From the NCBI GenBank assembly GCA_963555755.3, contig OY820905.2, positions 2,784,001 through 2,848,000 on the forward strand: a stretch of DNA of 64,000 nucleotides. Direction: 5' to 3'. Both the position numbers and the translations under genes were made by a program. Source of the DNA: Nitrospirales bacterium (GTDB taxonomy: Bacteria > Nitrospirota > Nitrospiria > Nitrospirales > UBA8639). Below are positions 1 to 64,000 of the stretch, one piece after another (the stretch's first letter is position 1; every line of letters starts with the position of its first letter). Below the pieces are notes generated by a model. The model was not told where the DNA came from. It ran no database searches and was given only the letters and a program-made list of their open reading frames with translations.

Positions 1-205
1 ACGCGGCCTCGCTGTATAAGCTCAACGCCATGGTGTAGTACACCACGGCAGAAGCGGGAAAGGTGCGGACACGTTCACTGTTACAATGATGTGCGTCAAG
101 TTCTTCGTTGATGATGGCCACCGGAAAGGCACGAGCCAGTAATCCCGTGCTCAAATAATCCGCCAATCGAGCCCCCGCCCCCAAGCCGACTTTCTTTCTT
201 GCCAT
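1..205 (-). CDS. IS4-family transposase, N-terminal part
   Basis: Hand translation MARKKVGLGAGARLADYLSTGLLARAFP...VVYYTMALSLY resembles the IS4 N-terminal domain; GGAGGAG RBS; not in ORF track. Confidence 0.8.
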   Translation of the reverse strand, partial: MARKKVGLGAGARLADYLSTGLLARAFPVAIINEELDAHHCNSERVRTFPASAVVYYTMALSLYSEAA

Positions 206-272
206 GTTGCCTCCTCCCAGATTACGTGTGGAGGCGAAGTATAACAGATTTTCATCTAAGTGAACAGTATTG
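1..272 (-). mobile_element. IS4-family insertion sequence, left end (truncated by window)
   Basis: Minus strand begins CAATACTGTTCACTTAG at 272, an IS4-like terminus, and leads into a transposase N-terminus. Confidence 0.75.
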
Positions 273-290
273 GGACCTGAGGGGAATTCT

Positions 291-665
291 TTATCTCTTG
301 TTTTTAGAAGTCTGCAAGTGCTGTTGAAGACTAGGAGAATTTTGAATGAACGGATTCAGTCGTCCAAATTTCGAAGCTTTTTGAAAATGACGAGAGGCTT
401 TTTCCCGTTGGCCCATTTGATTATAGGCGAGGGCTAAATTGTAGTGGGCGACCGCGGATCGCGGATTCGTCTTTAGGGACTTTTGAAAGTGTGAGATCGC
501 GGAATCAAAGTTGCGTTGATTATATTGACCAACCCCATCATTGATGGAAACAGCCCCTTTAGTGCCTGACAACGGCATGATAGCCTGACCCCAGGAAAGT
601 GAACAGACCGCGATACTCCATATGGTGGCCATTCCAATGAACAGGATTTTACGTAAACTTGGCAT
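291..665 (-). CDS. Exported TPR-repeat protein
   Basis: Signal-like N-terminus from MPSLRK; TPR motif AVAHYNLALAYNQMG. Confidence 0.75.
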   Translation of the reverse strand: MPSLRKILFIGMATIWSIAVCSLSWGQAIMPLSGTKGAVSINDGVGQYNQRNFDSAISHFQKSLKTNPRSAVAHYNLALAYNQMGQREKASRHFQKASKFGRLNPFIQNSPSLQQHLQTSKNKR

Positions 666-742
666 AGCTTCCTCCTTGATTAGTCTATTCGTTACATCGG
701 AGAAGCAAAGCAATTTATTGAGGATAGACGAAAAGGCCTCGG

Positions 743-892
743 CTAGGAGCCTGTGAAAGATTAAACAGTTCTACTGTGGATGCGCCGGATTTGGCCGGAT
801 TTTCCAATCCTTTTCGTTGAATAGCTCACCTATTCGTGCCTCCAATGATCGATCTGACTCAAACCAGCACAATCTCGCGACAATCCCAAATC
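743..892. repeat. Family F palindromic element, right end replaced by a family C end
   Basis: Reverse-complement match to 32936-33231 (TTTTCGTTGAATAG...ATCTGACTCAAACCAGCAC). Confidence 0.75.
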
Positions 893-933
893 TGGGCCTC
901 CCAATTGTACCGATTATTTCGTGACGGACCCTT
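887..933. repeat. Family C right end (partial)
   Basis: CAAATCTGGGCC..CCAATTGTACCGAT.ATTTCGTGACGGACCCT matches the end of 3759-4023. Confidence 0.8.
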
Positions 934-1095
934 AGGGTTCGCCCAAGAATAACTTCCCATGTTTGGGTGCTGAGACGCCTGTCTGGCAAGGCGCGAGGAC
1001 TGCGCATACTCCGCGTATGGAAAGGACGAGCAACGCCGGCAGACGGGATGGATCGACGCCCAAACATGGGAAGTTATTCTTGGGCGAACCCTAAG
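931..1095. repeat. Family A MITE-like palindromic element, copy 1
   Basis: Perfect terminal inverted arms of at least 33 bp (GGGTTCGCCCAAGAAT...); homologs at 49311 and 58433. Confidence 0.9.
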
Positions 1096-2438
1096 TCAGG
1101 GATAAGAATAAGGCACCAGGGTGGAGGCTCTTCGCTCATCTGAGAGAATTGCTGGGCGGTGAAACTGGCAGGCATGTCTGAAAACACTGCACCCCGTCGA
1201 ACTTCAACATAGCCAAATCGAAACCCTTCTGAGCCACGAGGGTGTGGGGTGAGCGTGTGTGGCAACTGGATCCTCAAGGGTGTCACATTCGACAGACAGC
1301 AGCGCTCGCCTTCTTTCAACGATGAAAGCGATTCATACACCTGCTTGAAGATCCCCGGTAGATTCTCCTGAGTAAATACGACATTGGATGGGCGCATGGA
1401 CTCATCGTCGACAAGCTGGGACAGGATTTCCCAAAATACTTCGGCATCGATGGACGACAGTATGCAGAGTTGCCCCCTTCGGGCCATGAGATCCAGCAGG
1501 GCAAGCGGGCCGCGAATGGCAAACTTCCAGGACGGAAAGAGGAGCGTTCGCCCTCGGTGATGGACCTCTAAGGCCTCTTCACCATTCACGTGAACGGTTT
1601 TGAAATCTCCCTTTGTTCGCTTCAAATGCTCCTGGATTGTATTCTGCGAAAGGCGTGTTGGTTCAAAAGCAAACGTGGGAGTGGCGGGAGCATGACAGGT
1701 GACAATGGAATACGTGTTCAGTAACTCGCGGGGCGTGGTGAGATCCAGCATATCCTTCGCGCCCCAAAATCGAAAGTGGAGGTACTCGAGCGGGTGTTGA
1801 GACAAGCGAGCCAAACGTTCCTGGCTGGCATGATACACTCCTCCAAACTGAGATCCAGTTTGAAGACGATCAAGCGCATGGAGTGTCAGCAATTGACCGG
1901 CATTCTGGATTTGTGGGAGATACTGAGTGAGCAGTGCTTCCTCAAACGATAAATCCCCAGCGCCAAGGTCTAGTAATGATGGGTCGCCAACTTTAAGGAG
2001 CCAATCGTATGGATTGGTGTGGGTCCGAACAAAATCTTCCAGTTCTTGTGGATCGAAGGTGTCATCACGCTGGCTCTCCTGGTCAACCAGGTCGAAGTAG
2101 AGACAGAGTACCCGAATGGCTTTGGTTGCTGGAAGACCCGTCAACTCTTTGAGGCGATCGGCATGCACATTCGACTTTGATGAAGTGTTTCCTGGTGATG
2201 GCAGGGCGGCAAGCAACATTTCTTGGATCGCCGGTTGGCAGCTACTCTGGGGAATGCGTTCGATCAGCTGCTCAAGTGTTGCGGGAAGGGAACGTGGCTC
2301 GACCAATTTTCTGGTCAATTCCCAGCCTAAGGCGTGTTCCTGCTTGGCCTGCTTTACTTGGTGACGGAATTGGCTCAAGGCGTTCTTCTGAGAAGAATCG
2401 TTAGAAGATGGTGTATGCGTGCGAGGGTCGAGTGCCAC
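1074..2438 (-). CDS. Hypothetical protein with a glycine-rich SAM-binding-like motif
   Basis: 454-aa ORF; LLDLGAGD motif; stop codon lies inside the family A repeat. Confidence 0.7.
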   Translation of the reverse strand: MALDPRTHTPSSNDSSQKNALSQFRHQVKQAKQEHALGWELTRKLVEPRSLPATLEQLIERIPQSSCQPAIQEMLLAALPSPGNTSSKSNVHADRLKELTGLPATKAIRVLCLYFDLVDQESQRDDTFDPQELEDFVRTHTNPYDWLLKVGDPSLLDLGAGDLSFEEALLTQYLPQIQNAGQLLTLHALDRLQTGSQFGGVYHASQERLARLSQHPLEYLHFRFWGAKDMLDLTTPRELLNTYSIVTCHAPATPTFAFEPTRLSQNTIQEHLKRTKGDFKTVHVNGEEALEVHHRGRTLLFPSWKFAIRGPLALLDLMARRGQLCILSSIDAEVFWEILSQLVDDESMRPSNVVFTQENLPGIFKQVYESLSSLKEGERCCLSNVTPLRIQLPHTLTPHPRGSEGFRFGYVEVRRGAVFSDMPASFTAQQFSQMSEEPPPWCLILIPDLGFAQE

Positions 2439-2521
2439 GATCGGAGCCTATCCATCGCCTTGATGATGCGTCAAGCGTACGATATCGTTAAGTTGCGGAG
2501 GAGGACCCCCTGTGTTACATC

Positions 2522-3505
2522 ATGGCCATGCTGCGACCGATTCCGTGGGTGTTTCGAAACGTTTTTGTGTGCACGGTTTTCGCTGTTGGGGCAATTTTAT
2601 CGACAACGGCCTGTGCCACCACGCCATCCCACCCGGCCTATCAACAGGGTCAGATTATTGATCCTGCCAAAAACGTCACCATGTCTTTTTCTGAGTTCCG
2701 GTCTGTACTGTTAGGAACCGATGTCATTTATATCGGTGAAGCCCATTACACCCCCTCCCATATTGAAGCAGCGCTTCAAGTGCTGCAGACCCTCCTTGAC
2801 GAGGGCCGAACTCCTATTTTAGGGATGGAAATGTTTAGCTGGGACGGACAGGGTGGCCTGGATCGTTACTTGAATGGAGAAGTGACCAGGATCGAGGAAT
2901 TTTTGGCCGAATCACAATGGAAAAATAATTGGGGTGGGAAATATGCAGACTACTCCCCACTCGTCGATTTTGCCAAAACGCATGAATTGAAATTGCTGGG
3001 CCTCAATCCTCCTCGCCCGCTCGTGCGTAAAGTCGTTCAAAAAGGGTTAAGTGGAATTGGGGGCGATCCGGATGTGAAAAAATGGAATATTCCCGATCCA
3101 TTCCCTGCTGACGATCCTGAGTACCGTGGAATTATTTTCGAGCAAATTGAAAAGTGTCATGGAGGCATGTCTCAGGAGGTCTACCAAAAAATCTATGAAG
3201 CCTCAGTCTTTCGAGATGAGGGAATGGCCTCTGTTATTACCACCACGATGTCCAGATTAGGAACTTCGGGCCCCAGGACTTTTGTGAGTTACACGGGTGC
3301 CGGGCATATTCAATATGGGCTGCCCATTCCAAAACGGGTTCAACGACAATTAGGGACACCCGTTCGGCAGGTGACAGTGTACCTCCACGCACTAGACCCT
3401 GAATACTCCGAAGATGTCGACCATTTGATCGATGAACAGATCGCGGATTTCGTGTGGCTCACTTCCTTGGGCCCTCAAGGAAGGCAACCTGGCTGTGGGG
3501 AATAG
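2522..3505 (+). CDS. ChaN-family (heme-uptake-like) lipoprotein
   Basis: Lipobox-like TTAC; VIYIGEAH, LGMEMF, RDEGMA and GAGH motifs. Confidence 0.75.
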   Translation: MAMLRPIPWVFRNVFVCTVFAVGAILSTTACATTPSHPAYQQGQIIDPAKNVTMSFSEFRSVLLGTDVIYIGEAHYTPSHIEAALQVLQTLLDEGRTPILGMEMFSWDGQGGLDRYLNGEVTRIEEFLAESQWKNNWGGKYADYSPLVDFAKTHELKLLGLNPPRPLVRKVVQKGLSGIGGDPDVKKWNIPDPFPADDPEYRGIIFEQIEKCHGGMSQEVYQKIYEASVFRDEGMASVITTTMSRLGTSGPRTFVSYTGAGHIQYGLPIPKRVQRQLGTPVRQVTVYLHALDPEYSEDVDHLIDEQIADFVWLTSLGPQGRQPGCGE

Positions 3506-3537
3506 ACGGTATTGTGAAACAAGGATAACGGACATGT

Positions 3538-3678
3538 GGGCACCTCTAAAAACCAGGCATTTTTTGTGAGGGCAAGGAAGCCGCGCGCGGAAAACCCGAG
3601 TGTATGGGCGAATACATGAGGATGTGAGCATGCGGCTGACGCCGCCATCACGAAAAAGGACGGTTTTTAGAGGTGCCC
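3538..3678. repeat. Family B MITE-like element, copy 1
   Basis: TIR GGGCACCTCTAAAAACC / GGTTTTTAGAGGTGCCC; near-identical to 5549-5691. Confidence 0.9.
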
Positions 3679-3758
3679 ATGTGTATATTCTTCACGAAAT
3701 ACGAGATGCGAATGACGGTTTTTTCACGAGCCACAAACTTTGAGACGCAGATTTTCTT

Positions 3759-4023
3759 AGGGTCCGTCACGAAATAACCAGTACAATTGGCCGAGACGAT
3801 TTTGGAGCGAGTCAAGGAGCAAAGAGCGCGCATACCGGGAGTATGGAAGCAATGCTCGACGCCGGCGGAGCCCAAAAGCGTCCGGCCCTCCGGGGAGGCC
3901 CATCTTTGGCCCGGGGCGGCGTTGCTCCCCGGTCATAGAGCCCCGCTAGGCTCCCTCGTCGGGCCTTGCCCCGATCACAAATCTGGGCCGCCCAATTGTA
4001 CCGATGATTTCGTGACGGACCCT
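3759..4023. repeat. Family C element, long double-core form
   Basis: TIR AGGGTCCGTCACGAAAT / ATTTCGTGACGGACCCT; homolog at 62344. Confidence 0.88.
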
Positions 4024-4050
4024 TAACCAAGAAAACCAAAGGAGAACACC

Positions 4051-4296
4051 ATGAGCGATCCCATAATTATTGCGCAACGCATGCCGTATGTTATGGAAAT
4101 GGAGCCGGGCAAGTATTATTGGTGCCGGTGCGGAAGGTCCCAAACCCAGCCTTTTTGTGATGGATCACACACAGGAACGGAGCATTCGCCAGTGGAAGTC
4201 GAGTTAACGAAAAAGAAAAAGGTGGCGTGGTGTGGCTGCAAGCATACGAAAAATCCACCATTTTGCGATGGTACGCATTCCCAACTGGAGGAATAA
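4051..4296 (+). CDS. CDGSH iron-sulfur domain protein (two domains)
   Basis: WCRCGRS..PFCDGSH and WCGCK..PFCDGTH; AAGGAG RBS. Confidence 0.92.
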   Translation: MSDPIIIAQRMPYVMEMEPGKYYWCRCGRSQTQPFCDGSHTGTEHSPVEVELTKKKKVAWCGCKHTKNPPFCDGTHSQLEE

Positions 4297-4418
4297 CTGC
4301 GAGAAGGCGAGAATTTTGCTTGCGTCTTCCCTAGGAATTTTTATAAAATTGCAATCCGGTGAATTCTCGGACAATATTTTGAAATTATTTTCAAAGTGAC
4401 CATAAGGAGGGCCAGAGA

Positions 4419-4589
4419 ATGAAAAAGACAATTCAAGGACTACTCGGTGGAGCTTTATTGCTAACCAGTGCGACCCCAGCGTTGGCCAATCCTGGTGGTG
4501 GGTATGAAGGTATCACCGGGTTGTACTATTCGATCATTGCCTGCATTTTGGCTTACGGTTGCTACGACATTTTCTTTAAAAAAGAGTAG
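4419..4589 (+). CDS. Small 56-aa protein with signal peptide and one TM segment
   Basis: MKKTIQGLLGGALLLTSATPALANPGGGYEGITGLYYSIIACILAYGCYDIFFKKE; TAAGGAGG RBS; downstream terminator; below ORF-track cutoff. Confidence 0.8.
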   Translation: MKKTIQGLLGGALLLTSATPALANPGGGYEGITGLYYSIIACILAYGCYDIFFKKE

Positions 4590-4626
4590 TCCAGGCTGAA
4601 GCCCTGTCAAACTGTGAATTTGACTG

Positions 4627-4680
4627 AAACCCCTTGTTATTCTGGAGACAAAGTGTCCCAGGGTAACAGGGGGTTTTTTG
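4627..4680 (+). terminator. Intrinsic terminator
   Basis: AAACCCCTTGTTA...TAACAGGGGGTTTTTTG hairpin plus U tract. Confidence 0.7.
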
Positions 4681-4698
4681 TTCCTGAAGCCAATAGGA

Positions 4699-5457
4699 TT
4701 AGAGGGATCGGCGAAGTTTTAATAATGGTTCCAATGCCGTCATGACGGTATCGGCGACAATGTGGTAGCCAGCGGCCATAGGGTGCATCCCATCTGCTTG
4801 ATTGAGTTCTGGTTTGGCTGCGACCCCTTCGAGCAGAAAAGGAATCAGTGTCACATGGTGTTCACGAGCCAATTGCTCAAACATGGATGAAAAACCCTTG
4901 GTATAGTCCGGCCCATAATTTGGAGGAATCTTCATCCCTGCCAATACCACAGCAGCCTCGGCATCCTTTAATCGTGTAATGATTTCGTCTAAATTGGAAT
5001 ACATACCCTCCAAGGGTTGTCCCCGCATCGCATCGTTCACCCCCAATTCGAGAATGACAATGGATGGCCTGCTTTTGAGCACCCAATTCAAGCGACGCAA
5101 TCCACCCGCCGTGGTGTCGCCGCTCACCCCTGCATTAATCACTTCATAGTGATACCCTGCCTTATTGAGCCGCTGCTGAAGTTGGGCCGGATACGATTGG
5201 TCGGGTGACACCCCAAGACCTGCCGTGAGGCTATTTCCAAATGCGACTATTCTGGGGTAGTCACTTTTGATGTTGGTCTGAGAGGTGGAGGTCGCAGATC
5301 CAGAAACGGGCGCCGAATTGGGCAAAGACAGAGACGGAATTTCTGAATCACACCCTCCAAACACCAAGATAAGCCAAAGGCACAAAATCCACGTTCTGCC
5401 TCGTGGCCAACAGACAGTTGGAGAATGACGTGGCTGCAGTGGAAGTAAATGAGGCAT
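4699..5457 (-). CDS. Arylesterase / TesA-like SGNH (GDSL) hydrolase, probable lipoprotein
   Basis: FGNSLTAG, NAGVSGDTT, LGVND and DGMHP motifs; ORF-track N-extension comes from repeat B; start uncertain. Confidence 0.88.
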   Translation of the reverse strand: MPHLLPLQPRHSPTVCWPRGRTWILCLWLILVFGGCDSEIPSLSLPNSAPVSGSATSTSQTNIKSDYPRIVAFGNSLTAGLGVSPDQSYPAQLQQRLNKAGYHYEVINAGVSGDTTAGGLRRLNWVLKSRPSIVILELGVNDAMRGQPLEGMYSNLDEIITRLKDAEAAVVLAGMKIPPNYGPDYTKGFSSMFEQLAREHHVTLIPFLLEGVAAKPELNQADGMHPMAAGYHIVADTVMTALEPLLKLRRSL

Positions 5458-5548
5458 AAGGTTGCAGGCACCAGAGAATGGGACGAAACCCCGCTTCAAA
5501 AAACCCTGCGAGAAAATTAAGGTCAGGATTTTTTTTGAGAGTATCGCA

Positions 5549-5691
5549 AGGGCGCCTCTAAAAACCAGGCATTTTTTGTGAGGGCAAGGAAGCCGCGCGC
5601 GGAAAACCGGAATGTATGGGCGAATACATGAGGATGTGAGCACGCGGCTGACGCCGCCATCACGGAAAAGGACGGTTTTTAGAGGTGCCCT
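5549..5691. repeat. Family B element, copy 2
   Basis: Near-identical to 3538-3678. Confidence 0.9.
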
Positions 5692-5765
5692 CAAGAAAGT
5701 TCAAGAACGGGCATCGAGTGACGAACCAGGAAAACGCCGCCGACCCCCTTTTTCAACATTCCCTA

Positions 5766-6116
5766 TCACGGTCGATATCGGAACAGCCAGGAGAAGTACA
5801 TGCCGGCGATAGCAATCGTGACTAATTCAATCGATTGAAGCAACCGGCTAATCACTGCTCCAGGTTCCGGACGGGACATGATAAAATGCATGCCCAAATA
5901 GGCGGGCGGCTCTCCTGGTGCAGCTTCCCAGGGCGGAAAGAGCACAGCCATAATTAGCAGACCTACCATAATGTAGAGAATGCGGAGGTTTAATATTTCT
6001 TTGGCCCGCTCGGCATACAAAGAATCGCTCGACAAGGGCTTTCCGCAATTGGGACAAAGCCGAACGTGACTTGGCAGACTCTGCCCACATGCCGTGCAAG
6101 ATTTTGGTTCACTCAT
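5766..6116 (-). CDS. Zinc-ribbon membrane protein
   Basis: CxxC...CPNCG followed by two hydrophobic segments. Confidence 0.7.
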   Translation of the reverse strand: MSEPKSCTACGQSLPSHVRLCPNCGKPLSSDSLYAERAKEILNLRILYIMVGLLIMAVLFPPWEAAPGEPPAYLGMHFIMSRPEPGAVISRLLQSIELVTIAIAGMYFSWLFRYRP

Positions 6117-6267
6117 TGACCGACCTAAACCGTGTTCTAGTACAGGGCATCACGAACGGAAGGTAGCGAATTAATGTTACGCTGTACCACGTTGAATTGA
6201 CAGTTCTAGGAGTCGATTCTTATAATCCCGCACTCTTTTTCCATTCTGCGTTTTTCTGAGGCATTCC

Positions 6268-7326
6268 ATGACTACTACTCCTTCCTCCATCCGTCGCGCC
6301 GCTGTTATTGGCGCTGGGGCCTGGGGAACATCCTTAGCGCGACATTTGGCAGAAAATGCGCTGACCGTCAAGCTCTGGGCCTATGAAGCGGAAGTTGTCG
6401 AGGCCATCAACACCAACAAAGAAAACTCCGTATTTTTGCCTGGCGTTTCCCTCCCGGCTTCGCTCACAGCAACATCTTCGTTCACGGATGCCCTGTGTGA
6501 TGCGGACCTCCTCCTTCTGGCGGTCCCATCTCATGCCATGCGGTCCGTGATCAAAAAAATGAAACCGATTCCTTCCGAGGCGTTACCAATCATCGTGGCC
6601 ACCAAAGGGATTGAAGAAGATACCCTTAAACTGATGACCCAGGTGCTCCAGGAATTATTGCCATCAAACTGGGCTCATGGAATTTCTGTGCTGACCGGGC
6701 CAAGTTTTGCCGCGGAGGTGTGTCAATCAAAACCCACGACGGTTCTCTTGGCTGGTCAAGACTCGACCCTCACGACTCAATTGCAATCAGTGTTCATGAC
6801 TTCTTCGTTTCGAGTGTACACGGGAAGCGACCTGATTGGGGCTCAATTAGGCGGCGCCCTCAAAAACGTGATGGCGATTGCCGCCGGCGTGGTCGATGGG
6901 CTCAACCTCGGTGCGAATGCGCGAGCAGCATTAATCACCCGAGGCCTCGCGGAAATCATTCGACTAGGCGTCGCACTCGGTGCAGATGTGCATACGTTTT
7001 ATGGGCTTTCCGGATTGGGTGACCTCGTCCTCACCTGCACCGGATCACTCAGTCGGAATTACTCGGTCGGGCTCAAGCTTGGGCAAGGGGAATCGTTGGA
7101 CAAAATTTTGAAGGATACAATCACCGTAGCAGAAGGCATTCGGACAACTCGTGCGGCCATGAGCCTTGCCACACAACTTCATGTCGAGATGCCGATTGTT
7201 CAGAGTATCCACGCTCTGTTATTTGAAGGCCAATCAGCCCGACAAGCGGTGGAGGATTTGATGACTCGATCGGCCAAAGAAGAAACGTACCGCTCACCCA
7301 CGGAAACCCCCACAAGCGAGAAATAG
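6268..7326 (+). CDS. gpsA: NAD(P)H-dependent glycerol-3-phosphate dehydrogenase
   Basis: GAGAWGT, GGALKNV, GLGDLVLTC and SRN motifs. Confidence 0.96.
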   Translation: MTTTPSSIRRAAVIGAGAWGTSLARHLAENALTVKLWAYEAEVVEAINTNKENSVFLPGVSLPASLTATSSFTDALCDADLLLLAVPSHAMRSVIKKMKPIPSEALPIIVATKGIEEDTLKLMTQVLQELLPSNWAHGISVLTGPSFAAEVCQSKPTTVLLAGQDSTLTTQLQSVFMTSSFRVYTGSDLIGAQLGGALKNVMAIAAGVVDGLNLGANARAALITRGLAEIIRLGVALGADVHTFYGLSGLGDLVLTCTGSLSRNYSVGLKLGQGESLDKILKDTITVAEGIRTTRAAMSLATQLHVEMPIVQSIHALLFEGQSARQAVEDLMTRSAKEETYRSPTETPTSEK

Positions 7327-7328
7327 AC

Positions 7329-8108
7329 ATGGATCGCTCGGCCTTACAGTTGCTTCTCCAACAAGTTCAGAAAGGATCGCTTTCTGTCCAACGCGCGCTT
7401 GACCAACTTCAGACCCTTCCATACGAAAATCTTGGATTTGCGAAAATTGATCATCATCGGACGCTCCGCCACGGTGTGCCAGAAGCGATTCTTTGTGAAG
7501 GCAAGACTGAAGCTCAAATCATCGCCATTGCCAAGGGGCTCATGAAAAAAAAGGTCCCTGTGCTGGCCACACGGGCCAATCCCACCATTGCACGAGCCTT
7601 GAAACGGATCAGCCGCCGCGCAGTGTATGAGAAAGATGCCCGCATGGTGGTCATTCAATCGACCGTCCCCCAACCACAAGGAGATGTGTTGATTATCACC
7701 GCCGGCACTGCTGATATTCCGGTGGCGGAAGAAGCCAGAGTGACGGCAAGCGTGATGGGGAGTGCGGTGGAAACGCTCTTCGATGTTGGCGTCGCCGGGA
7801 TGCATCGCTTGCTCGACCATCTGGAGCGCATTCAGCGAGCCCGCGTGTTGATTGTGGTAGCCGGGATGGATGGTGTCTTACCGAGTGTCGTGGGGGGGCT
7901 TGTCAAAACACCGCTCATCGCGGTGCCGACAAGCCAAGGCTACGGCGCGAATTTTGGAGGCGTGGCCCCGCTGCTTACGATGCTAAATGCCTGTTCAGGG
8001 GGAATCGGGGTGATGAATATCGACAATGGCTTTGGTGCAGGCCATCTGGCTCACCGCATCAACTTGCTTACGGACTTGACGAAACCGAGTCGTGTACGTC
8101 CTCGGTAA
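7329..8108 (+). CDS. larB: Nickel-pincer cofactor biosynthesis protein LarB
   Basis: AKIDHHR, AGTADIPVAEEA, DVGVAG, NIDNGFGAG. Confidence 0.93.
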   Translation: MDRSALQLLLQQVQKGSLSVQRALDQLQTLPYENLGFAKIDHHRTLRHGVPEAILCEGKTEAQIIAIAKGLMKKKVPVLATRANPTIARALKRISRRAVYEKDARMVVIQSTVPQPQGDVLIITAGTADIPVAEEARVTASVMGSAVETLFDVGVAGMHRLLDHLERIQRARVLIVVAGMDGVLPSVVGGLVKTPLIAVPTSQGYGANFGGVAPLLTMLNACSGGIGVMNIDNGFGAGHLAHRINLLTDLTKPSRVRPR

Positions 8109-8766
8109 CCGTTCCTTCCAAGGCCTGTTCCTGAGCAGCAAGACCTTTATTTTCTGACACCTCGGCCTCAGCGATTGAAGGATTACCGCCAGCACCTATT
8201 TCCTCTGAAGGTGTGTCATCAGAGATCAATGGCACATGTTCCAAGTGTATCTCACTGTTTGTCAGGGACTCAGGCGAGGAAACTTCTAATTCCCCGCGTA
8301 CCCGCAGAGATACCATCTTGGTACGAGGAGGACCATCCGTATTCGACATTAACTTGGCTCGGATTTCGTATTTATACGTCCCGGCGCTAACTAATTGATT
8401 GGTCTGATCTTTTCCATCCCATAAGAGGGTGGTGCTGATCTTCGACTTGCCTCCGGAGACCACAGCCTCTTCGATCGGATGACGACTGTATAAGAATCGA
8501 ATCGAACGCTTCGAGGGAAAGCTGATCGTGGAAGACACTTCAAGCAAATCAACGTTGGATAGATTCTTGGGCAACCCCACATCAACTGTGATTGCGAGGG
8601 GTCCATTCCCAGGAGCAAAAGGCGTGGGGGAGGTGGAAATGTCCAGGATTTTTAACGGCGGCGGGCTATAGCGACGTTTTCGCTTGGCGTCTGCATCGCC
8701 CAGTTGCATGACCGGTGAGGCCAACGCAACCATGATCATGAAAATAATAAACCGCTTCCAACGCAT
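8068..8766 (-). CDS. Exported protein with FlgD-like Ig domain
   Basis: Signal peptide; LWDGKD...AGTYKY motif. Confidence 0.65.
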   Translation of the reverse strand: MRWKRFIIFMIMVALASPVMQLGDADAKRKRRYSPPPLKILDISTSPTPFAPGNGPLAITVDVGLPKNLSNVDLLEVSSTISFPSKRSIRFLYSRHPIEEAVVSGGKSKISTTLLWDGKDQTNQLVSAGTYKYEIRAKLMSNTDGPPRTKMVSLRVRGELEVSSPESLTNSEIHLEHVPLISDDTPSEEIGAGGNPSIAEAEVSENKGLAAQEQALEGTVTEDVHDSVSSSP

Positions 8767-9042
8767 ATGAGGGCAAATTCGGGTCAGTTACACATTCGTG
8801 AAAAGCACAGAGTCTTTGGTCTGGGCTCGGACAAAATCAACACAGGATTCTCAAATATTTCTGATATCCTTATACTTGATTGTACACAAAAAAAATTTTG
8901 CGTCTAGGAGGAATCAAGAAAAAATCATCTGGTTATTCCTAAATAGGTCCTTTTACTAAAAATCCTTGTCATTTTGGGTAAAATTTCGTATGTGCTTACC
9001 CCAAACTCGTGCACTGTTTGTTGACACAAGGAAAGGTCGAGC

Positions 9043-10212
9043 ATGCATCTTCACTTTGACTGTTTTTCAGGAATTAGCGGGGATATGGTCCTTGGAGCGC
9101 TGGTGGATGCTGGCCTTTCACCCACGCAACTAAGGAAGGGCCTTCAAGCCCTGCCTATTGCCGGATACCGTCTCCACACCAAAAAGGTGCATCGTGGCCC
9201 GATCATGGCAACCAAAGTTGATGTCAAAATCCAGTCATCCCATGACAAACCACTCTCCTGGCCACAAATCCGACGCCTGATCCAGCGTAGCACCTTGCCA
9301 CCTTGGGTCAAGAAACACGCGTTAGCGGTGTTTACTCATTTGGCCGAAGCAGAAGGGAAGGTACACGGCCACAAAACAGCGAACATTCACTTCCATGAAG
9401 TCGGGGTTATTGACTCGCTCGTGGATGTGGTGGGTGGGCTTCTGGGGTGCCATCTCATGAAGATTCAGACCTTTAGCGCCACGCCCGTGAATGTCGGTTC
9501 TGGAACCACCAACAGCGCGCACGGCATTCTCCCTGTTCCACCGCCCGCAGTGGCTGAGTTAGCCAAAGGAATTCCTATTTTTTCCAAAGGCCCGGAAATG
9601 GAGTTGACGACCCCAACAGGAATGGCGTTACTGAAGACATTGACTCAGAATTTTCAACCGCTTTCGTCTTTTCACACTCATACGATTGGCTATGGGGCTG
9701 GAAGCGCAAACCCAGATGGATGGATCAATGCGTTGCGTGTCTTGACGTCCACATCGCCGCCAGCGGAAAACATGGAATGTGATCAGGTCATCCAGCTTGA
9801 AACGAATATCGATGACCTGAATCCTCAAATTTATGAAGTCGTGATAGATCGGCTGTTTGAGATTGGCGCGCTGGATGTCACCTTGACCCCCGTGACCATG
9901 AAACGGAGCCGCCCCGGGATTGTGCTTTCGGTCCTGGCCAAGCCGGAACAGGTTGAGATCGTTACTCAAACCATATTCCAAGAAACGAGTACTATTGGCC
10001 TGAGGACCCAACTGATCGACCGCCTGACACTGCCCCGACACAGTACGACAATTCGGTTGCCCCAAGGCAAAGTTCGCGTGAAAACCGTGGGATCGGGAAA
10101 GCACACGAAGCGAACCCCGGAGTTTAAAGACTGCCAGGCTCTCGCGAAAAAAACCGGACGGCCCGTCAGAGAAATCATCGAAGAGGTTATTCGAAAAATG
10201 CCGAATTCATAA
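9043..10212 (+). CDS. larC: Nickel-pincer cofactor biosynthesis protein LarC
   Basis: DCFSGISGDM, HFHEVG, ELTTPTG, ETNIDD. Confidence 0.95.
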   Translation: MHLHFDCFSGISGDMVLGALVDAGLSPTQLRKGLQALPIAGYRLHTKKVHRGPIMATKVDVKIQSSHDKPLSWPQIRRLIQRSTLPPWVKKHALAVFTHLAEAEGKVHGHKTANIHFHEVGVIDSLVDVVGGLLGCHLMKIQTFSATPVNVGSGTTNSAHGILPVPPPAVAELAKGIPIFSKGPEMELTTPTGMALLKTLTQNFQPLSSFHTHTIGYGAGSANPDGWINALRVLTSTSPPAENMECDQVIQLETNIDDLNPQIYEVVIDRLFEIGALDVTLTPVTMKRSRPGIVLSVLAKPEQVEIVTQTIFQETSTIGLRTQLIDRLTLPRHSTTIRLPQGKVRVKTVGSGKHTKRTPEFKDCQALAKKTGRPVREIIEEVIRKMPNS

Positions 10213-10215
10213 TGA

Positions 10216-10247
10216 CGTAATCCGTGATGCGTAACCCGTGATTCGTG
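10216..10247. repeat. Degenerate heptamer tandem repeat (CGTRA..)
   Basis: CGTAATC CGTGATG CGTAACC CGTGATT. Confidence 0.6.
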
Positions 10248-10298
10248 GGGAAAAAGGATTATCTTCGCGGGTTACAATTCCTTCTTCAGGCTTCACCC

Positions 10299-11324
10299 AT
10301 GACAATTTCTGCTAAACAACACCGTCCCTATCTGGCCATCACCATGGGTGACCCCGCTGGTATTGGCCCGGAAATCATTGTAAAGGCCTTAGCCTCACCC
10401 ACAGTTTGGCGAATCTGCCGGCCCATTGTCGTTGGGTCTGCCTCGGTATTTGAAAAGGAAGTTGGCCGTTTACACTCTCCCTTAAGAGTTGTGGTCTTGC
10501 AGGGGGATCATAGCCTCATGGAAGGAAAGCAAATCGCCAAAGGGCATATTCCCATTCTTGACCCATTGGAAAAACCTTTGGGCCGGTTCCGGATCGGAAA
10601 GGCCGCACGCGGTCCGGGAGCGGCTTCCGTGCGATGTATCGAAACTGCGGTTTGTCTGGCACAAAGCCGGTGTGTCGCAGGAATCGTCACGGCGCCGATT
10701 AACAAAGAAGCCATTCACCTTGCCGGATGTTCTCACCCCGGACACACGGAGTTACTCGCAGACCTGACCAAGACTAAGGACTTCGGTATGATGCTGTTGG
10801 GAGGCCCGCTCAAAATCCTGTTCGTCACAACACACCTCTCGATTCGAAAACTTCCCCGAGCCTTGACGACGAAACGAATCTTCACAGCTATTCGGCTTGC
10901 TCACAGGGCCATGCGACAATATTTTCAGGTATCCCGTCCCCGAGTCGGAGTCGCAGCGTTGAATCCCCATGCCGGTGAACACGGGCTGTTTGGGAATGAA
11001 GAGCAGACAATCATTGCACCGGCAGTGAAGAAAGCCTCACAAGATGGTATTCGGGTGAGCGGTCCCTGGCCAGCGGATACCCTCTTCGGAGCTGCTGTCC
11101 GTGGTGACTATGACGTGATTGTGGCGATGTACCATGACCAAGGTCTGATTCCATTAAAGACCATTGCCTTCGGGCAATGCATTAACATGACGGTTGGATT
11201 GCCGATTATCAGAACTTCCGTAGACCATGGAACAGCCTACGACATCGCCGGAAAGGGAAAAGCCGATCCTCAAAGTTTGATCCAAGCCATAAAACTGGCC
11301 GCTCGACTTGGTCAACAGTCGTGA
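10299..11324 (+). CDS. pdxA: 4-hydroxythreonine-4-phosphate dehydrogenase
   Basis: GDPAGIGPE, GHTE, NPHAGE, MYHDQG, RTSVDHGTA. Confidence 0.95.
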   Translation: MTISAKQHRPYLAITMGDPAGIGPEIIVKALASPTVWRICRPIVVGSASVFEKEVGRLHSPLRVVVLQGDHSLMEGKQIAKGHIPILDPLEKPLGRFRIGKAARGPGAASVRCIETAVCLAQSRCVAGIVTAPINKEAIHLAGCSHPGHTELLADLTKTKDFGMMLLGGPLKILFVTTHLSIRKLPRALTTKRIFTAIRLAHRAMRQYFQVSRPRVGVAALNPHAGEHGLFGNEEQTIIAPAVKKASQDGIRVSGPWPADTLFGAAVRGDYDVIVAMYHDQGLIPLKTIAFGQCINMTVGLPIIRTSVDHGTAYDIAGKGKADPQSLIQAIKLAARLGQQS

Positions 11325-11415
11325 GGTACCTTCCGCAGAAGGATTAATGGTTCGAGGACCAACCCCTAACACCTGACTCCGCCTCCCTGAATGTCTAACT
11401 ATTCGACAGTGTATT

Positions 11416-12816
11416 ATGCCCGTCCCTGCCCCATTTAAACCCGAAAAACCAACAACCTGGTCATGTCGGGCGGTGGCGCTCCACACGTTGCTGACAGTGG
11501 AGCGACAGAATGTGTTTGCCGATGAAACGTTTCACGAATTGGCCAATAAGAGTCAACTCTCCAAGGAGGATCGGGCGTTAGGATTCGAACTCGTGAACGG
11601 CGTCCTCCGTCATCGCGGGAATTTGGATTGGCGACTTACTGCGTTGACCAATCGACCCCTTCTTGGCCTTCCGACCATTGTGGTGATGATTCTTCGTCTT
11701 GGTGCCTACCAACTGCTCCATTTGGATCGAGTGCCGGATTCGGCCGCTGTGAATGAATCCGTCAAGCTGGCCAAGCGGGTGAAAGGCCGAGATTGGAGTG
11801 GGGTCGTCAATGGCGTGTTGCGGAATCTGATTCGGCAAACCGAACCTCAGTGGCCTGACCCATCAGAAGATCCGGTCCACGAGCTCTCAATCCGGGACTC
11901 ATGCCCAACCTGGCTTACCCAACGTTGGATTGAGAGGTTGGGACTCGACCAAGCCGGGCGGGTTTGCCAACAAACTATTGGCATTCCTCCGTTGACGCTT
12001 CGGACCAACACGCTTCGCTGTTCACGGGAGGAGTTGAAAGAACGATTACAACAAGAAGGGTATGGCGTAACACCAACAGAAGTAAGCCCTCTCGGCCTGA
12101 CGCTGGATAAATGTGGCTCGCTGACCACACTGGCGCCTTTGCAAGATGGGTGGTGCTATGTCGAGGACGAAGCCGCTCAGTTGGTTCCATTTCTTTTGGA
12201 TGTTCAGCCCGGACATCGGGTGTTGGATGCCTGTGCCGCACCAGGTGGAAAATCCACTCATATAGCGGCACTCATGGGTAATCAGGGGGAAATTGTGGCC
12301 GTTGATCGGAGCGCCAATCGGTTACAGGCCCTGCAAGAAAACGTGGATCGATTGGGCATCACCTGCATTCATGCTATGGTTGGGACCTGGTCCGAGGGCT
12401 TTGGATCCTCATCCCCGGTCGCTCCAATGTTGGAGAACGGTTTCGATCGTATCCTTGTCGATACTCCTTGCTCTGGCTTGGGTATCCTACGACGGCATCC
12501 TGAAGCCAAGTGGCAAAGGTCGGCAGAACAGTTGCCCCAACACCAACAATTACAGATAGAAATCCTCCATCAGGTGTGTACTTACTTGAGACCTGGCGGA
12601 ATCATGGTCTATAGTGCCTGCTCGGTAGAACCGGAGGAGAGCACACAGGTCATCTCACGGTTTTGTTTAGACCATCCAGAGTTTCAGCATGAAAGCTCTG
12701 CCCCGTTTCTTCCTCCTGGGAGCCAAACCTTGACAAGTCCGGAGGGAGATCTTTTGACACTTGGCTCAATCTATGACATGGATGGATTTTTTGCAGCACG
12801 TCTTCGAAAGGCCTAA
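11416..12816 (+). CDS. rsmB: 16S rRNA m5C967 methyltransferase
   Basis: NusB-like N-terminus; DACAAPGGKS, DTPCSGLG, YSACS. Confidence 0.93.
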   Translation: MPVPAPFKPEKPTTWSCRAVALHTLLTVERQNVFADETFHELANKSQLSKEDRALGFELVNGVLRHRGNLDWRLTALTNRPLLGLPTIVVMILRLGAYQLLHLDRVPDSAAVNESVKLAKRVKGRDWSGVVNGVLRNLIRQTEPQWPDPSEDPVHELSIRDSCPTWLTQRWIERLGLDQAGRVCQQTIGIPPLTLRTNTLRCSREELKERLQQEGYGVTPTEVSPLGLTLDKCGSLTTLAPLQDGWCYVEDEAAQLVPFLLDVQPGHRVLDACAAPGGKSTHIAALMGNQGEIVAVDRSANRLQALQENVDRLGITCIHAMVGTWSEGFGSSSPVAPMLENGFDRILVDTPCSGLGILRRHPEAKWQRSAEQLPQHQQLQIEILHQVCTYLRPGGIMVYSACSVEPEESTQVISRFCLDHPEFQHESSAPFLPPGSQTLTSPEGDLLTLGSIYDMDGFFAARLRKA

Positions 12817-12819
12817 CTC

Positions 12820-13503
12820 ATGAGTGCTCGCCCGGTAAAAATTGCTCCGTCTATTCTCTCGGCGGATTTTGCGCGCCTTGCCGATGAAGTCGCGGCCGTG
12901 GAGGCCGCTGGGGCCGACTTCCTTCACGTCGATGTGATGGATGGCCATTTCGTGCCCAACCTGACGGTTGGGCCGCCTATCGTGGAAGCACTCCGCAAGG
13001 TCACGTCGCTACCACTTGATGTCCATCTCATGATCACGAATCCTGATTCCTTTATTCAGGAGTTTGCGGAAGCCGGCGCGAGTTACCTCACGGTTCACAC
13101 GGAAACGTGCCCGCATCTGCATCGCACGATCCAATTGATCAAAGAACATGGGGTAAAAGCCGGGATTACACTCAATCCGTCAACCTCCTTAACCACACTT
13201 GAAGAAGTGATCGCCGATGCCGATCTGGTGTTGATTATGTCGGTCAACCCAGGCTTTGGAGGTCAAACATTTATCCCGGCGATCTTTGATAAAATCACTC
13301 GAACCCGTGAACTTATCACTCGAACGGGTAGTAAGGCGCTGCTTGAAGTAGACGGCGGCGTTAAAATCGATAACGCCGCGGAGGTGGTCAAAGCCGGGGC
13401 CGAAGTCCTGGTGGCTGGATCGGCCATCTTTAACAGTCCCAATTATGCCGACACCATCCAAGCGTTTCGTTCAGCTACGCATGTTCTTTCAGCCCCATTG
13501 TAA
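12820..13503 (+). CDS. rpe: Ribulose-phosphate 3-epimerase
   Basis: [32 protein letters not shown]. Confidence 0.97.
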
Positions 13504-13506
13504 CCC

Positions 13507-15063
13507 ATGAGCGCTAGGGACCTGTATGACAGCCTGCATCCCCTCGAAGTCCATCTCCTTGCGGCGTTGTTTGCACAATCAACTGCCACGTCTGACAGCA
13601 CACTCGCGGAACTGACGCCCCTCGATCCTTCGCAAATCAGCATGGCGCTGGGCTGGCTCCAGGCCAAAGCCCTGATCCAAACCGAATCCGAAACCATCAC
13701 TTTCCTGGTTGGGTTAACCGATGTAGGCCGAGGGTATTTGTCGAGCGGGTCTCCCGCGGAGTGGATTCTTCAATCCTGTGGGGAAGCGACACAAAATAGG
13801 AATTCGCTCACCGTCAAAGACCTGCAAGCCAAAGAACAGTTTCAACCCACTGAGTTGAGCCGGGCCATCGGGCTGTTGAAAAAAGAAGGCGCCATCCAAA
13901 TGGTCGCTGGGGGCGCCATTGAAACGACCGGCACACCCAGTCCAACCACCGAAACGCTCAAGGGTTTACTTCGGCAACTCAAGTCTTCCACCGAGGAGCT
14001 TCCTGCCTTTTCCACCGACAATCAAAACCTGCTGAAACAATATTCCGTGAAACGCGGGAATGCCAAGGAACCTTTCCGGATCGAAGAACGAGTGGAGCGA
14101 GCTTACACGCTCACCTCCGAAGGGCAACACGTGGCCAAACTTTGTCGTCCTGGTGCGACTGAGGAAATCTCTCAACTCACCCCAGACATGCTCAAGGATG
14201 GCACGTGGCGCAACAAACCGTTTAGAAAATACACCATCAATCTTCGACCACCTCGAGTAGCGCCTGGCCGGCGGCATCCTTATCGAGAGTTTCTCGATCT
14301 CGTAAAACGCCGGTTGGTGAGCATGGGATTTCAGGAGATGCGCGGCCCCTTGGTGGAAACCGAATTTTGGAACATGGATGCGCTCTACATGCCTCAGTTT
14401 CATCCGGCTCGCGCGATTCACGACGTGTACTTCGTGAAAAATCCCAGGCATGCTGATAAGATCCCGGAACCCTTTCTCTCTCGCGTTGCAGAAGCCCACG
14501 AACATGGCGGGTCTACGGGATCCACTGGTTGGGGCTATCAATACGACCGAGAACGGGCTAGCCGACTGGTTTTACGAAGCCAGGGCACCGCGGTATCGGC
14601 CCGAACATTAGCAGCCAATCCCTTGGTGCCTGGAAAGTATTTTTCGATTGCCCGGTGCTTTCGATACGACCAGGTGGATGCAACCCATGCCACGGACTTT
14701 TTCCAGGTTGAAGGAATTGTTCTTGGCGAAGACATCAATTTTCGCACGCTTCTCGGCCTTCTCACTCTTTTTGCCAAAGAGATGGCCCAGGCCAAAGAGA
14801 GCAAGTTTTTGCCAGCCTATTTTCCCTTTACGGAACCGTCCGTGGAGTTGCACGTTCGCCATCCTCGGCTGGGATGGATGGAGTTGGGAGGGGCCGGTCT
14901 GTTTCGACCGGAAGTGACTCACCCCCTCGGCGTGACCGTACCCGTGATTGCCTGGGGATTAGGTCTGGATCGAATGGCCATGATGGCGCTCGGACTTCAT
15001 GACATCCGAGATCTATTCTCTGTCGATCTGGAAAAAGTCAGAACCATGCGTGGACGCTTTTAG
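13507..15063 (+). CDS. pheS: Phenylalanine-tRNA ligase alpha subunit, long archaeal-type form
   Basis: 518 aa with N-terminal extension; FWNMDALYMPQFHPAR, YFPFTEPS, AWGLGLDR. Confidence 0.95.
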   Translation: MSARDLYDSLHPLEVHLLAALFAQSTATSDSTLAELTPLDPSQISMALGWLQAKALIQTESETITFLVGLTDVGRGYLSSGSPAEWILQSCGEATQNRNSLTVKDLQAKEQFQPTELSRAIGLLKKEGAIQMVAGGAIETTGTPSPTTETLKGLLRQLKSSTEELPAFSTDNQNLLKQYSVKRGNAKEPFRIEERVERAYTLTSEGQHVAKLCRPGATEEISQLTPDMLKDGTWRNKPFRKYTINLRPPRVAPGRRHPYREFLDLVKRRLVSMGFQEMRGPLVETEFWNMDALYMPQFHPARAIHDVYFVKNPRHADKIPEPFLSRVAEAHEHGGSTGSTGWGYQYDRERASRLVLRSQGTAVSARTLAANPLVPGKYFSIARCFRYDQVDATHATDFFQVEGIVLGEDINFRTLLGLLTLFAKEMAQAKESKFLPAYFPFTEPSVELHVRHPRLGWMELGGAGLFRPEVTHPLGVTVPVIAWGLGLDRMAMMALGLHDIRDLFSVDLEKVRTMRGRF

Positions 15064-15186
15064 CAGGATGCTGAAAAAGTCCGCCAGCGGCGTTCTCGGC
15101 CCCTTGTCGTGCTCACGTACTATGAGTACGCTCCGCGCGCCAAGGCGCCTGCGGCCTTGCTGGACAGCCTTTTTCAGCATCATGCT
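15062..15186. repeat. Family D element between pheS and pheT
   Basis: TIR GGATGCTGAAAAAG / CTTTTTCAGCATC; core GCTCACGTAC..GTACGCTCCG. Confidence 0.9.
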
Positions 15187-15238
15187 TTTGTTAAGGGGTT
15201 CAGAAACTTTTTAAACCATCAAAATTTTTGTTAACGAT

Positions 15239-16945
15239 ATGCCGACTATTTCCATTTTCCACAAAGATTTTGAATCGCTCATTGGCCGGGCTTCGACCAT
15301 TGATCAAATCGAGAACTGGTTGACTCTCGTGAAAGGGGAACTCAAGGATCACACCCCAGCCACTGGCGAAATACGAGTCGAACTGCAGGACAGCAATCGC
15401 CCCGATCTGTGGTGTGTGGAAGGCATCGCCAGACAAATACGCATCAAATTGCAGGAAGCTCCTGTTCCCTACCCATTCCTGCATACCAAGTCGCGTCCCA
15501 AACAAAAAATCACCGTGGCCAAAGGCATGGAGAAGGTTCGCCCCTTTGTCGCCGCATGTTGCTCAACAGGGTACCGGGTCACGGAAGAGGGATTGACGCA
15601 GCTGATTCAGGTTCAAGAAAAACTTGCTGATATTTTTGGGCACAAGCGCCAGACGGTCTCGATCGGCTTGTACCGCCTGAACAAGATTCATTTCCCGGTA
15701 ACCTATGGATTGGTCAAGCCGGAAGAAGCCCGATTCACGCCTCTCGGATTTTCGGAAAAGTTGACCCTCAAAGAAATTCTGACGGTTCATCCCAAAGGGA
15801 TCGAATACAGTTCCATCTTTGCGGATCATCCCTCGCTTCCTCTGTTGTGGGATAAGGAAGGCCAGATTCTTTCCTTTCCTCCGATCATCAATAGCCGCGA
15901 GATCGGAGAAGTCCAAGTTGGCGATTCCGACCTGCTTGTCGAAGTAACGGGAACGGATCTGAGGATGGTGCTGTTGACGTTGAATATCTTTGCCGCAAAT
16001 TTGGCTGATCGTGGAGCCGCCATCGAGCCCATTGAGATCGTCTATCCCTACGCCACCGAACGGGGTAAAACGATTCGGACACCCTGTGATATTAGCGAGG
16101 TTCAAAAAATTCCGCTTCGTGCCGTCGAGTCGGCCTTGGGGCTCCCAATGGGCGTGGAAACTGTTCAACGTGCGTTGACCGCCTATGGCTATCAGGTCAA
16201 AACCAGCCGACATACCCTGGCGGTACGATTACCCAGTTACCGAAGTGATGTGATGCATCCCATTGATGTGGCCGAAGACGTAGCGATTTCCCGAGGATAT
16301 GAATCCTTTGCGCCTATCATGCCGGCGCAATTTACGGTCGGTTCACTTTCAGCTCTTGAACTGACGTCAGACTACGTTCGCGATCAAATGGTGGGCATGG
16401 GATTTCAGGAAATGTTTTCCAATATTCTCATGTCACATGAAGACTTAGTGGAGCGCATGCAACTGACTCCGTCTGGCCACCCCGTGGTTGAAGTCGATAA
16501 TGTCATGTCTTTGAGTTTTTCCTGCCTTCGGTCATGGATCCTTCCCTCGCTCCTTCGTATTGAAACCGCATCCCCCCGAGCGTTCTATCCCCATCGTCTG
16601 TTTGAAATCGGCGAAGTGGCTGTCCCGAATCTCAGCCTCGAACTAGGATCGAAAACCGTCATTAAAATAGCTGGCTTGACGGCCCATCCCCATGCCAACT
16701 TTTCCGAGATTCACACTAGCCTTGATGTACTGATGTATTATCTCGTGAAGGATTACACCCTCGAACCCACAACTCATGGATCTTTCCTGGAAGGACGTGT
16801 GGGAAAAATAATGGTTGGCGGACAGTCAATCGGCCTGATCGGTGAACTCCACCCCGAAGTCCTGGAAGCCTGGCAAATTTCCATGCCCATCTCGGTTTTC
16901 GAACTCGAAGTGGATGCCCTGTGTCGAGAAGATCGCGAAGGGTAA
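15239..16945 (+). CDS. pheT: Phenylalanine-tRNA ligase beta subunit, short archaeal-type form
   Basis: 568 aa; NRPDLW, LSFPPIINS, RSDVMHPIDVAEDVAI, GELHPEVL. Confidence 0.94.
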   Translation: MPTISIFHKDFESLIGRASTIDQIENWLTLVKGELKDHTPATGEIRVELQDSNRPDLWCVEGIARQIRIKLQEAPVPYPFLHTKSRPKQKITVAKGMEKVRPFVAACCSTGYRVTEEGLTQLIQVQEKLADIFGHKRQTVSIGLYRLNKIHFPVTYGLVKPEEARFTPLGFSEKLTLKEILTVHPKGIEYSSIFADHPSLPLLWDKEGQILSFPPIINSREIGEVQVGDSDLLVEVTGTDLRMVLLTLNIFAANLADRGAAIEPIEIVYPYATERGKTIRTPCDISEVQKIPLRAVESALGLPMGVETVQRALTAYGYQVKTSRHTLAVRLPSYRSDVMHPIDVAEDVAISRGYESFAPIMPAQFTVGSLSALELTSDYVRDQMVGMGFQEMFSNILMSHEDLVERMQLTPSGHPVVEVDNVMSLSFSCLRSWILPSLLRIETASPRAFYPHRLFEIGEVAVPNLSLELGSKTVIKIAGLTAHPHANFSEIHTSLDVLMYYLVKDYTLEPTTHGSFLEGRVGKIMVGGQSIGLIGELHPEVLEAWQISMPISVFELEVDALCREDREG

Positions 16946-17011
16946 TTCTTAAAGCGTCCTGCCTGAAGAATCAGAAACACTCCTTTCGGTGTTGCCGAAG
17001 AATTATTTAAT

Positions 17012-17204
17012 GTGGGCTTTCGCGCCCACACGACGAGTCACTTTTGTTCCGGCAAAAGTGACCAAAACCATGTTCGCCCGTGCGCGGCCCTCCGGGTGCC
17101 TCCGCCTCCCTCCCGAATCAAGATGGCTCGGGACCTCGCTCCGCTCAAACAACCCTCGCCGAAAAGTCGATTCGGGATGGAGACTCCGCCGCGCCCAACG
17201 CGGG
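17012..17204 (+). repeat. Family E structured repeat E1 (alpha-like subtype)
   Basis: Outer hairpin, CACTTTTG..CAAAAGTG stem, invariant CTCGCTCCGCTCAAACA; 5 copies in window. Confidence 0.9.
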
Positions 17205-17404
17205 TTGAGGGGAGCTTGTGATATTTTTTGCTTTCCTAAACTCTCAACAAAAGATTTGATAATCAAATTTCCAAATTTGACCACAAATTCCAAATTTCTC
17301 CACAACCTTACCCCTTAACTTGATACCAATAGTTGACAGGTCAATCCATATCGGAAACTGGGGTTTCTCTTGATTTATAATTATCATGACAATATGATGG
17401 CATT

Positions 17405-17695
17405 ATGGTTGAACATTTCTTCACCTGGGATGAAAGCAAAAACCTAGAAAATCAACACAAACACGGGATCTCATTTAAAGAAGCTGCGACGATCTTCACC
17501 GATGAGAACGCGCGCATGATTCATGACCCGGACCATTCGGCAGATGAAGACCGATTCATTCTCCTTGGATTCAGTTCTAAAGCGCGGCTCATTGTTGTGG
17601 CACATACCTATCGGAAGCATGAAACGGAAATCCGAATTATCTCCGCTCGAAAAGCGGAAAAATATGAACGTGAAGAATATGGGAGTTTCCTATGA
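17405..17695 (+). CDS. brnT: BrnT-family (DUF497) ribonuclease toxin
   Basis: FTWDESKN..N..KHGISF, EDRFILLG, IRIISARKA. Confidence 0.9.
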   Translation: MVEHFFTWDESKNLENQHKHGISFKEAATIFTDENARMIHDPDHSADEDRFILLGFSSKARLIVVAHTYRKHETEIRIISARKAEKYEREEYGSFL

Positions 17696-17904
17696 GAAAA
17701 AGATACGATTTTTCCAAATCGGTAAAGAATCCTTATGCGAAGCAATTAAAGAAGCAGGTCACTCTTCGTCTCGGGATCGATGTTATCGCCTACTTCAAAA
17801 CGTTGGCTGAAGAAACAGGGATTCCGTACCAGAATCTGATAAATCTGTACCTTAAGGAGTGCGCGCATTCCGGGAAAAAACTTGGTCTCAAGTGGGCATC
17901 CTGA
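17692..17904 (+). CDS. brnA: BrnA/CopG-like antitoxin
   Basis: YDFS..KNPY, GIPYQNLINLYL; ATGA overlap with brnT. Confidence 0.85.
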   Translation: MRKRYDFSKSVKNPYAKQLKKQVTLRLGIDVIAYFKTLAEETGIPYQNLINLYLKECAHSGKKLGLKWAS

Positions 17905-17973
17905 AAATCTGCACAATAAGGAATGGTTCAACAGGTTGGAGGAAGATAGATTGTTTTTTAGGGAATTATTTTA

Positions 17974-18169
17974 TGCAGGGTTTCGTCCCCGCGCGACGAG
18001 TCACTTTTGTTTCGGCAAAAGTGACCAAAACCAAGTTCGCCCGTGCGCGGCCCCAAGGGGGTCCCTCCGCCTCCGCACCGAATAAGATGGCTCAGGAACT
18101 CGCTCCGCTCAAACAGCCTTCGCCAAAAAAGCCGATTCGGTACTACGGCTCCGCCGCGCCCAACGCGGG
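17974..18169 (+). repeat. Family E repeat E2 (alpha subtype)
   Basis: Homologous to E1 and E5. Confidence 0.9.
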
Positions 18170-18322
18170 TAGAGCTAGACTTTTGATATTCTTACAAAAC
18201 TCTTAACAAAAGATCTGCCTCCAAACCTTAACGACAGCCGATGAGTTTCATTGTATAGGGAATTCTAAGGGCTTATACTACGCAAACAGAAAGCCCAGAT
18301 CTTTCCCTGCACATTCGAATTA

Positions 18323-18536
18323 GGGACTGTTGAATATCTCATACACAGATCCCATAAATACGCCGGGGAAGACGACCAACATCAGTGAGAGGAAATGTTC
18401 AAAAAAGCATGCCCTGAGTCTTTCCGAAGGGTCTATCCAGCAAGGCCGCAGCCCTTTGGACGCGCAGAGCGTACTCTCAGTAGGTGAGCACGGCAAAAGG
18501 GCGAGAACGCCGCTGGTGACTTTTTTCAACATTCCC
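18323..18536. repeat. Family D element, extended form with nested mini-hairpin
   Basis: Core 18391-18536; extra GGGACTGTTGAATA end; insert at 18408-18431. Confidence 0.85.
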
Positions 18537-18571
18537 AATAATTAAGTGAAAATTAATCAGGACATATATTA

Positions 18572-19300
18572 ATGAAGGGTGGTTTAACCAAATCCCAGGT
18601 TGACCGACTCGGGGACAAATTAAGAAATAATCTGCATAATGAGACAGACCTAAAATTGCTTGATGAATTTCGTAGATCATTTCATGAGGCGTACAAAACA
18701 GCAATAAATACTATACGTGATCGGACCAATATAGAACCCACTGGCAGACCAGCTAAGTCTACAAGTGCAATTATCGAGAAACTTAAACGAGAAAGTATTC
18801 GGCTCAGCCAAATTCAAGATATCGCGGGATGCAGAATCGTAGTGGCTACAATTATTGAGCAAAACGTGGTCGTCTCTTCCCTATACGAAGCTTTTCCAGA
18901 GAAAATTATAGTTGACCGTCGACTTAAACCCAGTCACGGGTATCGGGGAGTTCATATCATCTCCCAGATCAACGAAAAACCTATTGAAATTCAAGTCCGA
19001 AGCACTTTGCAACACCTATGGGCTGAATTTTCTGAGAAGTTGTCAGACGTTGTTGACCCCAGTATTAAGTATGGGGGTGGAGATGCTATAGTTCGAAAAC
19101 TGCTCCAAGATTGCACCTTACTTGTAGAGGAAATAGAAAGAATCGAATTAGGTATTGCGGGTCGAAAGAAGAAAAAATTAGACAGAAATAACAAAATTCA
19201 GTTGGAGGATTTTCAAGGCAATGTAGGAAAGATTAAAAACAAAATGGCAAAAGAACTCAAGAATTTTATAAGAGAATATTCAGAGTTATCGGAGCAATGA
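18572..19300 (+). CDS. RelA/SpoT synthetase-domain protein (SAS), CapRel/PhRel-like putative toxin
   Basis: RPAKS..IIEKL, QDIAGCRI, GYRGVH, EIQVRS.LQHLWAE; no hydrolase domain. Confidence 0.88.
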   Translation: MKGGLTKSQVDRLGDKLRNNLHNETDLKLLDEFRRSFHEAYKTAINTIRDRTNIEPTGRPAKSTSAIIEKLKRESIRLSQIQDIAGCRIVVATIIEQNVVVSSLYEAFPEKIIVDRRLKPSHGYRGVHIISQINEKPIEIQVRSTLQHLWAEFSEKLSDVVDPSIKYGGGDAIVRKLLQDCTLLVEEIERIELGIAGRKKKKLDRNNKIQLEDFQGNVGKIKNKMAKELKNFIREYSELSEQ

Positions 19301-19303
19301 GAA

Positions 19304-19546
19304 ATGATTTTTTTAATGGAATACGATCGATCAAAAGGAGAGTTAGTGAAATTCACCAGCTTCCAGGATGCTGACCGAACGAAAGCTGAAAATCTAAGGT
19401 TAAAGATTGAGATGGAGCTTCATAAACTTCATCAAGAACGAGAAATAGTATTATTAGAAGCTCCTAGTGAAGACGCCCTCCGTCGTACACATCGACGCTA
19501 CTTTGAAAAAGCAAGTCAGATAGGCCAGTCTGTGAGCGAAGGCTAG
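19304..19546 (+). CDS. Small protein, putative antitoxin of the upstream SAS
   Basis: Starts 3 bp after the SAS stop; EIVLLEAPSEDALRRTHRRYF resembles the CapRel C-terminal antitoxin region. Confidence 0.7.
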   Translation: MIFLMEYDRSKGELVKFTSFQDADRTKAENLRLKIEMELHKLHQEREIVLLEAPSEDALRRTHRRYFEKASQIGQSVSEG

Positions 19547-19687
19547 CAATCTGCTCAAGCTGACTTTTTGAGCAGCGTATGGTTTAGAATGAATGTTGGG
19601 TGAGAAAAAATCTGCATAAATCCCCGTTTGATTTCCCATCTCCGCGCCCCGGTTTAAAAATTTGATTTGTTTCTTGCTTATCTCCTC

Positions 19688-19882
19688 CGCCTTCGGGCGC
19701 GGCGGAGCTGCGGTGCCGAATTCGACTATTCGGCGAGGGCTGTTTGAGCGGAGCGAGTTCCCGAGCCATTTAATTCGGCACCGGGGCGGAGTTCACCCGT
19801 AGGGACGCGCACGGGCGAAAATGGTTTTGGGTCCTTTTGCCGAAACAAAAGTGTCTCGTCGTGCCGGGGCGAAACCCGGCAT
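19688..19882 (-). repeat. Family E repeat E3 (beta subtype)
   Basis: TGTTTGAGCGGAGCGAG; closest to E4. Confidence 0.9.
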
Positions 19883-19950
19883 TAATAAAAACCAAACCAC
19901 TTTGTATACTGAGATGAAATTGAAAAAGATTGAGAAGGGAAAGACTCTAC

Positions 19951-19984
19951 CTCCCCTCACCCCTCCTTACAAAGGAGGGGGGAG
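19951..19984. repeat. Small REP-like hairpin
   Basis: CCCCTCCTT-ACA-AAGGAGGGG; could also terminate the minus-strand operon. Confidence 0.5.
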
Positions 19985-20045
19985 AAGAGAGACAGTTTTT
20001 TATAAAGGCCGAGGTTTTACAGGATAAGGCCTCAAAGGTTGAAGC

Positions 20046-20291
20046 TTAATCGTCGTCATCATCATCGTCGTCATCATCGTCGGCTTCCAGCGCTTCCTGC
20101 CGCATTTGCTCTTCCATTGCATTGTGAATCAACAAACGGAAGAACATCGAAATGACTGACCCTTTTTCCAGAGTCCCACCAGGTGGGACAGCAATCCGGC
20201 CTTCTTCCACCATTTTATCCAGCCACTTTTTTTGGTCTGGTGTCACGTGGACCGGTATTTCAATTAAGGGAATTCTCCCAAACATATCCAT
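20046..20291 (-). CDS. Small hypothetical protein with poly-Asp tail
   Basis: AAGGAGG RBS; 11 C-terminal Asp. Confidence 0.75.
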   Translation of the reverse strand: MDMFGRIPLIEIPVHVTPDQKKWLDKMVEEGRIAVPPGGTLEKGSVISMFFRLLIHNAMEEQMRQEALEADDDDDDDDDDD

Positions 20292-20334
20292 GACAGAAAC
20301 CTCCTTAACAATTCCGTAAAAAAGAAATTAAATT

Positions 20335-21144
20335 TTATAATCCCAGAACATCAGCCATGCCGTACAATCCTGGCGGCTGACTCACTACCCATTCTGCTGC
20401 ACGCAAGGCTCCTCGCGCAAATGGGTCTCGATTATGGGCGCGATGCGTAATTTCAATTCGTTCCCCAGGCCCGCCATACAGCACGGTATGGTCGCCAACG
20501 ATATCACCGGCTCGAATAGTTTGAATGCCGATTTCTTTCTGTGAACGCTCACCAATGATGCCATGGCGTGAATACACGCCGGTTTCTTGGAGATCCCAGC
20601 CCTTGGCTGCAGCCAAGGCTTCTGCGAGTTTCAGAGCGGTTCCGCTTGGGGCATCCTTCTTCTTGTTATGATGCGCATCGATAATTTCCAGGTCATAGTC
20701 GTCGCCTAAGGCTTGGGCCACTTTCCCAATGATCTGGAGCAGCACATTGATCCCCACGCTCATGTTTGGAGCTTGCACACAGGGGATTAACTCGGCGTGC
20801 TCCCGAAGCTGAATCATTTCATCAGGAGAAAATCCTGTGGTGCCGATGACCATGGCGCGTTTGTGCTGGACGGCTTGAGTAAGATGGTTCAGCGTAGCAG
20901 TCGGTGAAGTGAAATCGACTACGACATCGGCCTGAGGCAGCGTCTTGGCTAGATCATCTATTAAAGTTACATTAAGATGTCCACACCCGGCCAAGTCCCC
21001 GGCGTCTTTTCCAAGGTCCAGGTGTCCTTTCGCTTCGGTCGCTCCGGTGAGTTGTAGGCTAGCCGACTCTTTGACAAGGGAAACCAAACGTTTACCCATT
21101 CGCCCGGCGGCTCCGGTGATGATGACTTTGGTTGGGGAAGCCAT
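20335..21144 (-). CDS. dapB: 4-hydroxy-tetrahydrodipicolinate reductase
   Basis: GAAGRMG, GTTG, HHNKKKDAPSGTA. Confidence 0.96.
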   Translation of the reverse strand: MASPTKVIITGAAGRMGKRLVSLVKESASLQLTGATEAKGHLDLGKDAGDLAGCGHLNVTLIDDLAKTLPQADVVVDFTSPTATLNHLTQAVQHKRAMVIGTTGFSPDEMIQLREHAELIPCVQAPNMSVGINVLLQIIGKVAQALGDDYDLEIIDAHHNKKKDAPSGTALKLAEALAAAKGWDLQETGVYSRHGIIGERSQKEIGIQTIRAGDIVGDHTVLYGGPGERIEITHRAHNRDPFARGALRAAEWVVSQPPGLYGMADVLGL

Positions 21145-21151
21145 AATGGAT

Positions 21152-22024
21152 TTAGATCAGTCCCGATTCTTTCATGACCTGACGAAGGCGTTCACGGTTG
21201 TCTGATGAAAGCGGTGTGAGGGGAAGGCGAAGTTCTGGATCGATTTTGTTCATCATGGCCAAGGCTTCTTTGACAGGGATGGGGTTGGTCTCATAGAACA
21301 AGGCGCTGAACAACGGAGCGAGTTTAAAATGATACGTGCGCGCTTCGGCAAAGTTCCCAGCCAGGGCGGCATTCACCAGGTTCGCCATGTCTTGTGGCGC
21401 CACATTGGCGGTCACCGTAATCACGCCTTTGGCCCCAAGCGCCATCATCGGAAGGGTCAGCGGATCATCCCCAGAAAGAATTAAAAAATCTTCCCCGCAT
21501 TGGTGAATGATCTCGGAGACTTGGCCGAGTGACCCACTGCCTTCTTTAATACCGACCACATTGGGTATTTTTGCGGTACGCGCGATGGTGGCTGGAGTCA
21601 TGTTCACGCTGGTTCGACTCTGAATGTTGTAAAGAATCAAGGGAAGATCCACCGCTCCGGCCACGGCAGCATAATGTTGATACAGGCCTTCCTGTGTGGG
21701 CTTATTGTAATAGGGCGTAATCAGCAGAGCGCCATCTGCGCCTACCTGTTTCGCCTGTTTGGTGAACGCAATCGCTTCATCGGTAGCATTTGATCCGGTG
21801 CCGGCGATGACCGAGACCCGTCGATTTACGATCTCCACGGTCACTGCCACGACGCGTTCGTGCTCCTCGTGCGACAGCGTGGCGGATTCGCCAGTGGTTC
21901 CGCAGGGGACAATGCCATGCGTGCCGTTGGCAATTTGCCATTCAATTAAATCGGCGTATGCTTGTTCATCGAATTTGCCGTTTTTAAACGGGGTGACGAT
22001 GGCGACGAGTGATCCGGTAAACAT
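21152..22024 (-). CDS. dapA: 4-hydroxy-tetrahydrodipicolinate synthase
   Basis: GTTGES, PYYNKP, YN..SRT, GIKE. Confidence 0.96.
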   Translation of the reverse strand: MFTGSLVAIVTPFKNGKFDEQAYADLIEWQIANGTHGIVPCGTTGESATLSHEEHERVVAVTVEIVNRRVSVIAGTGSNATDEAIAFTKQAKQVGADGALLITPYYNKPTQEGLYQHYAAVAGAVDLPLILYNIQSRTSVNMTPATIARTAKIPNVVGIKEGSGSLGQVSEIIHQCGEDFLILSGDDPLTLPMMALGAKGVITVTANVAPQDMANLVNAALAGNFAEARTYHFKLAPLFSALFYETNPIPVKEALAMMNKIDPELRLPLTPLSSDNRERLRQVMKESGLI

Positions 22025-22055
22025 GCGGTATCCTAATCTGTCCTTTTCAAAAGGA

Positions 22056-23315
22056 CTAGTTGAGAAATTCAGGAATCTGCTCTCCGAGTATCAGGTCTTC
22101 ATAACTTTCACGCTTACGAACAACAAAACTTTCGCTTTCTTTCACCAAAATCTCCGGGACCCGTGGTCTCGAATTATAATTGGAAGCCATGGTGAAGGCA
22201 TAGGCTCCAGCGCTCATAACCGCCAGGAGATCTCCGGCTTTGGCCGAGGGCATGGTTCGGTTTTGGGCGAGAAAATCACCGGATTCGCAAATTGGTCCGA
22301 CCACGTCATACACGTCTTCAGGCGCATTGGGCACTTGGTGTACCGGCAAGATATCATGGTGCGCTTCGTACAGGCTTGGGCGAATTAAATCGTTCATCGC
22401 CGCATCGACAATGGCAAACTTTTTCGCGCCGGTATCTTTGATGTACAAGACACGGGTTAGCAGGATACCGGCATTGCCGACGATCACCCGCCCCGGTTCC
22501 AGAATAATTTCACATTCCGATTCTCGAAGCAGGGGCGTAATGGCTTCGGCCAAATCCTTGGGATGAGGTGGCGTTTCGTCTGAATACGTAATTCCCAACC
22601 CTCCACCAATGTTGAGATATTGAATCGGAATTCCCTTGCTCTTCAGGGTGTGGATTAACCCCAACACTTTGGTTAAGGAATCGACGAAAGGACTGATTTT
22701 CGTCAGTTGTGACCCAATGTGTGCATGGAGGCCCACGACTTGGATGTTGGAAAGAGACGCAGCGTGTTGGAATTCCTCTAATGCCCGGTCTGCACCGATC
22801 CCAAATTTACTTTTTTTCATCCCAGTCGAAATGTAGGGATGGGTTTGTGGATCGATATCCGGATTAACCCGAAGGGCCACTCGCGCGCGCATTCCCATTC
22901 CCCTGGCCACCTCGTTGATAGCCTGTAGTTCTGCCGACGATTCCACGTTAAAAAACAGGATATCGGATTCCAGGGCATATTGAATTTCTTCGTAACTTTT
23001 CCCCACCCCCGCAAAGACCATCTTGTTGGGAGGAATGCCGGCTTTTAAGGCGCGAAAAAGCTCCCCGCCCGAAACAATGTCCGCCCCGCTTCCCAGAGAG
23101 GACATGAGTCGCAAGACTGCTAAATTGGAATTGGCCTTCATGGCGAAGGCGATGATATGTGGTACCGATGCAAAGGCTTGGTCATACGCTTGGAAGTGTC
23201 GAGTTAACGTAGCATGGCTATAGATGTAGCAGGGCGTGCCCTGTTCCTTGGCAATTCGTTCGAGCGGAATGTCTTCACAGAACAGGGAATCGTTGTGATA
23301 GTGAAAATGATGCAT
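22056..23315 (-). CDS. lysA: Diaminopimelate decarboxylase
   Basis: AMKAN, HIGSQ, EPGR, GPICESGD. Confidence 0.96.
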   Translation of the reverse strand: MHHFHYHNDSLFCEDIPLERIAKEQGTPCYIYSHATLTRHFQAYDQAFASVPHIIAFAMKANSNLAVLRLMSSLGSGADIVSGGELFRALKAGIPPNKMVFAGVGKSYEEIQYALESDILFFNVESSAELQAINEVARGMGMRARVALRVNPDIDPQTHPYISTGMKKSKFGIGADRALEEFQHAASLSNIQVVGLHAHIGSQLTKISPFVDSLTKVLGLIHTLKSKGIPIQYLNIGGGLGITYSDETPPHPKDLAEAITPLLRESECEIILEPGRVIVGNAGILLTRVLYIKDTGAKKFAIVDAAMNDLIRPSLYEAHHDILPVHQVPNAPEDVYDVVGPICESGDFLAQNRTMPSAKAGDLLAVMSAGAYAFTMASNYNSRPRVPEILVKESESFVVRKRESYEDLILGEQIPEFLN

Positions 23316-23406
23316 CGTGTGGAAACTCTTCTCAATAATAGTTCGAAGTCAGAGTTGCTTAGGGTCCGCAAAGAAATAAGTAGTACCTTTATTTCTTTAC
23401 GAACCC

Positions 23407-23652
23407 CTATTGTGTGCCAATGGGTCGGAGTGGTGGCAAAGACACATTCTCCTGGTCGATGGGAACTATTTCTTTTTCACCGTTTTCTATTGCGTTTGCC
23501 TCAGCTTTTTCTTGCGAACGGATTTTGGCTTCAATCCCAATGTCTTCGGGGGCAAGCGGTGGCCCCACGACACCACAACTTTGCACGATGAATATCATCC
23601 CGCCAAAAAGCAGGGGAAAAATGATACGTTTCATGGTCAATGGAAATGTCAT
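23407..23652 (-). CDS. Small lipoprotein (LptM/LppL-like position before lysA)
   Basis: VQSCGVVGPP lipobox. Confidence 0.65.
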   Translation of the reverse strand: MTFPLTMKRIIFPLLFGGMIFIVQSCGVVGPPLAPEDIGIEAKIRSQEKAEANAIENGEKEIVPIDQENVSLPPLRPIGTQ

Positions 23653-25148
23653 ACGGAGGTTTTTTTCTTCAGACGCTGTTCCCAGGATTTTAACTGTCGA
23701 GCCACTTGTTTTCGAGCGGTTCCGCCAATTTGTGCTTTTCGATCAACGGCTCCCTCAACCGTCAAAAATGTCAAGGCCTTCTTGGTAAAGCGAGGAGAAA
23801 TAACCTGAAGATCCTCAAGAGAAAGGTCCCCAAGTTCTCGCTTATTTTTAATGCAGGTTTGCACCAGTCGCCCCACAATGCTGTGCGCTTCTCGAAAGGG
23901 CACGCCTTGTTGAGCTAAATAGTCGGCTAATTCCGTGGCCAATAGGAAGCCCGACCCTACCGCATTCTTCACCACATCCTGGCGCACACGAATTCGTTGA
24001 ATCAACTCCGCGTAAATCGTGAGCGAATCTACCACAGTTTGGAGGGCATCAAAAAGGGGTTCTTTGTCCTCTTGGAGATCGCGATTATAACTCAAAGGCA
24101 ATCCCTTGAGAGTCGTCAGGAGCGTGATGAGTTGACCGTACACTCTCCCGGTTTTGCCGCGGATGAGCTCAGGCACGTCCGGGTTTTTCTTTTGTGGCAT
24201 CATGCTGCTACCGGTACAAAATGCATCTGGCAATTCCACAAAGGAAAATTCTTGAGACGACCACAAAATAAGTTCTTCACTGAGGCGAGAAAGATGCATC
24301 ATGATCAAGGAGAGGACGCTCAGAGTCTCAGCCACATAGTCGCGGTCGGAAACCGCATCGAGGCTGTTCTGACTCAATGCGGGAAAGTCCAACAGTTTGG
24401 CGGTGAACCTTCGATCAATCGGATAATTTGTCCCCGCAAGGGCCCCGGAACCTAATGGCATGACATTCACACGACGCAAGGCATCGCTAACCCGGGTTTT
24501 ATCTCGTTCAAGCATTTCCACATAGGCTAGGAAATGATGAGCCAAGGACACTGGTTGGGCACGTTGGAGATGGGTATAGCCAGGAATGATGACGTTGATA
24601 TGCTGATTGGCCTGTTGAACAAATGCCGATTGCACGGCCTGTAAATGGCCTTGCAGCACTTGAAGCTGATCCCGCAAATACAAACGCAAATCGAGGGTGA
24701 CTTGGTCGTTCCGACTGCGTCCTGTGTGGAGCTTTCCGCCTAATGGCCCAATAAGTTCCGTTAAACGTCGCTCCACTGCCATATGAATATCTTCATCGCT
24801 GTCGGCAAAGGAAAAGCGATCTTCTCGTAATTCGGTTCGAACGCGGGTCAGGCCACGAGTCAATTTTTGACATTCAATACGAGACAGAACTTTGGCCTTC
24901 TCAAGAGTCTGACAGTGAGCAATGCTCCCTTGAATGTCGTATTCAAAGAGTTTTTTGTCCACAGGCAGAGAAGTGGTAAACCGCTCAACGACCGCATTGG
25001 TGGCCTCGGTGAATCGGCCTCCCCATGCTTTGGATGCCGTGGCCTTTGGTGTGCTGGGTGACAGAGAGGAAGACTTTTTCCGTGAGGTTCGTTTGCCCTT
25101 GGAAGAAGTTGACGCTTTCGTTTGAGGCATCTGATTGGGTGATTTCAT
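23649..25148 (-). CDS. argH: Argininosuccinate lyase
   Basis: [26 protein letters not shown]. Confidence 0.97.
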
Positions 25149-26443
25149 TTTTGCCGCGAGACCTTCTTTTTACCCCCGGCTGGTGAGCGAACCGTGCGTC
25201 GTGTCTTGCCGGTGGCTAATCGCAGGGCATTGAGACGGATAAACCCATTCGCATCGCGTTGATCAAACCCTTTATCTTCCTCAAAGGTCGCGAGATCCTC
25301 CCGGTACAAAGAGAGAGGCGACTGACGTCCGGTAAGCATGCAATTGCCTTTGTACAATTTCAATCGGACAGTGCCGCTCACTCGCCGTTGGGCCTCATCC
25401 ATGGCCTTTTGCAACATCACGCGTTCCGGAGCAAACCAGTATCCGTAGTAGACCAGTTCTGCATACCGTGAGATGAGGCTATCTCGCACATGCAGCACCT
25501 CCCGGTCCATCGTTAAAGACTCAACGCCTCGATGGGCTACATGAAGGATGGTGCCGCCCGGCGTTTCGTACACGCCGCGGGACTTGATCCCCACATACCG
25601 ATTTTCCACTAAATCGACACGGCCAATACCGTGCTTTCCCCCGAGTTGATTAAGATGAGCCAGCAAAGTGGCTGGGGACATCCGCTTGCCATTCACGGCG
25701 ACTGGGTCGCCTCGTTCATACATGATTTCGATGGTCTGCGGTGTATTCGGCGCGTGCTCTGGCGAGACCGTCATCTGAAACATAGATTCAGGTGGCGCTT
25801 TCCAAGGGTCCTCTAAAATGCCCCCCTCGTAGCTTATATGAAATAGATTGAGGTCCATGCTGTAGGGTTTCGCTTTGGTGGCCGTGACCGGGATATGGTG
25901 TTGTCTAGCATACCGAATCAGATCCTGCCGTGAACGGAACGACCAGTCTCGCCACGGGGCAATGATTTTAATAGTGGGATCGACAGTCATATAGGTCAAT
26001 TCGAACCGAACCTGATCATTCCCTTTGCCCGTCGCACCGTGGCTTACCGCCTGCGCGCCTTCCTTTTTGGCAATTTCAATTTGCCGCCGTGCAATGAGTG
26101 GCCGAGCAATGGATGTGCCCAACAAATAGCATCCCTCGTACACCGCGTTCGCACGAAGCATGGGGAATACATAATCTTTGATAAAGGTCTCTCGAAGGTC
26201 TTCAACATACACTTTCGAAGCCCCGACGGCGACGGCTTTCTCTTTGATGGCCTGGAGATCTTCGGCTTGACCAAGGTCCGCACAAAAGGCGATGACCTGA
26301 CACTGATACTCCTCACGAAGCCACTGCAGAATGACCGAGGTATCCAGACCCCCGGAGTAGGCGAGCACCACTTTTTTAATAGGGTTGCCCTCAGATGCGG
26401 ACGAAGGCTTCTTTTTTGAGCCTGATTTCTGACGAGCACTCAT
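25145..26443 (-). CDS. argG: Argininosuccinate synthase
   Basis: [31 protein letters not shown]. Confidence 0.97.
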
Positions 26444-27441
26444 GACCAGGGTCTTCCCAACCATTCCGTGAGAATGGCTTTTTGAACGTGAAGCCGGTTT
26501 TCTGCTTGATCCAAGACGGCAGATTGTGGGCCATCCAGCACGGATGCGGTGATTTCTTCCCCACGATGAGCCGGCAAGCAGTGCAAGACCATGGCATCCG
26601 GCTTCGCCACGGCCATCAGGGATTCATTGAGTTGGTATGGGGCTAACGCGGTTAGACGCTGAGCCTGCTCTTCTTCCTGACCCATGCTGGTCCAGACATC
26701 GGTATAGAGAACGTCCGCATTGCGAGCAGCTTCAATAGGGTCCGACGTAATGTCAATAGTCGCTCCGGTTTGCGCGGCTTCTTTTCGACTCGATTCAATG
26801 ATCGTGGGGTCGGGTGCATAATTAGGCGGGCAGCCAATGGCCACATGCATGCCGACTTTCGCACCGGCCTCGATGAGGGAATTGGCGATATTGTTTCCAT
26901 CACCCAGATAGGCCAGCTTCAGGCCCTTCAAGGAGCCCTTGTGTTCAAGGACCGTCAAGATGTCAGCGAGGGCTTGGCACGGATGGCTGAGATCTGTCAG
27001 GCCATTGATCACGGGAATCGTGGCATGTCGCGCCCATGCTTCCAACGTCGATTGTTCAAACGTTCGAACAACCAGACCGTCGAGATATCGAGAGAGCACC
27101 AAGGCCGTATCCGCCAGACTTTCGCCTCGGCTCAATTGAATATTTTCAGATGAAAGAAATAAGGCTTGCCCGCCTAATTGGTTCATCCCGGCTTCAAATG
27201 ATACCCGCGTTCTCGTCGAAGGCTTTTCAAAAATCAGCCCAAGCGTCAACCCGGACAGCCATTGCGACGCTCGCCCTGGACGTGGAGCCGCCTTCAATTC
27301 ACGAGCGATTTGGAGAAGTCGCAAGACATGATGACGGGGAACGGTCTCAAGCGTGAGCAAATCTTTCCCCAGCCCTCCGGAGGATGAGTCGGACGGGGAA
27401 GGGAGATGAGTCTTTGGAATCGATTGGCCGAGAATAGTCAT
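26440..27441 (-). CDS. argF: Ornithine carbamoyltransferase
   Basis: STRTR, HPCQ, HCLP. Confidence 0.96.
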
Positions 27442-27455
27442 GGTGATTTGGGAAC

Positions 27456-27537
27456 CGTAACGCGTGAAGCGTAAGGCGTTATGCGAAAGACTAAAGTACT
27501 GCTTTTACTCATTACGCATCACGCTTTACGGATCACG
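27456..27537. repeat. Inverted heptamer-repeat hairpin
   Basis: CGTAACG CGTGAAG CGTAAGG ... CATTACG CATCACG CTTTACG GATCACG. Confidence 0.75.
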
Positions 27538-27541
27538 GGTT

Positions 27542-28735
27542 TTAGAGTCGCTTAATAAGGACGTCAGAGAGGACCTTTAACAGTTGATCAATTTCTTTTT
27601 GAGTCACGATGAGAGGGGGTATCAAGCGCAAGACACGGTCCATCGTGCAATTGATGAGCACCCTTCTGGTCAAACAATCTTGCACCACGGATTTTCCTTC
27701 AACGGACAGTTCGATTCCCTGTAACAAGCCAACCCCTCGAATATCTTTAATAAGCGGGATCCGGGCTTGCAACTCTTGAAGCCCTTTTTTCAAGTACGAT
27801 CCCACGGTGCGAATTTTTTCCAAAAGCTGACTGTCCAGCAACACGCGAAGCATTGCGAGACTGGCTGCGCAGGCCAGAGGATTCCCGCCAAATGTTGAGC
27901 CATGGGAGCCTGGTCCAAAGGCTTGCGCGACGTTATCCACGGCAATGCACGCGCCAATGGGTACGCCCCCACCCAGTCCCTTGGCTAGCGTCATGACGTC
28001 TGGCTGAATCCCATACTGTTCGTAGGCAAACATGGTCCCGGTTCGTCCGATCCCTGTTTGAATCTCATCGAACATCAGAAGGATTTGGCGTTCCGTGCAG
28101 AGAGTTCGCAGTTCTTGCATGAACGTCTGGTCCGCCACCACCACACCGCCTTCTCCTTGGATGGGTTCGACTAGCACCGCGGCAGTACGGTCGGTGATGT
28201 GGCTTTTGACCGATTCGATATCATTCAAGGTGGCGTAGGTGAACCCAGCCAGTAAGGGCGCAAAGCCTTGATGGACTTTGGTCTGGCCGGTGGCAGTGAG
28301 GGTGGCCAGGGTTCGTCCATGAAACGAGTTGTGCATGGTGATGATTTCAAAACGCTCCGGGCCAAATGTTTCCGTGCTATATTTTCGAGCCAACTTGATG
28401 GCGGCTTCATTAGCTTCCGCCCCGCTGTTACAAAAAAACACTTTTTGGCCAAATGACAATTCGACGAGTTGCTGCGCGAGCTGAACCTGAGGCTCGGAAT
28501 AATATAAATTCGAAGTATGAATGAGGTGCCGGGCCTGCTTCTCGATGGCGGTGACGAGATCGGGGTGGCCATGTCCAAGCGCATTGACCGCGATCCCGGC
28601 CACGAAATCCAGGTATTCGCGCCCTTCGGCATCGTAGACTTTGCATCCCTGCCCCCGGACGATGCTGATCGGTATTCGGGCGTAGGTTTGCATCAAATAC
28701 TGTGAGGAATAGCGTTCGAGTTCTTCAGTGAGCAT
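27542..28735 (-). CDS. argD: Acetylornithine aminotransferase
   Basis: NSGAEANE, FHGRT, DEIQTG, AKGLGGG; arg operon context. Confidence 0.93.
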   Translation of the reverse strand: MLTEELERYSSQYLMQTYARIPISIVRGQGCKVYDAEGREYLDFVAGIAVNALGHGHPDLVTAIEKQARHLIHTSNLYYSEPQVQLAQQLVELSFGQKVFFCNSGAEANEAAIKLARKYSTETFGPERFEIITMHNSFHGRTLATLTATGQTKVHQGFAPLLAGFTYATLNDIESVKSHITDRTAAVLVEPIQGEGGVVVADQTFMQELRTLCTERQILLMFDEIQTGIGRTGTMFAYEQYGIQPDVMTLAKGLGGGVPIGACIAVDNVAQAFGPGSHGSTFGGNPLACAASLAMLRVLLDSQLLEKIRTVGSYLKKGLQELQARIPLIKDIRGVGLLQGIELSVEGKSVVQDCLTRRVLINCTMDRVLRLIPPLIVTQKEIDQLLKVLSDVLIKRL

Positions 28736-28921
28736 ATCGTATAAGTCCGCGTCAATAGAGGCGAATCTAACATAGGGGTTCTCAGAGGCGCAATATGAAT
28801 GCCATGGATGATCGTCGTTTGTCTCTCGTCGTCCGTATCTCGTAAAAAACGAAAAACGAAATACGCAAGACGAACCCCCGAACCTTGTTCCTGTTGTGGA
28901 AGGATGCTATAACCCCGCGGG

Positions 28922-29593
28922 ATGAGAAAATGTGACTCTTGCGAGCAACAGAATCCGGATGATGCGAAGTTTTGCCATGGTTGCGGCGTGCCGTTCTCCG
29001 AAGAACCGGTAGCCTCTCCTTCCGTTGACGTTGAGGACGACGAGCATCTCTGGGAAACCTTTATTGGGGACAACCCGACCGTTCATTTTTCCCCATCTCA
29101 TGGTTGGGCCTGGCGGCCCGCGGCTCTCTATTACCTTTCCAAGTTTGCAAAATTTCGTACGGCTCGTGGTCCGAAGTTTGAATTGTCGTGGAACTGGGCT
29201 GCATTTTTGTTTGATTTCCTCTGGTTTCTTTACCGGAAGATGTACCTGTTTGCGCTGTTGTACGCGGTGGGCCCGTTTTTGGCGTTGTATCTGACCGGGA
29301 TCCCCACCATCGGCGTGGTGTGGAAAATCATGGCGGCGGTCAGTGCGAACTATCTGTATTTTTGGCATGTCAAAGATCATCTGCAAAAACTTAAAACCCA
29401 AGGCCTTGTGGATCAAACGTCTCAAGAGGGGTTTTTGAAAGAAGAAGGCGGCGTGCAACCCTATGTAATTTGGTTGGGCGCCCTGTTGATGTTATTCGGT
29501 GTGCTGTTTTCGGATCAGTATATGGATATGTATGGGGACGGGGTACCAATGGAATCGTCGGTGCCCGACTCGCGAATGCATGTAGACGAGTGA
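28922..29593 (+). CDS. Zinc-ribbon + DUF2628-like membrane protein
   Basis: N-terminal CxxC pairs; WNWAAF..WFLYRKMY. Confidence 0.8.
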   Translation: MRKCDSCEQQNPDDAKFCHGCGVPFSEEPVASPSVDVEDDEHLWETFIGDNPTVHFSPSHGWAWRPAALYYLSKFAKFRTARGPKFELSWNWAAFLFDFLWFLYRKMYLFALLYAVGPFLALYLTGIPTIGVVWKIMAAVSANYLYFWHVKDHLQKLKTQGLVDQTSQEGFLKEEGGVQPYVIWLGALLMLFGVLFSDQYMDMYGDGVPMESSVPDSRMHVDE

Positions 29594-29652
29594 GGTTTTT
29601 TCAGGTGGCACCGGATCATCTGTTCGGAGGAGGCGTGGATCGAGTGGGATCG

Positions 29653-30462
29653 TTAGCTTTTTTCCGATACGGAGAGTTGCCAAGCGAACCAGGGCTGAAA
29701 CCATTGATAATCGTTTTGATAGGCTGTGTGGATACCGTGAGTGCCTTCGGCTTTCTCATTTAACGTCGTAAAGGTTCGAGGCCAGTTCTTGGTCCACCAG
29801 GATTTGAGTTCGCCGGCGCTGAAGGGCTGGTCGTTGGGTTGATAGATACCGGCGGCAGCCACGATATCGGCAATGAGCGGCCAATAGCGATCCTTGCCCA
29901 TGCCCAGAGCCCGGAAATGTTCCCGCAATAAAAAGACCACCCAGAGTTCCGCGCTGTGTTTTTTATTATGTTTAAAAGGCTGGGTTTGTCGTAGGGGGAT
30001 CGGGTGAAAGTTTTTGATGATCGAGGTGAAGTCCGGGCCGCCGTAACTGCCGGCGATTTGGGCAATGCCTTCTAGCATTGTCGCCAATTCAACCTCAACA
30101 ATGGGTGAGGCGGCGGGTTCTTGTTCAAACGGGTTGGGTGTCGTGAGAAGATCGATGAGAGGTTTGAGCTCACGCAACCTGACCACAGCCAATTGCAAGA
30201 TGTGCGAAGATTCAAGCCAGTAGTCCGTGTCATGTTTCGAAAGGCGCTCTCGTCCGGCTGGAGGCAAGACCACCGGGATCCAATGCCGCAACAGGACAAA
30301 CAAAATGTAATGGATATCCCCCTTGACCTCGACAATGTGGTCAAGCACTCCGTTGCCCTGGGCCTCATGAAAAAATCGTTGGGCCTTGTCTTCCACCCCA
30401 AGGTGTTGGGCTAACGCCACCCACCAATCAGCTTGAGGCTGAGGAGTTTGAAGGTCAGTCAT
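29653..30462 (-). CDS. Hypothetical protein
   Basis: 269-aa ORF filling the gap; no recognised motif. Confidence 0.65.
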   Translation of the reverse strand: MTDLQTPQPQADWWVALAQHLGVEDKAQRFFHEAQGNGVLDHIVEVKGDIHYILFVLLRHWIPVVLPPAGRERLSKHDTDYWLESSHILQLAVVRLRELKPLIDLLTTPNPFEQEPAASPIVEVELATMLEGIAQIAGSYGGPDFTSIIKNFHPIPLRQTQPFKHNKKHSAELWVVFLLREHFRALGMGKDRYWPLIADIVAAAGIYQPNDQPFSAGELKSWWTKNWPRTFTTLNEKAEGTHGIHTAYQNDYQWFQPWFAWQLSVSEKS

Positions 30463-30626
30463 AGAGGCTGTTGCGTACTGGCGGATAAATGGTGTGAGGT
30501 CGGTTCATCTCCAAGCGTAAGTGCATGGTACGAGGTGGCTGATGGCAACGCAAGTCAAAGTTGAGGTGTGCTCAGGTTTCTTCGCCAGACCATGGCGAAG
30601 GTTGAATCTGATCGGAGAAAGGTCAC

Positions 30627-31232
30627 ATGAAACAGATGGTGCTGCTTCGACATGGAGAGTCGCAATGGAATCTCGAGAATCGATTCACGGGTTGGGTGGA
30701 TGTGCCCTTGAGTCCTCGTGGTGAGCAGGAAGCCAAGGAGGCTGGCCAAAAATTGCAGACCTTTCGGTTCAACCATGCATTTACCTCAGTCCTGACTCGC
30801 GCCATAAAGACCCTCGAGTTTGTTCTGGAGGTGATCGGGCAAACGGATCTCCAGGTTGTAAAGCATCAGGCGCTGAACGAACGAAAGTATGGGGAACTCC
30901 AAGGGTTAAATAAGGCCGAGACTGTTGAAAAATATGGCGACCACCAGGTCAAACTGTGGCGGAGAAGTTATGATGTGCGGCCACCCGGGGGGGAGAGTTT
31001 GCAGGATACGGCTGAACGTGTGATCCCATATTATCAGGAGAAGATTTGGCCGATTCTTTCAAAAGGCGAGTCTATTTTGGTTGTTGCACATGGGAACAGT
31101 TTGCGCGCATTGGTTATGCATCTTGATCAACTACGCCGGGAAGAGGTTCTGGAATTAAATATTCCAACAGGGGCCCCATTGCTCTATGAACTTGATGATG
31201 AGGGTAAAATTCTGAGTCATCGATATTTATAA
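30627..31232 (+). CDS. gpmA: 2,3-BPG-dependent phosphoglycerate mutase
   Basis: LRHGESQWN..NRFTGW, AHGNSLR. Confidence 0.95.
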   Translation: MKQMVLLRHGESQWNLENRFTGWVDVPLSPRGEQEAKEAGQKLQTFRFNHAFTSVLTRAIKTLEFVLEVIGQTDLQVVKHQALNERKYGELQGLNKAETVEKYGDHQVKLWRRSYDVRPPGGESLQDTAERVIPYYQEKIWPILSKGESILVVAHGNSLRALVMHLDQLRREEVLELNIPTGAPLLYELDDEGKILSHRYL

Positions 31233-31252
31233 CGTTGTCGAAACTCCCTCCT

Positions 31253-31759
31253 TCAAGGCAAGTTGTCAGGGCTGAACCCCTCTTCGATCTCGGCGGCGGC
31301 CTGTCCGATTTCTTCCATAGGCACCAAGTCTAGTAGCAGAACCAGGAGCTTGTGTTCTTCTCCTCGGGGAATGGTTCCTTCTGATTCTAAGGTGCCAGCC
31401 ACTTGGGTTAAGATAGCGATAGGCTCACCTCCCTGATTGCCCATGTGGTCCCAGGCTTTGTGCTTCGTCTCTATGTCCGAGAAGAATTGTTCAATGGGCC
31501 GGTGCACGAAGCCAAATCGGCTTTCCCACCGTTCTCGGACCTGTGTTTGAACATGCTCCCAGATTTCCTTTCCTGCCTGCTCGGGGATGCCGACTTGTAT
31601 GGCACGTTTGATCCAGTATGTTGAAAGCAGCACAATTTCCCAGGTGATGGATTGGGCCTGTTCCTGAGATACCGTAAGGCCATAGTCCTCAAAGAAATCT
31701 GGTGCAATGGCGGGAGGGATTACGTTGAATAGGGTTTCAGCGCCTTGTTCGTGGGCCAT
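31253..31759 (-). CDS. Hypothetical protein
   Basis: 168-aa ORF. Confidence 0.65.
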   Translation of the reverse strand: MAHEQGAETLFNVIPPAIAPDFFEDYGLTVSQEQAQSITWEIVLLSTYWIKRAIQVGIPEQAGKEIWEHVQTQVRERWESRFGFVHRPIEQFFSDIETKHKAWDHMGNQGGEPIAILTQVAGTLESEGTIPRGEEHKLLVLLLDLVPMEEIGQAAAEIEEGFSPDNLP

Positions 31760-31790
31760 ACAAACGGTGTCCTGGGGAACAAATATATCC

Positions 31791-31981
31791 AGGGAATGTT
31801 GAAAAAAGCCGCCAGCGGCGTTCTCGCCCTTTTGCCGTGCTCACGTACTATGAGTACGCTCCGCGCGTCAAAAGGGCTGCGGCCTTGCTGGACGGACTTT
31901 TTTGAACATTCCCTCTCACTGACGATGTGGGGCTCATCTGGAGCGTGTATTGGCTATTGACGCGAATTATTCAACAGCCCC
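31791..31981. repeat. Family D element, extended form
   Basis: Core 31791-31914 with TIR GGGAATGTTGAAAAAAG; tail ends ATTCAACAGCCCC. Confidence 0.88.
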
Positions 31982-32135
31982 ATCCAGCATACGAAGGTGT
32001 GGCTTCATGGTGCAAGCGTGTTCCTTGACACTGAAAGTTTTCTAATGCCAGGCTTTCTTCTAAGAAAAGGGGGCGCGGTACACATTCATTGAACGCCTTT
32101 TCTGGTTACATCTTGCTAGAAATTCGACGAGGGGA

Positions 32136-32525
32136 TTGATGGCTGCTTTATTCCTATTTGGTGCAATTAGTTTGACCTGGGGTGTGATGGGATTAATGAT
32201 GACCCTTGCGCCTACGGCATGGATCGCCTTTGCTAAGAAGGTGTTGCATGATCCCTGGCAACGATTTTGGATGGCCCAGGGGATGCTCGTGATTGGATTG
32301 GTGTTAATCATTGGCACCCCCACGCTTCAGGGATATTGGCTGTGGGTAGGATGCGGAATCGTGGTGGTAGTCAAGGCTTGCATCCTCCTGGGGTCAACAG
32401 AGGCATTTCGTGATCGATGGACGACCCTGGCCACTACCAGGCCGACGTGGGTGTATCGAAGTGGCGGCATCCTGTCGTTGGTGATCGCTGCTTGCCTTGC
32501 GGCGGATACGATTCTCCATGGCTGA
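32136..32525 (+). CDS. Small membrane protein (about 4 TM)
   Basis: Hydrophobic 129-aa ORF. Confidence 0.7.
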   Translation: MMAALFLFGAISLTWGVMGLMMTLAPTAWIAFAKKVLHDPWQRFWMAQGMLVIGLVLIIGTPTLQGYWLWVGCGIVVVVKACILLGSTEAFRDRWTTLATTRPTWVYRSGGILSLVIAACLAADTILHG

Positions 32526-32835
32526 CCTCACTCCAGACCTTTCCAGTGACTCTTCCCTGCTTTCCTCTTTGTGGCAGGTGCATCAATCGGCGGAATGGCC
32601 GGTTGCCGGGAATGCCCATGAGGGCGAGTTGATGACGTTGGATACGGTCGTGGCCGGCTGTGTCACGTATTATGTGGAGGAGCATGGCCTTGATACCCAA
32701 CGGGTGGGAATTCTCAAGGACTGCTTAGCCGATCTAGAGAATTTGTTGCCGGACTTGGAGCCCGATCCTCAAGCCTATTTCGAACGGCTTCTACAGCTTG
32801 GAGATTTGCTCCTGAAGCTTACCCTTGTTGTTTGA
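32518..32835 (+). CDS. Hypothetical protein
   Basis: Start MADLT overlaps the end of the upstream gene. Confidence 0.65.
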   Translation: MADLTPDLSSDSSLLSSLWQVHQSAEWPVAGNAHEGELMTLDTVVAGCVTYYVEEHGLDTQRVGILKDCLADLENLLPDLEPDPQAYFERLLQLGDLLLKLTLVV

Positions 32836-32935
32836 GAAGGCGTGTCCAAGCTTTCCCTAAAAAATCCCCTTCTTGTTTGCCCTTCACTCTTGCCTCATCT
32901 TAGATAGAAAAATCACCGGCAGCCCTATCAGGCTC

Positions 32936-33231
32936 TAGGAGCCTGTCCGAGATTAGCGATCGTAGCGAGGATGTGCTGGTTTGAGTCAGATGTTTCGATC
33001 GTTTGAGGCAAATAGTGGGACTATTCAACGAAAACAGGGAAGGTTGAAAAAGGCCGTCCAGCAAGGCCGCAGGGCTTTTGGCGCGCGGAGCGTACATGGA
33101 GTACGTGAGCACGCCAAAAGCCCGAGAACGCAGCTGGCGGCCTTTTTCAACATTCCCCGAAAAGGATCGGAAGATCTGGCCACCTCCAGCGCATCCGAAG
33201 TAGATTCGTCTAATCTGAGGCAAGTTCATAG
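32936..33231. repeat. Family F element interrupted by a family D insertion
   Basis: Both halves match the reverse complement of 743-892. Confidence 0.8.
33035..33157. mobile_element. Family D MITE with CGAAAA target duplication
   Basis: CGAAAA at 33029-33034 and 33158-33163; single copy in the uninterrupted F element. Confidence 0.8.
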
Positions 33232-33250
33232 GCAGGGGTTTCCGACAGTT

Positions 33251-34042
33251 CTATGCGATCTCTATTTCTTGGCCTTCGGACAGAATGTGAAGATTGGAAA
33301 TACCCAATCCCTTCAATTGATCAGCAATCCGATGCCGAAATTGGGGTTTGAGGTGGTAGACATACACTGGCAGGTCAGGCTTTCCGATTTTTTGAAATTC
33401 TTCCTGCAATAGGCTCGGGGTGAGATGTCGGCTGGCTAAGGCCAAATCACTCATTTCGTCAGGGAGGGATGTTTCAATAAACGCGGCTTTGAGGTTCGGG
33501 ACTTCCGCCGCCGCACGCCAAAGGGCATCTGTCTGATGCGTATCACTGCTCAAGACCCATCCTACATGCTGATCCCGGATGATCAATCCCACGGTAGGCA
33601 CGAGATGGTTGACCGAAATCGGCGTCAATCGTACATCGCCCAATTGACTTTCTTGCCCTTCGTGGAGGACCTCGGTTCGAAGAATAGGGTGTTCTGAGTC
33701 GGGTAATGCAAAGAAGTTCGGAAAGATCACATCATTAAAAATATGCGCCTTTAGATCTCCGAGGACCTGTGGAATGCTGGCGACCGTAACCGAATTGGTA
33801 GTACAACTAATGAGATTGTCAGCTAAGGAGGGAAGTTCTTTGAGATGATCAATATGGGTATGTGTAAGAACGATATGCCGAATCCGTTTTTGGGATTCTA
33901 AGTTTAACGCGGAAGAAACCGTGCCCGCGTCAATCATTAACGAATCATTGACAAGGAAGCCGATGCTTCGGCAACAGTGTTCTTCTCCCCGCTCATGGGT
34001 GAGGGAGTCTGATCCGTGGCATCCGAGGATTTTTATGTTCAT
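33251..34042 (-). CDS. Class II cyclic-nucleotide phosphodiesterase (MBL fold)
   Basis: LGCHGS, THTHIDH, IFNDVIFPNF, HLKP. Confidence 0.85.
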   Translation of the reverse strand: MNIKILGCHGSDSLTHERGEEHCCRSIGFLVNDSLMIDAGTVSSALNLESQKRIRHIVLTHTHIDHLKELPSLADNLISCTTNSVTVASIPQVLGDLKAHIFNDVIFPNFFALPDSEHPILRTEVLHEGQESQLGDVRLTPISVNHLVPTVGLIIRDQHVGWVLSSDTHQTDALWRAAAEVPNLKAAFIETSLPDEMSDLALASRHLTPSLLQEEFQKIGKPDLPVYVYHLKPQFRHRIADQLKGLGISNLHILSEGQEIEIA

Positions 34043-34213
34043 GGACAATCCATTCCTTTGGAGGCCTGGTGTTGTAATAGTTATCATTACATGAAACTAG
34101 GGCGTTCGTCACTCCTGGGCAGTGATCTTTGTCACAGAGAAGCAAAGAACTGGGTTTTGCGAGAAACACAGGTCCTGCGAGAGATGCCTGCCTTTTTATT
34201 CCCACAGTCTTTT

Positions 34214-34257
34214 GGGACCTTCCTTCGACAGGCTCAGGACAGGTTTTGAACAGCCCC
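34214..34257. repeat. Partial family D end with nested CCTTCGACAGGCTCAGGACAGG hairpin
   Basis: Ends TTTTGAACAGCCCC; same arrangement at 40771-40811. Confidence 0.6.
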
Positions 34258-34453
34258 TTGTCCTCCTGAAAATTGTGCGAGTTGGGCAGTTGTCCCTAAT
34301 TTGAAAATTTTTTAAATTATCAATACCTGTTTGTCACGGAACTCGTGTCCGGCAACCCAATTCCTTCTTGTTTGACGCCCTGAAAAAACCTGTGGTATCG
34401 TGATTTTTCTGTTCTAGACCGTTGAAAAATAAGCTGAAATTGCGAGCCAGACT

Positions 34454-35368
34454 ATGGGAAAAGACTTAAAAGAAATCCTAGGGAAACTAAAGTATACCGA
34501 CGATGCGAAGGTGATCCAACAACTCACCGCTCATACCAAGCACGTGCATGATCGCATGTCAGGCATCAAGCACAAGCTCGTCATCATGAGTGGCAAGGGC
34601 GGGGTTGGCAAGAGCATGACCACGGTCAATTTGGCTTTGGCCTTGGCTCGACAGGGCAAAAAAGTAGGGATTATTGATGTTGATCTGAACGGACCTTGCA
34701 TTCCCCAGATGATGGGGATTCATGGAAAAGGCCTTGAAATTACCCCGGAAGGCGCGCGACCACCGGAAGGCCCCTATGGCATAAAAGTGGCGTCCATGGA
34801 TTTCCTGCTCAGTGAAGCGGCACCTGTTCGGTGGAAAGGACCCATGGATTTGAGTCCGGTTTGGCTCGGGCTCATGGAAATGAATGTCATTCGTGAGTTC
34901 CTCGCGGATATCATTTGGGGAGAGCTGGATTTTCTGCTGGCGGACCTTCCTCCAGGAGCAGCGGCTGATAAACCGCCGGTCATTGCCGGCTTCCTTCCGG
35001 ATCTGGCCGGAGCCGTGGTGGTCACCACGCCATCGGAAGTCGCGTCGAATGTCGTGCAGAAATCGATTGGCTACGCCACCGAACTCGGCATTACAGTCCT
35101 GGGCGTCATTGAAAACATGAGCTACTACCGGTGCCCTTCTTGTGGTGAAGAGAACGAATTATTCGAAGGCAACACAGAAGGCATGTGCGAAGCGTTGAAC
35201 CTGCCATTGCTTGGCCGCATTCCCTTTGATCGCGACTTTGCCAAAACCTTTGATAAAGGCATCCCGTTGTTGGATGATCAACATCCGACCATTCAGCGCT
35301 ATCAAAATATTGTTGGACGAATCCAATCGTTATTGGATTACAAAAAAGTTCTGGCTGAGAAGCTATAA
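34454..35368 (+). CDS. Mrp/NBP35 (ApbC-like) P-loop ATPase
   Basis: SGKGGVGKS, DLPPG, ENMS..CPSC. Confidence 0.9.
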   Translation: MGKDLKEILGKLKYTDDAKVIQQLTAHTKHVHDRMSGIKHKLVIMSGKGGVGKSMTTVNLALALARQGKKVGIIDVDLNGPCIPQMMGIHGKGLEITPEGARPPEGPYGIKVASMDFLLSEAAPVRWKGPMDLSPVWLGLMEMNVIREFLADIIWGELDFLLADLPPGAAADKPPVIAGFLPDLAGAVVVTTPSEVASNVVQKSIGYATELGITVLGVIENMSYYRCPSCGEENELFEGNTEGMCEALNLPLLGRIPFDRDFAKTFDKGIPLLDDQHPTIQRYQNIVGRIQSLLDYKKVLAEKL

Positions 35369-35422
35369 TGAGTGGTGTAACCCGAGCTTCTCTCAATCCC
35401 AACTCTCCTGTGTGAGGACGTT

Positions 35423-36166
35423 ATGAAATTTGTCTGCTTAAATTGCGAAACGTATATGAATTTTGAAAAGGTTGAAAAGCCTGCCGAAGGGACACTTGGT
35501 GTGTTTTTCGCCTGTCCGTCCTGTGATGCCAAAGTGTCGATGGTGACCAATCCGGGGGAAACCCAAATGGTCAGTACTCTTGGGGTACAACTCGGCGGAC
35601 GCACCGTCGATGCTATACCTCTGGAAATGACGCGGGGAACCTTAAAAGAGGAAGTGAGTGCCCCGGCAGACTCAGCGTCCATGGCTGCCTATCTCAATGA
35701 CAAAATCCAAGCGGGGGAAAGTGCAGCACCGGCTGGAGCGACAACCGCGAAGGAAGGCGAAGGAGGTTGTCCCTTTTCCGCGATAGTCGCGCAGATGGGA
35801 TTGACCACAGGCGGCACCTCAACCGGAACTCAACAATCCGATCTTCAATGGACACCCGATGCGCAAGAGCGTTTAGGCAAACTCCCCTCCTTTGTCCAAC
35901 CCATGGTCAAAGGCAGTGTCGAAACCTATGCAAGGAAGAATAGCTACACCACTGTGACGCTCCAAGTCATGGATGATTCGAAGAATAATACATCGGATGG
36001 GATGAATTGGTCTCCTGAGGCCGAAGAGCGGCTGAAAAATATTCCAGACTTCATTCAACCCATGGCCCGAAAAGAAATTGAGCGTATAGCCCAAGAGCGT
36101 GGCGTGACTACCATCTCCGCAGAACTCATGGACGAAGCCAAAGACAAGTTCATGAAGTTTATGTAA
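35423..36166 (+). CDS. CxxC/CxxC protein with two C-terminal PCP_red-like repeats
   Basis: CLNC...CPSC; WTPDAQERL.KLPSFV and WSPEAEERL..IPDFI. Confidence 0.75.
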   Translation: MKFVCLNCETYMNFEKVEKPAEGTLGVFFACPSCDAKVSMVTNPGETQMVSTLGVQLGGRTVDAIPLEMTRGTLKEEVSAPADSASMAAYLNDKIQAGESAAPAGATTAKEGEGGCPFSAIVAQMGLTTGGTSTGTQQSDLQWTPDAQERLGKLPSFVQPMVKGSVETYARKNSYTTVTLQVMDDSKNNTSDGMNWSPEAEERLKNIPDFIQPMARKEIERIAQERGVTTISAELMDEAKDKFMKFM

Positions 36167-36185
36167 CGCGGATTCAATAGATCCT

Positions 36186-36218
36186 AAAAAAGGCGGCTCA
36201 CTTGAGCCGCCTTTTTTT
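36186..36218. terminator. Intrinsic terminator, possibly bidirectional
   Basis: AAAAAAGGCGGCTCA-CT-TGAGCCGCCTTTTTTT. Confidence 0.85.
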
Positions 36219-36236
36219 GTTCATTTTTTCACGTTT

Positions 36237-36268
36237 GTCATTCCCGACATCCTTTATCGGGAATCCAG
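36237..36268. repeat. REP-like hairpin GTCATTCCCG...CGGGAATCCAG
   Basis: ATTCCCGA / TCGGGAAT palindrome. Confidence 0.6.
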
Positions 36269-36278
36269 AATTTATTTT

Positions 36279-36473
36279 ATGCGGGGTTTCGTCCCCGCAC
36301 GACGAGGCACTTTTGTTTCGGCGAAAGTACCCAAAACCATGTTCGCTCGTTCGCGTCCCTGCGGGTAAACTCCGCCCCGGCACCGAATTAAATGGCTGCG
36401 CAACTCGCTCCGCTCAAACAGTGCTCGCCGAATAGTCGAATTCGGCACCGCGGCTCTGCCGCGTCCGAAGGCG
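36279..36473 (+). repeat. Family E repeat E4 (beta subtype)
   Basis: Closest to E3, including the inward flank. Confidence 0.9.
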
Positions 36474-36704
36474 TGGGAGATACTCAAAAAACAAATAAAG
36501 TTTTTTAACGGGAGGCAGGGAGACCGAACCATAAACGCAATTCTCATGCCTCTGATCTAAGTTCTGGTACTTGGATTATTAGCTGATATGTGGCATTGAT
36601 AGACATGCTCCCTTCTCGAATTTCCTTCTTTTTTCGGCACAGATAAATTTGGTAGGCGCCCATGAGCCCCAAAAGTTTTCCTCTACTTAAGGAGAAAAAA
36701 TAAG

Positions 36705-38036
36705 TTGGCAATTTGTCTAGCTATTTTCCTAATTGCTTTTAATCTATTTATCCCACCCCCAGCGATAGCCGTGGATTTTGAGGATATCCCACCCTCTGTT
36801 CGGCAATCCGTAATCCGGCTTTCAGGAAATTCAGGGTGTGCGACGGGGTTTATCGTTGGAAATCAAATCGTGACAAATGCCCACGTGACAGAAAAACTTT
36901 GTCCTTACGGAGAATGTGATCCCATCACGGTTAAAATACTGGACTCGGTAGAAACCGAATCCTGGAAATATTTAAAAAACCAAGAGGCCGTAATGGTACA
37001 AGAAGTTCCTACCTTAGACGTGGCTCTGCTTAAAATACCGAGCATCACCCAAAATTCAATTTCACAAACCAGTTTTTCTTCAGCGAAAATTGGTGGCCAG
37101 GTCTATATTTTAGGGTTCCCAAGTTGCGGGGACATTACGCTGACAGAAGGCAAAATTTTGGCAAAAACCCCCACTGGATTCCGCACCTCCGCTTTGACAA
37201 AAAAGGGAAGTAGCGGCAGTCCGGTCTTTAACCAAAACTTTGAGATCATTGGGGTCGCAATGCAAAGTAGCAGTCTTATAGGCGGAATTGCCTCGTTACC
37301 TTTTAACACTTCAACACCTACCGATTTTGTAGATATAGGCTATACACAGACTGTTCTCTGGTCTAAAGATTCAGAGTTAGCCCTTATCGAAATGAAAATC
37401 TTAAATTCCATATACCGTGATTTTGTCGTCTCATCAAAAGGCCTAGATCGAATGCGTGCCAGCTTTGACTTCATTATGGCCGCAGATGTTGTATTGCGAC
37501 GTTCGTCATTTTTTCTATTGGACAAGGGAACCCTGTTTGCCCTTTTTGCTGGACGAGAAAATTCTCTGAATTTTTTAAGACATCCGTTTAAGCCCTCAAG
37601 CCCGGAATTGCTAGAAGCCGAAAAACTTGGGACGGCCTTTGCCTTGGAAGTGTATGGGTTGCACGATGAAACCTTTGAGGAGATTGATGTTCCTGCCCTT
37701 CTTGAGAACCTACGAGATTCCGGGCGTTCTCGCCATCATGCTCAAAGTCTTGAAGAACTTATTTCATTGGCACAAGTCCATAAACCCGCTAATTGGATTT
37801 TTTCAATTTTATTATTCTTTGGGTTTGGGTTGTCCTTACTTGCGGCATGGGGATGGTCCTTAGGTTATGTCTTTAAAGCCGCTAATGGCTCCTGGCACCT
37901 TCGAATTCTAAAAATGATGGTGATAGGTTTGATGTTGTGGCCTTTATCGTTGATTGCATTCTGGCTGATGAATAAACCACAACAAATTCCTGAGCCCACC
38001 AATTCCACTAACCCATCGAATCAGGGGATTCACTGA
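36705..38036 (+). CDS. Trypsin-like serine protease with signal peptide and C-terminal TM helices
   Basis: Triad motifs IVTNAHV, DVALL, GSSGSPV; start uncertain. Confidence 0.8.
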   Translation: MAICLAIFLIAFNLFIPPPAIAVDFEDIPPSVRQSVIRLSGNSGCATGFIVGNQIVTNAHVTEKLCPYGECDPITVKILDSVETESWKYLKNQEAVMVQEVPTLDVALLKIPSITQNSISQTSFSSAKIGGQVYILGFPSCGDITLTEGKILAKTPTGFRTSALTKKGSSGSPVFNQNFEIIGVAMQSSSLIGGIASLPFNTSTPTDFVDIGYTQTVLWSKDSELALIEMKILNSIYRDFVVSSKGLDRMRASFDFIMAADVVLRRSSFFLLDKGTLFALFAGRENSLNFLRHPFKPSSPELLEAEKLGTAFALEVYGLHDETFEEIDVPALLENLRDSGRSRHHAQSLEELISLAQVHKPANWIFSILLFFGFGLSLLAAWGWSLGYVFKAANGSWHLRILKMMVIGLMLWPLSLIAFWLMNKPQQIPEPTNSTNPSNQGIH

Positions 38037-38077
38037 GGGTTTCAGGCTATAGTCCCTGTGTGGCTATTTTTTCTTAC

Positions 38078-38270
38078 CGCCTTGGGGTGCGGCGGAGCCG
38101 CAGCCCCGAATCGATTTCTCGGCGAGGGCTGTTTGAGCGGAGCGAGTTCCCTCGCCATCTTATTCGGGGCGGAGGCGGAGGGACCCCATGGGCCGCGCAC
38201 GGGCGGAAATGGTTTTGGGTCCTTTTGCCGAAACGAAAGGACCTCGTCGCGCGGGGACGAAACCCCGCAT
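38078..38270 (-). repeat. Family E repeat E5 (alpha subtype)
   Basis: Closest to E2 (GGGGTCCCTCCGCCTCCGC.CCGAATAAGATGGC). Confidence 0.9.
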
Positions 38271-38414
38271 AAAATAAAACACCGCTGGATTCCTGCCAGC
38301 AACTTCGACAATAACTCAAATTGGATGAAAGATCCTGAGTCGAAGTTCGAGGAGAAATTTATTTGAAAGTGGTTAGAGAAAAGAAGTCCAGATGGACGGA
38401 AGGGAATCGATTTC

Positions 38415-39428
38415 TTATTCGCACCAAGTGCCCGGTTGACAGATCGCAGTTGTTGATGGAGAAGAAACTGCAGAAGTAGAGACTGATTCGGTTGGGGTTG
38501 AGGCTTCGCACCAGGATCCCAAAGCGCATTCGGCCGGGGCTGATTGAGATGGGTTCGGGGCACTTGCCCCCACACTTTGTGGAGAAGGATTTGCCAGCAT
38601 TCCAGAGTTTGCATTCGGGGTAGATTGATTCAGCGGAAGAAAGCTGGTCGTGAGAAGATTGGTGTTCAACGTGCCTAAGTTTTGCGCGACCACGAGATCG
38701 GGATGTTCCTTTTGAAGCTTCGCCAACATTTTCAAGCCATCATCTCGTAATTTGTGACGTGGATGTTCACGGACTAAGGCGATCAGCCAGTCCCGCGACC
38801 AATCGGGGGCGCCTAAATCCTTATAGGTTTTGGCCAATTCATATTTGGCTTTCGCCGCCGCTTCCAAGTGGGGATAGGACTCAATCACCATTTTGTATCG
38901 TTTGGCTGCCGCGAGATAGGCTTCCTTTTGATAATAAAATTCCGCCACAAACAGATGGTGCTGGGCCAAGAGGTCTTCGCATTCGCCAATCTTGGTTCTG
39001 GCTTCGGCTTCATACCGACTGGCTGGGTGGTCCTGCATCAGTTGGATGAACTCTTCGCGAGCTTTTTCAATAGGGCTGACATCGCGATCAATGGTTTGAA
39101 TCATTTTAAAATGGCTGAGGGCTAGTCGATACTGTGCGTAGGGTGCCAGCACATGGTTGCGATGAAGATCTAAAAAGTGTTGATATTCGACGATGGCTTC
39201 AGCATAGCCCTCTTTATCATGGAAGGATTCAGCCCTTTTCATGATGACGTTGGGGTCGTAGTTCATTTCAATGGTGTCCCCAACAAAGATCTGTTCGTCC
39301 GTCCCACTGAGCGGAGCGTTTGTGGAGGCAGATTCATTTTCCGGCGTGCTTGTGCAGCCACCGAGTAGAATTGCTGCGAGAAACATGGCGCCGACCGCTA
39401 TGGATAAATTTTTTGTGGAGATTGTCAT
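38415..39428 (-). CDS. bamD: Outer-membrane assembly lipoprotein BamD
   Basis: Lipobox LGGC; TPRs; PYAQY, IDRD, VAEFYY...AAAKRY. Confidence 0.85.
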   Translation of the reverse strand: MTISTKNLSIAVGAMFLAAILLGGCTSTPENESASTNAPLSGTDEQIFVGDTIEMNYDPNVIMKRAESFHDKEGYAEAIVEYQHFLDLHRNHVLAPYAQYRLALSHFKMIQTIDRDVSPIEKAREEFIQLMQDHPASRYEAEARTKIGECEDLLAQHHLFVAEFYYQKEAYLAAAKRYKMVIESYPHLEAAAKAKYELAKTYKDLGAPDWSRDWLIALVREHPRHKLRDDGLKMLAKLQKEHPDLVVAQNLGTLNTNLLTTSFLPLNQSTPNANSGMLANPSPQSVGASAPNPSQSAPAECALGSWCEASTPTESVSTSAVSSPSTTAICQPGTWCE

Positions 39429-39586
39429 AAATTTAAAACGAAAGAACATGCTCCAGCCCGCAACCTTTTAATACTATCATAAATACGTACTTTCACGCAA
39501 GATTTCTTCCGTTTATGTTTCCATAATGCAGATGTGATATCCACAATGCACCTACCCATTTTATAATGTGAAGATGAGGGTTTTTC

Positions 39587-40600
39587 GTGACACGCAAGGT
39601 TTTCAGTCGAATCGTCGGTACGGGATCCTATTTGCCAGAGCGTCTCGTTAGTAATAAGGAGGTGGCTTCGTATTTTGGTTTGCCTGATGAAGACGTGTTT
39701 CGCGTGACAGGCATCAAAAGCCGCCATTGGTGTTATCCGGACCAGACGTGTTCTGATTTGGCGGAACAGGCTGCACGTGAAGCATTGAAGGCTGCAGGCC
39801 AATCCATTGAATCTGTGGATGCTATTTTTGTATCCACCACATCACCCGATACGATTTTTCCGTCAACCGCGTGCTATCTGCAAAAAAAGTTACAAGCTAA
39901 ACACGTCGCGGCCTTTGACTTGGCTGCCTCGTGCACGGGGTTTATTTATGGGCTGTCGGTGGCTGATGCGTTCATTCGATCTGGACAGTATACGTGTTGC
40001 CTAGTTGTGGCAGCGGAGGTGAAATCCCGATATCTTGACGCGTCTCGAAAAGCCAGTGCCATGCTGTTTGGTGATGGAGCAGGAGCTGCCGTGGTGAGGA
40101 GAGAACAAGACGTGGAGACCACGGATCCAAATATGAAGCATGGTATTTTAGGAACTCGATTGTATTCAGACGGGGCTTGCCACGGTCTGATAACGGTACC
40201 AGCCGGGGGATCCAAGTTGCCGGCGACTGCCGACACGGTTCGGAACCATCTACATGCCATTGAGTTGGAGGGTAGCCCGGTTTTTCGAACAGGGGTCAAA
40301 CGGTTGAGTGTGGCCATGGAAGACATGCTTCGGGAGTTTGCCTTCACGGTCGCGGACCTGAAACAGGTGATTGCCCATCAAGCGAACGGACGGATGCTCC
40401 GAGCCATCGCCAAACGTGCACATCTCGCACCGGACCAAATGTTTTCCATGATTGAGCAGGCAGGGAATACCTCTTCTGCGTCCTTGCCAATTGCCTTGGA
40501 CGTGGCTTCCCGTCAAAAGAAGTTTGACTCGGGAGACCTTATCCTCCTGGGCGCATTTGGTGGAGGGTTCACCTGGGGAACAGCGTTGATTCGTTGGTGA
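39587..40600 (+). CDS. fabH: Beta-ketoacyl-ACP synthase III
   Basis: ASCTGF, FGDGAGA, HQAN, GNTSSAS. Confidence 0.93.
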   Translation: MTRKVFSRIVGTGSYLPERLVSNKEVASYFGLPDEDVFRVTGIKSRHWCYPDQTCSDLAEQAAREALKAAGQSIESVDAIFVSTTSPDTIFPSTACYLQKKLQAKHVAAFDLAASCTGFIYGLSVADAFIRSGQYTCCLVVAAEVKSRYLDASRKASAMLFGDGAGAAVVRREQDVETTDPNMKHGILGTRLYSDGACHGLITVPAGGSKLPATADTVRNHLHAIELEGSPVFRTGVKRLSVAMEDMLREFAFTVADLKQVIAHQANGRMLRAIAKRAHLAPDQMFSMIEQAGNTSSASLPIALDVASRQKKFDSGDLILLGAFGGGFTWGTALIRW

Positions 40601-40602
40601 GA

Positions 40603-40813
40603 GAGGGAATGTTGAAAAAGCATGCCCCCGCGGAGGCGGGGGGGCGTCAGTGGCGTTCGTTGTGGACGTGATACGTGAAGCGAAAGAGTCGTTTTGACTG
40701 CTATCTTCTTGCTTCCTTATTCATCACGCATTACGCTTCACCCATTACGAATTAAGCCTTGCTGAGCGCACCTTCCTTCGGCGTTGGCTCAGGACAGGTT
40801 TTGAACATCCCCT
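40603..40813. repeat. Family D shell with heptamer-repeat core and two nested hairpins
   Basis: D TIRs and GGCGTTC / GCCTTGC retained; interior 40667-40749 is a heptamer hairpin. Confidence 0.7.
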
Positions 40814-40953
40814 CTTGCTTTTGGCGGTTCATAGAACCAGTTGACGAAATAGCGGGTCCTGGCCTAAAGTTGCTCGTCTTTTCTTGGGTGGTCACTTACG
40901 TACCAACATTGGTGCAATCCCAACTTCGTCAAAGTTTTTGTAAGGAGGATTAA

Positions 40954-41892
40954 GTGAAAAAGATATATTTAGGCAATCCGCGTGGATTTTGTGCTGGCGT
41001 TGATCGGGCCATCGAAATCGTCGAATTGTCGTTGAAACGGTATGGGGCTCCGATTTATGTGCGACATGAAATCGTGCACAGCCGGCATGTGGTCAATTCG
41101 TTGCGTGAACGAGGGGCTATCTTTGTGGAAGAACTGGATAAGGTCCCAGATGGCGCATTAGTGATCTTTAGCGCCCATGGAGTGGCAAAAGAGGTGTGGG
41201 AAGACGCGAGGCGGCGAAACTTAAAAGTGATCGATGCGACCTGCCCGCTTGTAATTAAAGTCCACAATGAGGTAAATCGCGACCACACCAATGATTATGA
41301 ACTGATTCTCATTGGCCATGCAGGCCATCCTGAGGTGGTCGGTACTCTTGGGCAAATTCCGGATAAATTCCATCTCGTGTCTTCTGTCGAAGATGTGGAA
41401 AAGCTCCATGTGGAGACTGCCGACCATCTGTCCTATGTCACACAAACCACGCTGAGTGTTGATGAATGCCGGGAAATTGTAGAAGCCTTAAATCGTCGGT
41501 TTCCTGGGATTAAAGGACCTCACCAGGAAGACATCTGCTATGCTACGCAAAATCGCCAAAACGTCATTAAAGAGTTGGCGAAATTTGTGGATCTTATTCT
41601 CGTCATCGGTTCTCCGAATAGCTCCAATTCCAACCGCCTTCGGGAATTGGCAGAGAGATTTGCCATCCCTTCCTATCTGATCGATTCCTACAAGGACATT
41701 CAACATGAATGGCTCAAAGGTGTTGAGGCCATCGGGATTACGGCTGGGGCTTCGGCTCCTGAGATTCTGGTGACTGAGGTCGTCTCCTATCTCAAAGGGC
41801 TTGGAGCATCGGAAGTTGAGGAGCTGACGGTTGTCGAGGAGGATGTTGAATTTCTTCTTCCAAAAGAATTAGTTATGCCTGGCCGTAAATAA
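40954..41892 (+). CDS. ispH: 4-hydroxy-3-methylbut-2-enyl diphosphate reductase
   Basis: [26 protein letters not shown]. Confidence 0.97.
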
Positions 41893-41913
41893 GAAGTCCC
41901 TGTTTTTGATTAG

Positions 41914-41922
41914 TTATCCACA
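41914..41922 (+). promoter_or_regulatory. DnaA box
   Basis: TTATCCACA consensus match upstream of smc. Confidence 0.55.
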
Positions 41923-41943
41923 GCTCGAATAAATTTTTGAAAC

Positions 41944-41991
41944 CCACAATATTTTGCATGTATAGATTCGTCAAACCACAACATTTAGTGT
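41944..41991. promoter_or_regulatory. Tandem NrdR-box-like sites
   Basis: CCACAATATTTTGCAT and CCACAACATTTAGTGT, 32 bp apart, upstream of a TTGATT..TACATT promoter-like pair. Confidence 0.6.
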
Positions 41992-42078
41992 TCTATCTTT
42001 GATTTTTTTATTCCGCTGTGGTACATTCAACAGCCTAAATTCTCCTGTTTTACCCCTTCGAAAAGGCTGACCGGTTTA

Positions 42079-45000
42079 ATGCAATTACAATCGTTGATTA
42101 TCTCGGGGTTTAAGTCCTTCCTCGACGCCAAGATTGATTTCCCCAAAGGGATTACTGCGGTGGTTGGTCCGAACGGTGCAGGGAAAAGCAACGTGGTCGA
42201 TGCCATGTTGTGGGTCTTGGGAGAGCAAAGTACCAAGTCGCTTCGTAGTGAGCGTATGGAAGATGTGATCTTCAATGGGACAGAATCCCGGCAACCTCTG
42301 GGAATGGCTGAAGTGTCCCTCGTGGTCACGGATGTGACGAGTCAAGAATTAGAGTCAGTGGCTGGTGTGTTCGAGGAACTCCCTGGGAATAAAGAATTAA
42401 TGATCACCAGGCGGTTGTATCGTGATGGGGACAGTGAGTATTTCATTAATAAAATTCCCTGCCGTTTGAAGGATATCCGTCTCTTGTTTTTAGAAGCCCG
42501 GGCTGGAACCAAAGGGCATACCGTGATTGAGCAGGGCAACATCGACCAAATTCTTTCCGGGTCCCCACAAGACCGTCGAAGTTTTATCGAGGAGACAGCG
42601 GGTATCGGACGGTTTAAAAAGCAAAAAACCGAAGCCCTGCGGAAACTCAATTCCACGCAGCAAAACCTCGTACGCGTAGGGGATGTGATCGGGGAAGTGC
42701 AAAAGCAACTTCGGACGTTAGAGCGTCAAGCCCGCCAAACCGAGCAATACGGAAAACTGCAAGACGAATGTCGCGGTCTCGAAATTAAAATCTTGAGTTG
42801 GGACTACCATGGACTGGGACGCGAACGTACTGATATTGAGGGCCGTATTGCCACATATGAAGCGCAAGAGGCTGGGCACATGGCTGAAGAAGCCAACGTG
42901 ACGGCGACGCATGAACAACTGAAAGCCGATCAACTTCAGGACGGCCAAGTTGTTGGGACCACGCAAGAAGCGCTTCGCAAGCTTGAATACGAAATGGGGC
43001 AAGCGCTCACCACCCTTGAAGTGGAACGTCATCGCATCCAACTCTACGCGGAACAACAGGCTCAGGGCGCGGAAGAGCAAACTCGGCTTGGCCAGGAATC
43101 AACCAGTACCGTCGGCGCAATAGCCTCATTACACAGTCAATTGACGCAGGCGAGGGAAGAGGCACAACAGGCTGAACACACGCTGACTCGGCTCGATGCT
43201 GAGGAACAAAATCTTGTCGCGAAACGGTCATCGGTTCAAACCCAAGTGGAAGCGCTACGCCAACAAATTTTGAGGCAGACGGTTGAACGGACTCAAACAG
43301 AAACCCGTTTGCAAAATTTAGAAGCTCGACAGGAGGATCGCAGTCTCCACATTCAGGGACTCCAGAAAGACCACGAACAGGGTGAAATCGAGCGTTCGGA
43401 AATAATGGGTAAACTTGCCGGCTTGCGGGAAACGCTGGAGAGTCTGACGCAGCAGGTTCAGTCCACACGGACTCAACGCGAACACGTGTTGGCGCTGCTC
43501 ACTCAACTCGACCAGCAAATTCAAGAAGTCGAGCAGCAACGGGTCGAAGGAAAAACCGAGCGGGCAGGTGCTGAATCCCGTTTGGCTGCCCTCCAGGCCG
43601 TGCTACAGGAAGAATTTGGGTACAAGGGAGGAACGGAGGGCGAGGGTTCGTCAATCCGGCAGGTCTGTCATGGGGTGAGAGAAGCCGTTGGGGAACGGTT
43701 GGAAGTTCCTCAGCATATCGAAAAAGCCATCGAAGCCGCGCTAGGCGAAAACATTCGGGCGTGGGTGGTGGAGGGGGACGGAGATATTATCCAGGCATTG
43801 CAATTCATGAACGATCATGACCTTGGGCGGGGCACCTTCATTCCCACGCAGCCGTTTGACATGGCCGAAGATCAGCCGCCAGCTTGGTGGCCGGAGTTGA
43901 AACAACAGGAAGGGGTTATTGGTCGAGCAACCGAATTGGTACGCCTCCCAGAAGAATTGAAAGCGGTGCTTCATTGTCTTTTGCAACGCGTAGTTGTGGT
44001 TCAAGGCCTTGATCAGGCTTTGGCCTTGGTTCACCAGCGGCGCTGGGGTAACCTCTCTGGTCCCCTCTTTGCCACCCTGACCGGGGAGATTGTTGAGACG
44101 TCCGGGTTGGTGAGCGGAGGTTCCACCGGAGATTCCAGTGGCGTGCTCCAGCGAAGGCGTGAAGTGCGCACCTTGGAGAGTCACCTGACGGATATCGCTC
44201 ACAGCCTTGAGCAGGCAGAACAACGGCACAAGGAAATTCGTCAGCACGATGAATCCGCGAAAGAACAATTGCGGGTCCTTGATGAGTCGTTGAAAGAATC
44301 CGAGCGGAAGGTCCTGATCGCAGAAAATGATATTGGCAATGCCGAGCAGCACGTGTCTGATATCGAGGAACAGGTGCAGTCGCTCACCGAAGAGTTAACC
44401 TCGAGCCAAGAGGAGCTCGTGAGTCTGAAGGAAGAAAGTCAGACCTGCCGGGATCGTCTGGTCCAATTAGGCCATGACCAACACGCCCACGAAACCGACT
44501 TGGCGCAGTTCATGGCCCAACTCCAGGAACTTGAGGCAGAGGCCACCCGATTGTATGAGCAGTTAACTGTGGCCCGGCTTACGATGACGACCCTGCATGA
44601 ACGCCGAGAGCGAACGCAGGCCGATCTGGATCGGATGCAACAGGAAGAAGAAGCTCGACAATCGCGACTACATATTCTGGCTGAGCAAGTTCACATGCTC
44701 GAGTTGAAGGCACAAGACAGTCAAGCGGAACAAGCCCGAGCCGAGGTGCTGTTCAAAGAATTTGAACAACGGAAAGATGAGCTCCAAATCCAATTGCAAG
44801 CGGTTGAAGACCGCCATCATGAAGGGATGCTACGTGTTCGAGAGTTGGAGCAGCGGCTGGCCGACATTCGGAGACAATTCGCGTCCACTCGTGAAAAGCG
44901 GGCAGAGATCGAAGTGCAATTGGCGGAGGTGCGGACGCGGTTGCAAACAGTCATCGATACCTTGACCGGGACCTATGGACAGTCCGTAGAAGAACTGTCA

Positions 45001-45735
45001 AGTCAGTCCCTTGCTCAGGATGATGCCGAGACTTCTGTCGACATGGTCGAGGGTCCGGAGGCATGGCGGGAGCGTGTCCGCATCATCAGAACGCGATTAG
45101 AGCGGATGGGGCCACTCAACTTGGCTGCGATTGACGAGCATCGTGAGCAGGAGGAGCGGTATCAGTTCCTCACGAAACAGGAAACGGATTTATCCGACTC
45201 GATTCAAGCCCTTCAGGAAATTATCGATCGTCTCAGTCAGACCACAAACAAGATGTTTGATGAAACGTTCCAGGCGGTACAGGAAAAATTCGGCGAGGTG
45301 TTTTCCGCGCTGTTTGCCGGGGGGCATGCCGAATTAGTGCTGGCTCAGCCTGAACCGGATGAAGCCACAGAGAACAGCTATGTGGATCCAGGGGTTGATA
45401 TTGTGGCGCAACCTCCGGGAAAACGTCTCAAAAATCTTTCGATGTTATCGGGTGGGGAAAAAGCTTTAACCGTGCTCGCCTTGTTATTCGCCAGCTTTCT
45501 CATCAAACCCTCGCCCTTTTGTATTCTTGATGAGGTGGATGCGCCCCTGGATGAGCCCAACGTCATCCGCTTTGCCCGGTTCCTGACTCAATTAACCAAC
45601 CTGTCCCAATTCCTCATCATCACCCACAATAAACGGACCATGGAGATTGCCGATTCCTTGTTCGGAGTCACCATGGAAGAACCCGGCGTGTCGAAGTTTG
45701 TTTCGGTACGGATCGGCGACCTCCAAAAAGTCTAG
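42079..45735 (+). CDS. smc: Chromosome segregation protein SMC
   Basis: GPNGAGKSN, coiled coils, hinge GRGTFIP, LSGGE, LDEVD. Confidence 0.97.
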   Translation: MQLQSLIISGFKSFLDAKIDFPKGITAVVGPNGAGKSNVVDAMLWVLGEQSTKSLRSERMEDVIFNGTESRQPLGMAEVSLVVTDVTSQELESVAGVFEELPGNKELMITRRLYRDGDSEYFINKIPCRLKDIRLLFLEARAGTKGHTVIEQGNIDQILSGSPQDRRSFIEETAGIGRFKKQKTEALRKLNSTQQNLVRVGDVIGEVQKQLRTLERQARQTEQYGKLQDECRGLEIKILSWDYHGLGRERTDIEGRIATYEAQEAGHMAEEANVTATHEQLKADQLQDGQVVGTTQEALRKLEYEMGQALTTLEVERHRIQLYAEQQAQGAEEQTRLGQESTSTVGAIASLHSQLTQAREEAQQAEHTLTRLDAEEQNLVAKRSSVQTQVEALRQQILRQTVERTQTETRLQNLEARQEDRSLHIQGLQKDHEQGEIERSEIMGKLAGLRETLESLTQQVQSTRTQREHVLALLTQLDQQIQEVEQQRVEGKTERAGAESRLAALQAVLQEEFGYKGGTEGEGSSIRQVCHGVREAVGERLEVPQHIEKAIEAALGENIRAWVVEGDGDIIQALQFMNDHDLGRGTFIPTQPFDMAEDQPPAWWPELKQQEGVIGRATELVRLPEELKAVLHCLLQRVVVVQGLDQALALVHQRRWGNLSGPLFATLTGEIVETSGLVSGGSTGDSSGVLQRRREVRTLESHLTDIAHSLEQAEQRHKEIRQHDESAKEQLRVLDESLKESERKVLIAENDIGNAEQHVSDIEEQVQSLTEELTSSQEELVSLKEESQTCRDRLVQLGHDQHAHETDLAQFMAQLQELEAEATRLYEQLTVARLTMTTLHERRERTQADLDRMQQEEEARQSRLHILAEQVHMLELKAQDSQAEQARAEVLFKEFEQRKDELQIQLQAVEDRHHEGMLRVRELEQRLADIRRQFASTREKRAEIEVQLAEVRTRLQTVIDTLTGTYGQSVEELSSQSLAQDDAETSVDMVEGPEAWRERVRIIRTRLERMGPLNLAAIDEHREQEERYQFLTKQETDLSDSIQALQEIIDRLSQTTNKMFDETFQAVQEKFGEVFSALFAGGHAELVLAQPEPDEATENSYVDPGVDIVAQPPGKRLKNLSMLSGGEKALTVLALLFASFLIKPSPFCILDEVDAPLDEPNVIRFARFLTQLTNLSQFLIITHNKRTMEIADSLFGVTMEEPGVSKFVSVRIGDLQKV

Positions 45736-45736
45736 C

Positions 45737-45858
45737 GCAGGCTGTTCCAAAAGGCCGCCAGCGGCGTTCTCGGGCCTTTGTCGTGCTCACGTACTGGCGT
45801 ACGCTCCGCGCGCCAAAGGCCCTGCGGCCTTGCTGGACGACCTTTTTGAACAGCCTGC
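45737..45858. repeat. Family D element directly after smc
   Basis: TIR GCAGGCTGTTC / GAACAGCCTGC; D core. Confidence 0.9.
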
Positions 45859-45926
45859 TAGGATGTTCGCTCTAGTAACCCAACAAATGAATTTCTGTTG
45901 ATCAAGGTCAGGCCGGATTTACTAAC

Positions 45927-45966
45927 AAAAAGAGCCCGCTCTCTGGCCGAGAGCGGGCTCTTCTTT
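45927..45966. terminator. Bidirectional terminator
   Basis: AAGAGCCCGCTCTC..GAGAGCGGGCTCTT between convergent genes. Confidence 0.8.
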
Positions 45967-45993
45967 CGCTGGCAATCTGAATGTATAATCGAT

Positions 45994-46350
45994 TTAATTT
46001 CGAACGCCGGCCCACACTTTCGCGTCATCGATTTCTTTGTCGGGATTGAGCATTTTGGCCTTTTCAAGTAGAACGTCGGTGGTCTCGGGGATATCAGGGT
46101 CAGAAATACAGCAATCATCAACCGGACAGACCGCCGCACATTGTGGTTCATCAAAGTGTCCTACGCATTCGGTACACCGGTCATAGGTGATCACATACAC
46201 GGTGTCGCCTTCCCCATGTACTCTTTGCCCATCTCCTATTTTGTTATCCTTTTCCTCTGCGGCGCTTATCGTCTCGAAGATTGCCTCGTTGGGGCACTCT
46301 GGCAAGCAGGCTCCACAATTAATACATTCATCAGTTATCAATAACGACAT
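45994..46350 (-). CDS. YfhL-type 2[4Fe-4S] ferredoxin
   Basis: CINCGACLPECP and CTECVGH...CAAVCP. Confidence 0.92.
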   Translation of the reverse strand: MSLLITDECINCGACLPECPNEAIFETISAAEEKDNKIGDGQRVHGEGDTVYVITYDRCTECVGHFDEPQCAAVCPVDDCCISDPDIPETTDVLLEKAKMLNPDKEIDDAKVWAGVRN

Positions 46351-46579
46351 AATCCCTCCTTCTGCTTATCGAGCCACCTACTGATTTTCTGGAAAAACTA
46401 TCTTACGATTCCATCCTAACAGAAACTTCATTCTATTCTTGGGGGCAGGTCTCGTCAACCGAACAGAAGGCCTAGAGGCCTAAGCCATTTGGACCGTTTG
46501 AGAATGGACAATTTGCCAGGGGAGACCCAAGAGAAGGGAACTGATTGGTTGATTTGCTGCATATGACTTTGCGCGAACC

Positions 46580-47347
46580 CTAAGATTTCCATTCTTGGTA
46601 ATCCCAGTACTTGATAAAATGAGGTTGGCCAGCCACTACTAATGCCCCAGCATATCGAGTTCTTGGATACACGGGATACATAGCCCATGGGCGGCTGTTG
46701 AGCCAAGAATCTTCAATTTTGACAATGCTGGCTGGTTGATCGGGTTGGAACGTCACAGTGATGTTGCGAAAGGGAAATGTTAATCCTGTTCCGTGTGCCT
46801 TCGCAAATGCCTCTTTACGAGTCCAACAGGTTAAGAACGCGGCTTTTTGCTTCCGGGAAGGGAGACTGTAAAGCCACTGTTGTTCTTGGGAGTTTAGGAC
46901 GCGTTTGGCGACCGCTTGATGATCTAGTCGAGGTTGGGGTCCTTCCACATCGATCCCGACCTCTGACTCATGGCTGAAGGCAAACAGAGCGATTTTTTGC
47001 GAGTGACTGACGTTGAAATAGAGTTTCCGTACACCTTCATTTTGGACAAAGGGTTTGCCATGGGAGCCAACATCCAATTCGATTTCATGAGGGGAAAGGT
47101 CAAGATAGTGTCCAAGAAGAAATCGCAACATTCCTCGCGCAGCAATAAAGCGTCTCTGATGGCGAGGGAAGCGCAGCCGGCAAGCCCGCTGTTGTTCATT
47201 ACCATTTAAGATTTCCCGGTAGACTTGTAGGCGTGAGGAGGGAATGTCTACAATCCCGCGCCAGACATGCACTTCCCCTTCGTTAAGAGTTAAAGCGTTG
47301 GGTGGAGCAAGCCATTCTTGTGTGGAGTGAAATGTCGAAGTGCCCAA
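46580..47347 (-). CDS. Sfp-type 4'-phosphopantetheinyl transferase
   Basis: GKP, FNVSHS, VGIDVE, WTRKEAFAKA. Confidence 0.9.
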   Translation of the reverse strand: MGTSTFHSTQEWLAPPNALTLNEGEVHVWRGIVDIPSSRLQVYREILNGNEQQRACRLRFPRHQRRFIAARGMLRFLLGHYLDLSPHEIELDVGSHGKPFVQNEGVRKLYFNVSHSQKIALFAFSHESEVGIDVEGPQPRLDHQAVAKRVLNSQEQQWLYSLPSRKQKAAFLTCWTRKEAFAKAHGTGLTFPFRNITVTFQPDQPASIVKIEDSWLNSRPWAMYPVYPRTRYAGALVVAGQPHFIKYWDYQEWKS

Positions 47348-47456
47348 GGTGGAGTGATCCTCATTAGGGATGATTGTGCATAGGATCGCAAATCTGTTCT
47401 TTTATTTCCAATATTTGCAATTCCAATCAAAATAAACTTGTCAATGACCTACTTCT

Positions 47457-48365
47457 TTGGATGAATCCATGATTGCTCCACGTGAATCAGCTGCCCATGT
47501 TGCGTTAATCACCGCCGCCGTTGTGTGGGGAGGATCGGTGGTCGCACAAAAAATTGCGTTGGGAGCGTTCTCTGCTGTGGAAGTATCGGTTTTTCGCGGG
47601 CTTGGGGCTTTAGTGATTTTAATTCCCTTATGGTGGTGGCAAGAGCAATCCAAGACAAAATGGGTGCCCCGAGATCTTGGCGTGCTCACCGCTCTGGGAG
47701 TGGCTGTGGTTGGCAATCACCTGTTGATTCTCTACGGACTGCAGTACCTCGATGCGGGCGCCGCAGGGGTCATTATTGGAGCAAGCCCGGCCATTACGGC
47801 GGTGTTGTCGGCGTTGATTCTCAAAGACGTGCCCTTTAGTCGAGTATGGGTTGGGTGTGCGGTTTCGTTTATCGGGGTGGCTTTAGTTTCCGGTGTCAAT
47901 GCTTCTGATGCCTCAGGCGAAAACCCTCTACTTGGAGCAATCCTTATCGTTCTGGCATTAGTCAGTTGGGCGCTTTACACGATTGGCAGTCGTCGGGTGA
48001 TGGAACGCATGTCGCCACTCACTGTAAATTGGACAACCCTGTTCATTTCGATCTTGATCCAAATTCCCCTGCTGTGGACCGATCACAAAGTCTTCGACGC
48101 TGGGATGGCGAGTGTCCCACCTTCAGGGTGGATGGCGCTAGTGTATGTGATCGTATTTGCAACGGCATTGGGGCAACAAGCTTGGTTGTATGGAGTCTCG
48201 GGCATTGGCCCGTCACGGGCCGGAATATTCATCAATTTGATTCCGGTTTCCTCTCTGCTGTTGTCCGTCGCCATTTTGGGTGAATCCTTTAATTTGGTAA
48301 AGGTTCTCGGCATTGCTCTTGTGCTGAGTGGTGTGTGGCTCGTCACGCGTTCCTCAAGTTCGTGA
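47457..48365 (+). CDS. DMT/EamA-family transporter
   Basis: About 10 TM segments in a duplicated EamA pattern. Confidence 0.88.
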   Translation: MDESMIAPRESAAHVALITAAVVWGGSVVAQKIALGAFSAVEVSVFRGLGALVILIPLWWWQEQSKTKWVPRDLGVLTALGVAVVGNHLLILYGLQYLDAGAAGVIIGASPAITAVLSALILKDVPFSRVWVGCAVSFIGVALVSGVNASDASGENPLLGAILIVLALVSWALYTIGSRRVMERMSPLTVNWTTLFISILIQIPLLWTDHKVFDAGMASVPPSGWMALVYVIVFATALGQQAWLYGVSGIGPSRAGIFINLIPVSSLLLSVAILGESFNLVKVLGIALVLSGVWLVTRSSSS

Positions 48366-48368
48366 AAC

Positions 48369-48445
48369 AGTCGCTAGTTGCTCGTCGCTAGTGAAAAAAT
48401 GAGCAACGACCAACTGTTGTTTTTTCTTCACGAGCAACTAGCGAC
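48369..48445. repeat. Inverted heptamer-repeat hairpin
   Basis: GTCGCTAGTTGCTCG / CGAGCAACTAGCGAC. Confidence 0.7.
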
Positions 48446-48556
48446 AGATCTTCCAAAGGATGTTGGGGTTGCCGAATAGATAGCTTGATGGGATGATGCC
48501 AGAAGACACAATACAGTGTGGATATCAGTAGTCAGGTTGAGAAAGGATAGGGTTTC

Positions 48557-48949
48557 ATGCTGAAAGAGCGAATTGAAGAAGTGACTCGGGCCAATGAGGA
48601 TTTCTATTCGGCCTTTGAAAGTTTAGATATTTCACGGATGGATGCCATTTGGGCTCACCAAGAATATGTCACCTGTATTCATCCCGGTTGGAGTATTCGA
48701 GTGGGGTGGCCACTGGTGCGCGATTCCTGGGTTGTGATTTTCAATAATGTGTTTTCCATGGGATTCTCCCTGACCGAGCTGCAAGTACAAGTTGCCGGGG
48801 ATGTGGCCTGGGTTATTTGTACGGAAAACATCACCAGTCGTCATGGAGATAACACTCAGAATAGTCGAGTGATTGCCACGAACTTATTCGAACGCTTAGA
48901 TGAAGGCTGGAAGATTATCCATCACCATGGGTCACCATTGATGGAGTAA
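48557..48949 (+). CDS. SnoaL/NTF2-like protein
   Basis: FYSAFES, CIHPGW, ATNLF, HHHGSP. Confidence 0.85.
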   Translation: MLKERIEEVTRANEDFYSAFESLDISRMDAIWAHQEYVTCIHPGWSIRVGWPLVRDSWVVIFNNVFSMGFSLTELQVQVAGDVAWVICTENITSRHGDNTQNSRVIATNLFERLDEGWKIIHHHGSPLME

Positions 48950-48985
48950 GGTGGGCGGTGCATTTCTCATGCATGCCCGTGTCGA

Positions 48986-49198
48986 TTACCCAGCTGCTAA
49001 CGCTTTTCCCCAATCCTGGACAATTGAATCCCGTTCTTCCATGGTCATGGCATTGTATTTCCGAAACATGCTCGTGCTGCCCTTTCTCCGCCGCCATTTT
49101 ACGAAATCCGTAAAGTGGTTTTTGCACAGTTGTCCCGTACCCGATGGCGCATAGGCGCGTTTGGGACACCCCTCTAACATGCATTGTTGTTCACTCAT
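48986..49198 (-). CDS. Small Cys/His-containing hypothetical protein (70 aa)
   Basis: MSEQQCMLEGC...LCKNH; AAGGAG RBS; ORF-track extension is repeat-derived. Confidence 0.7.
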   Translation of the reverse strand: MSEQQCMLEGCPKRAYAPSGTGQLCKNHFTDFVKWRRRKGSTSMFRKYNAMTMEERDSIVQDWGKALAAG

Positions 49199-49310
49199 CA
49201 CTCGCTCCTTCACAAAGATGGCATTTAATCCTAGAAACCGCAGTTGGATCACAAAAGTCCGCGCAAGCTCTAGGAGCCTGTCCAAATAAAAAAATGTCTC
49301 ATCACCACGG

Positions 49311-49469
49311 AGGGTTCGCGCAAGAATACCTTCCCCGGTTTGGGTGCTGAGACACCTGTCTGGCAAGGCGCGAGGACTGCGCATACTCCTCGTATGGAAA
49401 GGACGAGCAACGCCGCCAGGCGGGATGGATCGACGCCCAAACCGGGGAAGGTATTCTTGCGCGAACCCT
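49311..49469. repeat. Family A element, copy 2
   Basis: Perfect 33-bp arms. Confidence 0.9.
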
Positions 49470-49728
49470 AAGGTGACCACGACTTTTTGTATTTCACCAT
49501 GCACACCAATATCTTACGCGGCTTTTTTGCGCCCACCTTCCGTTTCTAGGGTAATCAAAAGCCAGTATGCCCAACCGTATAATGCGTTGGCAAATACGGG
49601 GCTGGGAGTGCAGGTACCACGACCTAGAATCTTCTTCCCAACTTGCATTTCCTTTTGGTGACCCGCTATACGTAGCAGATGAGTATTCATTGTTATGACA
49701 AGCTACGGGTGAGAAAGGAGAGTGGAGC

Positions 49729-50226
49729 GTGTTAACCGCAAAAGACGTGTTTGACCAAATAAGTAGTGCAGCCCTCAAATCAACGGATGAAGATGAGCGA
49801 CCCCTGCAAATTGACTATACAGCGTTAGAGACAAAAATTAATTTGGCAATTGGTGAGCGAAAAATTGCGCATCTCTATATCAATGCCGGCATCCCCCATG
49901 GGTATGAAGATCAAGGGCGTTTTAATGCCTTGGCGGTCACCCAAGGGAATGTAGTGTTTGACATGGTTATTGGAGATGATTATTTCCGGTACGACATATT
50001 TTCTATTAACGACGTGGACAAAACACAAATTCAGTATGGTGTGTGGAAAGACGAAGGCGGAAGAAGTGAGAGTGGTGATCTCCTGAAAGCACAAGAGAAA
50101 CCATTTGTATCTCTCACGCTCATGCATGGAGAAGAATCCCATCTTCTTGTGGCATTAGATGATCCGCAACGAGAAAGTGCCTTGTTAGCGTTAGTCAGTG
50201 CCATAACCGCTTCTCGTCACCCATAA
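49729..50226 (+). CDS. Hypothetical protein
   Basis: 165-aa ORF, GGAG RBS. Confidence 0.7.
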   Translation: MLTAKDVFDQISSAALKSTDEDERPLQIDYTALETKINLAIGERKIAHLYINAGIPHGYEDQGRFNALAVTQGNVVFDMVIGDDYFRYDIFSINDVDKTQIQYGVWKDEGGRSESGDLLKAQEKPFVSLTLMHGEESHLLVALDDPQRESALLALVSAITASRHP

Positions 50227-50254
50227 TAATTCAGGGTAGTCCAAGGAAATCCCA

Positions 50255-50298
50255 AAAAAGTGAAGGCCCATCAGGTTGCCCCGATGAGCCTTCACTTA
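50255..50298. terminator. Hairpin / possible terminator between convergent units
   Basis: AAGTGAAGGC..GCCTTCACTT with an A run on the left. Confidence 0.55.
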
Positions 50299-50446
50299 GG
50301 AGGATGGGCCATATGTTCAGGATCCTCCGGCCCTCCTAACCAGCCAATACGTCATTGACGTATTGGTCCATTGATCTGATTCATTCCCGACTCCACTTCA
50401 GCCGTTTTTTCATGGCAGGTTTTTATCGCAGAATTATTTGGGATAA

Positions 50447-51523
50447 TATGCCTTCCCATTTGACTAAGGTTAGTCCCTAGACTAGTCTGCTGGACTATGG
50501 ACACAGGGTATGCTGCTGATATCTTGGATTTTTCTGTTAGGTTCCACACCGAAGAAGCGTGCTTCGAGTACTTGCGGGCGATTCGGTGGCCAGACGGGTT
50601 TATGTGTCCAGCTTGCGGTCATCGCGGTGGTTGGTGGCTCAAAAAATATTTCCGGTTTGAGTGTTCGTCGTGTCATAGACAGACATCACCGCTAAGCGGC
50701 ACAGTGATGCATAGATCGCACTTGCCGCTACGGCTTTGGTTTTGGGCTGCGGCACAGTGATGCATAGATCGCACTTGCCGCTACGGCTTTGGTTTTGGGC
50801 TGCCTATTTCGTCTCCACGCACACACCTGGCATCAGTGCTGTGCAATTGCAGCGTCAACTCAGTATCAAGAAGGTGGATAAGAAGGTGGATAGCGCCTGG
50901 TATTTGCTCCACAGATTGCGACGAGGAATGGTACGACAGAACCGTGAACGGCTCGCAGGAACAGTTGAAGCCGATGAAACCCATATCGGTGGACCGGTAA
51001 AAGGCAAAACGGGCCGTGGCGTCGCGAAAGCGAAAACCAAGACGTTAATAGCCGGAGCCGTAGAAATTGTCACGTACACACAAGGGGATCACTTTCGAGA
51101 GAAAGCAGGGCGTTTACGATTAGCGATTCTTCAAGACGCTGGAGAGAACGAGATCAAAGCATTCCTCAATAGCCATGTCGCTGAGGGCAGTAAGATCAAG
51201 TCCGATGGTTGGAAGGGATACTCGGCAAAAGCCTTGGCAGGATACGAACACCTGAGACGGACCCAGGGTGACCCAGCAAGTGCTGGGAAGCACGCTCCAC
51301 ACATCCATAGAGCGTTCGGCAATCTGCAGACCTGGCTGAACGGGATTCACCATGGAGTGGATTCAAAATACCTGCAACACTATCTTGATGAGTTTGTCTT
51401 TCGCTATAACCGCCGTGAGACTCCAATGAGTACCTTCCAGAGTTTGTTGAAAATCCTGACCAGCAGCTCAAAACCCTTGGGATTCAATAAACTGAAGCAA
51501 CCTTAGTTAAATGGGAAGGCATA
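50447..51523 (+). mobile_element. IS1595-family insertion sequence
   Basis: 25-bp TIR TATGCCTTCCCATTTRACTAAGGTT (1 mismatch); 8-bp DR TGGGATAA at 50439-50446 and 51524-51531. Confidence 0.92.
50497..51506 (+). pseudogene. IS1595 transposase, frameshifted
   Basis: Zn ribbon RWPDGFMCPAC; VEADET, SDGW, YLDEFVFRYNRR; split by a 53-bp tandem duplication. Confidence 0.88.
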
Positions 51524-52613
51524 TGGGATAAAAAGGCAGGGCTTGAACGATGGCTGTGTCGCGCTGAGGGTCATTTGCGACAGTGAGTTCAGTGTTTGGG
51601 GCGGTAAAATCTCTCAGAGGAAATGCCAAGGCAATGATTTTGTTTAGCGTGGGAGAGTGAGTGGCGCTACTGATCCAGCCAACTTCCCGATCGCCGCTGA
51701 AGATCTTTGTGCCAGGATCGGGAACATGCCCTTCGGGCGAATCAATCACTAACCCTACCAGTCTGCGTTTCACAGCTCCATAGGTGTCCATCCGCGCGAC
51801 GACTTCCTGCCCGGGATAGCACCCTTTCGTTAAGCTAAAGGCTTTGCCTACCAGGTTAGCTTCCGGTGGAACGATGTGTTCATTCAATTCAGGCCCGAGT
51901 TTGGGAATGCCAGCTTCGATGCGAAGGGTTTCCCTTGCTTGAGTACCAAAGGCACGAAGGCCAATGGGTTCTCCAGCTTTCCATAATTGTTCCCACACCT
52001 GTGGAAGGGTTTCAGCGGGAGCGAATAGTTCGAAGTCATGTTCGCCGGTTTCTTCAGTCCTGGCGATGAGTAGTTGATGGCTATTGAAGTCGTGACTCAG
52101 AAAAGAGTGGGTCTTGAGATTCGAGACATCGACCCCAAAAGTTTTTTGAATCAACTGTGGAGCTTCCGGTCCACTTACCAACAGCATCCCCCATCCCTCG
52201 CTGCAATTTTTCATTTTCGCTTTGGTGCCATAGAGCAAAAATTTTCTGAAGGTTTGGAAGGTGGTATCCCCGACCTCACCTGTGTCTTCGACCAAGAGAA
52301 ATTCTTCAAGCTTGTATACGCGGAAATAACTCAGGATCTTTCCTTTGTGCGACATGAAGCTTGAATAAATCCATTGTCCGGTCTGTAGCGGGAGGATGTC
52401 ATTGCTAATGATGCTTTGCAGCCAGGTTACTCGATCGTCACCGGTGACTTGGAGTAAACCGCGATGGGGGAGATCAGCCACGCCTACGCCTTGGCGGACC
52501 GCAAGATGTTCGGCCACAGGGTCGCCATAGTGTGCTGGCATTTCCCAGTCTCCGGCAGGCTCAAACTGTGCGCCAATCGATTCATGCTGTGAATGAAGGG
52601 GCGAGTGTTTCAT
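51507..52613 (-). CDS. ygfZ: GcvT-like / YgfZ folate-binding protein
   Basis: KGCYPGQE signature; GcvT-like fold. Confidence 0.75.
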   Translation of the reverse strand: MKHSPLHSQHESIGAQFEPAGDWEMPAHYGDPVAEHLAVRQGVGVADLPHRGLLQVTGDDRVTWLQSIISNDILPLQTGQWIYSSFMSHKGKILSYFRVYKLEEFLLVEDTGEVGDTTFQTFRKFLLYGTKAKMKNCSEGWGMLLVSGPEAPQLIQKTFGVDVSNLKTHSFLSHDFNSHQLLIARTEETGEHDFELFAPAETLPQVWEQLWKAGEPIGLRAFGTQARETLRIEAGIPKLGPELNEHIVPPEANLVGKAFSLTKGCYPGQEVVARMDTYGAVKRRLVGLVIDSPEGHVPDPGTKIFSGDREVGWISSATHSPTLNKIIALAFPLRDFTAPNTELTVANDPQRDTAIVQALPFYPICLPI

Positions 52614-52993
52614 GACGAGGCTTGGTTGGTCACTTCTTCGAGTAGCGCCAGCGTTCGCGAAGAAAATTCGTTCCGCGAGACAATCTTATCGATGCCCAAC
52701 TCTTTTGCCTTGCGCCAGGTATCGACTTCTTCGTGATTGGCAAATGCGAGAACGGGAATGCGCTTCAATTCTTGGTCTTGTTTCAATGTTTGCAGCGCTT
52801 GGACACCATTCAATGAGTCATCATTCATATTGATGACAATGGCGACGGGCTGAAGCGATTTTGCTTTTTCCTCAATGTCCGCCTCTGATTTCAATCGTTT
52901 GAGCGTGTAGCCGGCTGGCTTAAAGGCATCACGAATTTTTGTATAAAAAAATATATCACTCACGGCGACAAGAACGGTTTTCGTGGTTTCCAT
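52610..52993 (-). CDS. Single-domain receiver-like protein
   Basis: CheY-like pattern; apparent acceptor position reads N (IVINMND). Confidence 0.65.
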   Translation of the reverse strand: METTKTVLVAVSDIFFYTKIRDAFKPAGYTLKRLKSEADIEEKAKSLQPVAIVINMNDDSLNGVQALQTLKQDQELKRIPVLAFANHEEVDTWRKAKELGIDKIVSRNEFSSRTLALLEEVTNQASS

Positions 52994-53034
52994 GATTTAA
53001 CCTGCTGGGAAATTTAATAGGAAATAGTTGGAGC

Positions 53035-53553
53035 TTAGTTCATGAGCGTGATCAGCCGCATCATGGCACGCCTTGCTGCCTCGTACTGGGGGTTTAAGGT
53101 GAACGCGGTTTTGTACGAGTCAATCGCACGATCCCAATCACCTTTTTTCTCATAGATTCGCCCCAGATTCATATGTGGAAAGGCTGGACTTTCATAGCGT
53201 TTGGCTTCGCTAGCCTTTTCCAGCCAGGGGATAGCCTCGTCAAGCTGGTCAAGTTCGATGAAGTATGCGCCAATATCATTGTAGGGGTTGCCGAAATCAG
53301 GATCAGTTTGAATCGCGCGGTGACATTCTTCAATCGCCTCATGCAGTTGTCCCATGAAACTGTAGGTCCAACCTAAAAATGTATAGGCCTCTGCGGTGGG
53401 GAATGTGTCGATCGAGTTCTGGTATAACTTCAATGCTTCTTCCAGGCTTCCCTTCATCTGACATTCATAGGCTTGCTGGAATAAATTCCATGCAGCCATT
53501 TTATCTTCCTGGAGCCCTTCTCCTTGTTGTACGAAATCTTGTATATCCATCAC
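53035..53553 (-). CDS. TPR protein
   Basis: AEAYTFLGW, NPYNDIGAY, PHMNLGRIY repeats. Confidence 0.85.
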   Translation of the reverse strand: MMDIQDFVQQGEGLQEDKMAAWNLFQQAYECQMKGSLEEALKLYQNSIDTFPTAEAYTFLGWTYSFMGQLHEAIEECHRAIQTDPDFGNPYNDIGAYFIELDQLDEAIPWLEKASEAKRYESPAFPHMNLGRIYEKKGDWDRAIDSYKTAFTLNPQYEAARRAMMRLITLMN

Positions 53554-53586
53554 GCTCGTTCGAGTACGGTATCGTAGGAACCGAAC

Positions 53587-54387
53587 TCATTCTCCTTTTA
53601 ATTTTCGATGAACCAATTCAGCTGCACGACGGCCGGATAACAGCATCGACCCAAAGGCCGGTCCCATGCGTGGAGATCCATCGACTGCGGCAACTGCCAA
53701 ACCCGTGACAAAACAGTTTGGAAACACCTCACGGGTATTTTCTACTACCATTGCTTCGGAGCGTGCAACCCACATGGCCCCGTTTCCTGGAACAGTTTGA
53801 TATAAACCACGCTTGTTCAGCAATGCGACAATTACCGCATCGTGGCCAGTGGCATCCACGACGATTTTTGACTCTAGGGCAATAGGGTCAACATGGATTT
53901 TGTCATGCCCGGCCATTTCCGCGGTCGTGCTATTGACCACGACCCCTTCGAGCACACCCTCCCCTCGCAGAATAAGGTCTACAACCATTGTGAGGTTCAT
54001 GACTTTAGCTCCAGCTTCGTAGGCCGAGGCAATCAATCGGGCGGTGGCATGAGGAGGATCAACGATGGTCATACCCGCACATTCTTTGATGGGTTTGCAC
54101 GGAACACCCATGCTTTCAAGAATCTCATTGGCGGGTTCGCACACGGTAGCTTTGTTCATGAGGTAGCCGCCAGACCAAAAGCCACCTCCCAGGGCCAGAC
54201 TCTGTTCGATGAGAAGGGTGCGAACGCCTTTCGACGCTAAATCATGAGCGCAAAGGAGACCAGACGGTCCGCCTCCAACAATGATGACGTCGCTTTCGAT
54301 GAGTTGGTCGAATTCTTTATAATATTCCCGCGCAATGTGGCGAGTGACGTCTCGTTCACGAAGCGGGGTTGGTTGAAGATTTTCCAT
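53587..54387 (-). CDS. thi4: Sulfide-dependent thiazole synthase (Thi4 family)
   Basis: GGGPSG, LGGGFW, HVDP, DATGHDA, PRMGP.FG.MLLSG. Confidence 0.92.
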   Translation of the reverse strand: MENLQPTPLRERDVTRHIAREYYKEFDQLIESDVIIVGGGPSGLLCAHDLASKGVRTLLIEQSLALGGGFWSGGYLMNKATVCEPANEILESMGVPCKPIKECAGMTIVDPPHATARLIASAYEAGAKVMNLTMVVDLILRGEGVLEGVVVNSTTAEMAGHDKIHVDPIALESKIVVDATGHDAVIVALLNKRGLYQTVPGNGAMWVARSEAMVVENTREVFPNCFVTGLAVAAVDGSPRMGPAFGSMLLSGRRAAELVHRKLKGE

Positions 54388-54396
54388 GATGAACCT

Positions 54397-56458
<2,062 letters not shown>

Positions 56459-56601
56459 CTCTCGTGCTTGAATATCCAGTGAATGAGTTATGTTAGTATG
56501 CGCCATTGAGAATTTGGAATTATGCCACAGTCCTCATCTATGAACTTAAGCAGGTGGTATAGGCTGCCGGTTATAGGTGTTGAGGTCACAATGTGGCCCA
56601 T

Positions 56602-56632
56602 AAAAAAAGCCGCCCCGGGAGGGAACGGCTTG
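56602..56632 (-). terminator. Riboswitch expression-platform terminator
   Basis: Minus strand AGCCG..CGGCTTTTTTT just downstream of the aptamer. Confidence 0.75.
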
Positions 56633-56654
56633 CTAGAAGAAGTCTCTATTCATC

Positions 56655-56740
56655 TCCGCTTCCCTACGCTGGTATGATCCAGATCAGGTGGTAAGGGTTG
56701 TCTTTCTCGAAGACTCTCAGCCGCGGGGCTCCCCTAGCTG
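56655..56740 (-). ncRNA. TPP riboswitch
   Basis: Minus strand AGGGGAGC..GCTGAGA..ACCC..ACCTGATCTGGATCATACCAGCGTAGGGAAG upstream of thiC. Confidence 0.95.
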
Positions 56741-56853
56741 TTTATTAAGAGGGAATGGTACGCTTCGCCCCGATCCGTGTCAATCGGCTTGTTGGCGGAA
56801 AGGAGTCTCATCAGTCACGAACTATACCTTCCAGACTCATCAATGTACAAGGT

Positions 56854-57126
56854 GGGACTGTTGAATATTTCACTCCATTGACAATACATACCCCCGTTGA
56901 GAAGAACATTGTTAGCGGAAGGGAATGTTCAAAAAAGCATGCCCTGAGTCTTTCCGAAGGGTCCGTCCAGCAAGGCCGCAGCCATTTTGACGCGCGGAGC
57001 GTACATGGAATACGTGAGCACGGCAAAATGGCGACATGCCTGCGCGAAGCCGCTTCGGCAGGCATGGAACCGCTGGCTTGTCAGCCGTAGCCTTGGCGAA
57101 GGCTGGCGGCTTTTTTCAACATTCCC
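56854..57126. repeat. Family D element, extended, with three nested mini-hairpins
   Basis: Core 56921-57126; inserts at 56938-56961, 57035-57066 and 57077-57105. Confidence 0.85.
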
Positions 57127-57300
57127 AAGGTGGGTATTTCAGACTTGTGGGTACAAAAATGAATCGTGCACCTTATTGGCTGTTGAAAAATTAAGAAATT
57201 TGCTACAATTATTAACTTTAGCTCCCGATTACCCCAGATCAATGGGGTAGAAAGTCGTTGGGGCCATGCCCAATCGTTCAATTTTACTAAAGGTGATGGT

Positions 57301-58404
57301 GTGAATTCACTCCAGGCGATCGAGTTGCCTATATCAGATTATGAAGGTCTGAGCGACGAGGAATTGTTTGAGCGGATCGTTGTGGCCAAGAAAGCCCTAG
57401 GGGATCAGGTCCTCACGCTGGGGCACAACTATCAGCGTGATGAAGTAATCGTCCACGCCGACCTTCGGGGCGATTCGTTGTTGTTATCCAAAATAGCTGC
57501 GGAGCGATCCGAGCATCCCTACGTAGTTTTTTGCGGTGTCCACTTCATGGCGGAAACTGCGGATATTTTGAGCCGAACGAAACAAACCGTTATCTTACCC
57601 GATTTGAACGCTGGTTGCTCTATGGCGGATATGGCGGCGATTGAACAGGTGGATCAATGCTGGGAAGAATTAGGTCGCGTGCTCTCAGTCGAAGATGAGG
57701 TCATGCCAGCGGTGTACGTCAATTCTGCGGCTGTGCTCAAGGCGTTTTGTGGAGAGCATGGCGGCATCACCTGTACATCGTCCAATGCCAAGGCAGTGAT
57801 GGAGTGGGGTTGGGCGCGAAGAGAAAAAATTCTCTTCTTTCCCGATGAGCATCTGGGCCGCAATGTGGCTAACAAAATGGGAATTCCCCGAGAGCAGATG
57901 ATAGTCTGGGATCCGTTTTTGCCGGATGGCGGGAATACCAAAGAGGCGATTCGCAAGGCCCGACTCATTTTATGGAAAGGCCATTGCAGCGTCCATCAAA
58001 TGTTTCAGCCCGCGCACGTTGCCTATTTCAGGAAGACCTATCCGGGTCTTCAGGTGATTGTGCATCCGGAATGCCATGAAAATGTGGTGAATCAAGCGGA
58101 TCTCGTCGGCTCTACTGAGTTTATTATTCGAACGGTGAAACAGGCGAAACCCGGAACGAAGTGGGCCGTGGGTACGGAATTGAATTTGGTAAATCGGCTC
58201 AAACACGAAGAGGTGGACAAGCAGGTGTTTTTCTTGTCATCAGTTGTCTGCCGATGCGCCACCATGTATCGGATCGATGCGTCGCACTTGTGTTGGTGCA
58301 TGGAGAATTTAGCCCAAGGTACGGTCGTGAATCAAATTTCTGTTCCTGATGATGACAAGGCCATGGCTCGAATGGCGCTTGATCGAATGATGGCCGTCAG
58401 CTAA
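57301..58404 (+). CDS. nadA: Quinolinate synthase
   Basis: GHNYQ, FCGVHFMAE, GCSMA, CTSSNA, VHPEC. Confidence 0.95.
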   Translation: MNSLQAIELPISDYEGLSDEELFERIVVAKKALGDQVLTLGHNYQRDEVIVHADLRGDSLLLSKIAAERSEHPYVVFCGVHFMAETADILSRTKQTVILPDLNAGCSMADMAAIEQVDQCWEELGRVLSVEDEVMPAVYVNSAAVLKAFCGEHGGITCTSSNAKAVMEWGWARREKILFFPDEHLGRNVANKMGIPREQMIVWDPFLPDGGNTKEAIRKARLILWKGHCSVHQMFQPAHVAYFRKTYPGLQVIVHPECHENVVNQADLVGSTEFIIRTVKQAKPGTKWAVGTELNLVNRLKHEEVDKQVFFLSSVVCRCATMYRIDASHLCWCMENLAQGTVVNQISVPDDDKAMARMALDRMMAVS

Positions 58405-58432
58405 CCACTATGGATATCTCTCGTCGCATTTA

Positions 58433-58591
58433 AGGGTTCGCGCAACAATAACTTCCTATGCTTGGGTGTTGAGGCGCCTGTCTGGGAAGGCGCGAGGACT
58501 GCGCATACTCCTCGTATGGAAAGGACGAGCAACGCGGCCATACAGGATGGATCGGCGCCCAAGCATAGGAAGTTATTGTTGCGCGAACCCT
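58433..58591. repeat. Family A element, copy 3
   Basis: Perfect 33-bp arms. Confidence 0.9.
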
Positions 58592-58630
58592 AATATCCCG
58601 CCCTTTTTCAGTATCCAGACTGTGTGAACC

Positions 58631-61483
58631 ATGGACTATAAATCTACTCTCAATTTGCCCAAAACTGATTTCCCGATGAAGGGAAATTTGCCGCAACGCG
58701 AGCCGGAGTTTTTAGCGCGTTGGGCTGAGCAGCAGCTCTATCAACGCATCCAGGATTCCCGTGCCGGGAAGCCATTGTATATTCTCCACGATGGACCTCC
58801 CTACGCCAATGGCCACATTCACATCGGCCATGCGCTGAATAAAATTCTCAAAGACATCATTGTGAAATCACGAACCATGGAAGGTTTTCACGTTCCGTAT
58901 ATTCCCGGGTGGGATTGTCATGGGTTGCCCATTGAGCATCAGGTAACCAAGCAGCTTGGCGCCAAGAAAAAAGGTCTGACGGCCACGCAGATTCGACAGT
59001 TGTGCCGCGAGTACGCGGAAAAGTTTTATACTATCCAGCGTGAAGAATTTCAGCGGCTGGGCGTGTTTGGAAATTGGGCGCACCCCTATCTCACGATGAG
59101 CCGAGAGTATGAAGCGACCATTGTTCGTGAATTCGGAAAGTTCGTGGAAAAGGGGGGGGTGTACAAAGGCCTCAAACCGGTGTTGTGGTGCACGCAAGAC
59201 CAAACCGCGTTGGCTGAGGCGGAGGTGGAATATGAAGACCACATCTCGCCATCGATCTACGTCAAATTTCCCTTTCAGGTCAATCCGCAAAAACGATTTG
59301 GCATTGCCGATCTTATGGACGTTGAGAAGGTATCGATGGTCATTTGGACCACGACGCCATGGACCCTGCCAGCCAACCAAGCACTCGCACTGCATCCCGA
59401 CATTGATTATGCCTTTGTACGAGTCGGTGATGAGGTTCTGGTGATTGCTGAAAAGTTGGTCGAGGATGTGGCCAAAGCCTGCGAGTTATCTGACCCCAAC
59501 ATTCTTGGTGTGAAAAAAGGGAAAGATGGATTCGAAGGGCTGGTGTGTGGCCGTCCATTAACCGAAGGCCTATCTCCAATTCTCCTTGGAGACTTTGTCA
59601 CCTTGGAGCAGGGCACGGGCTGTGTGCATATTGCCCCGGGCCATGGCATGGATGACTATCTTCTTACCTTGAAATATAACGCCAATGCCTCAAGCCATGT
59701 CCTTACGGACCCACTTCAAGTCGTCGTGCCGGTGGATGATCGTGGTTGTTTTACGAACGAGTTCGAAGCCTTTGCCGGCCAACATGTGCTGAAGGCCAAC
59801 CCAGAGATTGTGGAAAAGCTACAAAGCCTTGATGTGTTGTTGGGTCATGGAACACTCAATCATTCCTATCCACATTGTTGGCGTTGCAAAAAACCCGTGA
59901 TTTTTCGTGCCACTCAACAATGGTTCGTGTCCATGGAAAAGGGGCAATTACGGGAACGAGCGCTGAGGGAAATCGACAATGTGCAATGGATTCCAGCGCG
60001 GGGCCGCGAACGCATCTATGGCATGATCGGCAATCGCCCTGATTGGTGTTTGTCTCGTCAACGAATTTGGGGAACCCCCATCCCCGGGTTTACCTGCGGG
60101 AAATGCTCGGCCACGTTAGCGGATCCAAAGATCATTGCGCATATTGCGGACTTGGTGAGTGAGCACGGCGCGGATGTCTGGTTCGAGCGGTCGGTTGCGG
60201 AGCTTCTTCCAACGGGCATGGCTTGTTCAGAATGCGGGGGAAAAGAATTCAAAAAAGAACAAGATATTTTAGACGTCTGGTTTGAATCCGGTGTGAGTCA
60301 TGCTGCGGTGGTCAAACCGCAAGGTGAAGGGTGGTGGCCTGCCGATTTATACCTCGAAGGCTCAGATCAACATCGTGGGTGGTTTCATAGCGCCTTGTTG
60401 TCTTCGGTGACGACAGATGGGTCTGCACCATATCGCGCGGTGCTCACGCATGGTTTTGTGTTGGATGGGCAAGGTAAAAAGATGTCCAAGTCCGCGGGCA
60501 ATGTGGTGGCCCCACAGGACGTGATCAAGCAAAACGGCGCGGAAATCCTTCGCCTCTGGGTAGCCGCCCAAGATTATCAAGAAGACCTGCGAATCTCCCC
60601 GCAAATCTTGAAGCAATTAATTGAGGGGTATCGAAAGATTCGAAACACCTGCCGGTATTTATTGAGCAACATTTATGATTACGATCCGTCCAATCCATCG
60701 CACCAAATTGAGATTGATCAATTGCCGGAATTAGATCGTTGGGCGCTGATGCGATTGAACAAGCTCATTCACAACGTGCGGCAGGGGTATGAAGAATTTG
60801 ATTTTCGTCAAATCGTCCATGAACTGGATTATTTTTGTTCAGTGGATATGAGTGCGACGTATTTCGATATTTTGAAAGACCGGATGTACACCTTTCCGAA
60901 AAATTCTCCGCTGCGTCGCGGTTCGCAAATGGTGCTGTACACAATCGTGACAAGTTTAGCTCAACTCATGGCCCCGATCTTGAGTTTCACCGCCGAAGAT
61001 ATCTGGGATGTGCTTCCGGGGAAGAACACGGACCAAGAAGCCAAGCCCAGCGTCCATTTAGAAACATTCCCCGACGTGGTGCCCATCAAAGATCAAGAAG
61101 CGTTAGAAACCCAATGGAAAGAATTGTTGGCCATTCGCACCTTGGTGCTGAGTGCGCTAGAACAACAGCGTCGGGAAAAAGTGATTGGCTCATCCTTAGA
61201 AGCTCAAGTGGTCCTACATGCTTCCCCCGATCGCGCTCGCTTCTTGAAGCGGTATGAACAGGATCTGCCCACATTGTTTATTGTGTCACAAGTGACGGTG
61301 GAGGAAGTCGAAACGATTTCGGCCGATGGTCACTTGGCTGTGGATTCTTCCTTAGGCGTCAGTGTAAACGTCACCAAAGCCGATGGCGAGAAATGCGAGC
61401 GGTGCTGGAATTATCGCCCAACCGTTGGGGTTCACTCTGAACATCCGACATTGTGCGACCGTTGCATTGAGGCTGTCTCGTGA
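58631..61483 (+). CDS. ileS: Isoleucine-tRNA ligase
   Basis: DGPPYANG.IHIGH, KMSKS, C-terminal CERCW..CDRC. Confidence 0.97.
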   Translation: MDYKSTLNLPKTDFPMKGNLPQREPEFLARWAEQQLYQRIQDSRAGKPLYILHDGPPYANGHIHIGHALNKILKDIIVKSRTMEGFHVPYIPGWDCHGLPIEHQVTKQLGAKKKGLTATQIRQLCREYAEKFYTIQREEFQRLGVFGNWAHPYLTMSREYEATIVREFGKFVEKGGVYKGLKPVLWCTQDQTALAEAEVEYEDHISPSIYVKFPFQVNPQKRFGIADLMDVEKVSMVIWTTTPWTLPANQALALHPDIDYAFVRVGDEVLVIAEKLVEDVAKACELSDPNILGVKKGKDGFEGLVCGRPLTEGLSPILLGDFVTLEQGTGCVHIAPGHGMDDYLLTLKYNANASSHVLTDPLQVVVPVDDRGCFTNEFEAFAGQHVLKANPEIVEKLQSLDVLLGHGTLNHSYPHCWRCKKPVIFRATQQWFVSMEKGQLRERALREIDNVQWIPARGRERIYGMIGNRPDWCLSRQRIWGTPIPGFTCGKCSATLADPKIIAHIADLVSEHGADVWFERSVAELLPTGMACSECGGKEFKKEQDILDVWFESGVSHAAVVKPQGEGWWPADLYLEGSDQHRGWFHSALLSSVTTDGSAPYRAVLTHGFVLDGQGKKMSKSAGNVVAPQDVIKQNGAEILRLWVAAQDYQEDLRISPQILKQLIEGYRKIRNTCRYLLSNIYDYDPSNPSHQIEIDQLPELDRWALMRLNKLIHNVRQGYEEFDFRQIVHELDYFCSVDMSATYFDILKDRMYTFPKNSPLRRGSQMVLYTIVTSLAQLMAPILSFTAEDIWDVLPGKNTDQEAKPSVHLETFPDVVPIKDQEALETQWKELLAIRTLVLSALEQQRREKVIGSSLEAQVVLHASPDRARFLKRYEQDLPTLFIVSQVTVEEVETISADGHLAVDSSLGVSVNVTKADGEKCERCWNYRPTVGVHSEHPTLCDRCIEAVS

Positions 61484-62010
61484 ATAATGGGAGGCGTCGG
61501 TATTTGTTGCTGGTGGGCGTGAGTTTGGTCCTGATCGCGTTGGATCAAATTACCAAAATGTTTGTCATGCACACCATGCATTTGCATGAATCGATTCCCG
61601 TTATTCCGGACTTTTTCAACCTAACGTACATTCGCAATCCCGGTGCCGCATTTGGCATCTTCGCATCCACGAACAGCGCCTTTCGACTCATCTTCTTCGT
61701 GAGTACCTCGATTTTCGCGCTGGGCTTACTGGGGACGATTTTTTACCGACTTCACGCCGACGACGTGTGGGGACAGTTAACGGTCTCCAGCATATTTGGC
61801 GGGGCCATCGGCAACCTCATCGATCGACTACGATACGGCGAAGTCGTCGACTTCCTCGATTTCCACATCAGCGGCTATCACTGGCCCGCCTTCAACGTCG
61901 CCGATAGCGCCATCAGCGTCGGCGTAGTCTCCCTCCTAATCATTTTCGCCCTAGAGAAAAAGAAAGAGGAACCACCATCCGAAACCGTGCCACAAGAAAA
62001 TCATCCGTGA
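61480..62010 (+). CDS. lspA: Lipoprotein signal peptidase
   Basis: NPGAAFG, GNLIDR, VVDF, FNVAD. Confidence 0.96.
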   Translation: MNNGRRRYLLLVGVSLVLIALDQITKMFVMHTMHLHESIPVIPDFFNLTYIRNPGAAFGIFASTNSAFRLIFFVSTSIFALGLLGTIFYRLHADDVWGQLTVSSIFGGAIGNLIDRLRYGEVVDFLDFHISGYHWPAFNVADSAISVGVVSLLIIFALEKKKEEPPSETVPQENHP

Positions 62011-62179
62011 ATCGAAAATTAGTCTGTTCTAGTCAAGTCTAAGCCCATTTTTCTCTCCCTCTCTCTCTAATGTCTATACCCTGCGAATCCTTTTCCCGCT
62101 ATCATTAATCACTTGTCCTTGAATACTTAATGTTCGCGCGAGGCCATCAAGAATTGGTGACCATTTTTCAATTGCCCGG

Positions 62180-62300
62180 CACATCCGACTCTCAAACACC
62201 AAGAACGTCACCGCTTCCTGCCAGAGATCACCCTGCCTCGTCTTGGCTTTGTTGAGAGTCAAGCCCAATCGGGTGAGGACCCGACTAACTTCCTCCCCCG
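62180..62300 (-). pseudogene. Possible group II intron reverse-transcriptase remnant
   Basis: LTRLGLTLNKAKTR...VTFLVFE resembles RT subdomains 6-7; boundaries approximate. Confidence 0.5.
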
Positions 62301-62343
62301 CCGCGTCGGGTACATTTCCCCTTTTAATCTCACTCAAAACCCG

Positions 62344-62506
62344 TTAGGGTCCGTCACGCAATAACCGGGACAATTGGCCGAGACGATTGTGGAGCGAGCC
62401 AAGGAGCGAAGAGTACGCACACCGGGAGTATGAAAGCGATGAGCGACGCCGGCGCAGTCCAAAAGCAGCCGGCCAATGGTCCCGGTTATTTCGTGACGAA
62501 CCCTAA
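62344..62506. repeat. Family C element, short single-core form
   Basis: TTAGGGTCCGTCACG / CGTGACGAACCCTAA; homologous to the first half of 3759-4023. Confidence 0.88.
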
Positions 62507-62562
62507 GGTTGTTTCTCGGCACACGGGTTCCCAACGAAAACGCACAGGAGATGTCACGGCCT

Positions 62563-63189
62563 ATGAAAATCAATTCCGCCGAATTTGTTCAAAGTTGCGT
62601 AAAACCTGAACAATACCCACGTGAACGGTTGCCCGAGGTGGCGTTTGCGGGGCGATCCAATGTGGGAAAATCGTCCGCCATTAATTCGTTGTTGAATCGA
62701 AAAAAATTATCCAAAGTGAGCGTGACCCCAGGAAAGACACAGACGCTCAATTTTTTTCGAATCAAAATAGCGGATAAAGTCTTCCCACAAATGTATTTTG
62801 TGGATTTGCCAGGATACGGGTACGCGAAAGTGTCAAAGTCGGTTCGCGAGCAGTGGGGACCGATGATCGAACGTTATTTGTCCGGGCGGTCGCAATTGTT
62901 TGCGGTGGTACAATTGGTCGATTCTCGCGGAGTGGAAGCACATGATCTCACCACGTATCAATGGCTCACCCACATTGGCCACCAGCCGATTGTCGTGGCC
63001 ACGAAGGTCGACAAGCTCAATCGCAGTCAACGAAATCCCTGCCTGACGAAACTGTGCCAGTCGCTCCAATTATCGAGTGCTGACGAGGTGATTTTGTATT
63101 CCGCAAAAACCAATGAAGGCCGTCTGGAGCTCTGGAAAGCGCTGCGAAAACGAAGTGAAACGATTCAGGCTCACATGCAAGAGTTCTGA
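62563..63189 (+). CDS. engB: Ribosome biogenesis GTPase EngB/YihA
   Basis: GRSNVGKSS, PGKT, DLPGYG, TKVDK. Confidence 0.95.
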   Translation: MKINSAEFVQSCVKPEQYPRERLPEVAFAGRSNVGKSSAINSLLNRKKLSKVSVTPGKTQTLNFFRIKIADKVFPQMYFVDLPGYGYAKVSKSVREQWGPMIERYLSGRSQLFAVVQLVDSRGVEAHDLTTYQWLTHIGHQPIVVATKVDKLNRSQRNPCLTKLCQSLQLSSADEVILYSAKTNEGRLELWKALRKRSETIQAHMQEF

Positions 63190-63224
63190 AAGGGTAAGGA
63201 GAATGAGCGTTATTCAATGTGCCG

Positions 63225-64000
63225 CTAAAACTTAATCTCGATAAACGCCTTGTCCTTTAAGTTTGACAACCACTCTCCTCGTACATCGCGGGTTTTTCGT
63301 TGGAACAGGTTATTTTTGATTACGTCTTTGACTTCGTCAAATGGGAGTGGTTCCCCGGGGGTGGTTTCTTCCAACGTTAAAATGTGAATGCCGAGTTCGG
63401 TTTCAATAGGTTGACTTACGTCACCGATCTTCATGCCTTCCAGCGCGCGCGCTAATGGCCCTAATAATTCATTTTTCCGCATAAAGCCCAGATCTCCCCC
63501 AAGGACACTCTCGGTTCCTTCGGAGTGTTGCTGCGCCAATTCTGAAAAGTCTGTCCCATCTTTTAGTTGTTGCACGAGTGCTTCGGCTCGAACCAATACC
63601 TCCGTGCTGGATTCTCCATCCTGAGGCTTCAATAAAATTTGCCTGAGATGATATTGGCCTGGCGTCGTGAATTCCTCTTGGGCTGTGGTGTAATAACTGC
63701 GGACTTCCTCCGGTGAGACCATGAGGCGACGGCGAACTTCGAAGTCCAACATCCGGCGGAGGACCATTTCTTCACGAAGCCGTGATCGAGGTGTCGAGTC
63801 GGCTATCGTAGGTTGAGATTGACGTATTTGATCCAGAGCTTGGTCTAGTTCTTTTTCGGACACAGTGATCCCTTTGGCCCTTGCCTCCTGCAATTGGAGT
63901 TTGCGTTCGATAATTCGGTTTATGACGTCATATTCTTTCTGCGAGAGCCGCCGTTCGAGCTCTTCCCCGTCGTATCGAGCTCTGAGGCGAATGGTTTCAT
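63225..64000 (-). CDS. SurA-like parvulin peptidyl-prolyl isomerase (5' truncated)
   Basis: Frame open to the window end; FSELAQQHSE, GGDLG, VSQPIETELGIHIL. Confidence 0.85.
   Translation of the reverse strand, partial: ETIRLRARYDGEELERRLSQKEYDVINRIIERKLQLQEARAKGITVSEKELDQALDQIRQSQPTIADSTPRSRLREEMVLRRMLDFEVRRRLMVSPEEVRSYYTTAQEEFTTPGQYHLRQILLKPQDGESSTEVLVRAEALVQQLKDGTDFSELAQQHSEGTESVLGGDLGFMRKNELLGPLARALEGMKIGDVSQPIETELGIHILTLEETTPGEPLPFDEVKDVIKNNLFQRKTRDVRGEWLSNLKDKAFIEIKF

Follow-up and report, generated by a model that had tools for sequence, protein, structure and literature searches.

A toxin-antitoxin island bordered by folded repeats

The window analysed here, a stretch of 64,000 nucleotides from a Nitrospirales bacterium, carries two toxin-antitoxin (TA) or TA-like modules among copies of a folded repeat termed E. 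The left border is the core gene pheT (15239..16945, plus strand; Pfam tRNA_synthFbeta and B5), which is present in 20 of the 21 genomes searched. It is followed by E1 (17012..17205, plus), composed of hairpin 1, hairpin 2 and a long branched stem, with end type N and a tip (~17133-17152) that shows two changes relative to the family tip. The brnT toxin gene (17405..17695, plus; PF04365, E 5e-28) and the brnA antitoxin gene (17692..17904, plus; PF14384, E 4e-7) lie between E1 and E2 (17975..18170, plus; tip 18097-18116, end type N), which stands in tandem to E1, is 85% identical to it and has the 3' tail in common. Next come the D repeat (18422..18541, without assigned strand), a separate palindromic miniature element with 288 copies outside E, and a gene for a small alarmone synthetase of 242 aa (SAS; 18572..19300, plus; Pfam RelA_SpoT, 2.5e-13), with an 80-aa gene directly 3' of it (19304..19546, plus). 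E3 (19687..19880, minus; tip 19740-19759, end type G) faces E1 and E2 and adjoins not dapB itself but the conserved 81-aa gene with which the dapB operon ends (20046..20291, minus), the right-border core gene, which is 82-99% identical in relatives. The identities of PheT and DapB were confirmed by Pfam. Elsewhere in the window, E4 (~36281-36481, plus) and E5 (38068..38270, minus) form the left and right arms of a second inward pair around the gene for a 421-aa trypsin-like protease (36771..38036, plus; Pfam Trypsin_2). The pairwise identity of the five window copies is 75-89%.

The order and coordinates of these elements agree with the initial annotation. Its remark that the cargo is AT-richer than its surroundings is also borne out (GC 0.37-0.43 in cargo windows against ~0.49-0.56 in flanking genes), as is its placing of all five copies at accessory-gene borders, each adjoining a gene that is absent or variable at the relatives' site. 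The order is not an assembly artefact, because contigs from public runs bridge the junctions pheT-E1 (X14), E1-brnT (X10), and 80-aa gene-E3 and E3-dapB side (X16). X16 is an RNA run represented by contigs only, which is uninformative on expression, and joints listed between E copies in public-run contigs may stem from paralogues. Cargo contig depth below flank depth in three metagenome runs was set aside, as contig depth gives no share of cells.

The SAS is probably a toxSAS toxin, judging from its sequence. Its best PDB matches are 9erv and 7ztb (E 4e-6), 372-aa RelA/SpoT proteins, the latter of which we take to be CapRel. The gene is found in none of six same-genus genomes and in 4 of 114 family genomes, and in four of four outside genomes it is followed by the 80-aa gene. 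The latter has 67 homologues but no Pfam match and no meaningful PDB match, and is the putative antitoxin. The arrangement, in which a small conserved gene comes directly after the SAS gene, is like the unfused CapRel/PhRel toxSAS pairs (PMC9712102), from which the window pair differs in that its 80-aa family profile does not match the CapRel C-terminus.

Fold, placement and distribution of E

Copies of E were found with a DNA profile HMM. An arm measures ~195 bases and folds on itself into four well supported helices, in which 15 of 32 pairs show at least two Watson-Crick types among 70 copies. Wobble cells are more frequent on the minus strand (86) than on the plus strand (35), and the minus strand folds better in 45 of 45 cases as RNA and in 39 of 45 as DNA. 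The tip has a GC-GNA-GC loop with one free base, at which all four bases occur; such a loop is a stable motif in DNA rather than in RNA. Variation in hairpins 1 and 2 is independent of that in the main stem (rho no higher than 0.14, a low value that also arises from short segments with few variable sites). The earlier view that E resembles neither the terminal repeat of an IS nor an attC site is upheld: terminal inverted repeats occur in 0 of 71 single arms, the pair being inverted by construction, and the attC core boxes RYYYAAC and GTTRRRY occur in 0 of 71 copies on either strand. The longest word shared by the flanks of 17 pairs is 5.1, as against 5.1 in mismatched controls, which gives no sign of a long target duplication; TA stands on both sides in 4 of the 17, and a 2-base TA duplication may thus exist. 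A promoter scan gave chance level, a plasmid search with E2 gave no match, and a longer-tip pattern had 0 occurrences in viral contigs.

The genome of the window (G000) holds 123 elements, 80 of them with both ends. Their unit is the inward-facing pair, which the initial annotation missed. Neighbour pairs closer than 7 kb number 41 where 14 are expected, with a maximum of 23 in 1000 random placements. Within 6 kb the orientations are +- 18, -- 11, ++ 10 and -+ 1, so that inward-facing neighbours number 18 and outward-facing ones 1. Single copies make up 35 of the 58 clusters. Pairs are located downstream of gene 3' ends, and E is co-oriented with the upstream gene in 30 cases against 8 within 130 bp, often right after the stop codon; part of the inward bias stems from this co-orientation at convergent junctions. 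One spacer doublet could be aligned at six loci plus one half, and empty pairs with a common spacer are present at several unrelated loci. Of 13 pairs typed in G000, 10 are mixed N/G, 3 GG and 0 NN, a weak signal because three pairs are one doublet family. The split between leading and lagging strand, 57 to 43, is no bias of note.

By the recurrence of its tip, the E family is pan-bacterial, a reach that the initial annotation also missed. The 20-base tip recurs in nine phyla (phyla by record title). Ralstonia, Variovorax, Haemophilus and Parabacteroides have it in doublets that face inward, whereas in Flavobacterium it is mostly single. In one Ralstonia genome (G217), 17 of 17 neighbouring tips less than 2 kb apart face inward, and in a further genome (G222) all three pairs do. 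Under a looser test with controls, 58 of 91 outside tips have hairpin 2 on their upstream side, compared with 4 of 90 on the downstream side and 0.4 in shuffles; under a strict test the figure is 8 of 91. No description of the element was found in the literature; candidate-motif tables of ncRNA surveys (e.g. PMC8632094, PMC6429828) could hold the motif.

The cargo differs between this family and other bacteria. In this family the pairs point to variable defence cargo (HicAB, HigBA, VapBC, ParDE, BrnTA, MazEF, DarTG, Fic, KAP NTPase and toxSAS), whereas beyond it the neighbours are mostly housekeeping genes and the Ralstonia pairs enclose ordinary genes or repeats. Of the 80 toxins in this genome, 20 lie within 700 bp of E; for the remaining genes the figure is 163 of 3690 (odds ratio 7.2, p 5e-10). 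NTS-like hairpins, distinct elements that are carried in the E spacer, show an enrichment near toxins as well (5 of 80, odds ratio 3.4). The idea that E is a recombination site had been staked on a placement other than random; since the copies are clustered and toxin-linked, it survives that test.

Probable exchange within E and alternative explanations

An empty pheT-dapB site, which the initial annotation had suggested looking for, was found in none of the relatives examined: pheT adjoins dapB in none of them, and both genes have other neighbours there. Single junctions vary. That between the 81-aa gene and a 427-aa gene lacks E in nine of 11 genomes, has one E in one and a pair in one, and that between pheT and a 122-aa gene lacks E in seven of nine and has a pair in two. 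At the place of E3, each of G005, G002 and G018 has an E, and G003 has a pair. G009 has an insert at the pheT junction without any E. The PCP_red/maf junction has three different cargoes beside E, and the left core gene of the E4-E5 pair is followed by other cargo in G013, G017 and L309. Comparison of empty with filled alleles leaves 10-60 bases unexplained. The outer ends are imprecise, and neither an excised circle nor a precise insertion of recent date was observed.

Where flanks are shared, the E copies are mosaic or replaced in six of nine comparisons, which makes exchange within E likely. At locus L085, vapBC cargo and the 3' part of E match G000 (5 differences in 90), whereas the 5' part of E and its flank do not (11 in 58). 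Divergence is 0.164 between tandem neighbours, 0.214 between inward partners and 0.218 over all pairs. Such mosaicism is gene conversion and need not move cargo.

With moderate confidence, we favour the reading that E is the arm of an inward-pair, non-coding, non-autonomous, REPIN-like element that acts here as a swap site. A pair or single arm, once in place, would offer 200 bases of likeness to other copies, and crossovers inside E may then bring in, remove or stack E-bordered segments, which would account for tandem arrangements like E1-brnTA-E2, for the exchange of cargo and for core genes with reshuffled neighbours. TA modules are costly to lose, and would persist in E slots for that reason. 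More tentatively, the folded single strand with its invariant tip might be recognised by a protein that spreads the pair. The earlier notion of E as a recombination site for stackable cassettes thus stands as to non-random placement, bracketing of accessory genes, tandem stacking and recombinant copies at shared sites; the cargo families occur both with and without E.

This last point belongs equally to the foremost alternative, which is possible if unlikely: E would be a REP- or MITE-like selfish repeat that collects at tolerant sites behind gene ends independently of TA modules and has no role in their movement. In accord with such a passive hotspot, 60 of 80 toxins in this genome lie away from E, eight of eight outside loci of SAS or brnTA homologues lack it, and a scan of 99 of the 137 neighbours listed for the all-phyla sample met no TA family beside E in other phyla. 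The same sites also draw an IS, a group II intron, IS110 and small hairpin repeats. Independent accumulation is, however, at odds with the control repeats D, A, B and C (87-288 copies each), which lie near 3, 2, 3 and 2 of the 80 toxins, respectively, without enrichment. It is also at odds with the 10 of 20 E-linked toxins that have E on both sides, and with interspecies homology of cargo, which ends at or inside E.

A dedicated enzyme acting in trans, as the initial annotation had proposed, is decidedly doubtful. A site-specific recombinase or HUH nuclease would cut a fixed point in E and move cassettes, which would suit the strict conservation of tip and hairpin 2 and the strand-specific folding, a feature that parallels attC and REP substrates. 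It would also suit the fused mini-pairs joined through hairpin 2 (three loci in this genome, one in G006) and the Ralstonia pairs that join an A-type to a B-type arm (16 of 17 by eye; 11 mixed and 6 unclear by script). Crossovers, however, fall at varied places in E, and the sampled neighbours beside E copies or between them included no transposase, recombinase or nuclease that recurs. These comprised 108 G000 proteins at E clusters scanned with Pfam, the 99 all-phyla proteins (all-versus-all and Pfam), 49 proteins from relatives and 82 others, 80 of these from 101 listed at metagenome loci; four long Ralstonia pairs were read directly. Lists of Y1_Tnp, tyrosine recombinases and GIY-YIG genes were checked in the genome itself, and Y1_Tnp also over 91 family genomes; neither check gave a candidate. 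The 17 Y1_Tnp matches and the 12 of 16 tyrosine-recombinase matches checked in G000 are mostly far from E; one Y1 match of 17 lies within 2.5 kb, a broken one beside an E fragment. Ten E-bearing genomes (G003, G105, G132, G089, G101, G153, G164, G009, G183, G198) have no Y1_Tnp match, though the search can miss weak members and a weak Y1 did appear in one of the ten. A gene that we take to be IntI-like from its motifs is 90.7 kb from the nearest E, and among GIY-YIG genes, three in this genome and one beside E in G002, none is tied to E. No autonomous IS with E-like ends was found between the sampled inward pairs; the transposases encountered are inserted into E or between the arms and have ends of their own. 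The XerD-like gene that immediately precedes one E copy was interpreted as an ordinary core gene ending at this point.

Recognition by host machinery, with the tip as a single-stranded DNA priming or primosome-loading signal and facing signals letting enclosed DNA be copied without an enzyme of its own, is improbable as a full account but can coexist with the swap-site reading. The tip is invariant across nine phyla except for the one free base of its loop, and the inward pair at locus L146 encloses DnaA-box-like and iterated sequence adjoining a D5 primase gene, although a single origin-like spacer is an anecdote. In ColE1, a plasmid that carries PriA-loading signals (PMC3167613), a stretch of 15 bases between rop and the origin region resembles the tip with 2 mismatches. 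This match is, however, within chance (0.66 expected, 96 of 200 shuffles), no plasmid matched E, and the sequence of the PriA-loading signal was not found in the literature, including the available part of PMC3167613. That E is a structured RNA which regulates neighbouring toxin genes or stabilises the upstream message is hardly credible: strong covariation and the frequent position after stop codons would suit it, but no Rfam family reaches gathering score, either over E in the window stretch 14500-20500 or at 20 outside loci. If transcribed, E would be read as E-plus here but as E-minus in the Bacteroidota loci inspected; the strand that folds better runs antisense to pheT, and heavily interrupted copies are common.

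A broader proposal is rather unlikely. Pairs of E would be ancient, pan-bacterial single-stranded DNA signals whose tip is read by a universal host protein, the facing arms directing copying or recombination of the enclosed DNA, and this lineage would use them for integron-like but integrase-free capture and stacking of defence cassettes. 

A folded element of 200 bases that bears one and the same 20-base tip across nine phyla, yet is absent from Rfam, would amount to a class of small mobile DNA that is widespread but has been overlooked. As the pairs in this family point to variable defence cargo, unknown genes between them are candidate new anti-phage systems, as with integron arrays. The pairs also make it possible to test how TA modules arrive at chromosomal sites and are replaced there. 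Should passive recombination alone be at work, E is still a new family of repeats that marks where rearrangements occur.

Comparison with known repeat systems

Integron cassettes combine strand-specific folding of attC, a position after stop codons, stacked arrays of TA and defence genes, and targeting by group II introns and IS110. E is like attC in each of these respects; it differs from integrons in lacking attC boxes, in following core genes such as pheT, in its convergent arrays and in the distance of ~90 kb to the IntI-like gene. Minimal mobile elements are grouped here with the Neisseria repeat systems as a comparison. In the dRS3/NTS system with its Ssn GIY-YIG nucleases (PMC11893778), the repeats likewise cluster round variable genes, with a proposed role as recombination homology, and the hairpins act as single-stranded DNA, as the folded E arm would. 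E is unrelated to NTS in sequence and size, the latter being a CGTC-tagged hairpin of ~30 bases that flanks the GIY-YIG gene (PMC11893778).

Bacterial MITEs (PMC10969869) are also non-coding, multi-copy and non-autonomous, and an E pair shares with composite MITE transposons the geometry of long inverted ends round cargo. Unlike MITEs, the single arm has no terminal inverted repeat and the outer ends are imprecise; target duplication does not rise above chance, though one of 2 bases (TA) may exist. BrickBuilt elements, with IS5-type ends (PMC4596501), are unrelated. In the REPIN/RAYT system (PMC3116915), REPIN arms are palindromes of 20-40 bases, whereas E arms are of ~200 bases, branched and self-folding. 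Unlike REPINs, the left and right arms of E tend to different subtypes, the pairs often hold genes, no RAYT lies beside them and the tip is common across phyla. Both systems nevertheless have an inverted doublet as their unit, a less conserved spacer, singlets, tandem clusters and folded single-stranded DNA as the likely substrate (PMC3116915).

The pheT-dapB island and its counterparts in relatives

In the window, the gene order is pheT, E1(+), brnT, brnA, E2(+), a D repeat (another repeat family of this genome), the small alarmone synthetase gene SAS, an 80-aa gene (its inferred antitoxin), E3(-), an 81-aa gene and dapB. The GC content is 0.37-0.43 in the cargo and ~0.49-0.56 in the flanks, and contigs of public sequencing runs bridge four island junctions, which confirms the order and AT-rich cargo described in the initial annotation. 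The five window copies of E, a folded repeat of ~195 bp, are 75-89% identical to one another. A separate purine/pyrimidine hairpin with a weak Rfam match, under the gathering score, adjoins E3 (window 19925-20000), and a 53-base exact tandem duplication lies at 50696-50801. The SAS homologue is broken in three of four outside genomes (L432, L433, L434), where its 80-aa partner is intact.

E is present in 13 of 18 other genomes of the family and in none of 12 from other families of the order. The exact tip, the conserved 20-base end of its main stem, occurs in 23 of 44 other genomes from the family and in none of the 156 others of a class sample. The pheT-dapB arrangement was absent from every relative examined. 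There, pheT usually adjoins a 122-aa gene and the 81-aa gene a 427-aa gene; judged by size and order, these are probably rplT and enolase, respectively. These sites are polymorphic: the pheT/122-aa junction is without E in seven of nine genomes (one with an E-less insert) and holds an inward pair in two, and the 81-aa/427-aa junction is without E in nine of 11, with one E in one and a pair in another. In G013, G017 and L309, maf is on the far side of the junction from the core gene to the left of E4; E is present in all three, with cargo that differs each time. The source genome (G000) has new partners at each of the three junctions, and the joins run across islands bordered by E. Where empty and filled alleles could be compared in a relative, G006, E begins 10-60 bases past the point of divergence.

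Placement, toxins and probable exchange within E

In the 4.62-Mb source genome, blastn hits merged into 152 fragments, 46 copies being uninterrupted, and a profile HMM identified 123 elements, 80 with both ends present. For the 100 elements that scored at least 60 bits, the number of neighbour pairs within 7 kb was 41, against 14 expected and a maximum of 23 in 1000 random placements. Neighbours within 6 kb were arranged in tandem (21), inward (18) or outward (1). Across 94 copies, the nearest 5'-side gene, if within 130 bp, was co-oriented in 30 cases and divergent in eight; E therefore tends to sit after a stop codon, which accounts for part of the inward bias. One tandem duplication comprises a LexA-like gene together with its E (contig C1:2471185-2472281 and 2475558-2476654). 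In genus g4 (G105:C1:170734-224363, G101, G132, G125, G164), E is crowded in a region that corresponds by synteny to G000 2.34-2.41 Mb, which suggests local spread.

Genes between E copies in G000 include the Pfam families HicA, HigB, ParE, PIN, BrnT, DUF433/DUF5615, DUF4160/DUF2442, HEPN and HNH, as well as many unknown genes and some with housekeeping functions, and GC is below the genome value in 27 of 34 such stretches. For five toxin families on C1, 20 of 80 genes lay within 700 bp of E, compared with 163 of 3690 other genes from a simple in-house gene caller (odds ratio 7.2, p 5e-10), and ten of the 20 had E on both sides. Of the same 80 toxins, fewer were near other repeats (D, 3; A, 2; B, 3; C, 2; hairpins resembling Neisseria NTS repeats, 5). 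Sixty of the 80 are away from E, and E was absent beside homologues of the window cargo in other genera at all eight loci.

E copies at shared sites are often mosaic. When copies sharing a flank were compared between G000 and G005 or G006, six of nine were mosaic or replaced and three matched throughout. L085 shares with G000 a vapBC module and the E sequence towards the 3' end, whereas the 5' portion of that E, and the flank, derive from another locus. The two short hairpins 5' of the main stem (hairpins 1 and 2) vary independently of that stem, and similarity is higher between tandem neighbours than between inward partners. Crossovers at several positions within E would account for these observations, which fall short of proving that such crossovers moved the cargo.

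On balance, we lean towards E being a REPIN-like doublet family whose arms (single E copies) behind core genes serve here as crossover sites for toxin-antitoxin (TA) and defence segments. Arms would become fixed behind core genes, crossovers within them would carry cargo so that segments are gained, stacked and swapped, and a protein may read the folded strand. The placement of E, its link to toxins, the polymorphic sites, the mosaic copies and the doublet unit are themselves seen in the data. The alternative of a passive hotspot is conceivable and in our view rather improbable.

Mobile elements at E

The proposal that an enzyme mobilises E in trans was not borne out, with none found among genes examined at E copies in G000, relatives, an all-phyla sample, metagenome loci and Ralstonia pairs. 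Ten E-bearing genomes gave no Y1_Tnp match; another search saw a weak member in one. Terminal inverted repeats and attC boxes were absent from 71 copies, in keeping with the earlier view that E resembles neither an IS end nor attC. Long target duplications were absent from 17 inward pairs, though four had the dinucleotide TA on both sides, where a 2-base duplication is conceivable. We regard a dedicated enzyme as doubtful.

The mobile elements that do occur at E are intruders, namely a 780-aa DruA-DDE IS, the D repeat, group II intron genes and IS110. The IS with the DruA and DDE transposase, 2.58 kb long, occupies the variable loop of E and is accompanied by a ~10-base duplication (C1:575846-578619, 1962083, 3276681, 3296262 and 3637136). 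At C1:575846, a 5' half of E lies on either side of this IS, the two in inverted orientation, likely an inversion scar. The 14-kb contig C2 is a version of C1:4141231-4153174 that carries the 780-aa IS in E, so the assembly contains two alleles of a single E site. At C1:1007360 and 3616204, E fragments truncated directly after hairpin 2 lie next to group II intron genes, and several copies have a ~660-base insert at that point (823750, 3131186, 3779139), so E may be an intron target.

Paired arms, fold and known systems

The unit of the family is an inward pair. A single doublet, with a common spacer, could be aligned at six loci and, in half, at one more; fused mini-pairs, joined via hairpin 2, occur at three G000 loci and one in G006. 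In a species collection, the tip pattern was found at no fewer than 80 loci, from nine phyla by title among the matches listed. A flanking inverted repeat of at least 5 bases was present at 73 of 97 outside tips, and hairpin 2 lay upstream of 58 of 91 and downstream of 4 of 90. In a Ralstonia genome with 54 tips, all 17 neighbour pairs closer than 2 kb faced inward, with arm subtypes, typed by eye, differing in 16. Inward pairs were also seen in Variovorax (three from six tips), Haemophilus (two from five) and Parabacteroides (four from ten), while the 29 tips of Flavobacterium are mostly single. Spread is patchy, with 13 of 151 genomes positive in a sample of the Ralstonia family. The pattern also occurred in 22 viral contigs, of which many are host-like flanks; one of 2275 bases (L098) has a tip without the long stem, preceded by several units of the same mini-hairpin. 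In Ralstonia, an outer-membrane efflux-type reading frame crosses the left arm of a 1.68-kb pair (L287:1293-3026), and pairs so spaced recur in three other genomes. Because neighbours in the all-phyla sample were mostly housekeeping genes, with no TA family among 99 proteins, the cassette role may be lineage-specific.

The invariance of the tip from phylum to phylum suggests that a conserved host protein reads it or that the structure requires it; its resemblance to the ColE1 origin region is no greater than chance would give. Outer ends carry one to four extra tandem copies of hairpin 1 (genus g4, Ralstonia) or hairpin 2 (Parabacteroides; L268, L269, L444, L451, L458 in all), which resemble repeated re-initiation at the end. 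A Lachnospiraceae pair (L146:2330-4200) surrounds 1.5 kb of iterated sequence with DnaA-box-like words and adjoins a D5 primase gene, and imperfect tandem repeats make up the spacers of some other pairs (L289, L290, L188). A host priming signal would be compatible with crossover sites, and we consider it unlikely.

Each arm comprises an AT-rich lead, a GC hairpin, a T/A hairpin, a CCAAAAC linker and a long branched stem with the tip. Across 70 distinct copies, at least two Watson-Crick types occur at 15 of 32 pairs in four well supported helices, a count that omits three further script-picked short helices judged spurious-looking. Wobble cells number 86 on the minus strand versus 35 on the plus strand, and the minus strand gives the better fold in 45 of 45 copies with RNA parameters and 39 of 45 with DNA parameters. 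Its tip reads GA-GC-GNA-GC-GA, with N free, which we take to be a stable DNA motif. E has no Rfam match, and a regulatory RNA is highly improbable.

We found no description of E in Rfam or in the main texts of the freely accessible papers searched. E works like REPINs (PMC3116915), yet it falls outside them. It likewise works like the Neisseria dRS3/NTS regions (PMC11893778), yet does not belong to them, and while its cargo is integron-like, E itself does not qualify as an integron element.

Follow-up and report, generated by a model that had tools for sequence, protein, structure and literature searches.

Facing copies of a long structured repeat bracket accessory genes in a Nitrospirales genome and may be the arms of a mobile doublet

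The window, a stretch of 64,000 nucleotides from the genome of a Nitrospirales bacterium, was found to carry five copies (E1 to E5) of a repeat unit of ~205 bases, here termed E, which is present in the genome at a total of ~100 to 120 loci (Table 1). Toxin-antitoxin and other accessory genes are bracketed by facing copies of E. A loop motif of the unit was observed five times in the window compared with 0.02 occurrences expected, and E3 and E4 were 86% identical across 242 nt, inward flank included. Short palindromic repeats of the type located directly outside E4 were also seen beside other E copies. Below, G000 denotes the genome of the window and G002, G003, G005, etc. denote compared genomes, while homologue, junction, and collapse counts refer to a set of 115 family genomes.

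Table 1. Repeats and cargo genes of the E slots, in window coordinates.
Feature	Position	Strand	Remark
E1, alpha-type	17005..17208	+	5′ hairpin end faces pheT
BrnT toxin gene, between direct copies E1/E2	17405..17695	+	Pfam PF04365
BrnA antitoxin gene, in BrnT cassette	17692..17904	+	Pfam PF14384
E2, alpha-type, left arm of first inward pair	17968..18173	+	
Terminal loop of long stem in E2, conserved	18099..18114	+	Motif also at 17135, 19742, 36404, 38131
Second repeat family copy (D3/D8), inside E2-E3 slot	18354..18540	.	
RelA/SpoT-domain cargo gene	18572..19300	+	
80-aa cargo ORF	19304..19546	+	Partner of RelA/SpoT-domain gene in homologous DNA
Inward tail of E3	19610..19682	-	Tail family common to E4, alpha copies, and delta copies
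E3, beta stem	19683..19887	-	Second E of first inward pair
Short palindromic repeat, GTCATTCCC...GGGAATCC type, directly outside E4	36237..36268	+	Read from sequence
E4, beta-type, left arm of slot behind mrp-PCP_red operon	36274..36478	+	
Trypsin-like peptidase cargo gene	36705..38036	+	
E5, alpha-type, right arm	38073..38275	-	5′ end faces bamD/YfiO-like gene

E is a DNA element that is predicted to fold. Its five helices were found to covary, with 216 both-sided changes compared with 77 in a shuffle control that keeps relatedness, and mismatches in four helices were strand-biased (48 A-C versus 11 G-T). Hairpin 2 has a 6-nt core between 10-bp arms. The loop-and-stem core of E is present in many phyla, with a loop of 20 nt that is conserved across Nitrospirales, Proteobacteria, Bacteroidota, and Bacillota; viral contigs gave 0 and 1 matches to E. 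No description of the E family was found in a literature search of the main text of mostly openly available papers.

Pairs of E copies recur as doublets, with the terminal inverted repeats supplied by the two arms and absent from a single E. In G000, a doublet with a ~250-bp spacer was detected at three loci; the 3′ halves on the same side were 86 to 89% alike, and those of partners 79 to 81%. The spacers of doublets 35-36, 57-58, and 118-119 and of one G005 locus were 76 to 87% identical. Doublet size ranged from ~650 to 800 bp when empty to as much as ~5 kb with genes. An ~800-bp doublet was also identified at four loci of Thioalkalivibrio ALJ21, with many more loci in the genus, and at one site shared by G266 and G269 the inner part of such a doublet was flipped. 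All four Thioalkalivibrio doublets examined have one A arm and one B arm, distinct from each other; therefore, unlike ends likely arose by descent from a founder doublet. No target-site duplication was visible, as judged from occupied sites, in the flanks read of four Thioalkalivibrio doublets or of doublets in G000, and no clean new insertion site of E was found in Nitrospirales, where the examined sites are old.

The E-bracketed cargo includes HigBA, ParDE, PIN, BrnTA, GNAT, glyoxalase, HNH, ORF6N, and others. Conserved slots between the same conserved genes hold cargo sets that differ among relatives, and 14 cargo proteins, taken from three slots of six genomes, showed no BLAST similarity to one another. 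The RelA/SpoT-domain gene is present in 5 of the 115 family genomes, and trypsin-like peptidase homologues occupy the same slot in two genomes of another genus. At 4-fold sites this trypsin cargo was less diverged than its flanks in G102 (0.44 versus 0.63, P = 0.001), with P = 0.12 for the same comparison in G125. Cargo was also found at different loci: a FitA/PIN cassette together with the 3′ half of its own E lies at another locus in the close relative G005, and ORF6N DNA is bounded by E at loci that differ between G002 and G000. In read mapping (four runs, all contigs, one of which, X1, may be from the source sample), the joints were repeat-driven and thus uninformative, and no weight is given to the low coverage of the cargo in the sediment runs.

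Collapsed sites with a junction in hairpin 2 numbered 20, in 9 of the 115 genomes, a count obtained with a search pattern able to find hairpin-2 joints only; the arms were mismatched by eye in 17 of the 20. The 101/102 site, collapsed in G000, is occupied in G003 by a pair that encloses a TIR gene. The G005 site between PCP_red and bamD, which is without the E4-E5 unit, was considered as an E target and rejected; it is a scar, because ~16 nt of the E start persist.

We lean, by somewhat better than even chances, toward E being an arm of a non-autonomous mobile doublet, giant and REPIN-like, that collects cargo and is altered by host recombination between its ~120 copies. Two ~205-base copies of E, face to face, would be mobile together, and the interior of the doublet would collect accessory genes and be swapped, inverted, or deleted via host recombination between dispersed copies. 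This reading is based on the inward polarity of neighboring copies, the covariation of the helices, accessory cargo that varies among relatives at conserved slots, the recurrence of one doublet at several loci, hybrid copies, and collapsed sites. The bottom strand of E may fold in single-stranded form, the doublet may be spread by an enzyme acting in trans, and cargo may be exchanged by homologous double crossover. Loss would come about through replication slipping from one hairpin-2 copy to the other, a route resembling Tn10 nearly precise excision, and the unlike arms of a founder doublet would have been scrambled later. Counting against the mobile doublet as an account of how cargo first enters, homologues of the RelA-like gene occur without E flanks. 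Further points against it are that searches for a mobilizing enzyme found none, that the examined Nitrospirales sites are old, that intact pairs comprise a minority of the typed copies, that inward clusters prefer convergent gaps, and that the G008 pair is direct. If this reading is right, the E family would organize the placement of toxin-antitoxin and defense genes in these bacteria, with ~100 scattered sites becoming interchangeable slots, and it appears to seed large inversions. The invariant loop would then be a bait with which to find the enzyme, and mobility could be examined in the young doublets of Thioalkalivibrio.

The strongest competitor, which we consider possible but unlikely, is a dedicated cassette system, integron-like and dispersed, in which E serves as the recombination site and cassettes are swapped between slots by a recombinase working on the bottom strand in its folded form. 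The integron-like cargo, the loop conserved across phyla, and the strand-biased mismatches are consistent with such a system, as are the use of hairpin 2 as the joint of the collapsed sites and the presence of ~660-bp insertions directly behind hairpin 2 of some E copies. IIC introns use attC-type sites as targets. However, (i) the breakpoints are several rather than single, with hairpin-1 collapses existing outside the reach of the search pattern; (ii) the reciprocal excision junction was detected in 0 of the 115 genomes and 0 metagenome records; (iii) no recombinase family was found to recur beside E copies; and (iv) the attC-type array of the genome is without E. As to an enzyme for the mobile doublet, none of the 17 Y1 genes of G000 is bracketed by an E pair, and 39 loci from 11 further genomes, where fragmented assemblies could hide one, yielded no Y1 (RAYT/TIRYT) gene flanked by E; G003, G009, and G042 have many E copies and no Y1 gene. 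Y1 transposases, tyrosine recombinases, and GIY-YIG genes were all considered as the cognate enzyme, and no candidate emerged. The IS4-like, IS110, and IS200 genes inside or near E, identified from the part of the transposase families that was searched, are insertions bounded by ends of their own. Judging from size and context, xerC- and xerD-like genes found near E copies are probably housekeeping. A broader proposal, to which we also assign a low probability, is that the E family constitutes cross-phylum single-stranded DNA sites whose 20-base loop is read by a dedicated enzyme, i.e., a dispersed integron, with facing pairs as docking slots for loading and exchanging toxin-antitoxin and defense cassettes and unlike arms giving direction in young units.

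The orientation of neighboring copies bears on a further alternative. Adjacent E copies less than 7 kb apart (n = 49) were inward in 20 cases, outward in 3, and direct in 26 (P = 0.0005), while 43 independently sampled Nitrospirales loci gave 6 inward, 0 outward, and 11 direct arrangements; the PCP_red slot of G008 holds a direct pair, not an inward one. About a third of the typed copies are in intact pairs. It is improbable, in our estimation, that each E copy inserted on its own behind a gene end, with facing pairs a chance product of convergent gaps in which accessory genes accumulate too. The 5′ neighbor gene is directed into E for 67 of 99 copies, solitary copies are numerous, and 10 of 17 inward clusters (compared with 237 of 1,376) lie in convergent gene gaps, a bias that independent insertion could also give. 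By contrast, the upstream gene had no bearing on the orientation of solitary copies between co-directed genes (9 versus 10), entire doublets and common spacers recur at separate loci, and cassettes take an E half to new loci, all of which speak against independent insertion.

We attach only a slight probability to E being a structured RNA or 3′ regulatory element with incidental pairing. The strong covariation would suit such an element, though it is equally compatible with DNA. An Rfam covariance-model search with E returned 0 matches, and the E hairpins gave no full terminator pattern except for one weak match in E2. Moreover, E copies tolerate insertions of IS, MITE, and intron size, and in most copies the loop, read on the bottom strand, is compatible with the d(GCGNAGC) DNA mini-hairpin (PMC13037366).

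The copies themselves are mosaic. Among 73 E copies, four largely unlinked blocks were distinguished, and the stem type was linked neither to the outer hairpins nor to the 3′ end. The "beta" flank was also found behind alpha and delta-type stems, in a tail family of 14 members, two of which are duplicates. Linkage to the tail family was weak for hairpins 1 and 2 (P = 0.02 to 0.03) and absent for the stem; the proposal that the 3′ half moves invariably and in full with the tail was rejected, clear linkage being limited to the last ~16 nt (P = 0.0005). E3 is likely a hybrid, with its outer hairpin from the dapB-side site and its stem from the rplT-side copy in relatives.

An earlier note on the window had divided E into alpha copies (E2 and E5) and beta copies (E3 and E4, with a homologous inward flank) and had proposed that each inverted pair joins one of each, with functionally asymmetric ends. 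Both shared motifs are present as quoted, and the two inverted pairs of the window are indeed mixed. Genome-wide, the pairing rule failed: the 87 typed copies (65 alpha, 5 beta, and 17 other, with at least four stem types) included 14 typed inward pairs, of which the commonest were alpha/alpha (7), followed by alpha/beta (4), alpha/other (2), and beta/other (1), with 0 beta/beta. When partners were reshuffled, the real pairs proved no richer in unlike arms in G000 (P = 0.64), G003 (P = 0.89), or G002 (P = 0.29); for G002, labels typed by eye had given P = 0.0135, and with full sequences missed copies changed some pairs. The four alpha/beta pairs appear enriched relative to all copies (P = 0.012, versus P = 0.59 among paired copies) because all five beta copies sit in inward pairs, compared with 28 of all 87 copies (P = 0.003). 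The E3 orthologue is of alpha type in G005 and resembles alpha in G003, the relative with the alpha copy being ~95% identical. Alpha and beta represent allelic variants of a single recombining stem block, not markers of left and right ends, and the left-right rule is not supported; what survives of the proposed asymmetry is a pair that forms a unit with arms able to differ, not a functional need for unlike ends. A model in which alpha and beta obligatorily form the left and right ends, in the manner of asymmetric transposons, is very improbable, for although both window pairs, the beta copies (all paired, none with another beta), the eye-typed G002 test, and the A plus B Thioalkalivibrio doublets fit this model, half of the typed pairs are alpha/alpha, the G002 signal is lost with full sequences, and type switches between orthologous sites, leaving it largely refuted in the genome of the window. 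A post hoc rule that joins an AACGC-ended with an AAGGC-ended copy, strong in G000, was likewise discarded (mixed by eye in 7 of 13 pairs in G003 and 5 of 14 in G002).

Among known systems, integron attC arrays consist of toxin-antitoxin-rich cassettes separated by structured repeats that fold on one strand. E is similar in its structured repeats and toxin-antitoxin-rich cassettes but differs in having no paired RYYYAAC/GTTRRRY ends, an inverted arrangement, dispersed sites, and no linked integrase; the attC-type array that does adjoin an integrase (C1:319-331 kb) contains no E. Tn10 nearly precise excision is a copy-choice deletion between short repeats within long inverted ends (PMC12524634). 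This process would cover the collapsed sites only, and E pairs are without a transposase. The NTS/SRM repeats associated with the Ssn nuclease are likewise single-strand hairpin repeats (excerpts of PMC11893778), and repeats of this type often adjoin E; the SRM consensus had one match in the window, at 39641, and none in E, and the Ssn-sized GIY-YIG gene of the genome is flanked by repeats other than E. The TIRtrons/TIR families, found in Pseudomonas and Stenotrophomonas, are also long, partly self-complementary repeats in dimers or clusters (Di Nocera 2013, PMC3733652, in part), and an E-like doublet (L128) was detected in Pseudomonas/Stenotrophomonas as well. By the description there, rather than by TIR sequences, the two differ in that a TIR is defined by a flanking tyrosine transposase gene, and none was seen for E, which may still belong to one of the TIR families. 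REPINs, or REP doublets with RAYT, resemble the E doublet in that an inverted doublet with predicted single-strand hairpins is the replicating unit, is non-autonomous, and decays to singlets (passages of PMC3116915 and PMC3337134). REPIN arms are REPs of 20 to 40 bp tagged with GTAG (or CGTC), whereas E arms are ~205 bp with five helices; a terminal GTAG was absent from a 44-copy alignment of E, whose bottom strand has a CGTC between hairpins 1 and 2. The search for a RAYT with E on its flanks gave none, and the literature passages searched did not bear out REPINs with toxin-antitoxin cargo. Finally, the minimal mobile elements of Neisseria are, according to PMC3787668, variable genes at fixed sites between conserved genes that are swapped by homologous recombination. 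In the E slots, too, the gene content between given conserved genes differs, and the mosaic copies and low-divergence cargo, read from sequence comparison, are consistent with homologous recombination in the flanks. In the case of E, the shared flanks are a dispersed repeat, and therefore cassettes can also move between non-orthologous slots.

Five copies (E1 to E5) of the approximately 205-bp repeat E were located in the window (contig C1:2784001-2848000 of the source genome, G000). E1-E2-E3 occupy the interval between pheT and the dapB side, with a BrnT/BrnA pair, a RelA/SpoT-domain gene and an 80-aa ORF as cargo; E4-E5, flanked by a PCP_red gene and a bamD-like gene, have a trypsin-like peptidase as theirs. 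Genome-wide, merging the 144 hits of a profile search left 124 loci; contig C2, a duplicate of part of C1, accounts for two. Close matches came from records titled Nitrospirales or Nitrospirota, and strong matches to the full-length model were confined to the genome's own family among 141 genomes of the phylum scanned.

The earlier note had divided the copies into alpha and beta subtypes and read each inward-facing pair as one of each. Its motifs were found as described, with the alpha arm in E1, E2 and E5 and the beta arm plus a common inward tail in E3 and E4; the pairing rule is rejected. When 84 copies were clustered, a single type predominated and several others were minor. With one recent duplicate excluded, 87 C1 copies were typed by stem: 65 alpha, 5 beta and 17 other. 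Both stems were typable in 14 of the 20 inward pairs, and four of these joined alpha to beta, the others being alpha/alpha (7), alpha/other (2) and beta/other (1). Partners in G000 had a mean stem distance of 0.230; drawing copies at random gave 0.247 (P = 0.75) and reshuffling the partners gave 0.234 (P = 0.64). Full sequences of fetched loci from two relatives, representing the located subset of their pairs, gave P = 0.89 (G003, 13 pairs) and P = 0.29 (G002, 12 pairs); an earlier G002 test with labels typed by eye had given P = 0.0135, and its pairs were partly corrected in the full-sequence test. All five beta copies were paired (P = 0.003), perhaps because pairs that are older or less alike have survived. 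The stem types, alpha and beta included, are allelic variants of the long stem.

The genome collection yielded at least 120 stretches matching an exact loop-and-inner-stem pattern, with Stenotrophomonas, Polaromonas, Silvimonas, Thioalkalivibrio, Desulfobacula, Barnesiella, Thermoclostridium and Acidobacteriota records among the matches listed; several matches had the full E architecture, and partners faced inward at 4 of 34 loci and outward at none. Four doublets (facing E copies) of about 800 bp in Thioalkalivibrio ALJ21 were 83-90% identical end to end; their arms were 95-100% alike within a type and 70-74% alike between partners, and thus unlike ends are real in young doublets and arise, most simply, by descent. 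This doublet recurs across the genus and fills a gap that measures 11 bp in other species; G266 and G269 have its inner part flipped at one site. In several other genomes of the genus (L341-L347), the gap is filled by a different inverted-end element of ~280-370 bp.

Among 49 neighboring copies less than 7 kb apart in G000, 20 faced inward, 3 outward and 26 were direct; the corresponding counts for 43 other Nitrospirales loci were 6, 0 and 11. Evidence of movement came from 20 G005/G006 loci mapped on G000, several of which combined the outer flank of one site with the inner DNA of another. The clearest is a FitA/PIN cassette that lies at a different locus in G005, together with copy 115's tail and 3′ half. 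A spacer of ~250 bp (76-81% identical) was common to doublets 35-36, 57-58 and 118-119. Pattern searching of 115 genomes also detected two copies fused within hairpin 2, at 20 sites in nine of them; because 9 of 11 inspected were full palindromes and 17 of 20 had mismatched arms, these sites are likely scars joining two copies. The flanks of two G006 scars come from distant G000 sites. No reciprocal junction was found in the 115 genomes and metagenome records. These observations fit slippage of the kind seen in Tn10 nearly precise excision (PMC12524634). We somewhat favor a REPIN-like doublet that would spread as one unit, gain cargo, and subsequently be reshuffled by host recombination. Our search for its mobilizing enzyme among Y1 transposase, tyrosine recombinase and GIY-YIG genes found none, and a Y1 gene was absent from three E-rich genomes. 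A dedicated recombinase acting on E is less probable.

Five covarying helices were identified in 44 copies (hairpins 1 and 2, an outer stem, the 18-bp long stem and an inner stem), with 85% of cells paired and 216 both-sided changes versus 77 in shuffles and ≤37 in slid registers (kinship partly controlled). Mismatches in four helices were more often A-C than G-T (48 versus 11), suggesting that the reverse strand is the one that folds. Folded as DNA, the E5 reverse strand gave z = −2.5; values for the top strands of E2 and E4 were −1.75 and −0.29. The 20-nt terminal loop was nearly invariant apart from two central bases (80 copies), reading GCGNAGC on the bottom strand in all but 12; this is the stable DNA mini-hairpin (PMC13037366). 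In 73 copies, distance correlations divided E into four blocks with little linkage among them: hairpins 1-2, the linker, the long stem, and the end with its tail.

The 92 ORFs scanned between copies included many toxin-antitoxin genes as well as GNAT, glyoxalase, HNH, HEPN, ORF6N and transposase genes, with TIR and FRG genes in relatives. At the PCP_red slot, E copies were present in G002, G008, G009, G013, G014, G016, G102 and G125 and absent from G003 and G018, and G005 had a scar; clear pattern hits in G013 and G016 were confined to this slot. BLAST detected no similarity among 14 cargo proteins of three slots. Of 114 other family genomes, two, both from another genus, had a homologue of the window trypsin gene, in each case at the PCP_red slot. 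The 4-fold-site divergence of this gene was below that of its flanks (G102, P = 0.001; G125, P = 0.12), suggesting that it was transferred into the same slot. A RelA/SpoT-domain gene pair of genus g11 (L086-L088) adjoins a repeated coding-like stretch, which seems to flank it in place of E. The thrS-infC-rplT block is apart from pheS-pheT in G000; in G003 and G002 the two are opposite, with an E slot in between.

E3 looks like a hybrid. Read by eye, its first hairpin is that of the G003 dapB-side copy, its beta stem matches the rplT-adjacent copy of G003 and G002, and the dapB site of G005, a genome ~95% identical to G000, holds an alpha copy whose tail matches G000 copy 66 near rplT. This is most simply read as a ~57-kb inversion in the G000 lineage, with an E copy at each end; one of the two window pairs would thus have been shaped by rearrangement.

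Six of the ~12 copies of a 2.58-kb insertion sequence lie within E, five of these at its central CCC..GGG mini-palindrome; the element encodes a 792-aa DruA/DUF4338 plus DDE_Tnp_1 protein and has 12-bp inverted ends and a ~10-bp duplication. C2 is 99.98% identical to its C1 counterpart but has this element within the copy that corresponds to E114; the difference may reflect either a recent insertion carried by some of the population or a variant of the assembly. A ~120-bp hairpin repeat (window families D2/D5/D6) uses the same central point, and 21-30-bp elements were inserted into the loop and next to stems. Other dispersed repeats, of at least three families, occupy intergenic gaps of the window.

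Coordinates of features in the window and elsewhere in G000
Feature	Position	Strand	Context
IS1595-family (ISXO2-like) transposase domain	window 50736-51506		
TPP riboswitch	window 56644-56745	-	ahead of thiC
D1, D7, D9/D10/D16 repeats	window 743-1095, 3538-4025, 5550-5766, 49311-49472, 58433-58594, 62335-62506		intergenic
pheS-pheT	window 15239-16945		
thrS-infC-rplT	C1:2856767-2860142		
2.58-kb insertion sequence (examples)	C1:1962179-1964756 (L047), 3296386-3298963, 3637257-3639834, 575944-578521		
~120-bp hairpin repeat (examples, and others)	C1:833870-833990, 1961101-1961222, 4142335-4142453		in E
~660-bp insertions	C1:823940-824596, 3131338-3131999		directly behind hairpin 2
C1 counterpart of C2	C1:4141231-4153174		
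Partial integrase gene, cassette array	C1:319000-331000 (L067)		
GIY-YIG gene	C1:2204228-2204446		

E had no match in Rfam, and no description of the family was found in the literature searched; a TIR family akin to E may be shown in PMC3733652 (figures and supplements). The attC-type cassette array of G000, which follows the partial integrase gene and is broken by insertion sequences, carried no E copies. The 98-aa GIY-YIG gene, between arrays of short TGTCATTTCGAC-type hairpins, resembles an Ssn locus. By the features tested, E falls outside the REP, attC and SRM classes; its unit resembles a REPIN and its slots resemble minimal mobile elements.

Follow-up and report, generated by a model that had tools for sequence, protein, structure and literature searches.

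A protease island between inverted repeats in a Nitrospirales genome is probably the filling of a gene-exchange hotspot and not a new transposon

The protease gene that lies between two inverted copies of a repeat, here called E, in the genome of a Nitrospirales bacterium is likely an ordinary filling of a gene-exchange hotspot and not a new transposon. It is located in a stretch of 64,000 nucleotides (contig OY820905.2, positions 2,784,001 to 2,848,000), referred to as the window. An initial annotation of the window had proposed that the gene and the two repeats form a minimal two-ended non-autonomous element. The protease gene likely arrived by recombination through the conserved flanks, and the two repeat copies, E4 and E5, are likely independent residents and not the two ends of one transposon. 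The repeat itself likely marks variable slots and helps to reshuffle them.

The anatomy of the island was described correctly in the initial annotation: terminator, E4 (+), protease gene, E5 (−) and the 3' end of bamD follow each other in that order. These features and a second island of the same system are located at the following window positions:

35423 to 36166, plus strand: core gene with PCP_red domains, the left anchor of the variable slot
36186 to 36217, plus strand: hairpin with T run resembling an intrinsic terminator, also found in relatives
36237 to 36268, plus strand: REP-like palindrome, left half of the inverted doublet that encloses the island
about 36270 to 36487, plus strand: E4, composed of an AT tract, hairpin H1 (36281-36298), a palindromic core hairpin H2 and a long tail stem with a conserved loop inside
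36705 to 38036, plus strand: accessory gene for a trypsin-like serine protease of 443 aa (Pfam Trypsin_2), the single open reading frame between E4 and E5
about 38066 to 38281, minus strand: E5, the second E copy, with its head to bamD and its tail to the protease gene
38285 to 38315, minus strand: degenerate REP-like palindrome, right half of the doublet
38415 to 39449, minus strand: bamD, with its 3' end at 38415; a derived neighbour that is the right flank here and in genome G005 only, maf being found elsewhere
16998 to 19896: island 1, with E1 (+), a brnT pair, E2 (+), a RelA_SpoT-domain gene with a small gene, and E3 (−)

The hairpins face outward as described, with GCGGGG..CCCCGC at both ends (36281-36298 in E4, 38251-38268 in E5) and the AT tracts outermost. 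E4 and E5 are identical at 164 of 203 positions (81%). The REP-like palindrome of the enclosing doublet is present in 37 intact copies in the whole genome. The layout of E(+), cargo and E(−) with differing cargo recurs in the window genome (G000) and in relatives. The RelA_SpoT-domain gene and the adjacent 80-aa gene of island 1 (18572-19546) both match PADLOC PDC-S33 in its split form. The assembly of the protease island is backed by one contig of sequencing run X1, which spans 36400-38146 with 0 differences. The depth of this run, which may be the source sample, is 130 over the island compared to 134-142 on the flanks. Two sediment runs showed lower depth across the protease gene and were not used as evidence, and read joints at the island derive mostly from other E copies and are uninformative. 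None of the RNA runs covered the stretch well. Position 38456 within bamD is an A in the window and a G in two high-depth runs, possibly due to an assembly error or a strain difference.

Based on its sequence, the product is a predicted serine protease that is exported and anchored in the membrane. The gene has a GC content of 43.5%, and its product matches Pfam Trypsin_2 with an E-value of 1e-16. The residues H60, D105 and S170 as well as four cysteines are conserved across 17 homologues. The protein harbors a hydrophobic N-terminus, a helical domain and hydrophobic C-terminal helices. In the predicted structure (pLDDT 80) the protease domain is followed by helices, and fold matches to the model cover the protease domain only. 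The fold and the His-Asp-Ser triad are shared with the trypsin-like S1 proteases, namely the protease domain of HtrA/DegP, Spl/V8 and MarP. The island protease differs from these in having no PDZ match in Pfam and in its helical and hydrophobic C-terminal part of about 200 aa, which matches no Pfam family. Furthermore, it scores under every NCBIfam cut-off. The closest homologues belong to Nitrospirales, and the family is broader, with 132 clusters at an E-value <=1e-30 and names including Oligoflexia, Dadabacteria and Deltaproteobacteria. A role in defence, raised earlier as speculation, gained no support beyond generic PADLOC matches; these are confined to the trypsin-domain stretch, and no defence model was matched over its full length.

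The slot behind PCP_red is a gene-exchange hotspot between converging core genes. The region was recovered from 83 of 101 genomes with a match, and both flanks were found in 72. Among these 72 genomes the contents vary, the slot being empty or holding different cargo: 33 contain cargo with E, 13 cargo without E and 5 E without cargo, while 21 are empty and lack E. The slot is filled in 46 genomes, 13 of which are devoid of E. Two-ended E patterns occur in 16 and one-sided patterns in 22 of the 72, and the order −+ does not occur. The 131 cargo ORFs represent 83 families, and the same families are found with and without E (G086/G127 vs G019/G075; G008/G074 vs G067/G073). Cargo and E are associated with an odds ratio of 10.7 among genomes that, being kin, are not independent. 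The 3' end of PCP_red is duplicated within the slot in G002, G009 and G122, and an E(−) lies directly behind PCP_red in G008. Contrary to the use of bamD as the reference neighbour in the initial annotation, maf is the usual right flank and the ancestral one. Genome G005, in which PCP_red adjoins bamD, was rejected as a clean empty site, because an E-head remnant, fused to the right REP, occupies the gap, which looks like a deletion scar. No clean pre-insertion site for the protease island was found. A second type of precise truncation occurs in G104 (L427) and G111 (L420), where the E head in the slot is cut off immediately behind the core hairpin and borders directly on maf.

Many gene-transfer hotspots carry no mobility gene. 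Hotspots that lack an integrase and are filled via recombination in the flanking core genes were described in the sections available of Oliveira et al. 2017 (PMC5635113). According to these sections and to parts of a report on toxin-antitoxin islets (PMC13617665), such hotspots resemble the slot in their fixed core genes, variable cargo rich in toxin-antitoxin genes, absence of a mobility gene, and occurrence of one gene at one slot across lineages. Unlike the hotspots in these excerpts, the Nitrospirales slots are bracketed by a long, structured and polarised repeat, and their flanking genes are re-paired between genomes.

The protease gene is accessory and not core, as it is present in only 3 of 115 family genomes, which belong to two genera, and is always located behind PCP_red. 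In G107 (L076) and G129 (L077) it directly follows the same PCP_red terminator; an E(−) lies downstream, and the left E is missing. Two metagenome contigs (L155/L156), which probably represent one organism, carry it between PCP_red and maf without an E match. The suggested check for flanking E copies thus failed on the left side in two genomes and on both sides in the metagenome contigs. Synteny in relatives without E, named beforehand as the finding that would refute a two-ended element, is largely what these loci display, but the gene is not core. No convincing E was detected at L154, which encodes a 53% homologue, or at L100 with a homologue from Bdellovibrionota, and the locus of a homologue with 91% aa identity (L153) retains E5 and the same right flank. 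None of the loci retrieved had the protease between two E ends outside the PCP_red slot. When 31 full-length E copies were ranked by similarity, E4 was 15th and E5 24th relative to its partner, and paired copies were no more alike than random ones (0.766 for three pairs vs 0.768 overall). A target duplication was visible neither at the protease island nor at two other E pairs (three of three pairs), and 12 alignments of filled and empty sites were noisy, with no clear target duplication. At fourfold sites, identity to the other genus is 88/157 and 69/142 for the protease vs 67/190 and 72/196 for flanking core genes. This excess over mrp and PCP_red (p=1e-4 and 0.03), which differing base composition could inflate, suggests that the protease gene was transferred into the same slot after the genera had split, since its sites are closer between the genera than those of the flanks.

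E is not local but occurs genome-wide, so that the inverted pair must be weighed against this background. The window genome (4.62 Mb) contains 139 HMM pieces of E, corresponding to about 121 copies in 62 clusters. The unit comprises about 215 bp and several hairpins; its head is sharp and follows about 10 AT-rich bases, and its tail is ragged. Double changes occur in 14 of 29 predicted pairs across 51 aligned copies. A hand-set structure gave 188 compensated cells, compared to 65 after shuffling and no more than 37 in slid controls; these counts come from related copies and are not probabilities. The stems covary, in contrast to the near-invariant core. As folding of a single copy is not significant (z −1.8 for DNA, −1.1 for RNA), the structure rests on this covariation. 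Tentatively, the strand that folds is the one read from tail to head, because A-C mispairs outnumber G-T mispairs in three stems (41 vs 8); two U-G pairs at helix ends point to the opposite strand. No Rfam family was matched at the gathering score, and no description of the repeat and its polarised architecture was found in the open-access papers searched.

Neighbouring copies less than 7 kb apart in the window genome are arranged +− in 24 cases, ++ in 17, −− in 14 and −+ in 4 (p=2e-4), counts that include a few split or collapsed copies. The bias is weaker in six other genomes, with 15 inward pairs vs 6 (p=0.08). Arrays read ++−, +−− and ++−−. According to crude gene calls, 46 of 78 heads face the 3' end of a gene, many within about 60 bp of the stop, and 32 face a 5' end. 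Toxin-antitoxin pairs are frequent in the cargo of 20 clusters in the window genome, as are genes of the PIN, HEPN, GNAT and glyoxalase types (from a scan of 111 of 247 ORFs), and relatives add TIR-domain and candidate defence matches. Retro-capture of mRNA was rejected, as the direction of the cargo relative to E is unbiased (35 vs 43). Solo copies between core genes occur in genus g4. Among the matches listed for orthologous sites, E is mostly not closest to its orthologue, and vertical descent at these sites was rejected on this ground.

Several observations connect E with rearrangement. When loci of G002 and G003 were compared to G000, synteny was broken in 14 of 21 intervals containing E vs 2 of 65 without E; 4 of these 14 involve cargo genes, the loci were picked around E, and the comparison includes no control for convergent spacers. 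G000 and G002 carry a HigBA cassette (82% nt identity) at different sites, bounded by co-oriented E heads and tails. An ORF6N cassette also recurs between co-oriented E ends, a different site being established for HigBA only. Collapsed copies with the order head-core-head were detected in 9 of 115 genomes, at 20 sites in total. At one of these sites G003 has a full island, and the two arms of most collapsed forms do not match each other. The reciprocal tail-core-tail junction, which would be attP-like, was present in none of the 115 genomes. A segment of about 2 kb that ends in E(+) is tandemly duplicated with 97.5% identity in the window genome (G000:C1:2470115-2476662).

Four kinds of element insert into E: an IS4-like DDE element, an insert of about 120 bp, a group II intron fragment and IS110. 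The IS4-like element (2.58 kb, DruA and DDE_Tnp_1, 792 aa) occupies the same small E hairpin at G000:C1:1962178-1964757 and four further sites. At 575844-578622 it lies between two E heads in inverted order, which suggests an IS-mediated rearrangement. The hairpin repeat of about 120 bp inserts at the same position of E at G000:C1:833870-833991 and elsewhere, and is abundant in the window (15060-15189, 31788-31917, 56332-56461). ORF-less, group II intron-like inserts of about 660 bp follow the E core hairpin at G000:C1:823939-824597, 3131338-3132000 and 3779209-3779886, and are also present in G129. Apart from elements inserted in or beside E, no recurrent enzyme gene was detected among 702 adjacent ORFs, and no HUH gene recurs next to E. 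RAYT/IS200, IS91, reverse transcriptase and integrase were each considered as the mobiliser of E, and none was consistently linked to it. The window genome encodes 16 tyrosine recombinases, two of which are close to E and, judging from their context, resemble core Xer genes. It is rich in elements, with 35 reverse-transcriptase, 17 Y1 and 15 Y2 transposase matches.

The explanation that we consider probable, if by a modest degree, is an ordinary hotspot that acquires cargo via flanking homology, in which a separately mobile, polarised E then acts as portable homology. Some enzyme acting in trans would spread E, which would tend to land head-first at the 3' ends of genes. A tail-inward pair would then be automatic, because the heads land at the 3' ends of two converging genes. 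Resident copies would provide portable homology for ordinary recombination, by which cassettes may be swapped between co-oriented copies, flanking genes re-paired, as at the junction of PCP_red and bamD, and islands deleted at the palindromic core. However, the odds ratio of 10.7 exceeds what a passive passenger needs, even though kin are not independent. The 32 of 78 heads that face 5' ends mean that the 3'-end rule leaves some of the polarity unexplained; the E(−) right behind PCP_red in G008 and the weak inward bias in six other genomes also count against this explanation, and no enzyme that spreads E was found.

It is rather unlikely, although several features would fit, that E serves an integrase-free cassette system as its dedicated recombination site. 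In such a system, a host or roaming enzyme would cut the palindromic core on folded single-stranded DNA and add, swap or excise cassettes, in a manner similar to integron attC sites. The near-invariant core between covarying stems, the mismatched arms of collapsed copies, which place the crossover in the core, the arrays, and the cargo of toxin-antitoxin pairs, PIN, GNAT, glyoxalase, HEPN and TIR genes are consistent with such a site, as is its targeting by four kinds of element. In contrast, this reading is opposed by the absence of a tail-core-tail junction and of a recurrent enzyme, the unbiased cargo direction and the 13 of 46 filled slots without E. Truncated copies likewise stop at the core, because introns insert there, and slippage between short repeats within long inverted repeats can explain the collapse. 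Excision by such slippage is known for Tn10. An attC site is a single long hairpin, and attC sites form co-directional arrays in integrons and CALIN. E shares with these sites the cassette-type cargo, the covarying hairpin stems and the insertion of group II introns and IS110, but has several hairpins, converging arrays, cargo in either direction and no consistently linked integrase.

The core motif of E is present in 43 of 66 other genomes of the family and in none of 234 other genomes of the class. Copy numbers of E in the 115 family genomes range from 0 to about 104. A covariance model gave only weak matches elsewhere in the phylum, and 12 matches in one of 50 unrelated genomes, a Pseudomonas (G454; L461-L470). 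There, E relatives that share the core hairpin form two tail-inward pairs located inside inverted REP doublets, and this REP is one base off the SBW25 GIII 16-mer. The conserved loop occurs in 119 stretches of viral contigs (L471-L589) with 57 distinct contexts. A flanking stem is present in 24 of these contexts, compared to 2.5 when the partners are shuffled, and in 13 it is accompanied by an upstream core-like hairpin, compared to 0.2 after shuffling. Because of these stems and hairpins and the Pseudomonas relatives, E likely belongs to a wider superfamily. Many of the contigs with the loop are unrelated and prophage-like, and some loops lie beside replication-type genes. No E was detected in plasmid and phage records, and no exact E core in viral contigs. 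The further step, that E represents Nitrospirales in an undescribed superfamily of folded single-stranded DNA sites that spans phyla and whose members run an integrase-free cassette system, is doubtful. The site would consist of the core hairpin and the invariant loop within a freely rewritten stem, and a tail-inward pair would provide one folded site per 3' end of the cargo strands, for recombination and possibly as a priming signal. If this were true, dozens of gene ends would serve for the capture, exchange and excision of toxin-antitoxin and defence cassettes, and blocks of the chromosome would be shuffled. The invariant loop may resemble primosome-assembly signals. This likeness was not confirmed in the portion of PMC5935869 that was available.

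Less probable still is that E is a REPIN-like passenger, in which case the REP doublet and a RAYT would move E pairs, sometimes together with cargo. The protease island does lie inside an inverted REP-like doublet, and the tail-inward pairs in Pseudomonas are nested in doublets as well. However, only 11 of 103 E heads are preceded by the REP of the doublet, a Y1 transposase was not found in the E-rich genomes G003, G058, G065 and G070 and is broken in G106, paired copies are not more alike, and E shows no replichore bias (66 vs 55, in a rearranged genome). Unlike the single-strand elements IS200/IS605 and IS91, E shows neither replichore bias nor a linked HUH transposase. According to parts of Bertels and Rainey 2011 (PMC3337134, PMC3116915), REP, REPIN and BIME sequences with their RAYT are, like E, extragenic, multicopy, structured, arranged in inverted doublets and targeted by other elements, and E relatives nest within REP doublets. 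In contrast to REPINs as characterized in these parts, with REPs of 20-60 bp and a hairpin-forming spacer, E comprises about 215 bp and several hairpins, its spacers hold whole genes, its pairs are not better conserved, and it is not associated with RAYT.

The two-ended non-autonomous transposon, inserted whole, is very unlikely: inverted ends, a single cargo gene of low GC content, the 24 tail-inward pairs of the genome and the retained E5 and right flank in L153 agree with it, but E4 and E5 share 81% identity and each has closer copies elsewhere in the genome, a target duplication is not visible, homologues in the same slot have one E or none, and G107, G129 and L155/L156 already largely refute it. 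Composites flanked by MITEs (IMU, NFM2-MITE), as outlined in the excerpts of PMC3184786, likewise have two repeats of about 200-400 bp around passenger genes, but E differs from them in lacking terminal inverted repeats, in its non-identical copies and in the absence of a visible target duplication.

E marks dozens of slots, and its polarity at them is fixed. It coincides with the breakpoints of rearrangements, and its collapse leaves precise scars. It thereby offers a testable handle on whether exchange is driven by RecA or site-specific. Furthermore, E pairs indicate where candidate defence and toxin-antitoxin cargo lies in relatives of nitrifiers. Elsewhere in the window, a TPP riboswitch (Rfam RF00059) is located at 56644-56745 and a perfect tandem duplication of 53 bp at 50696-50801.
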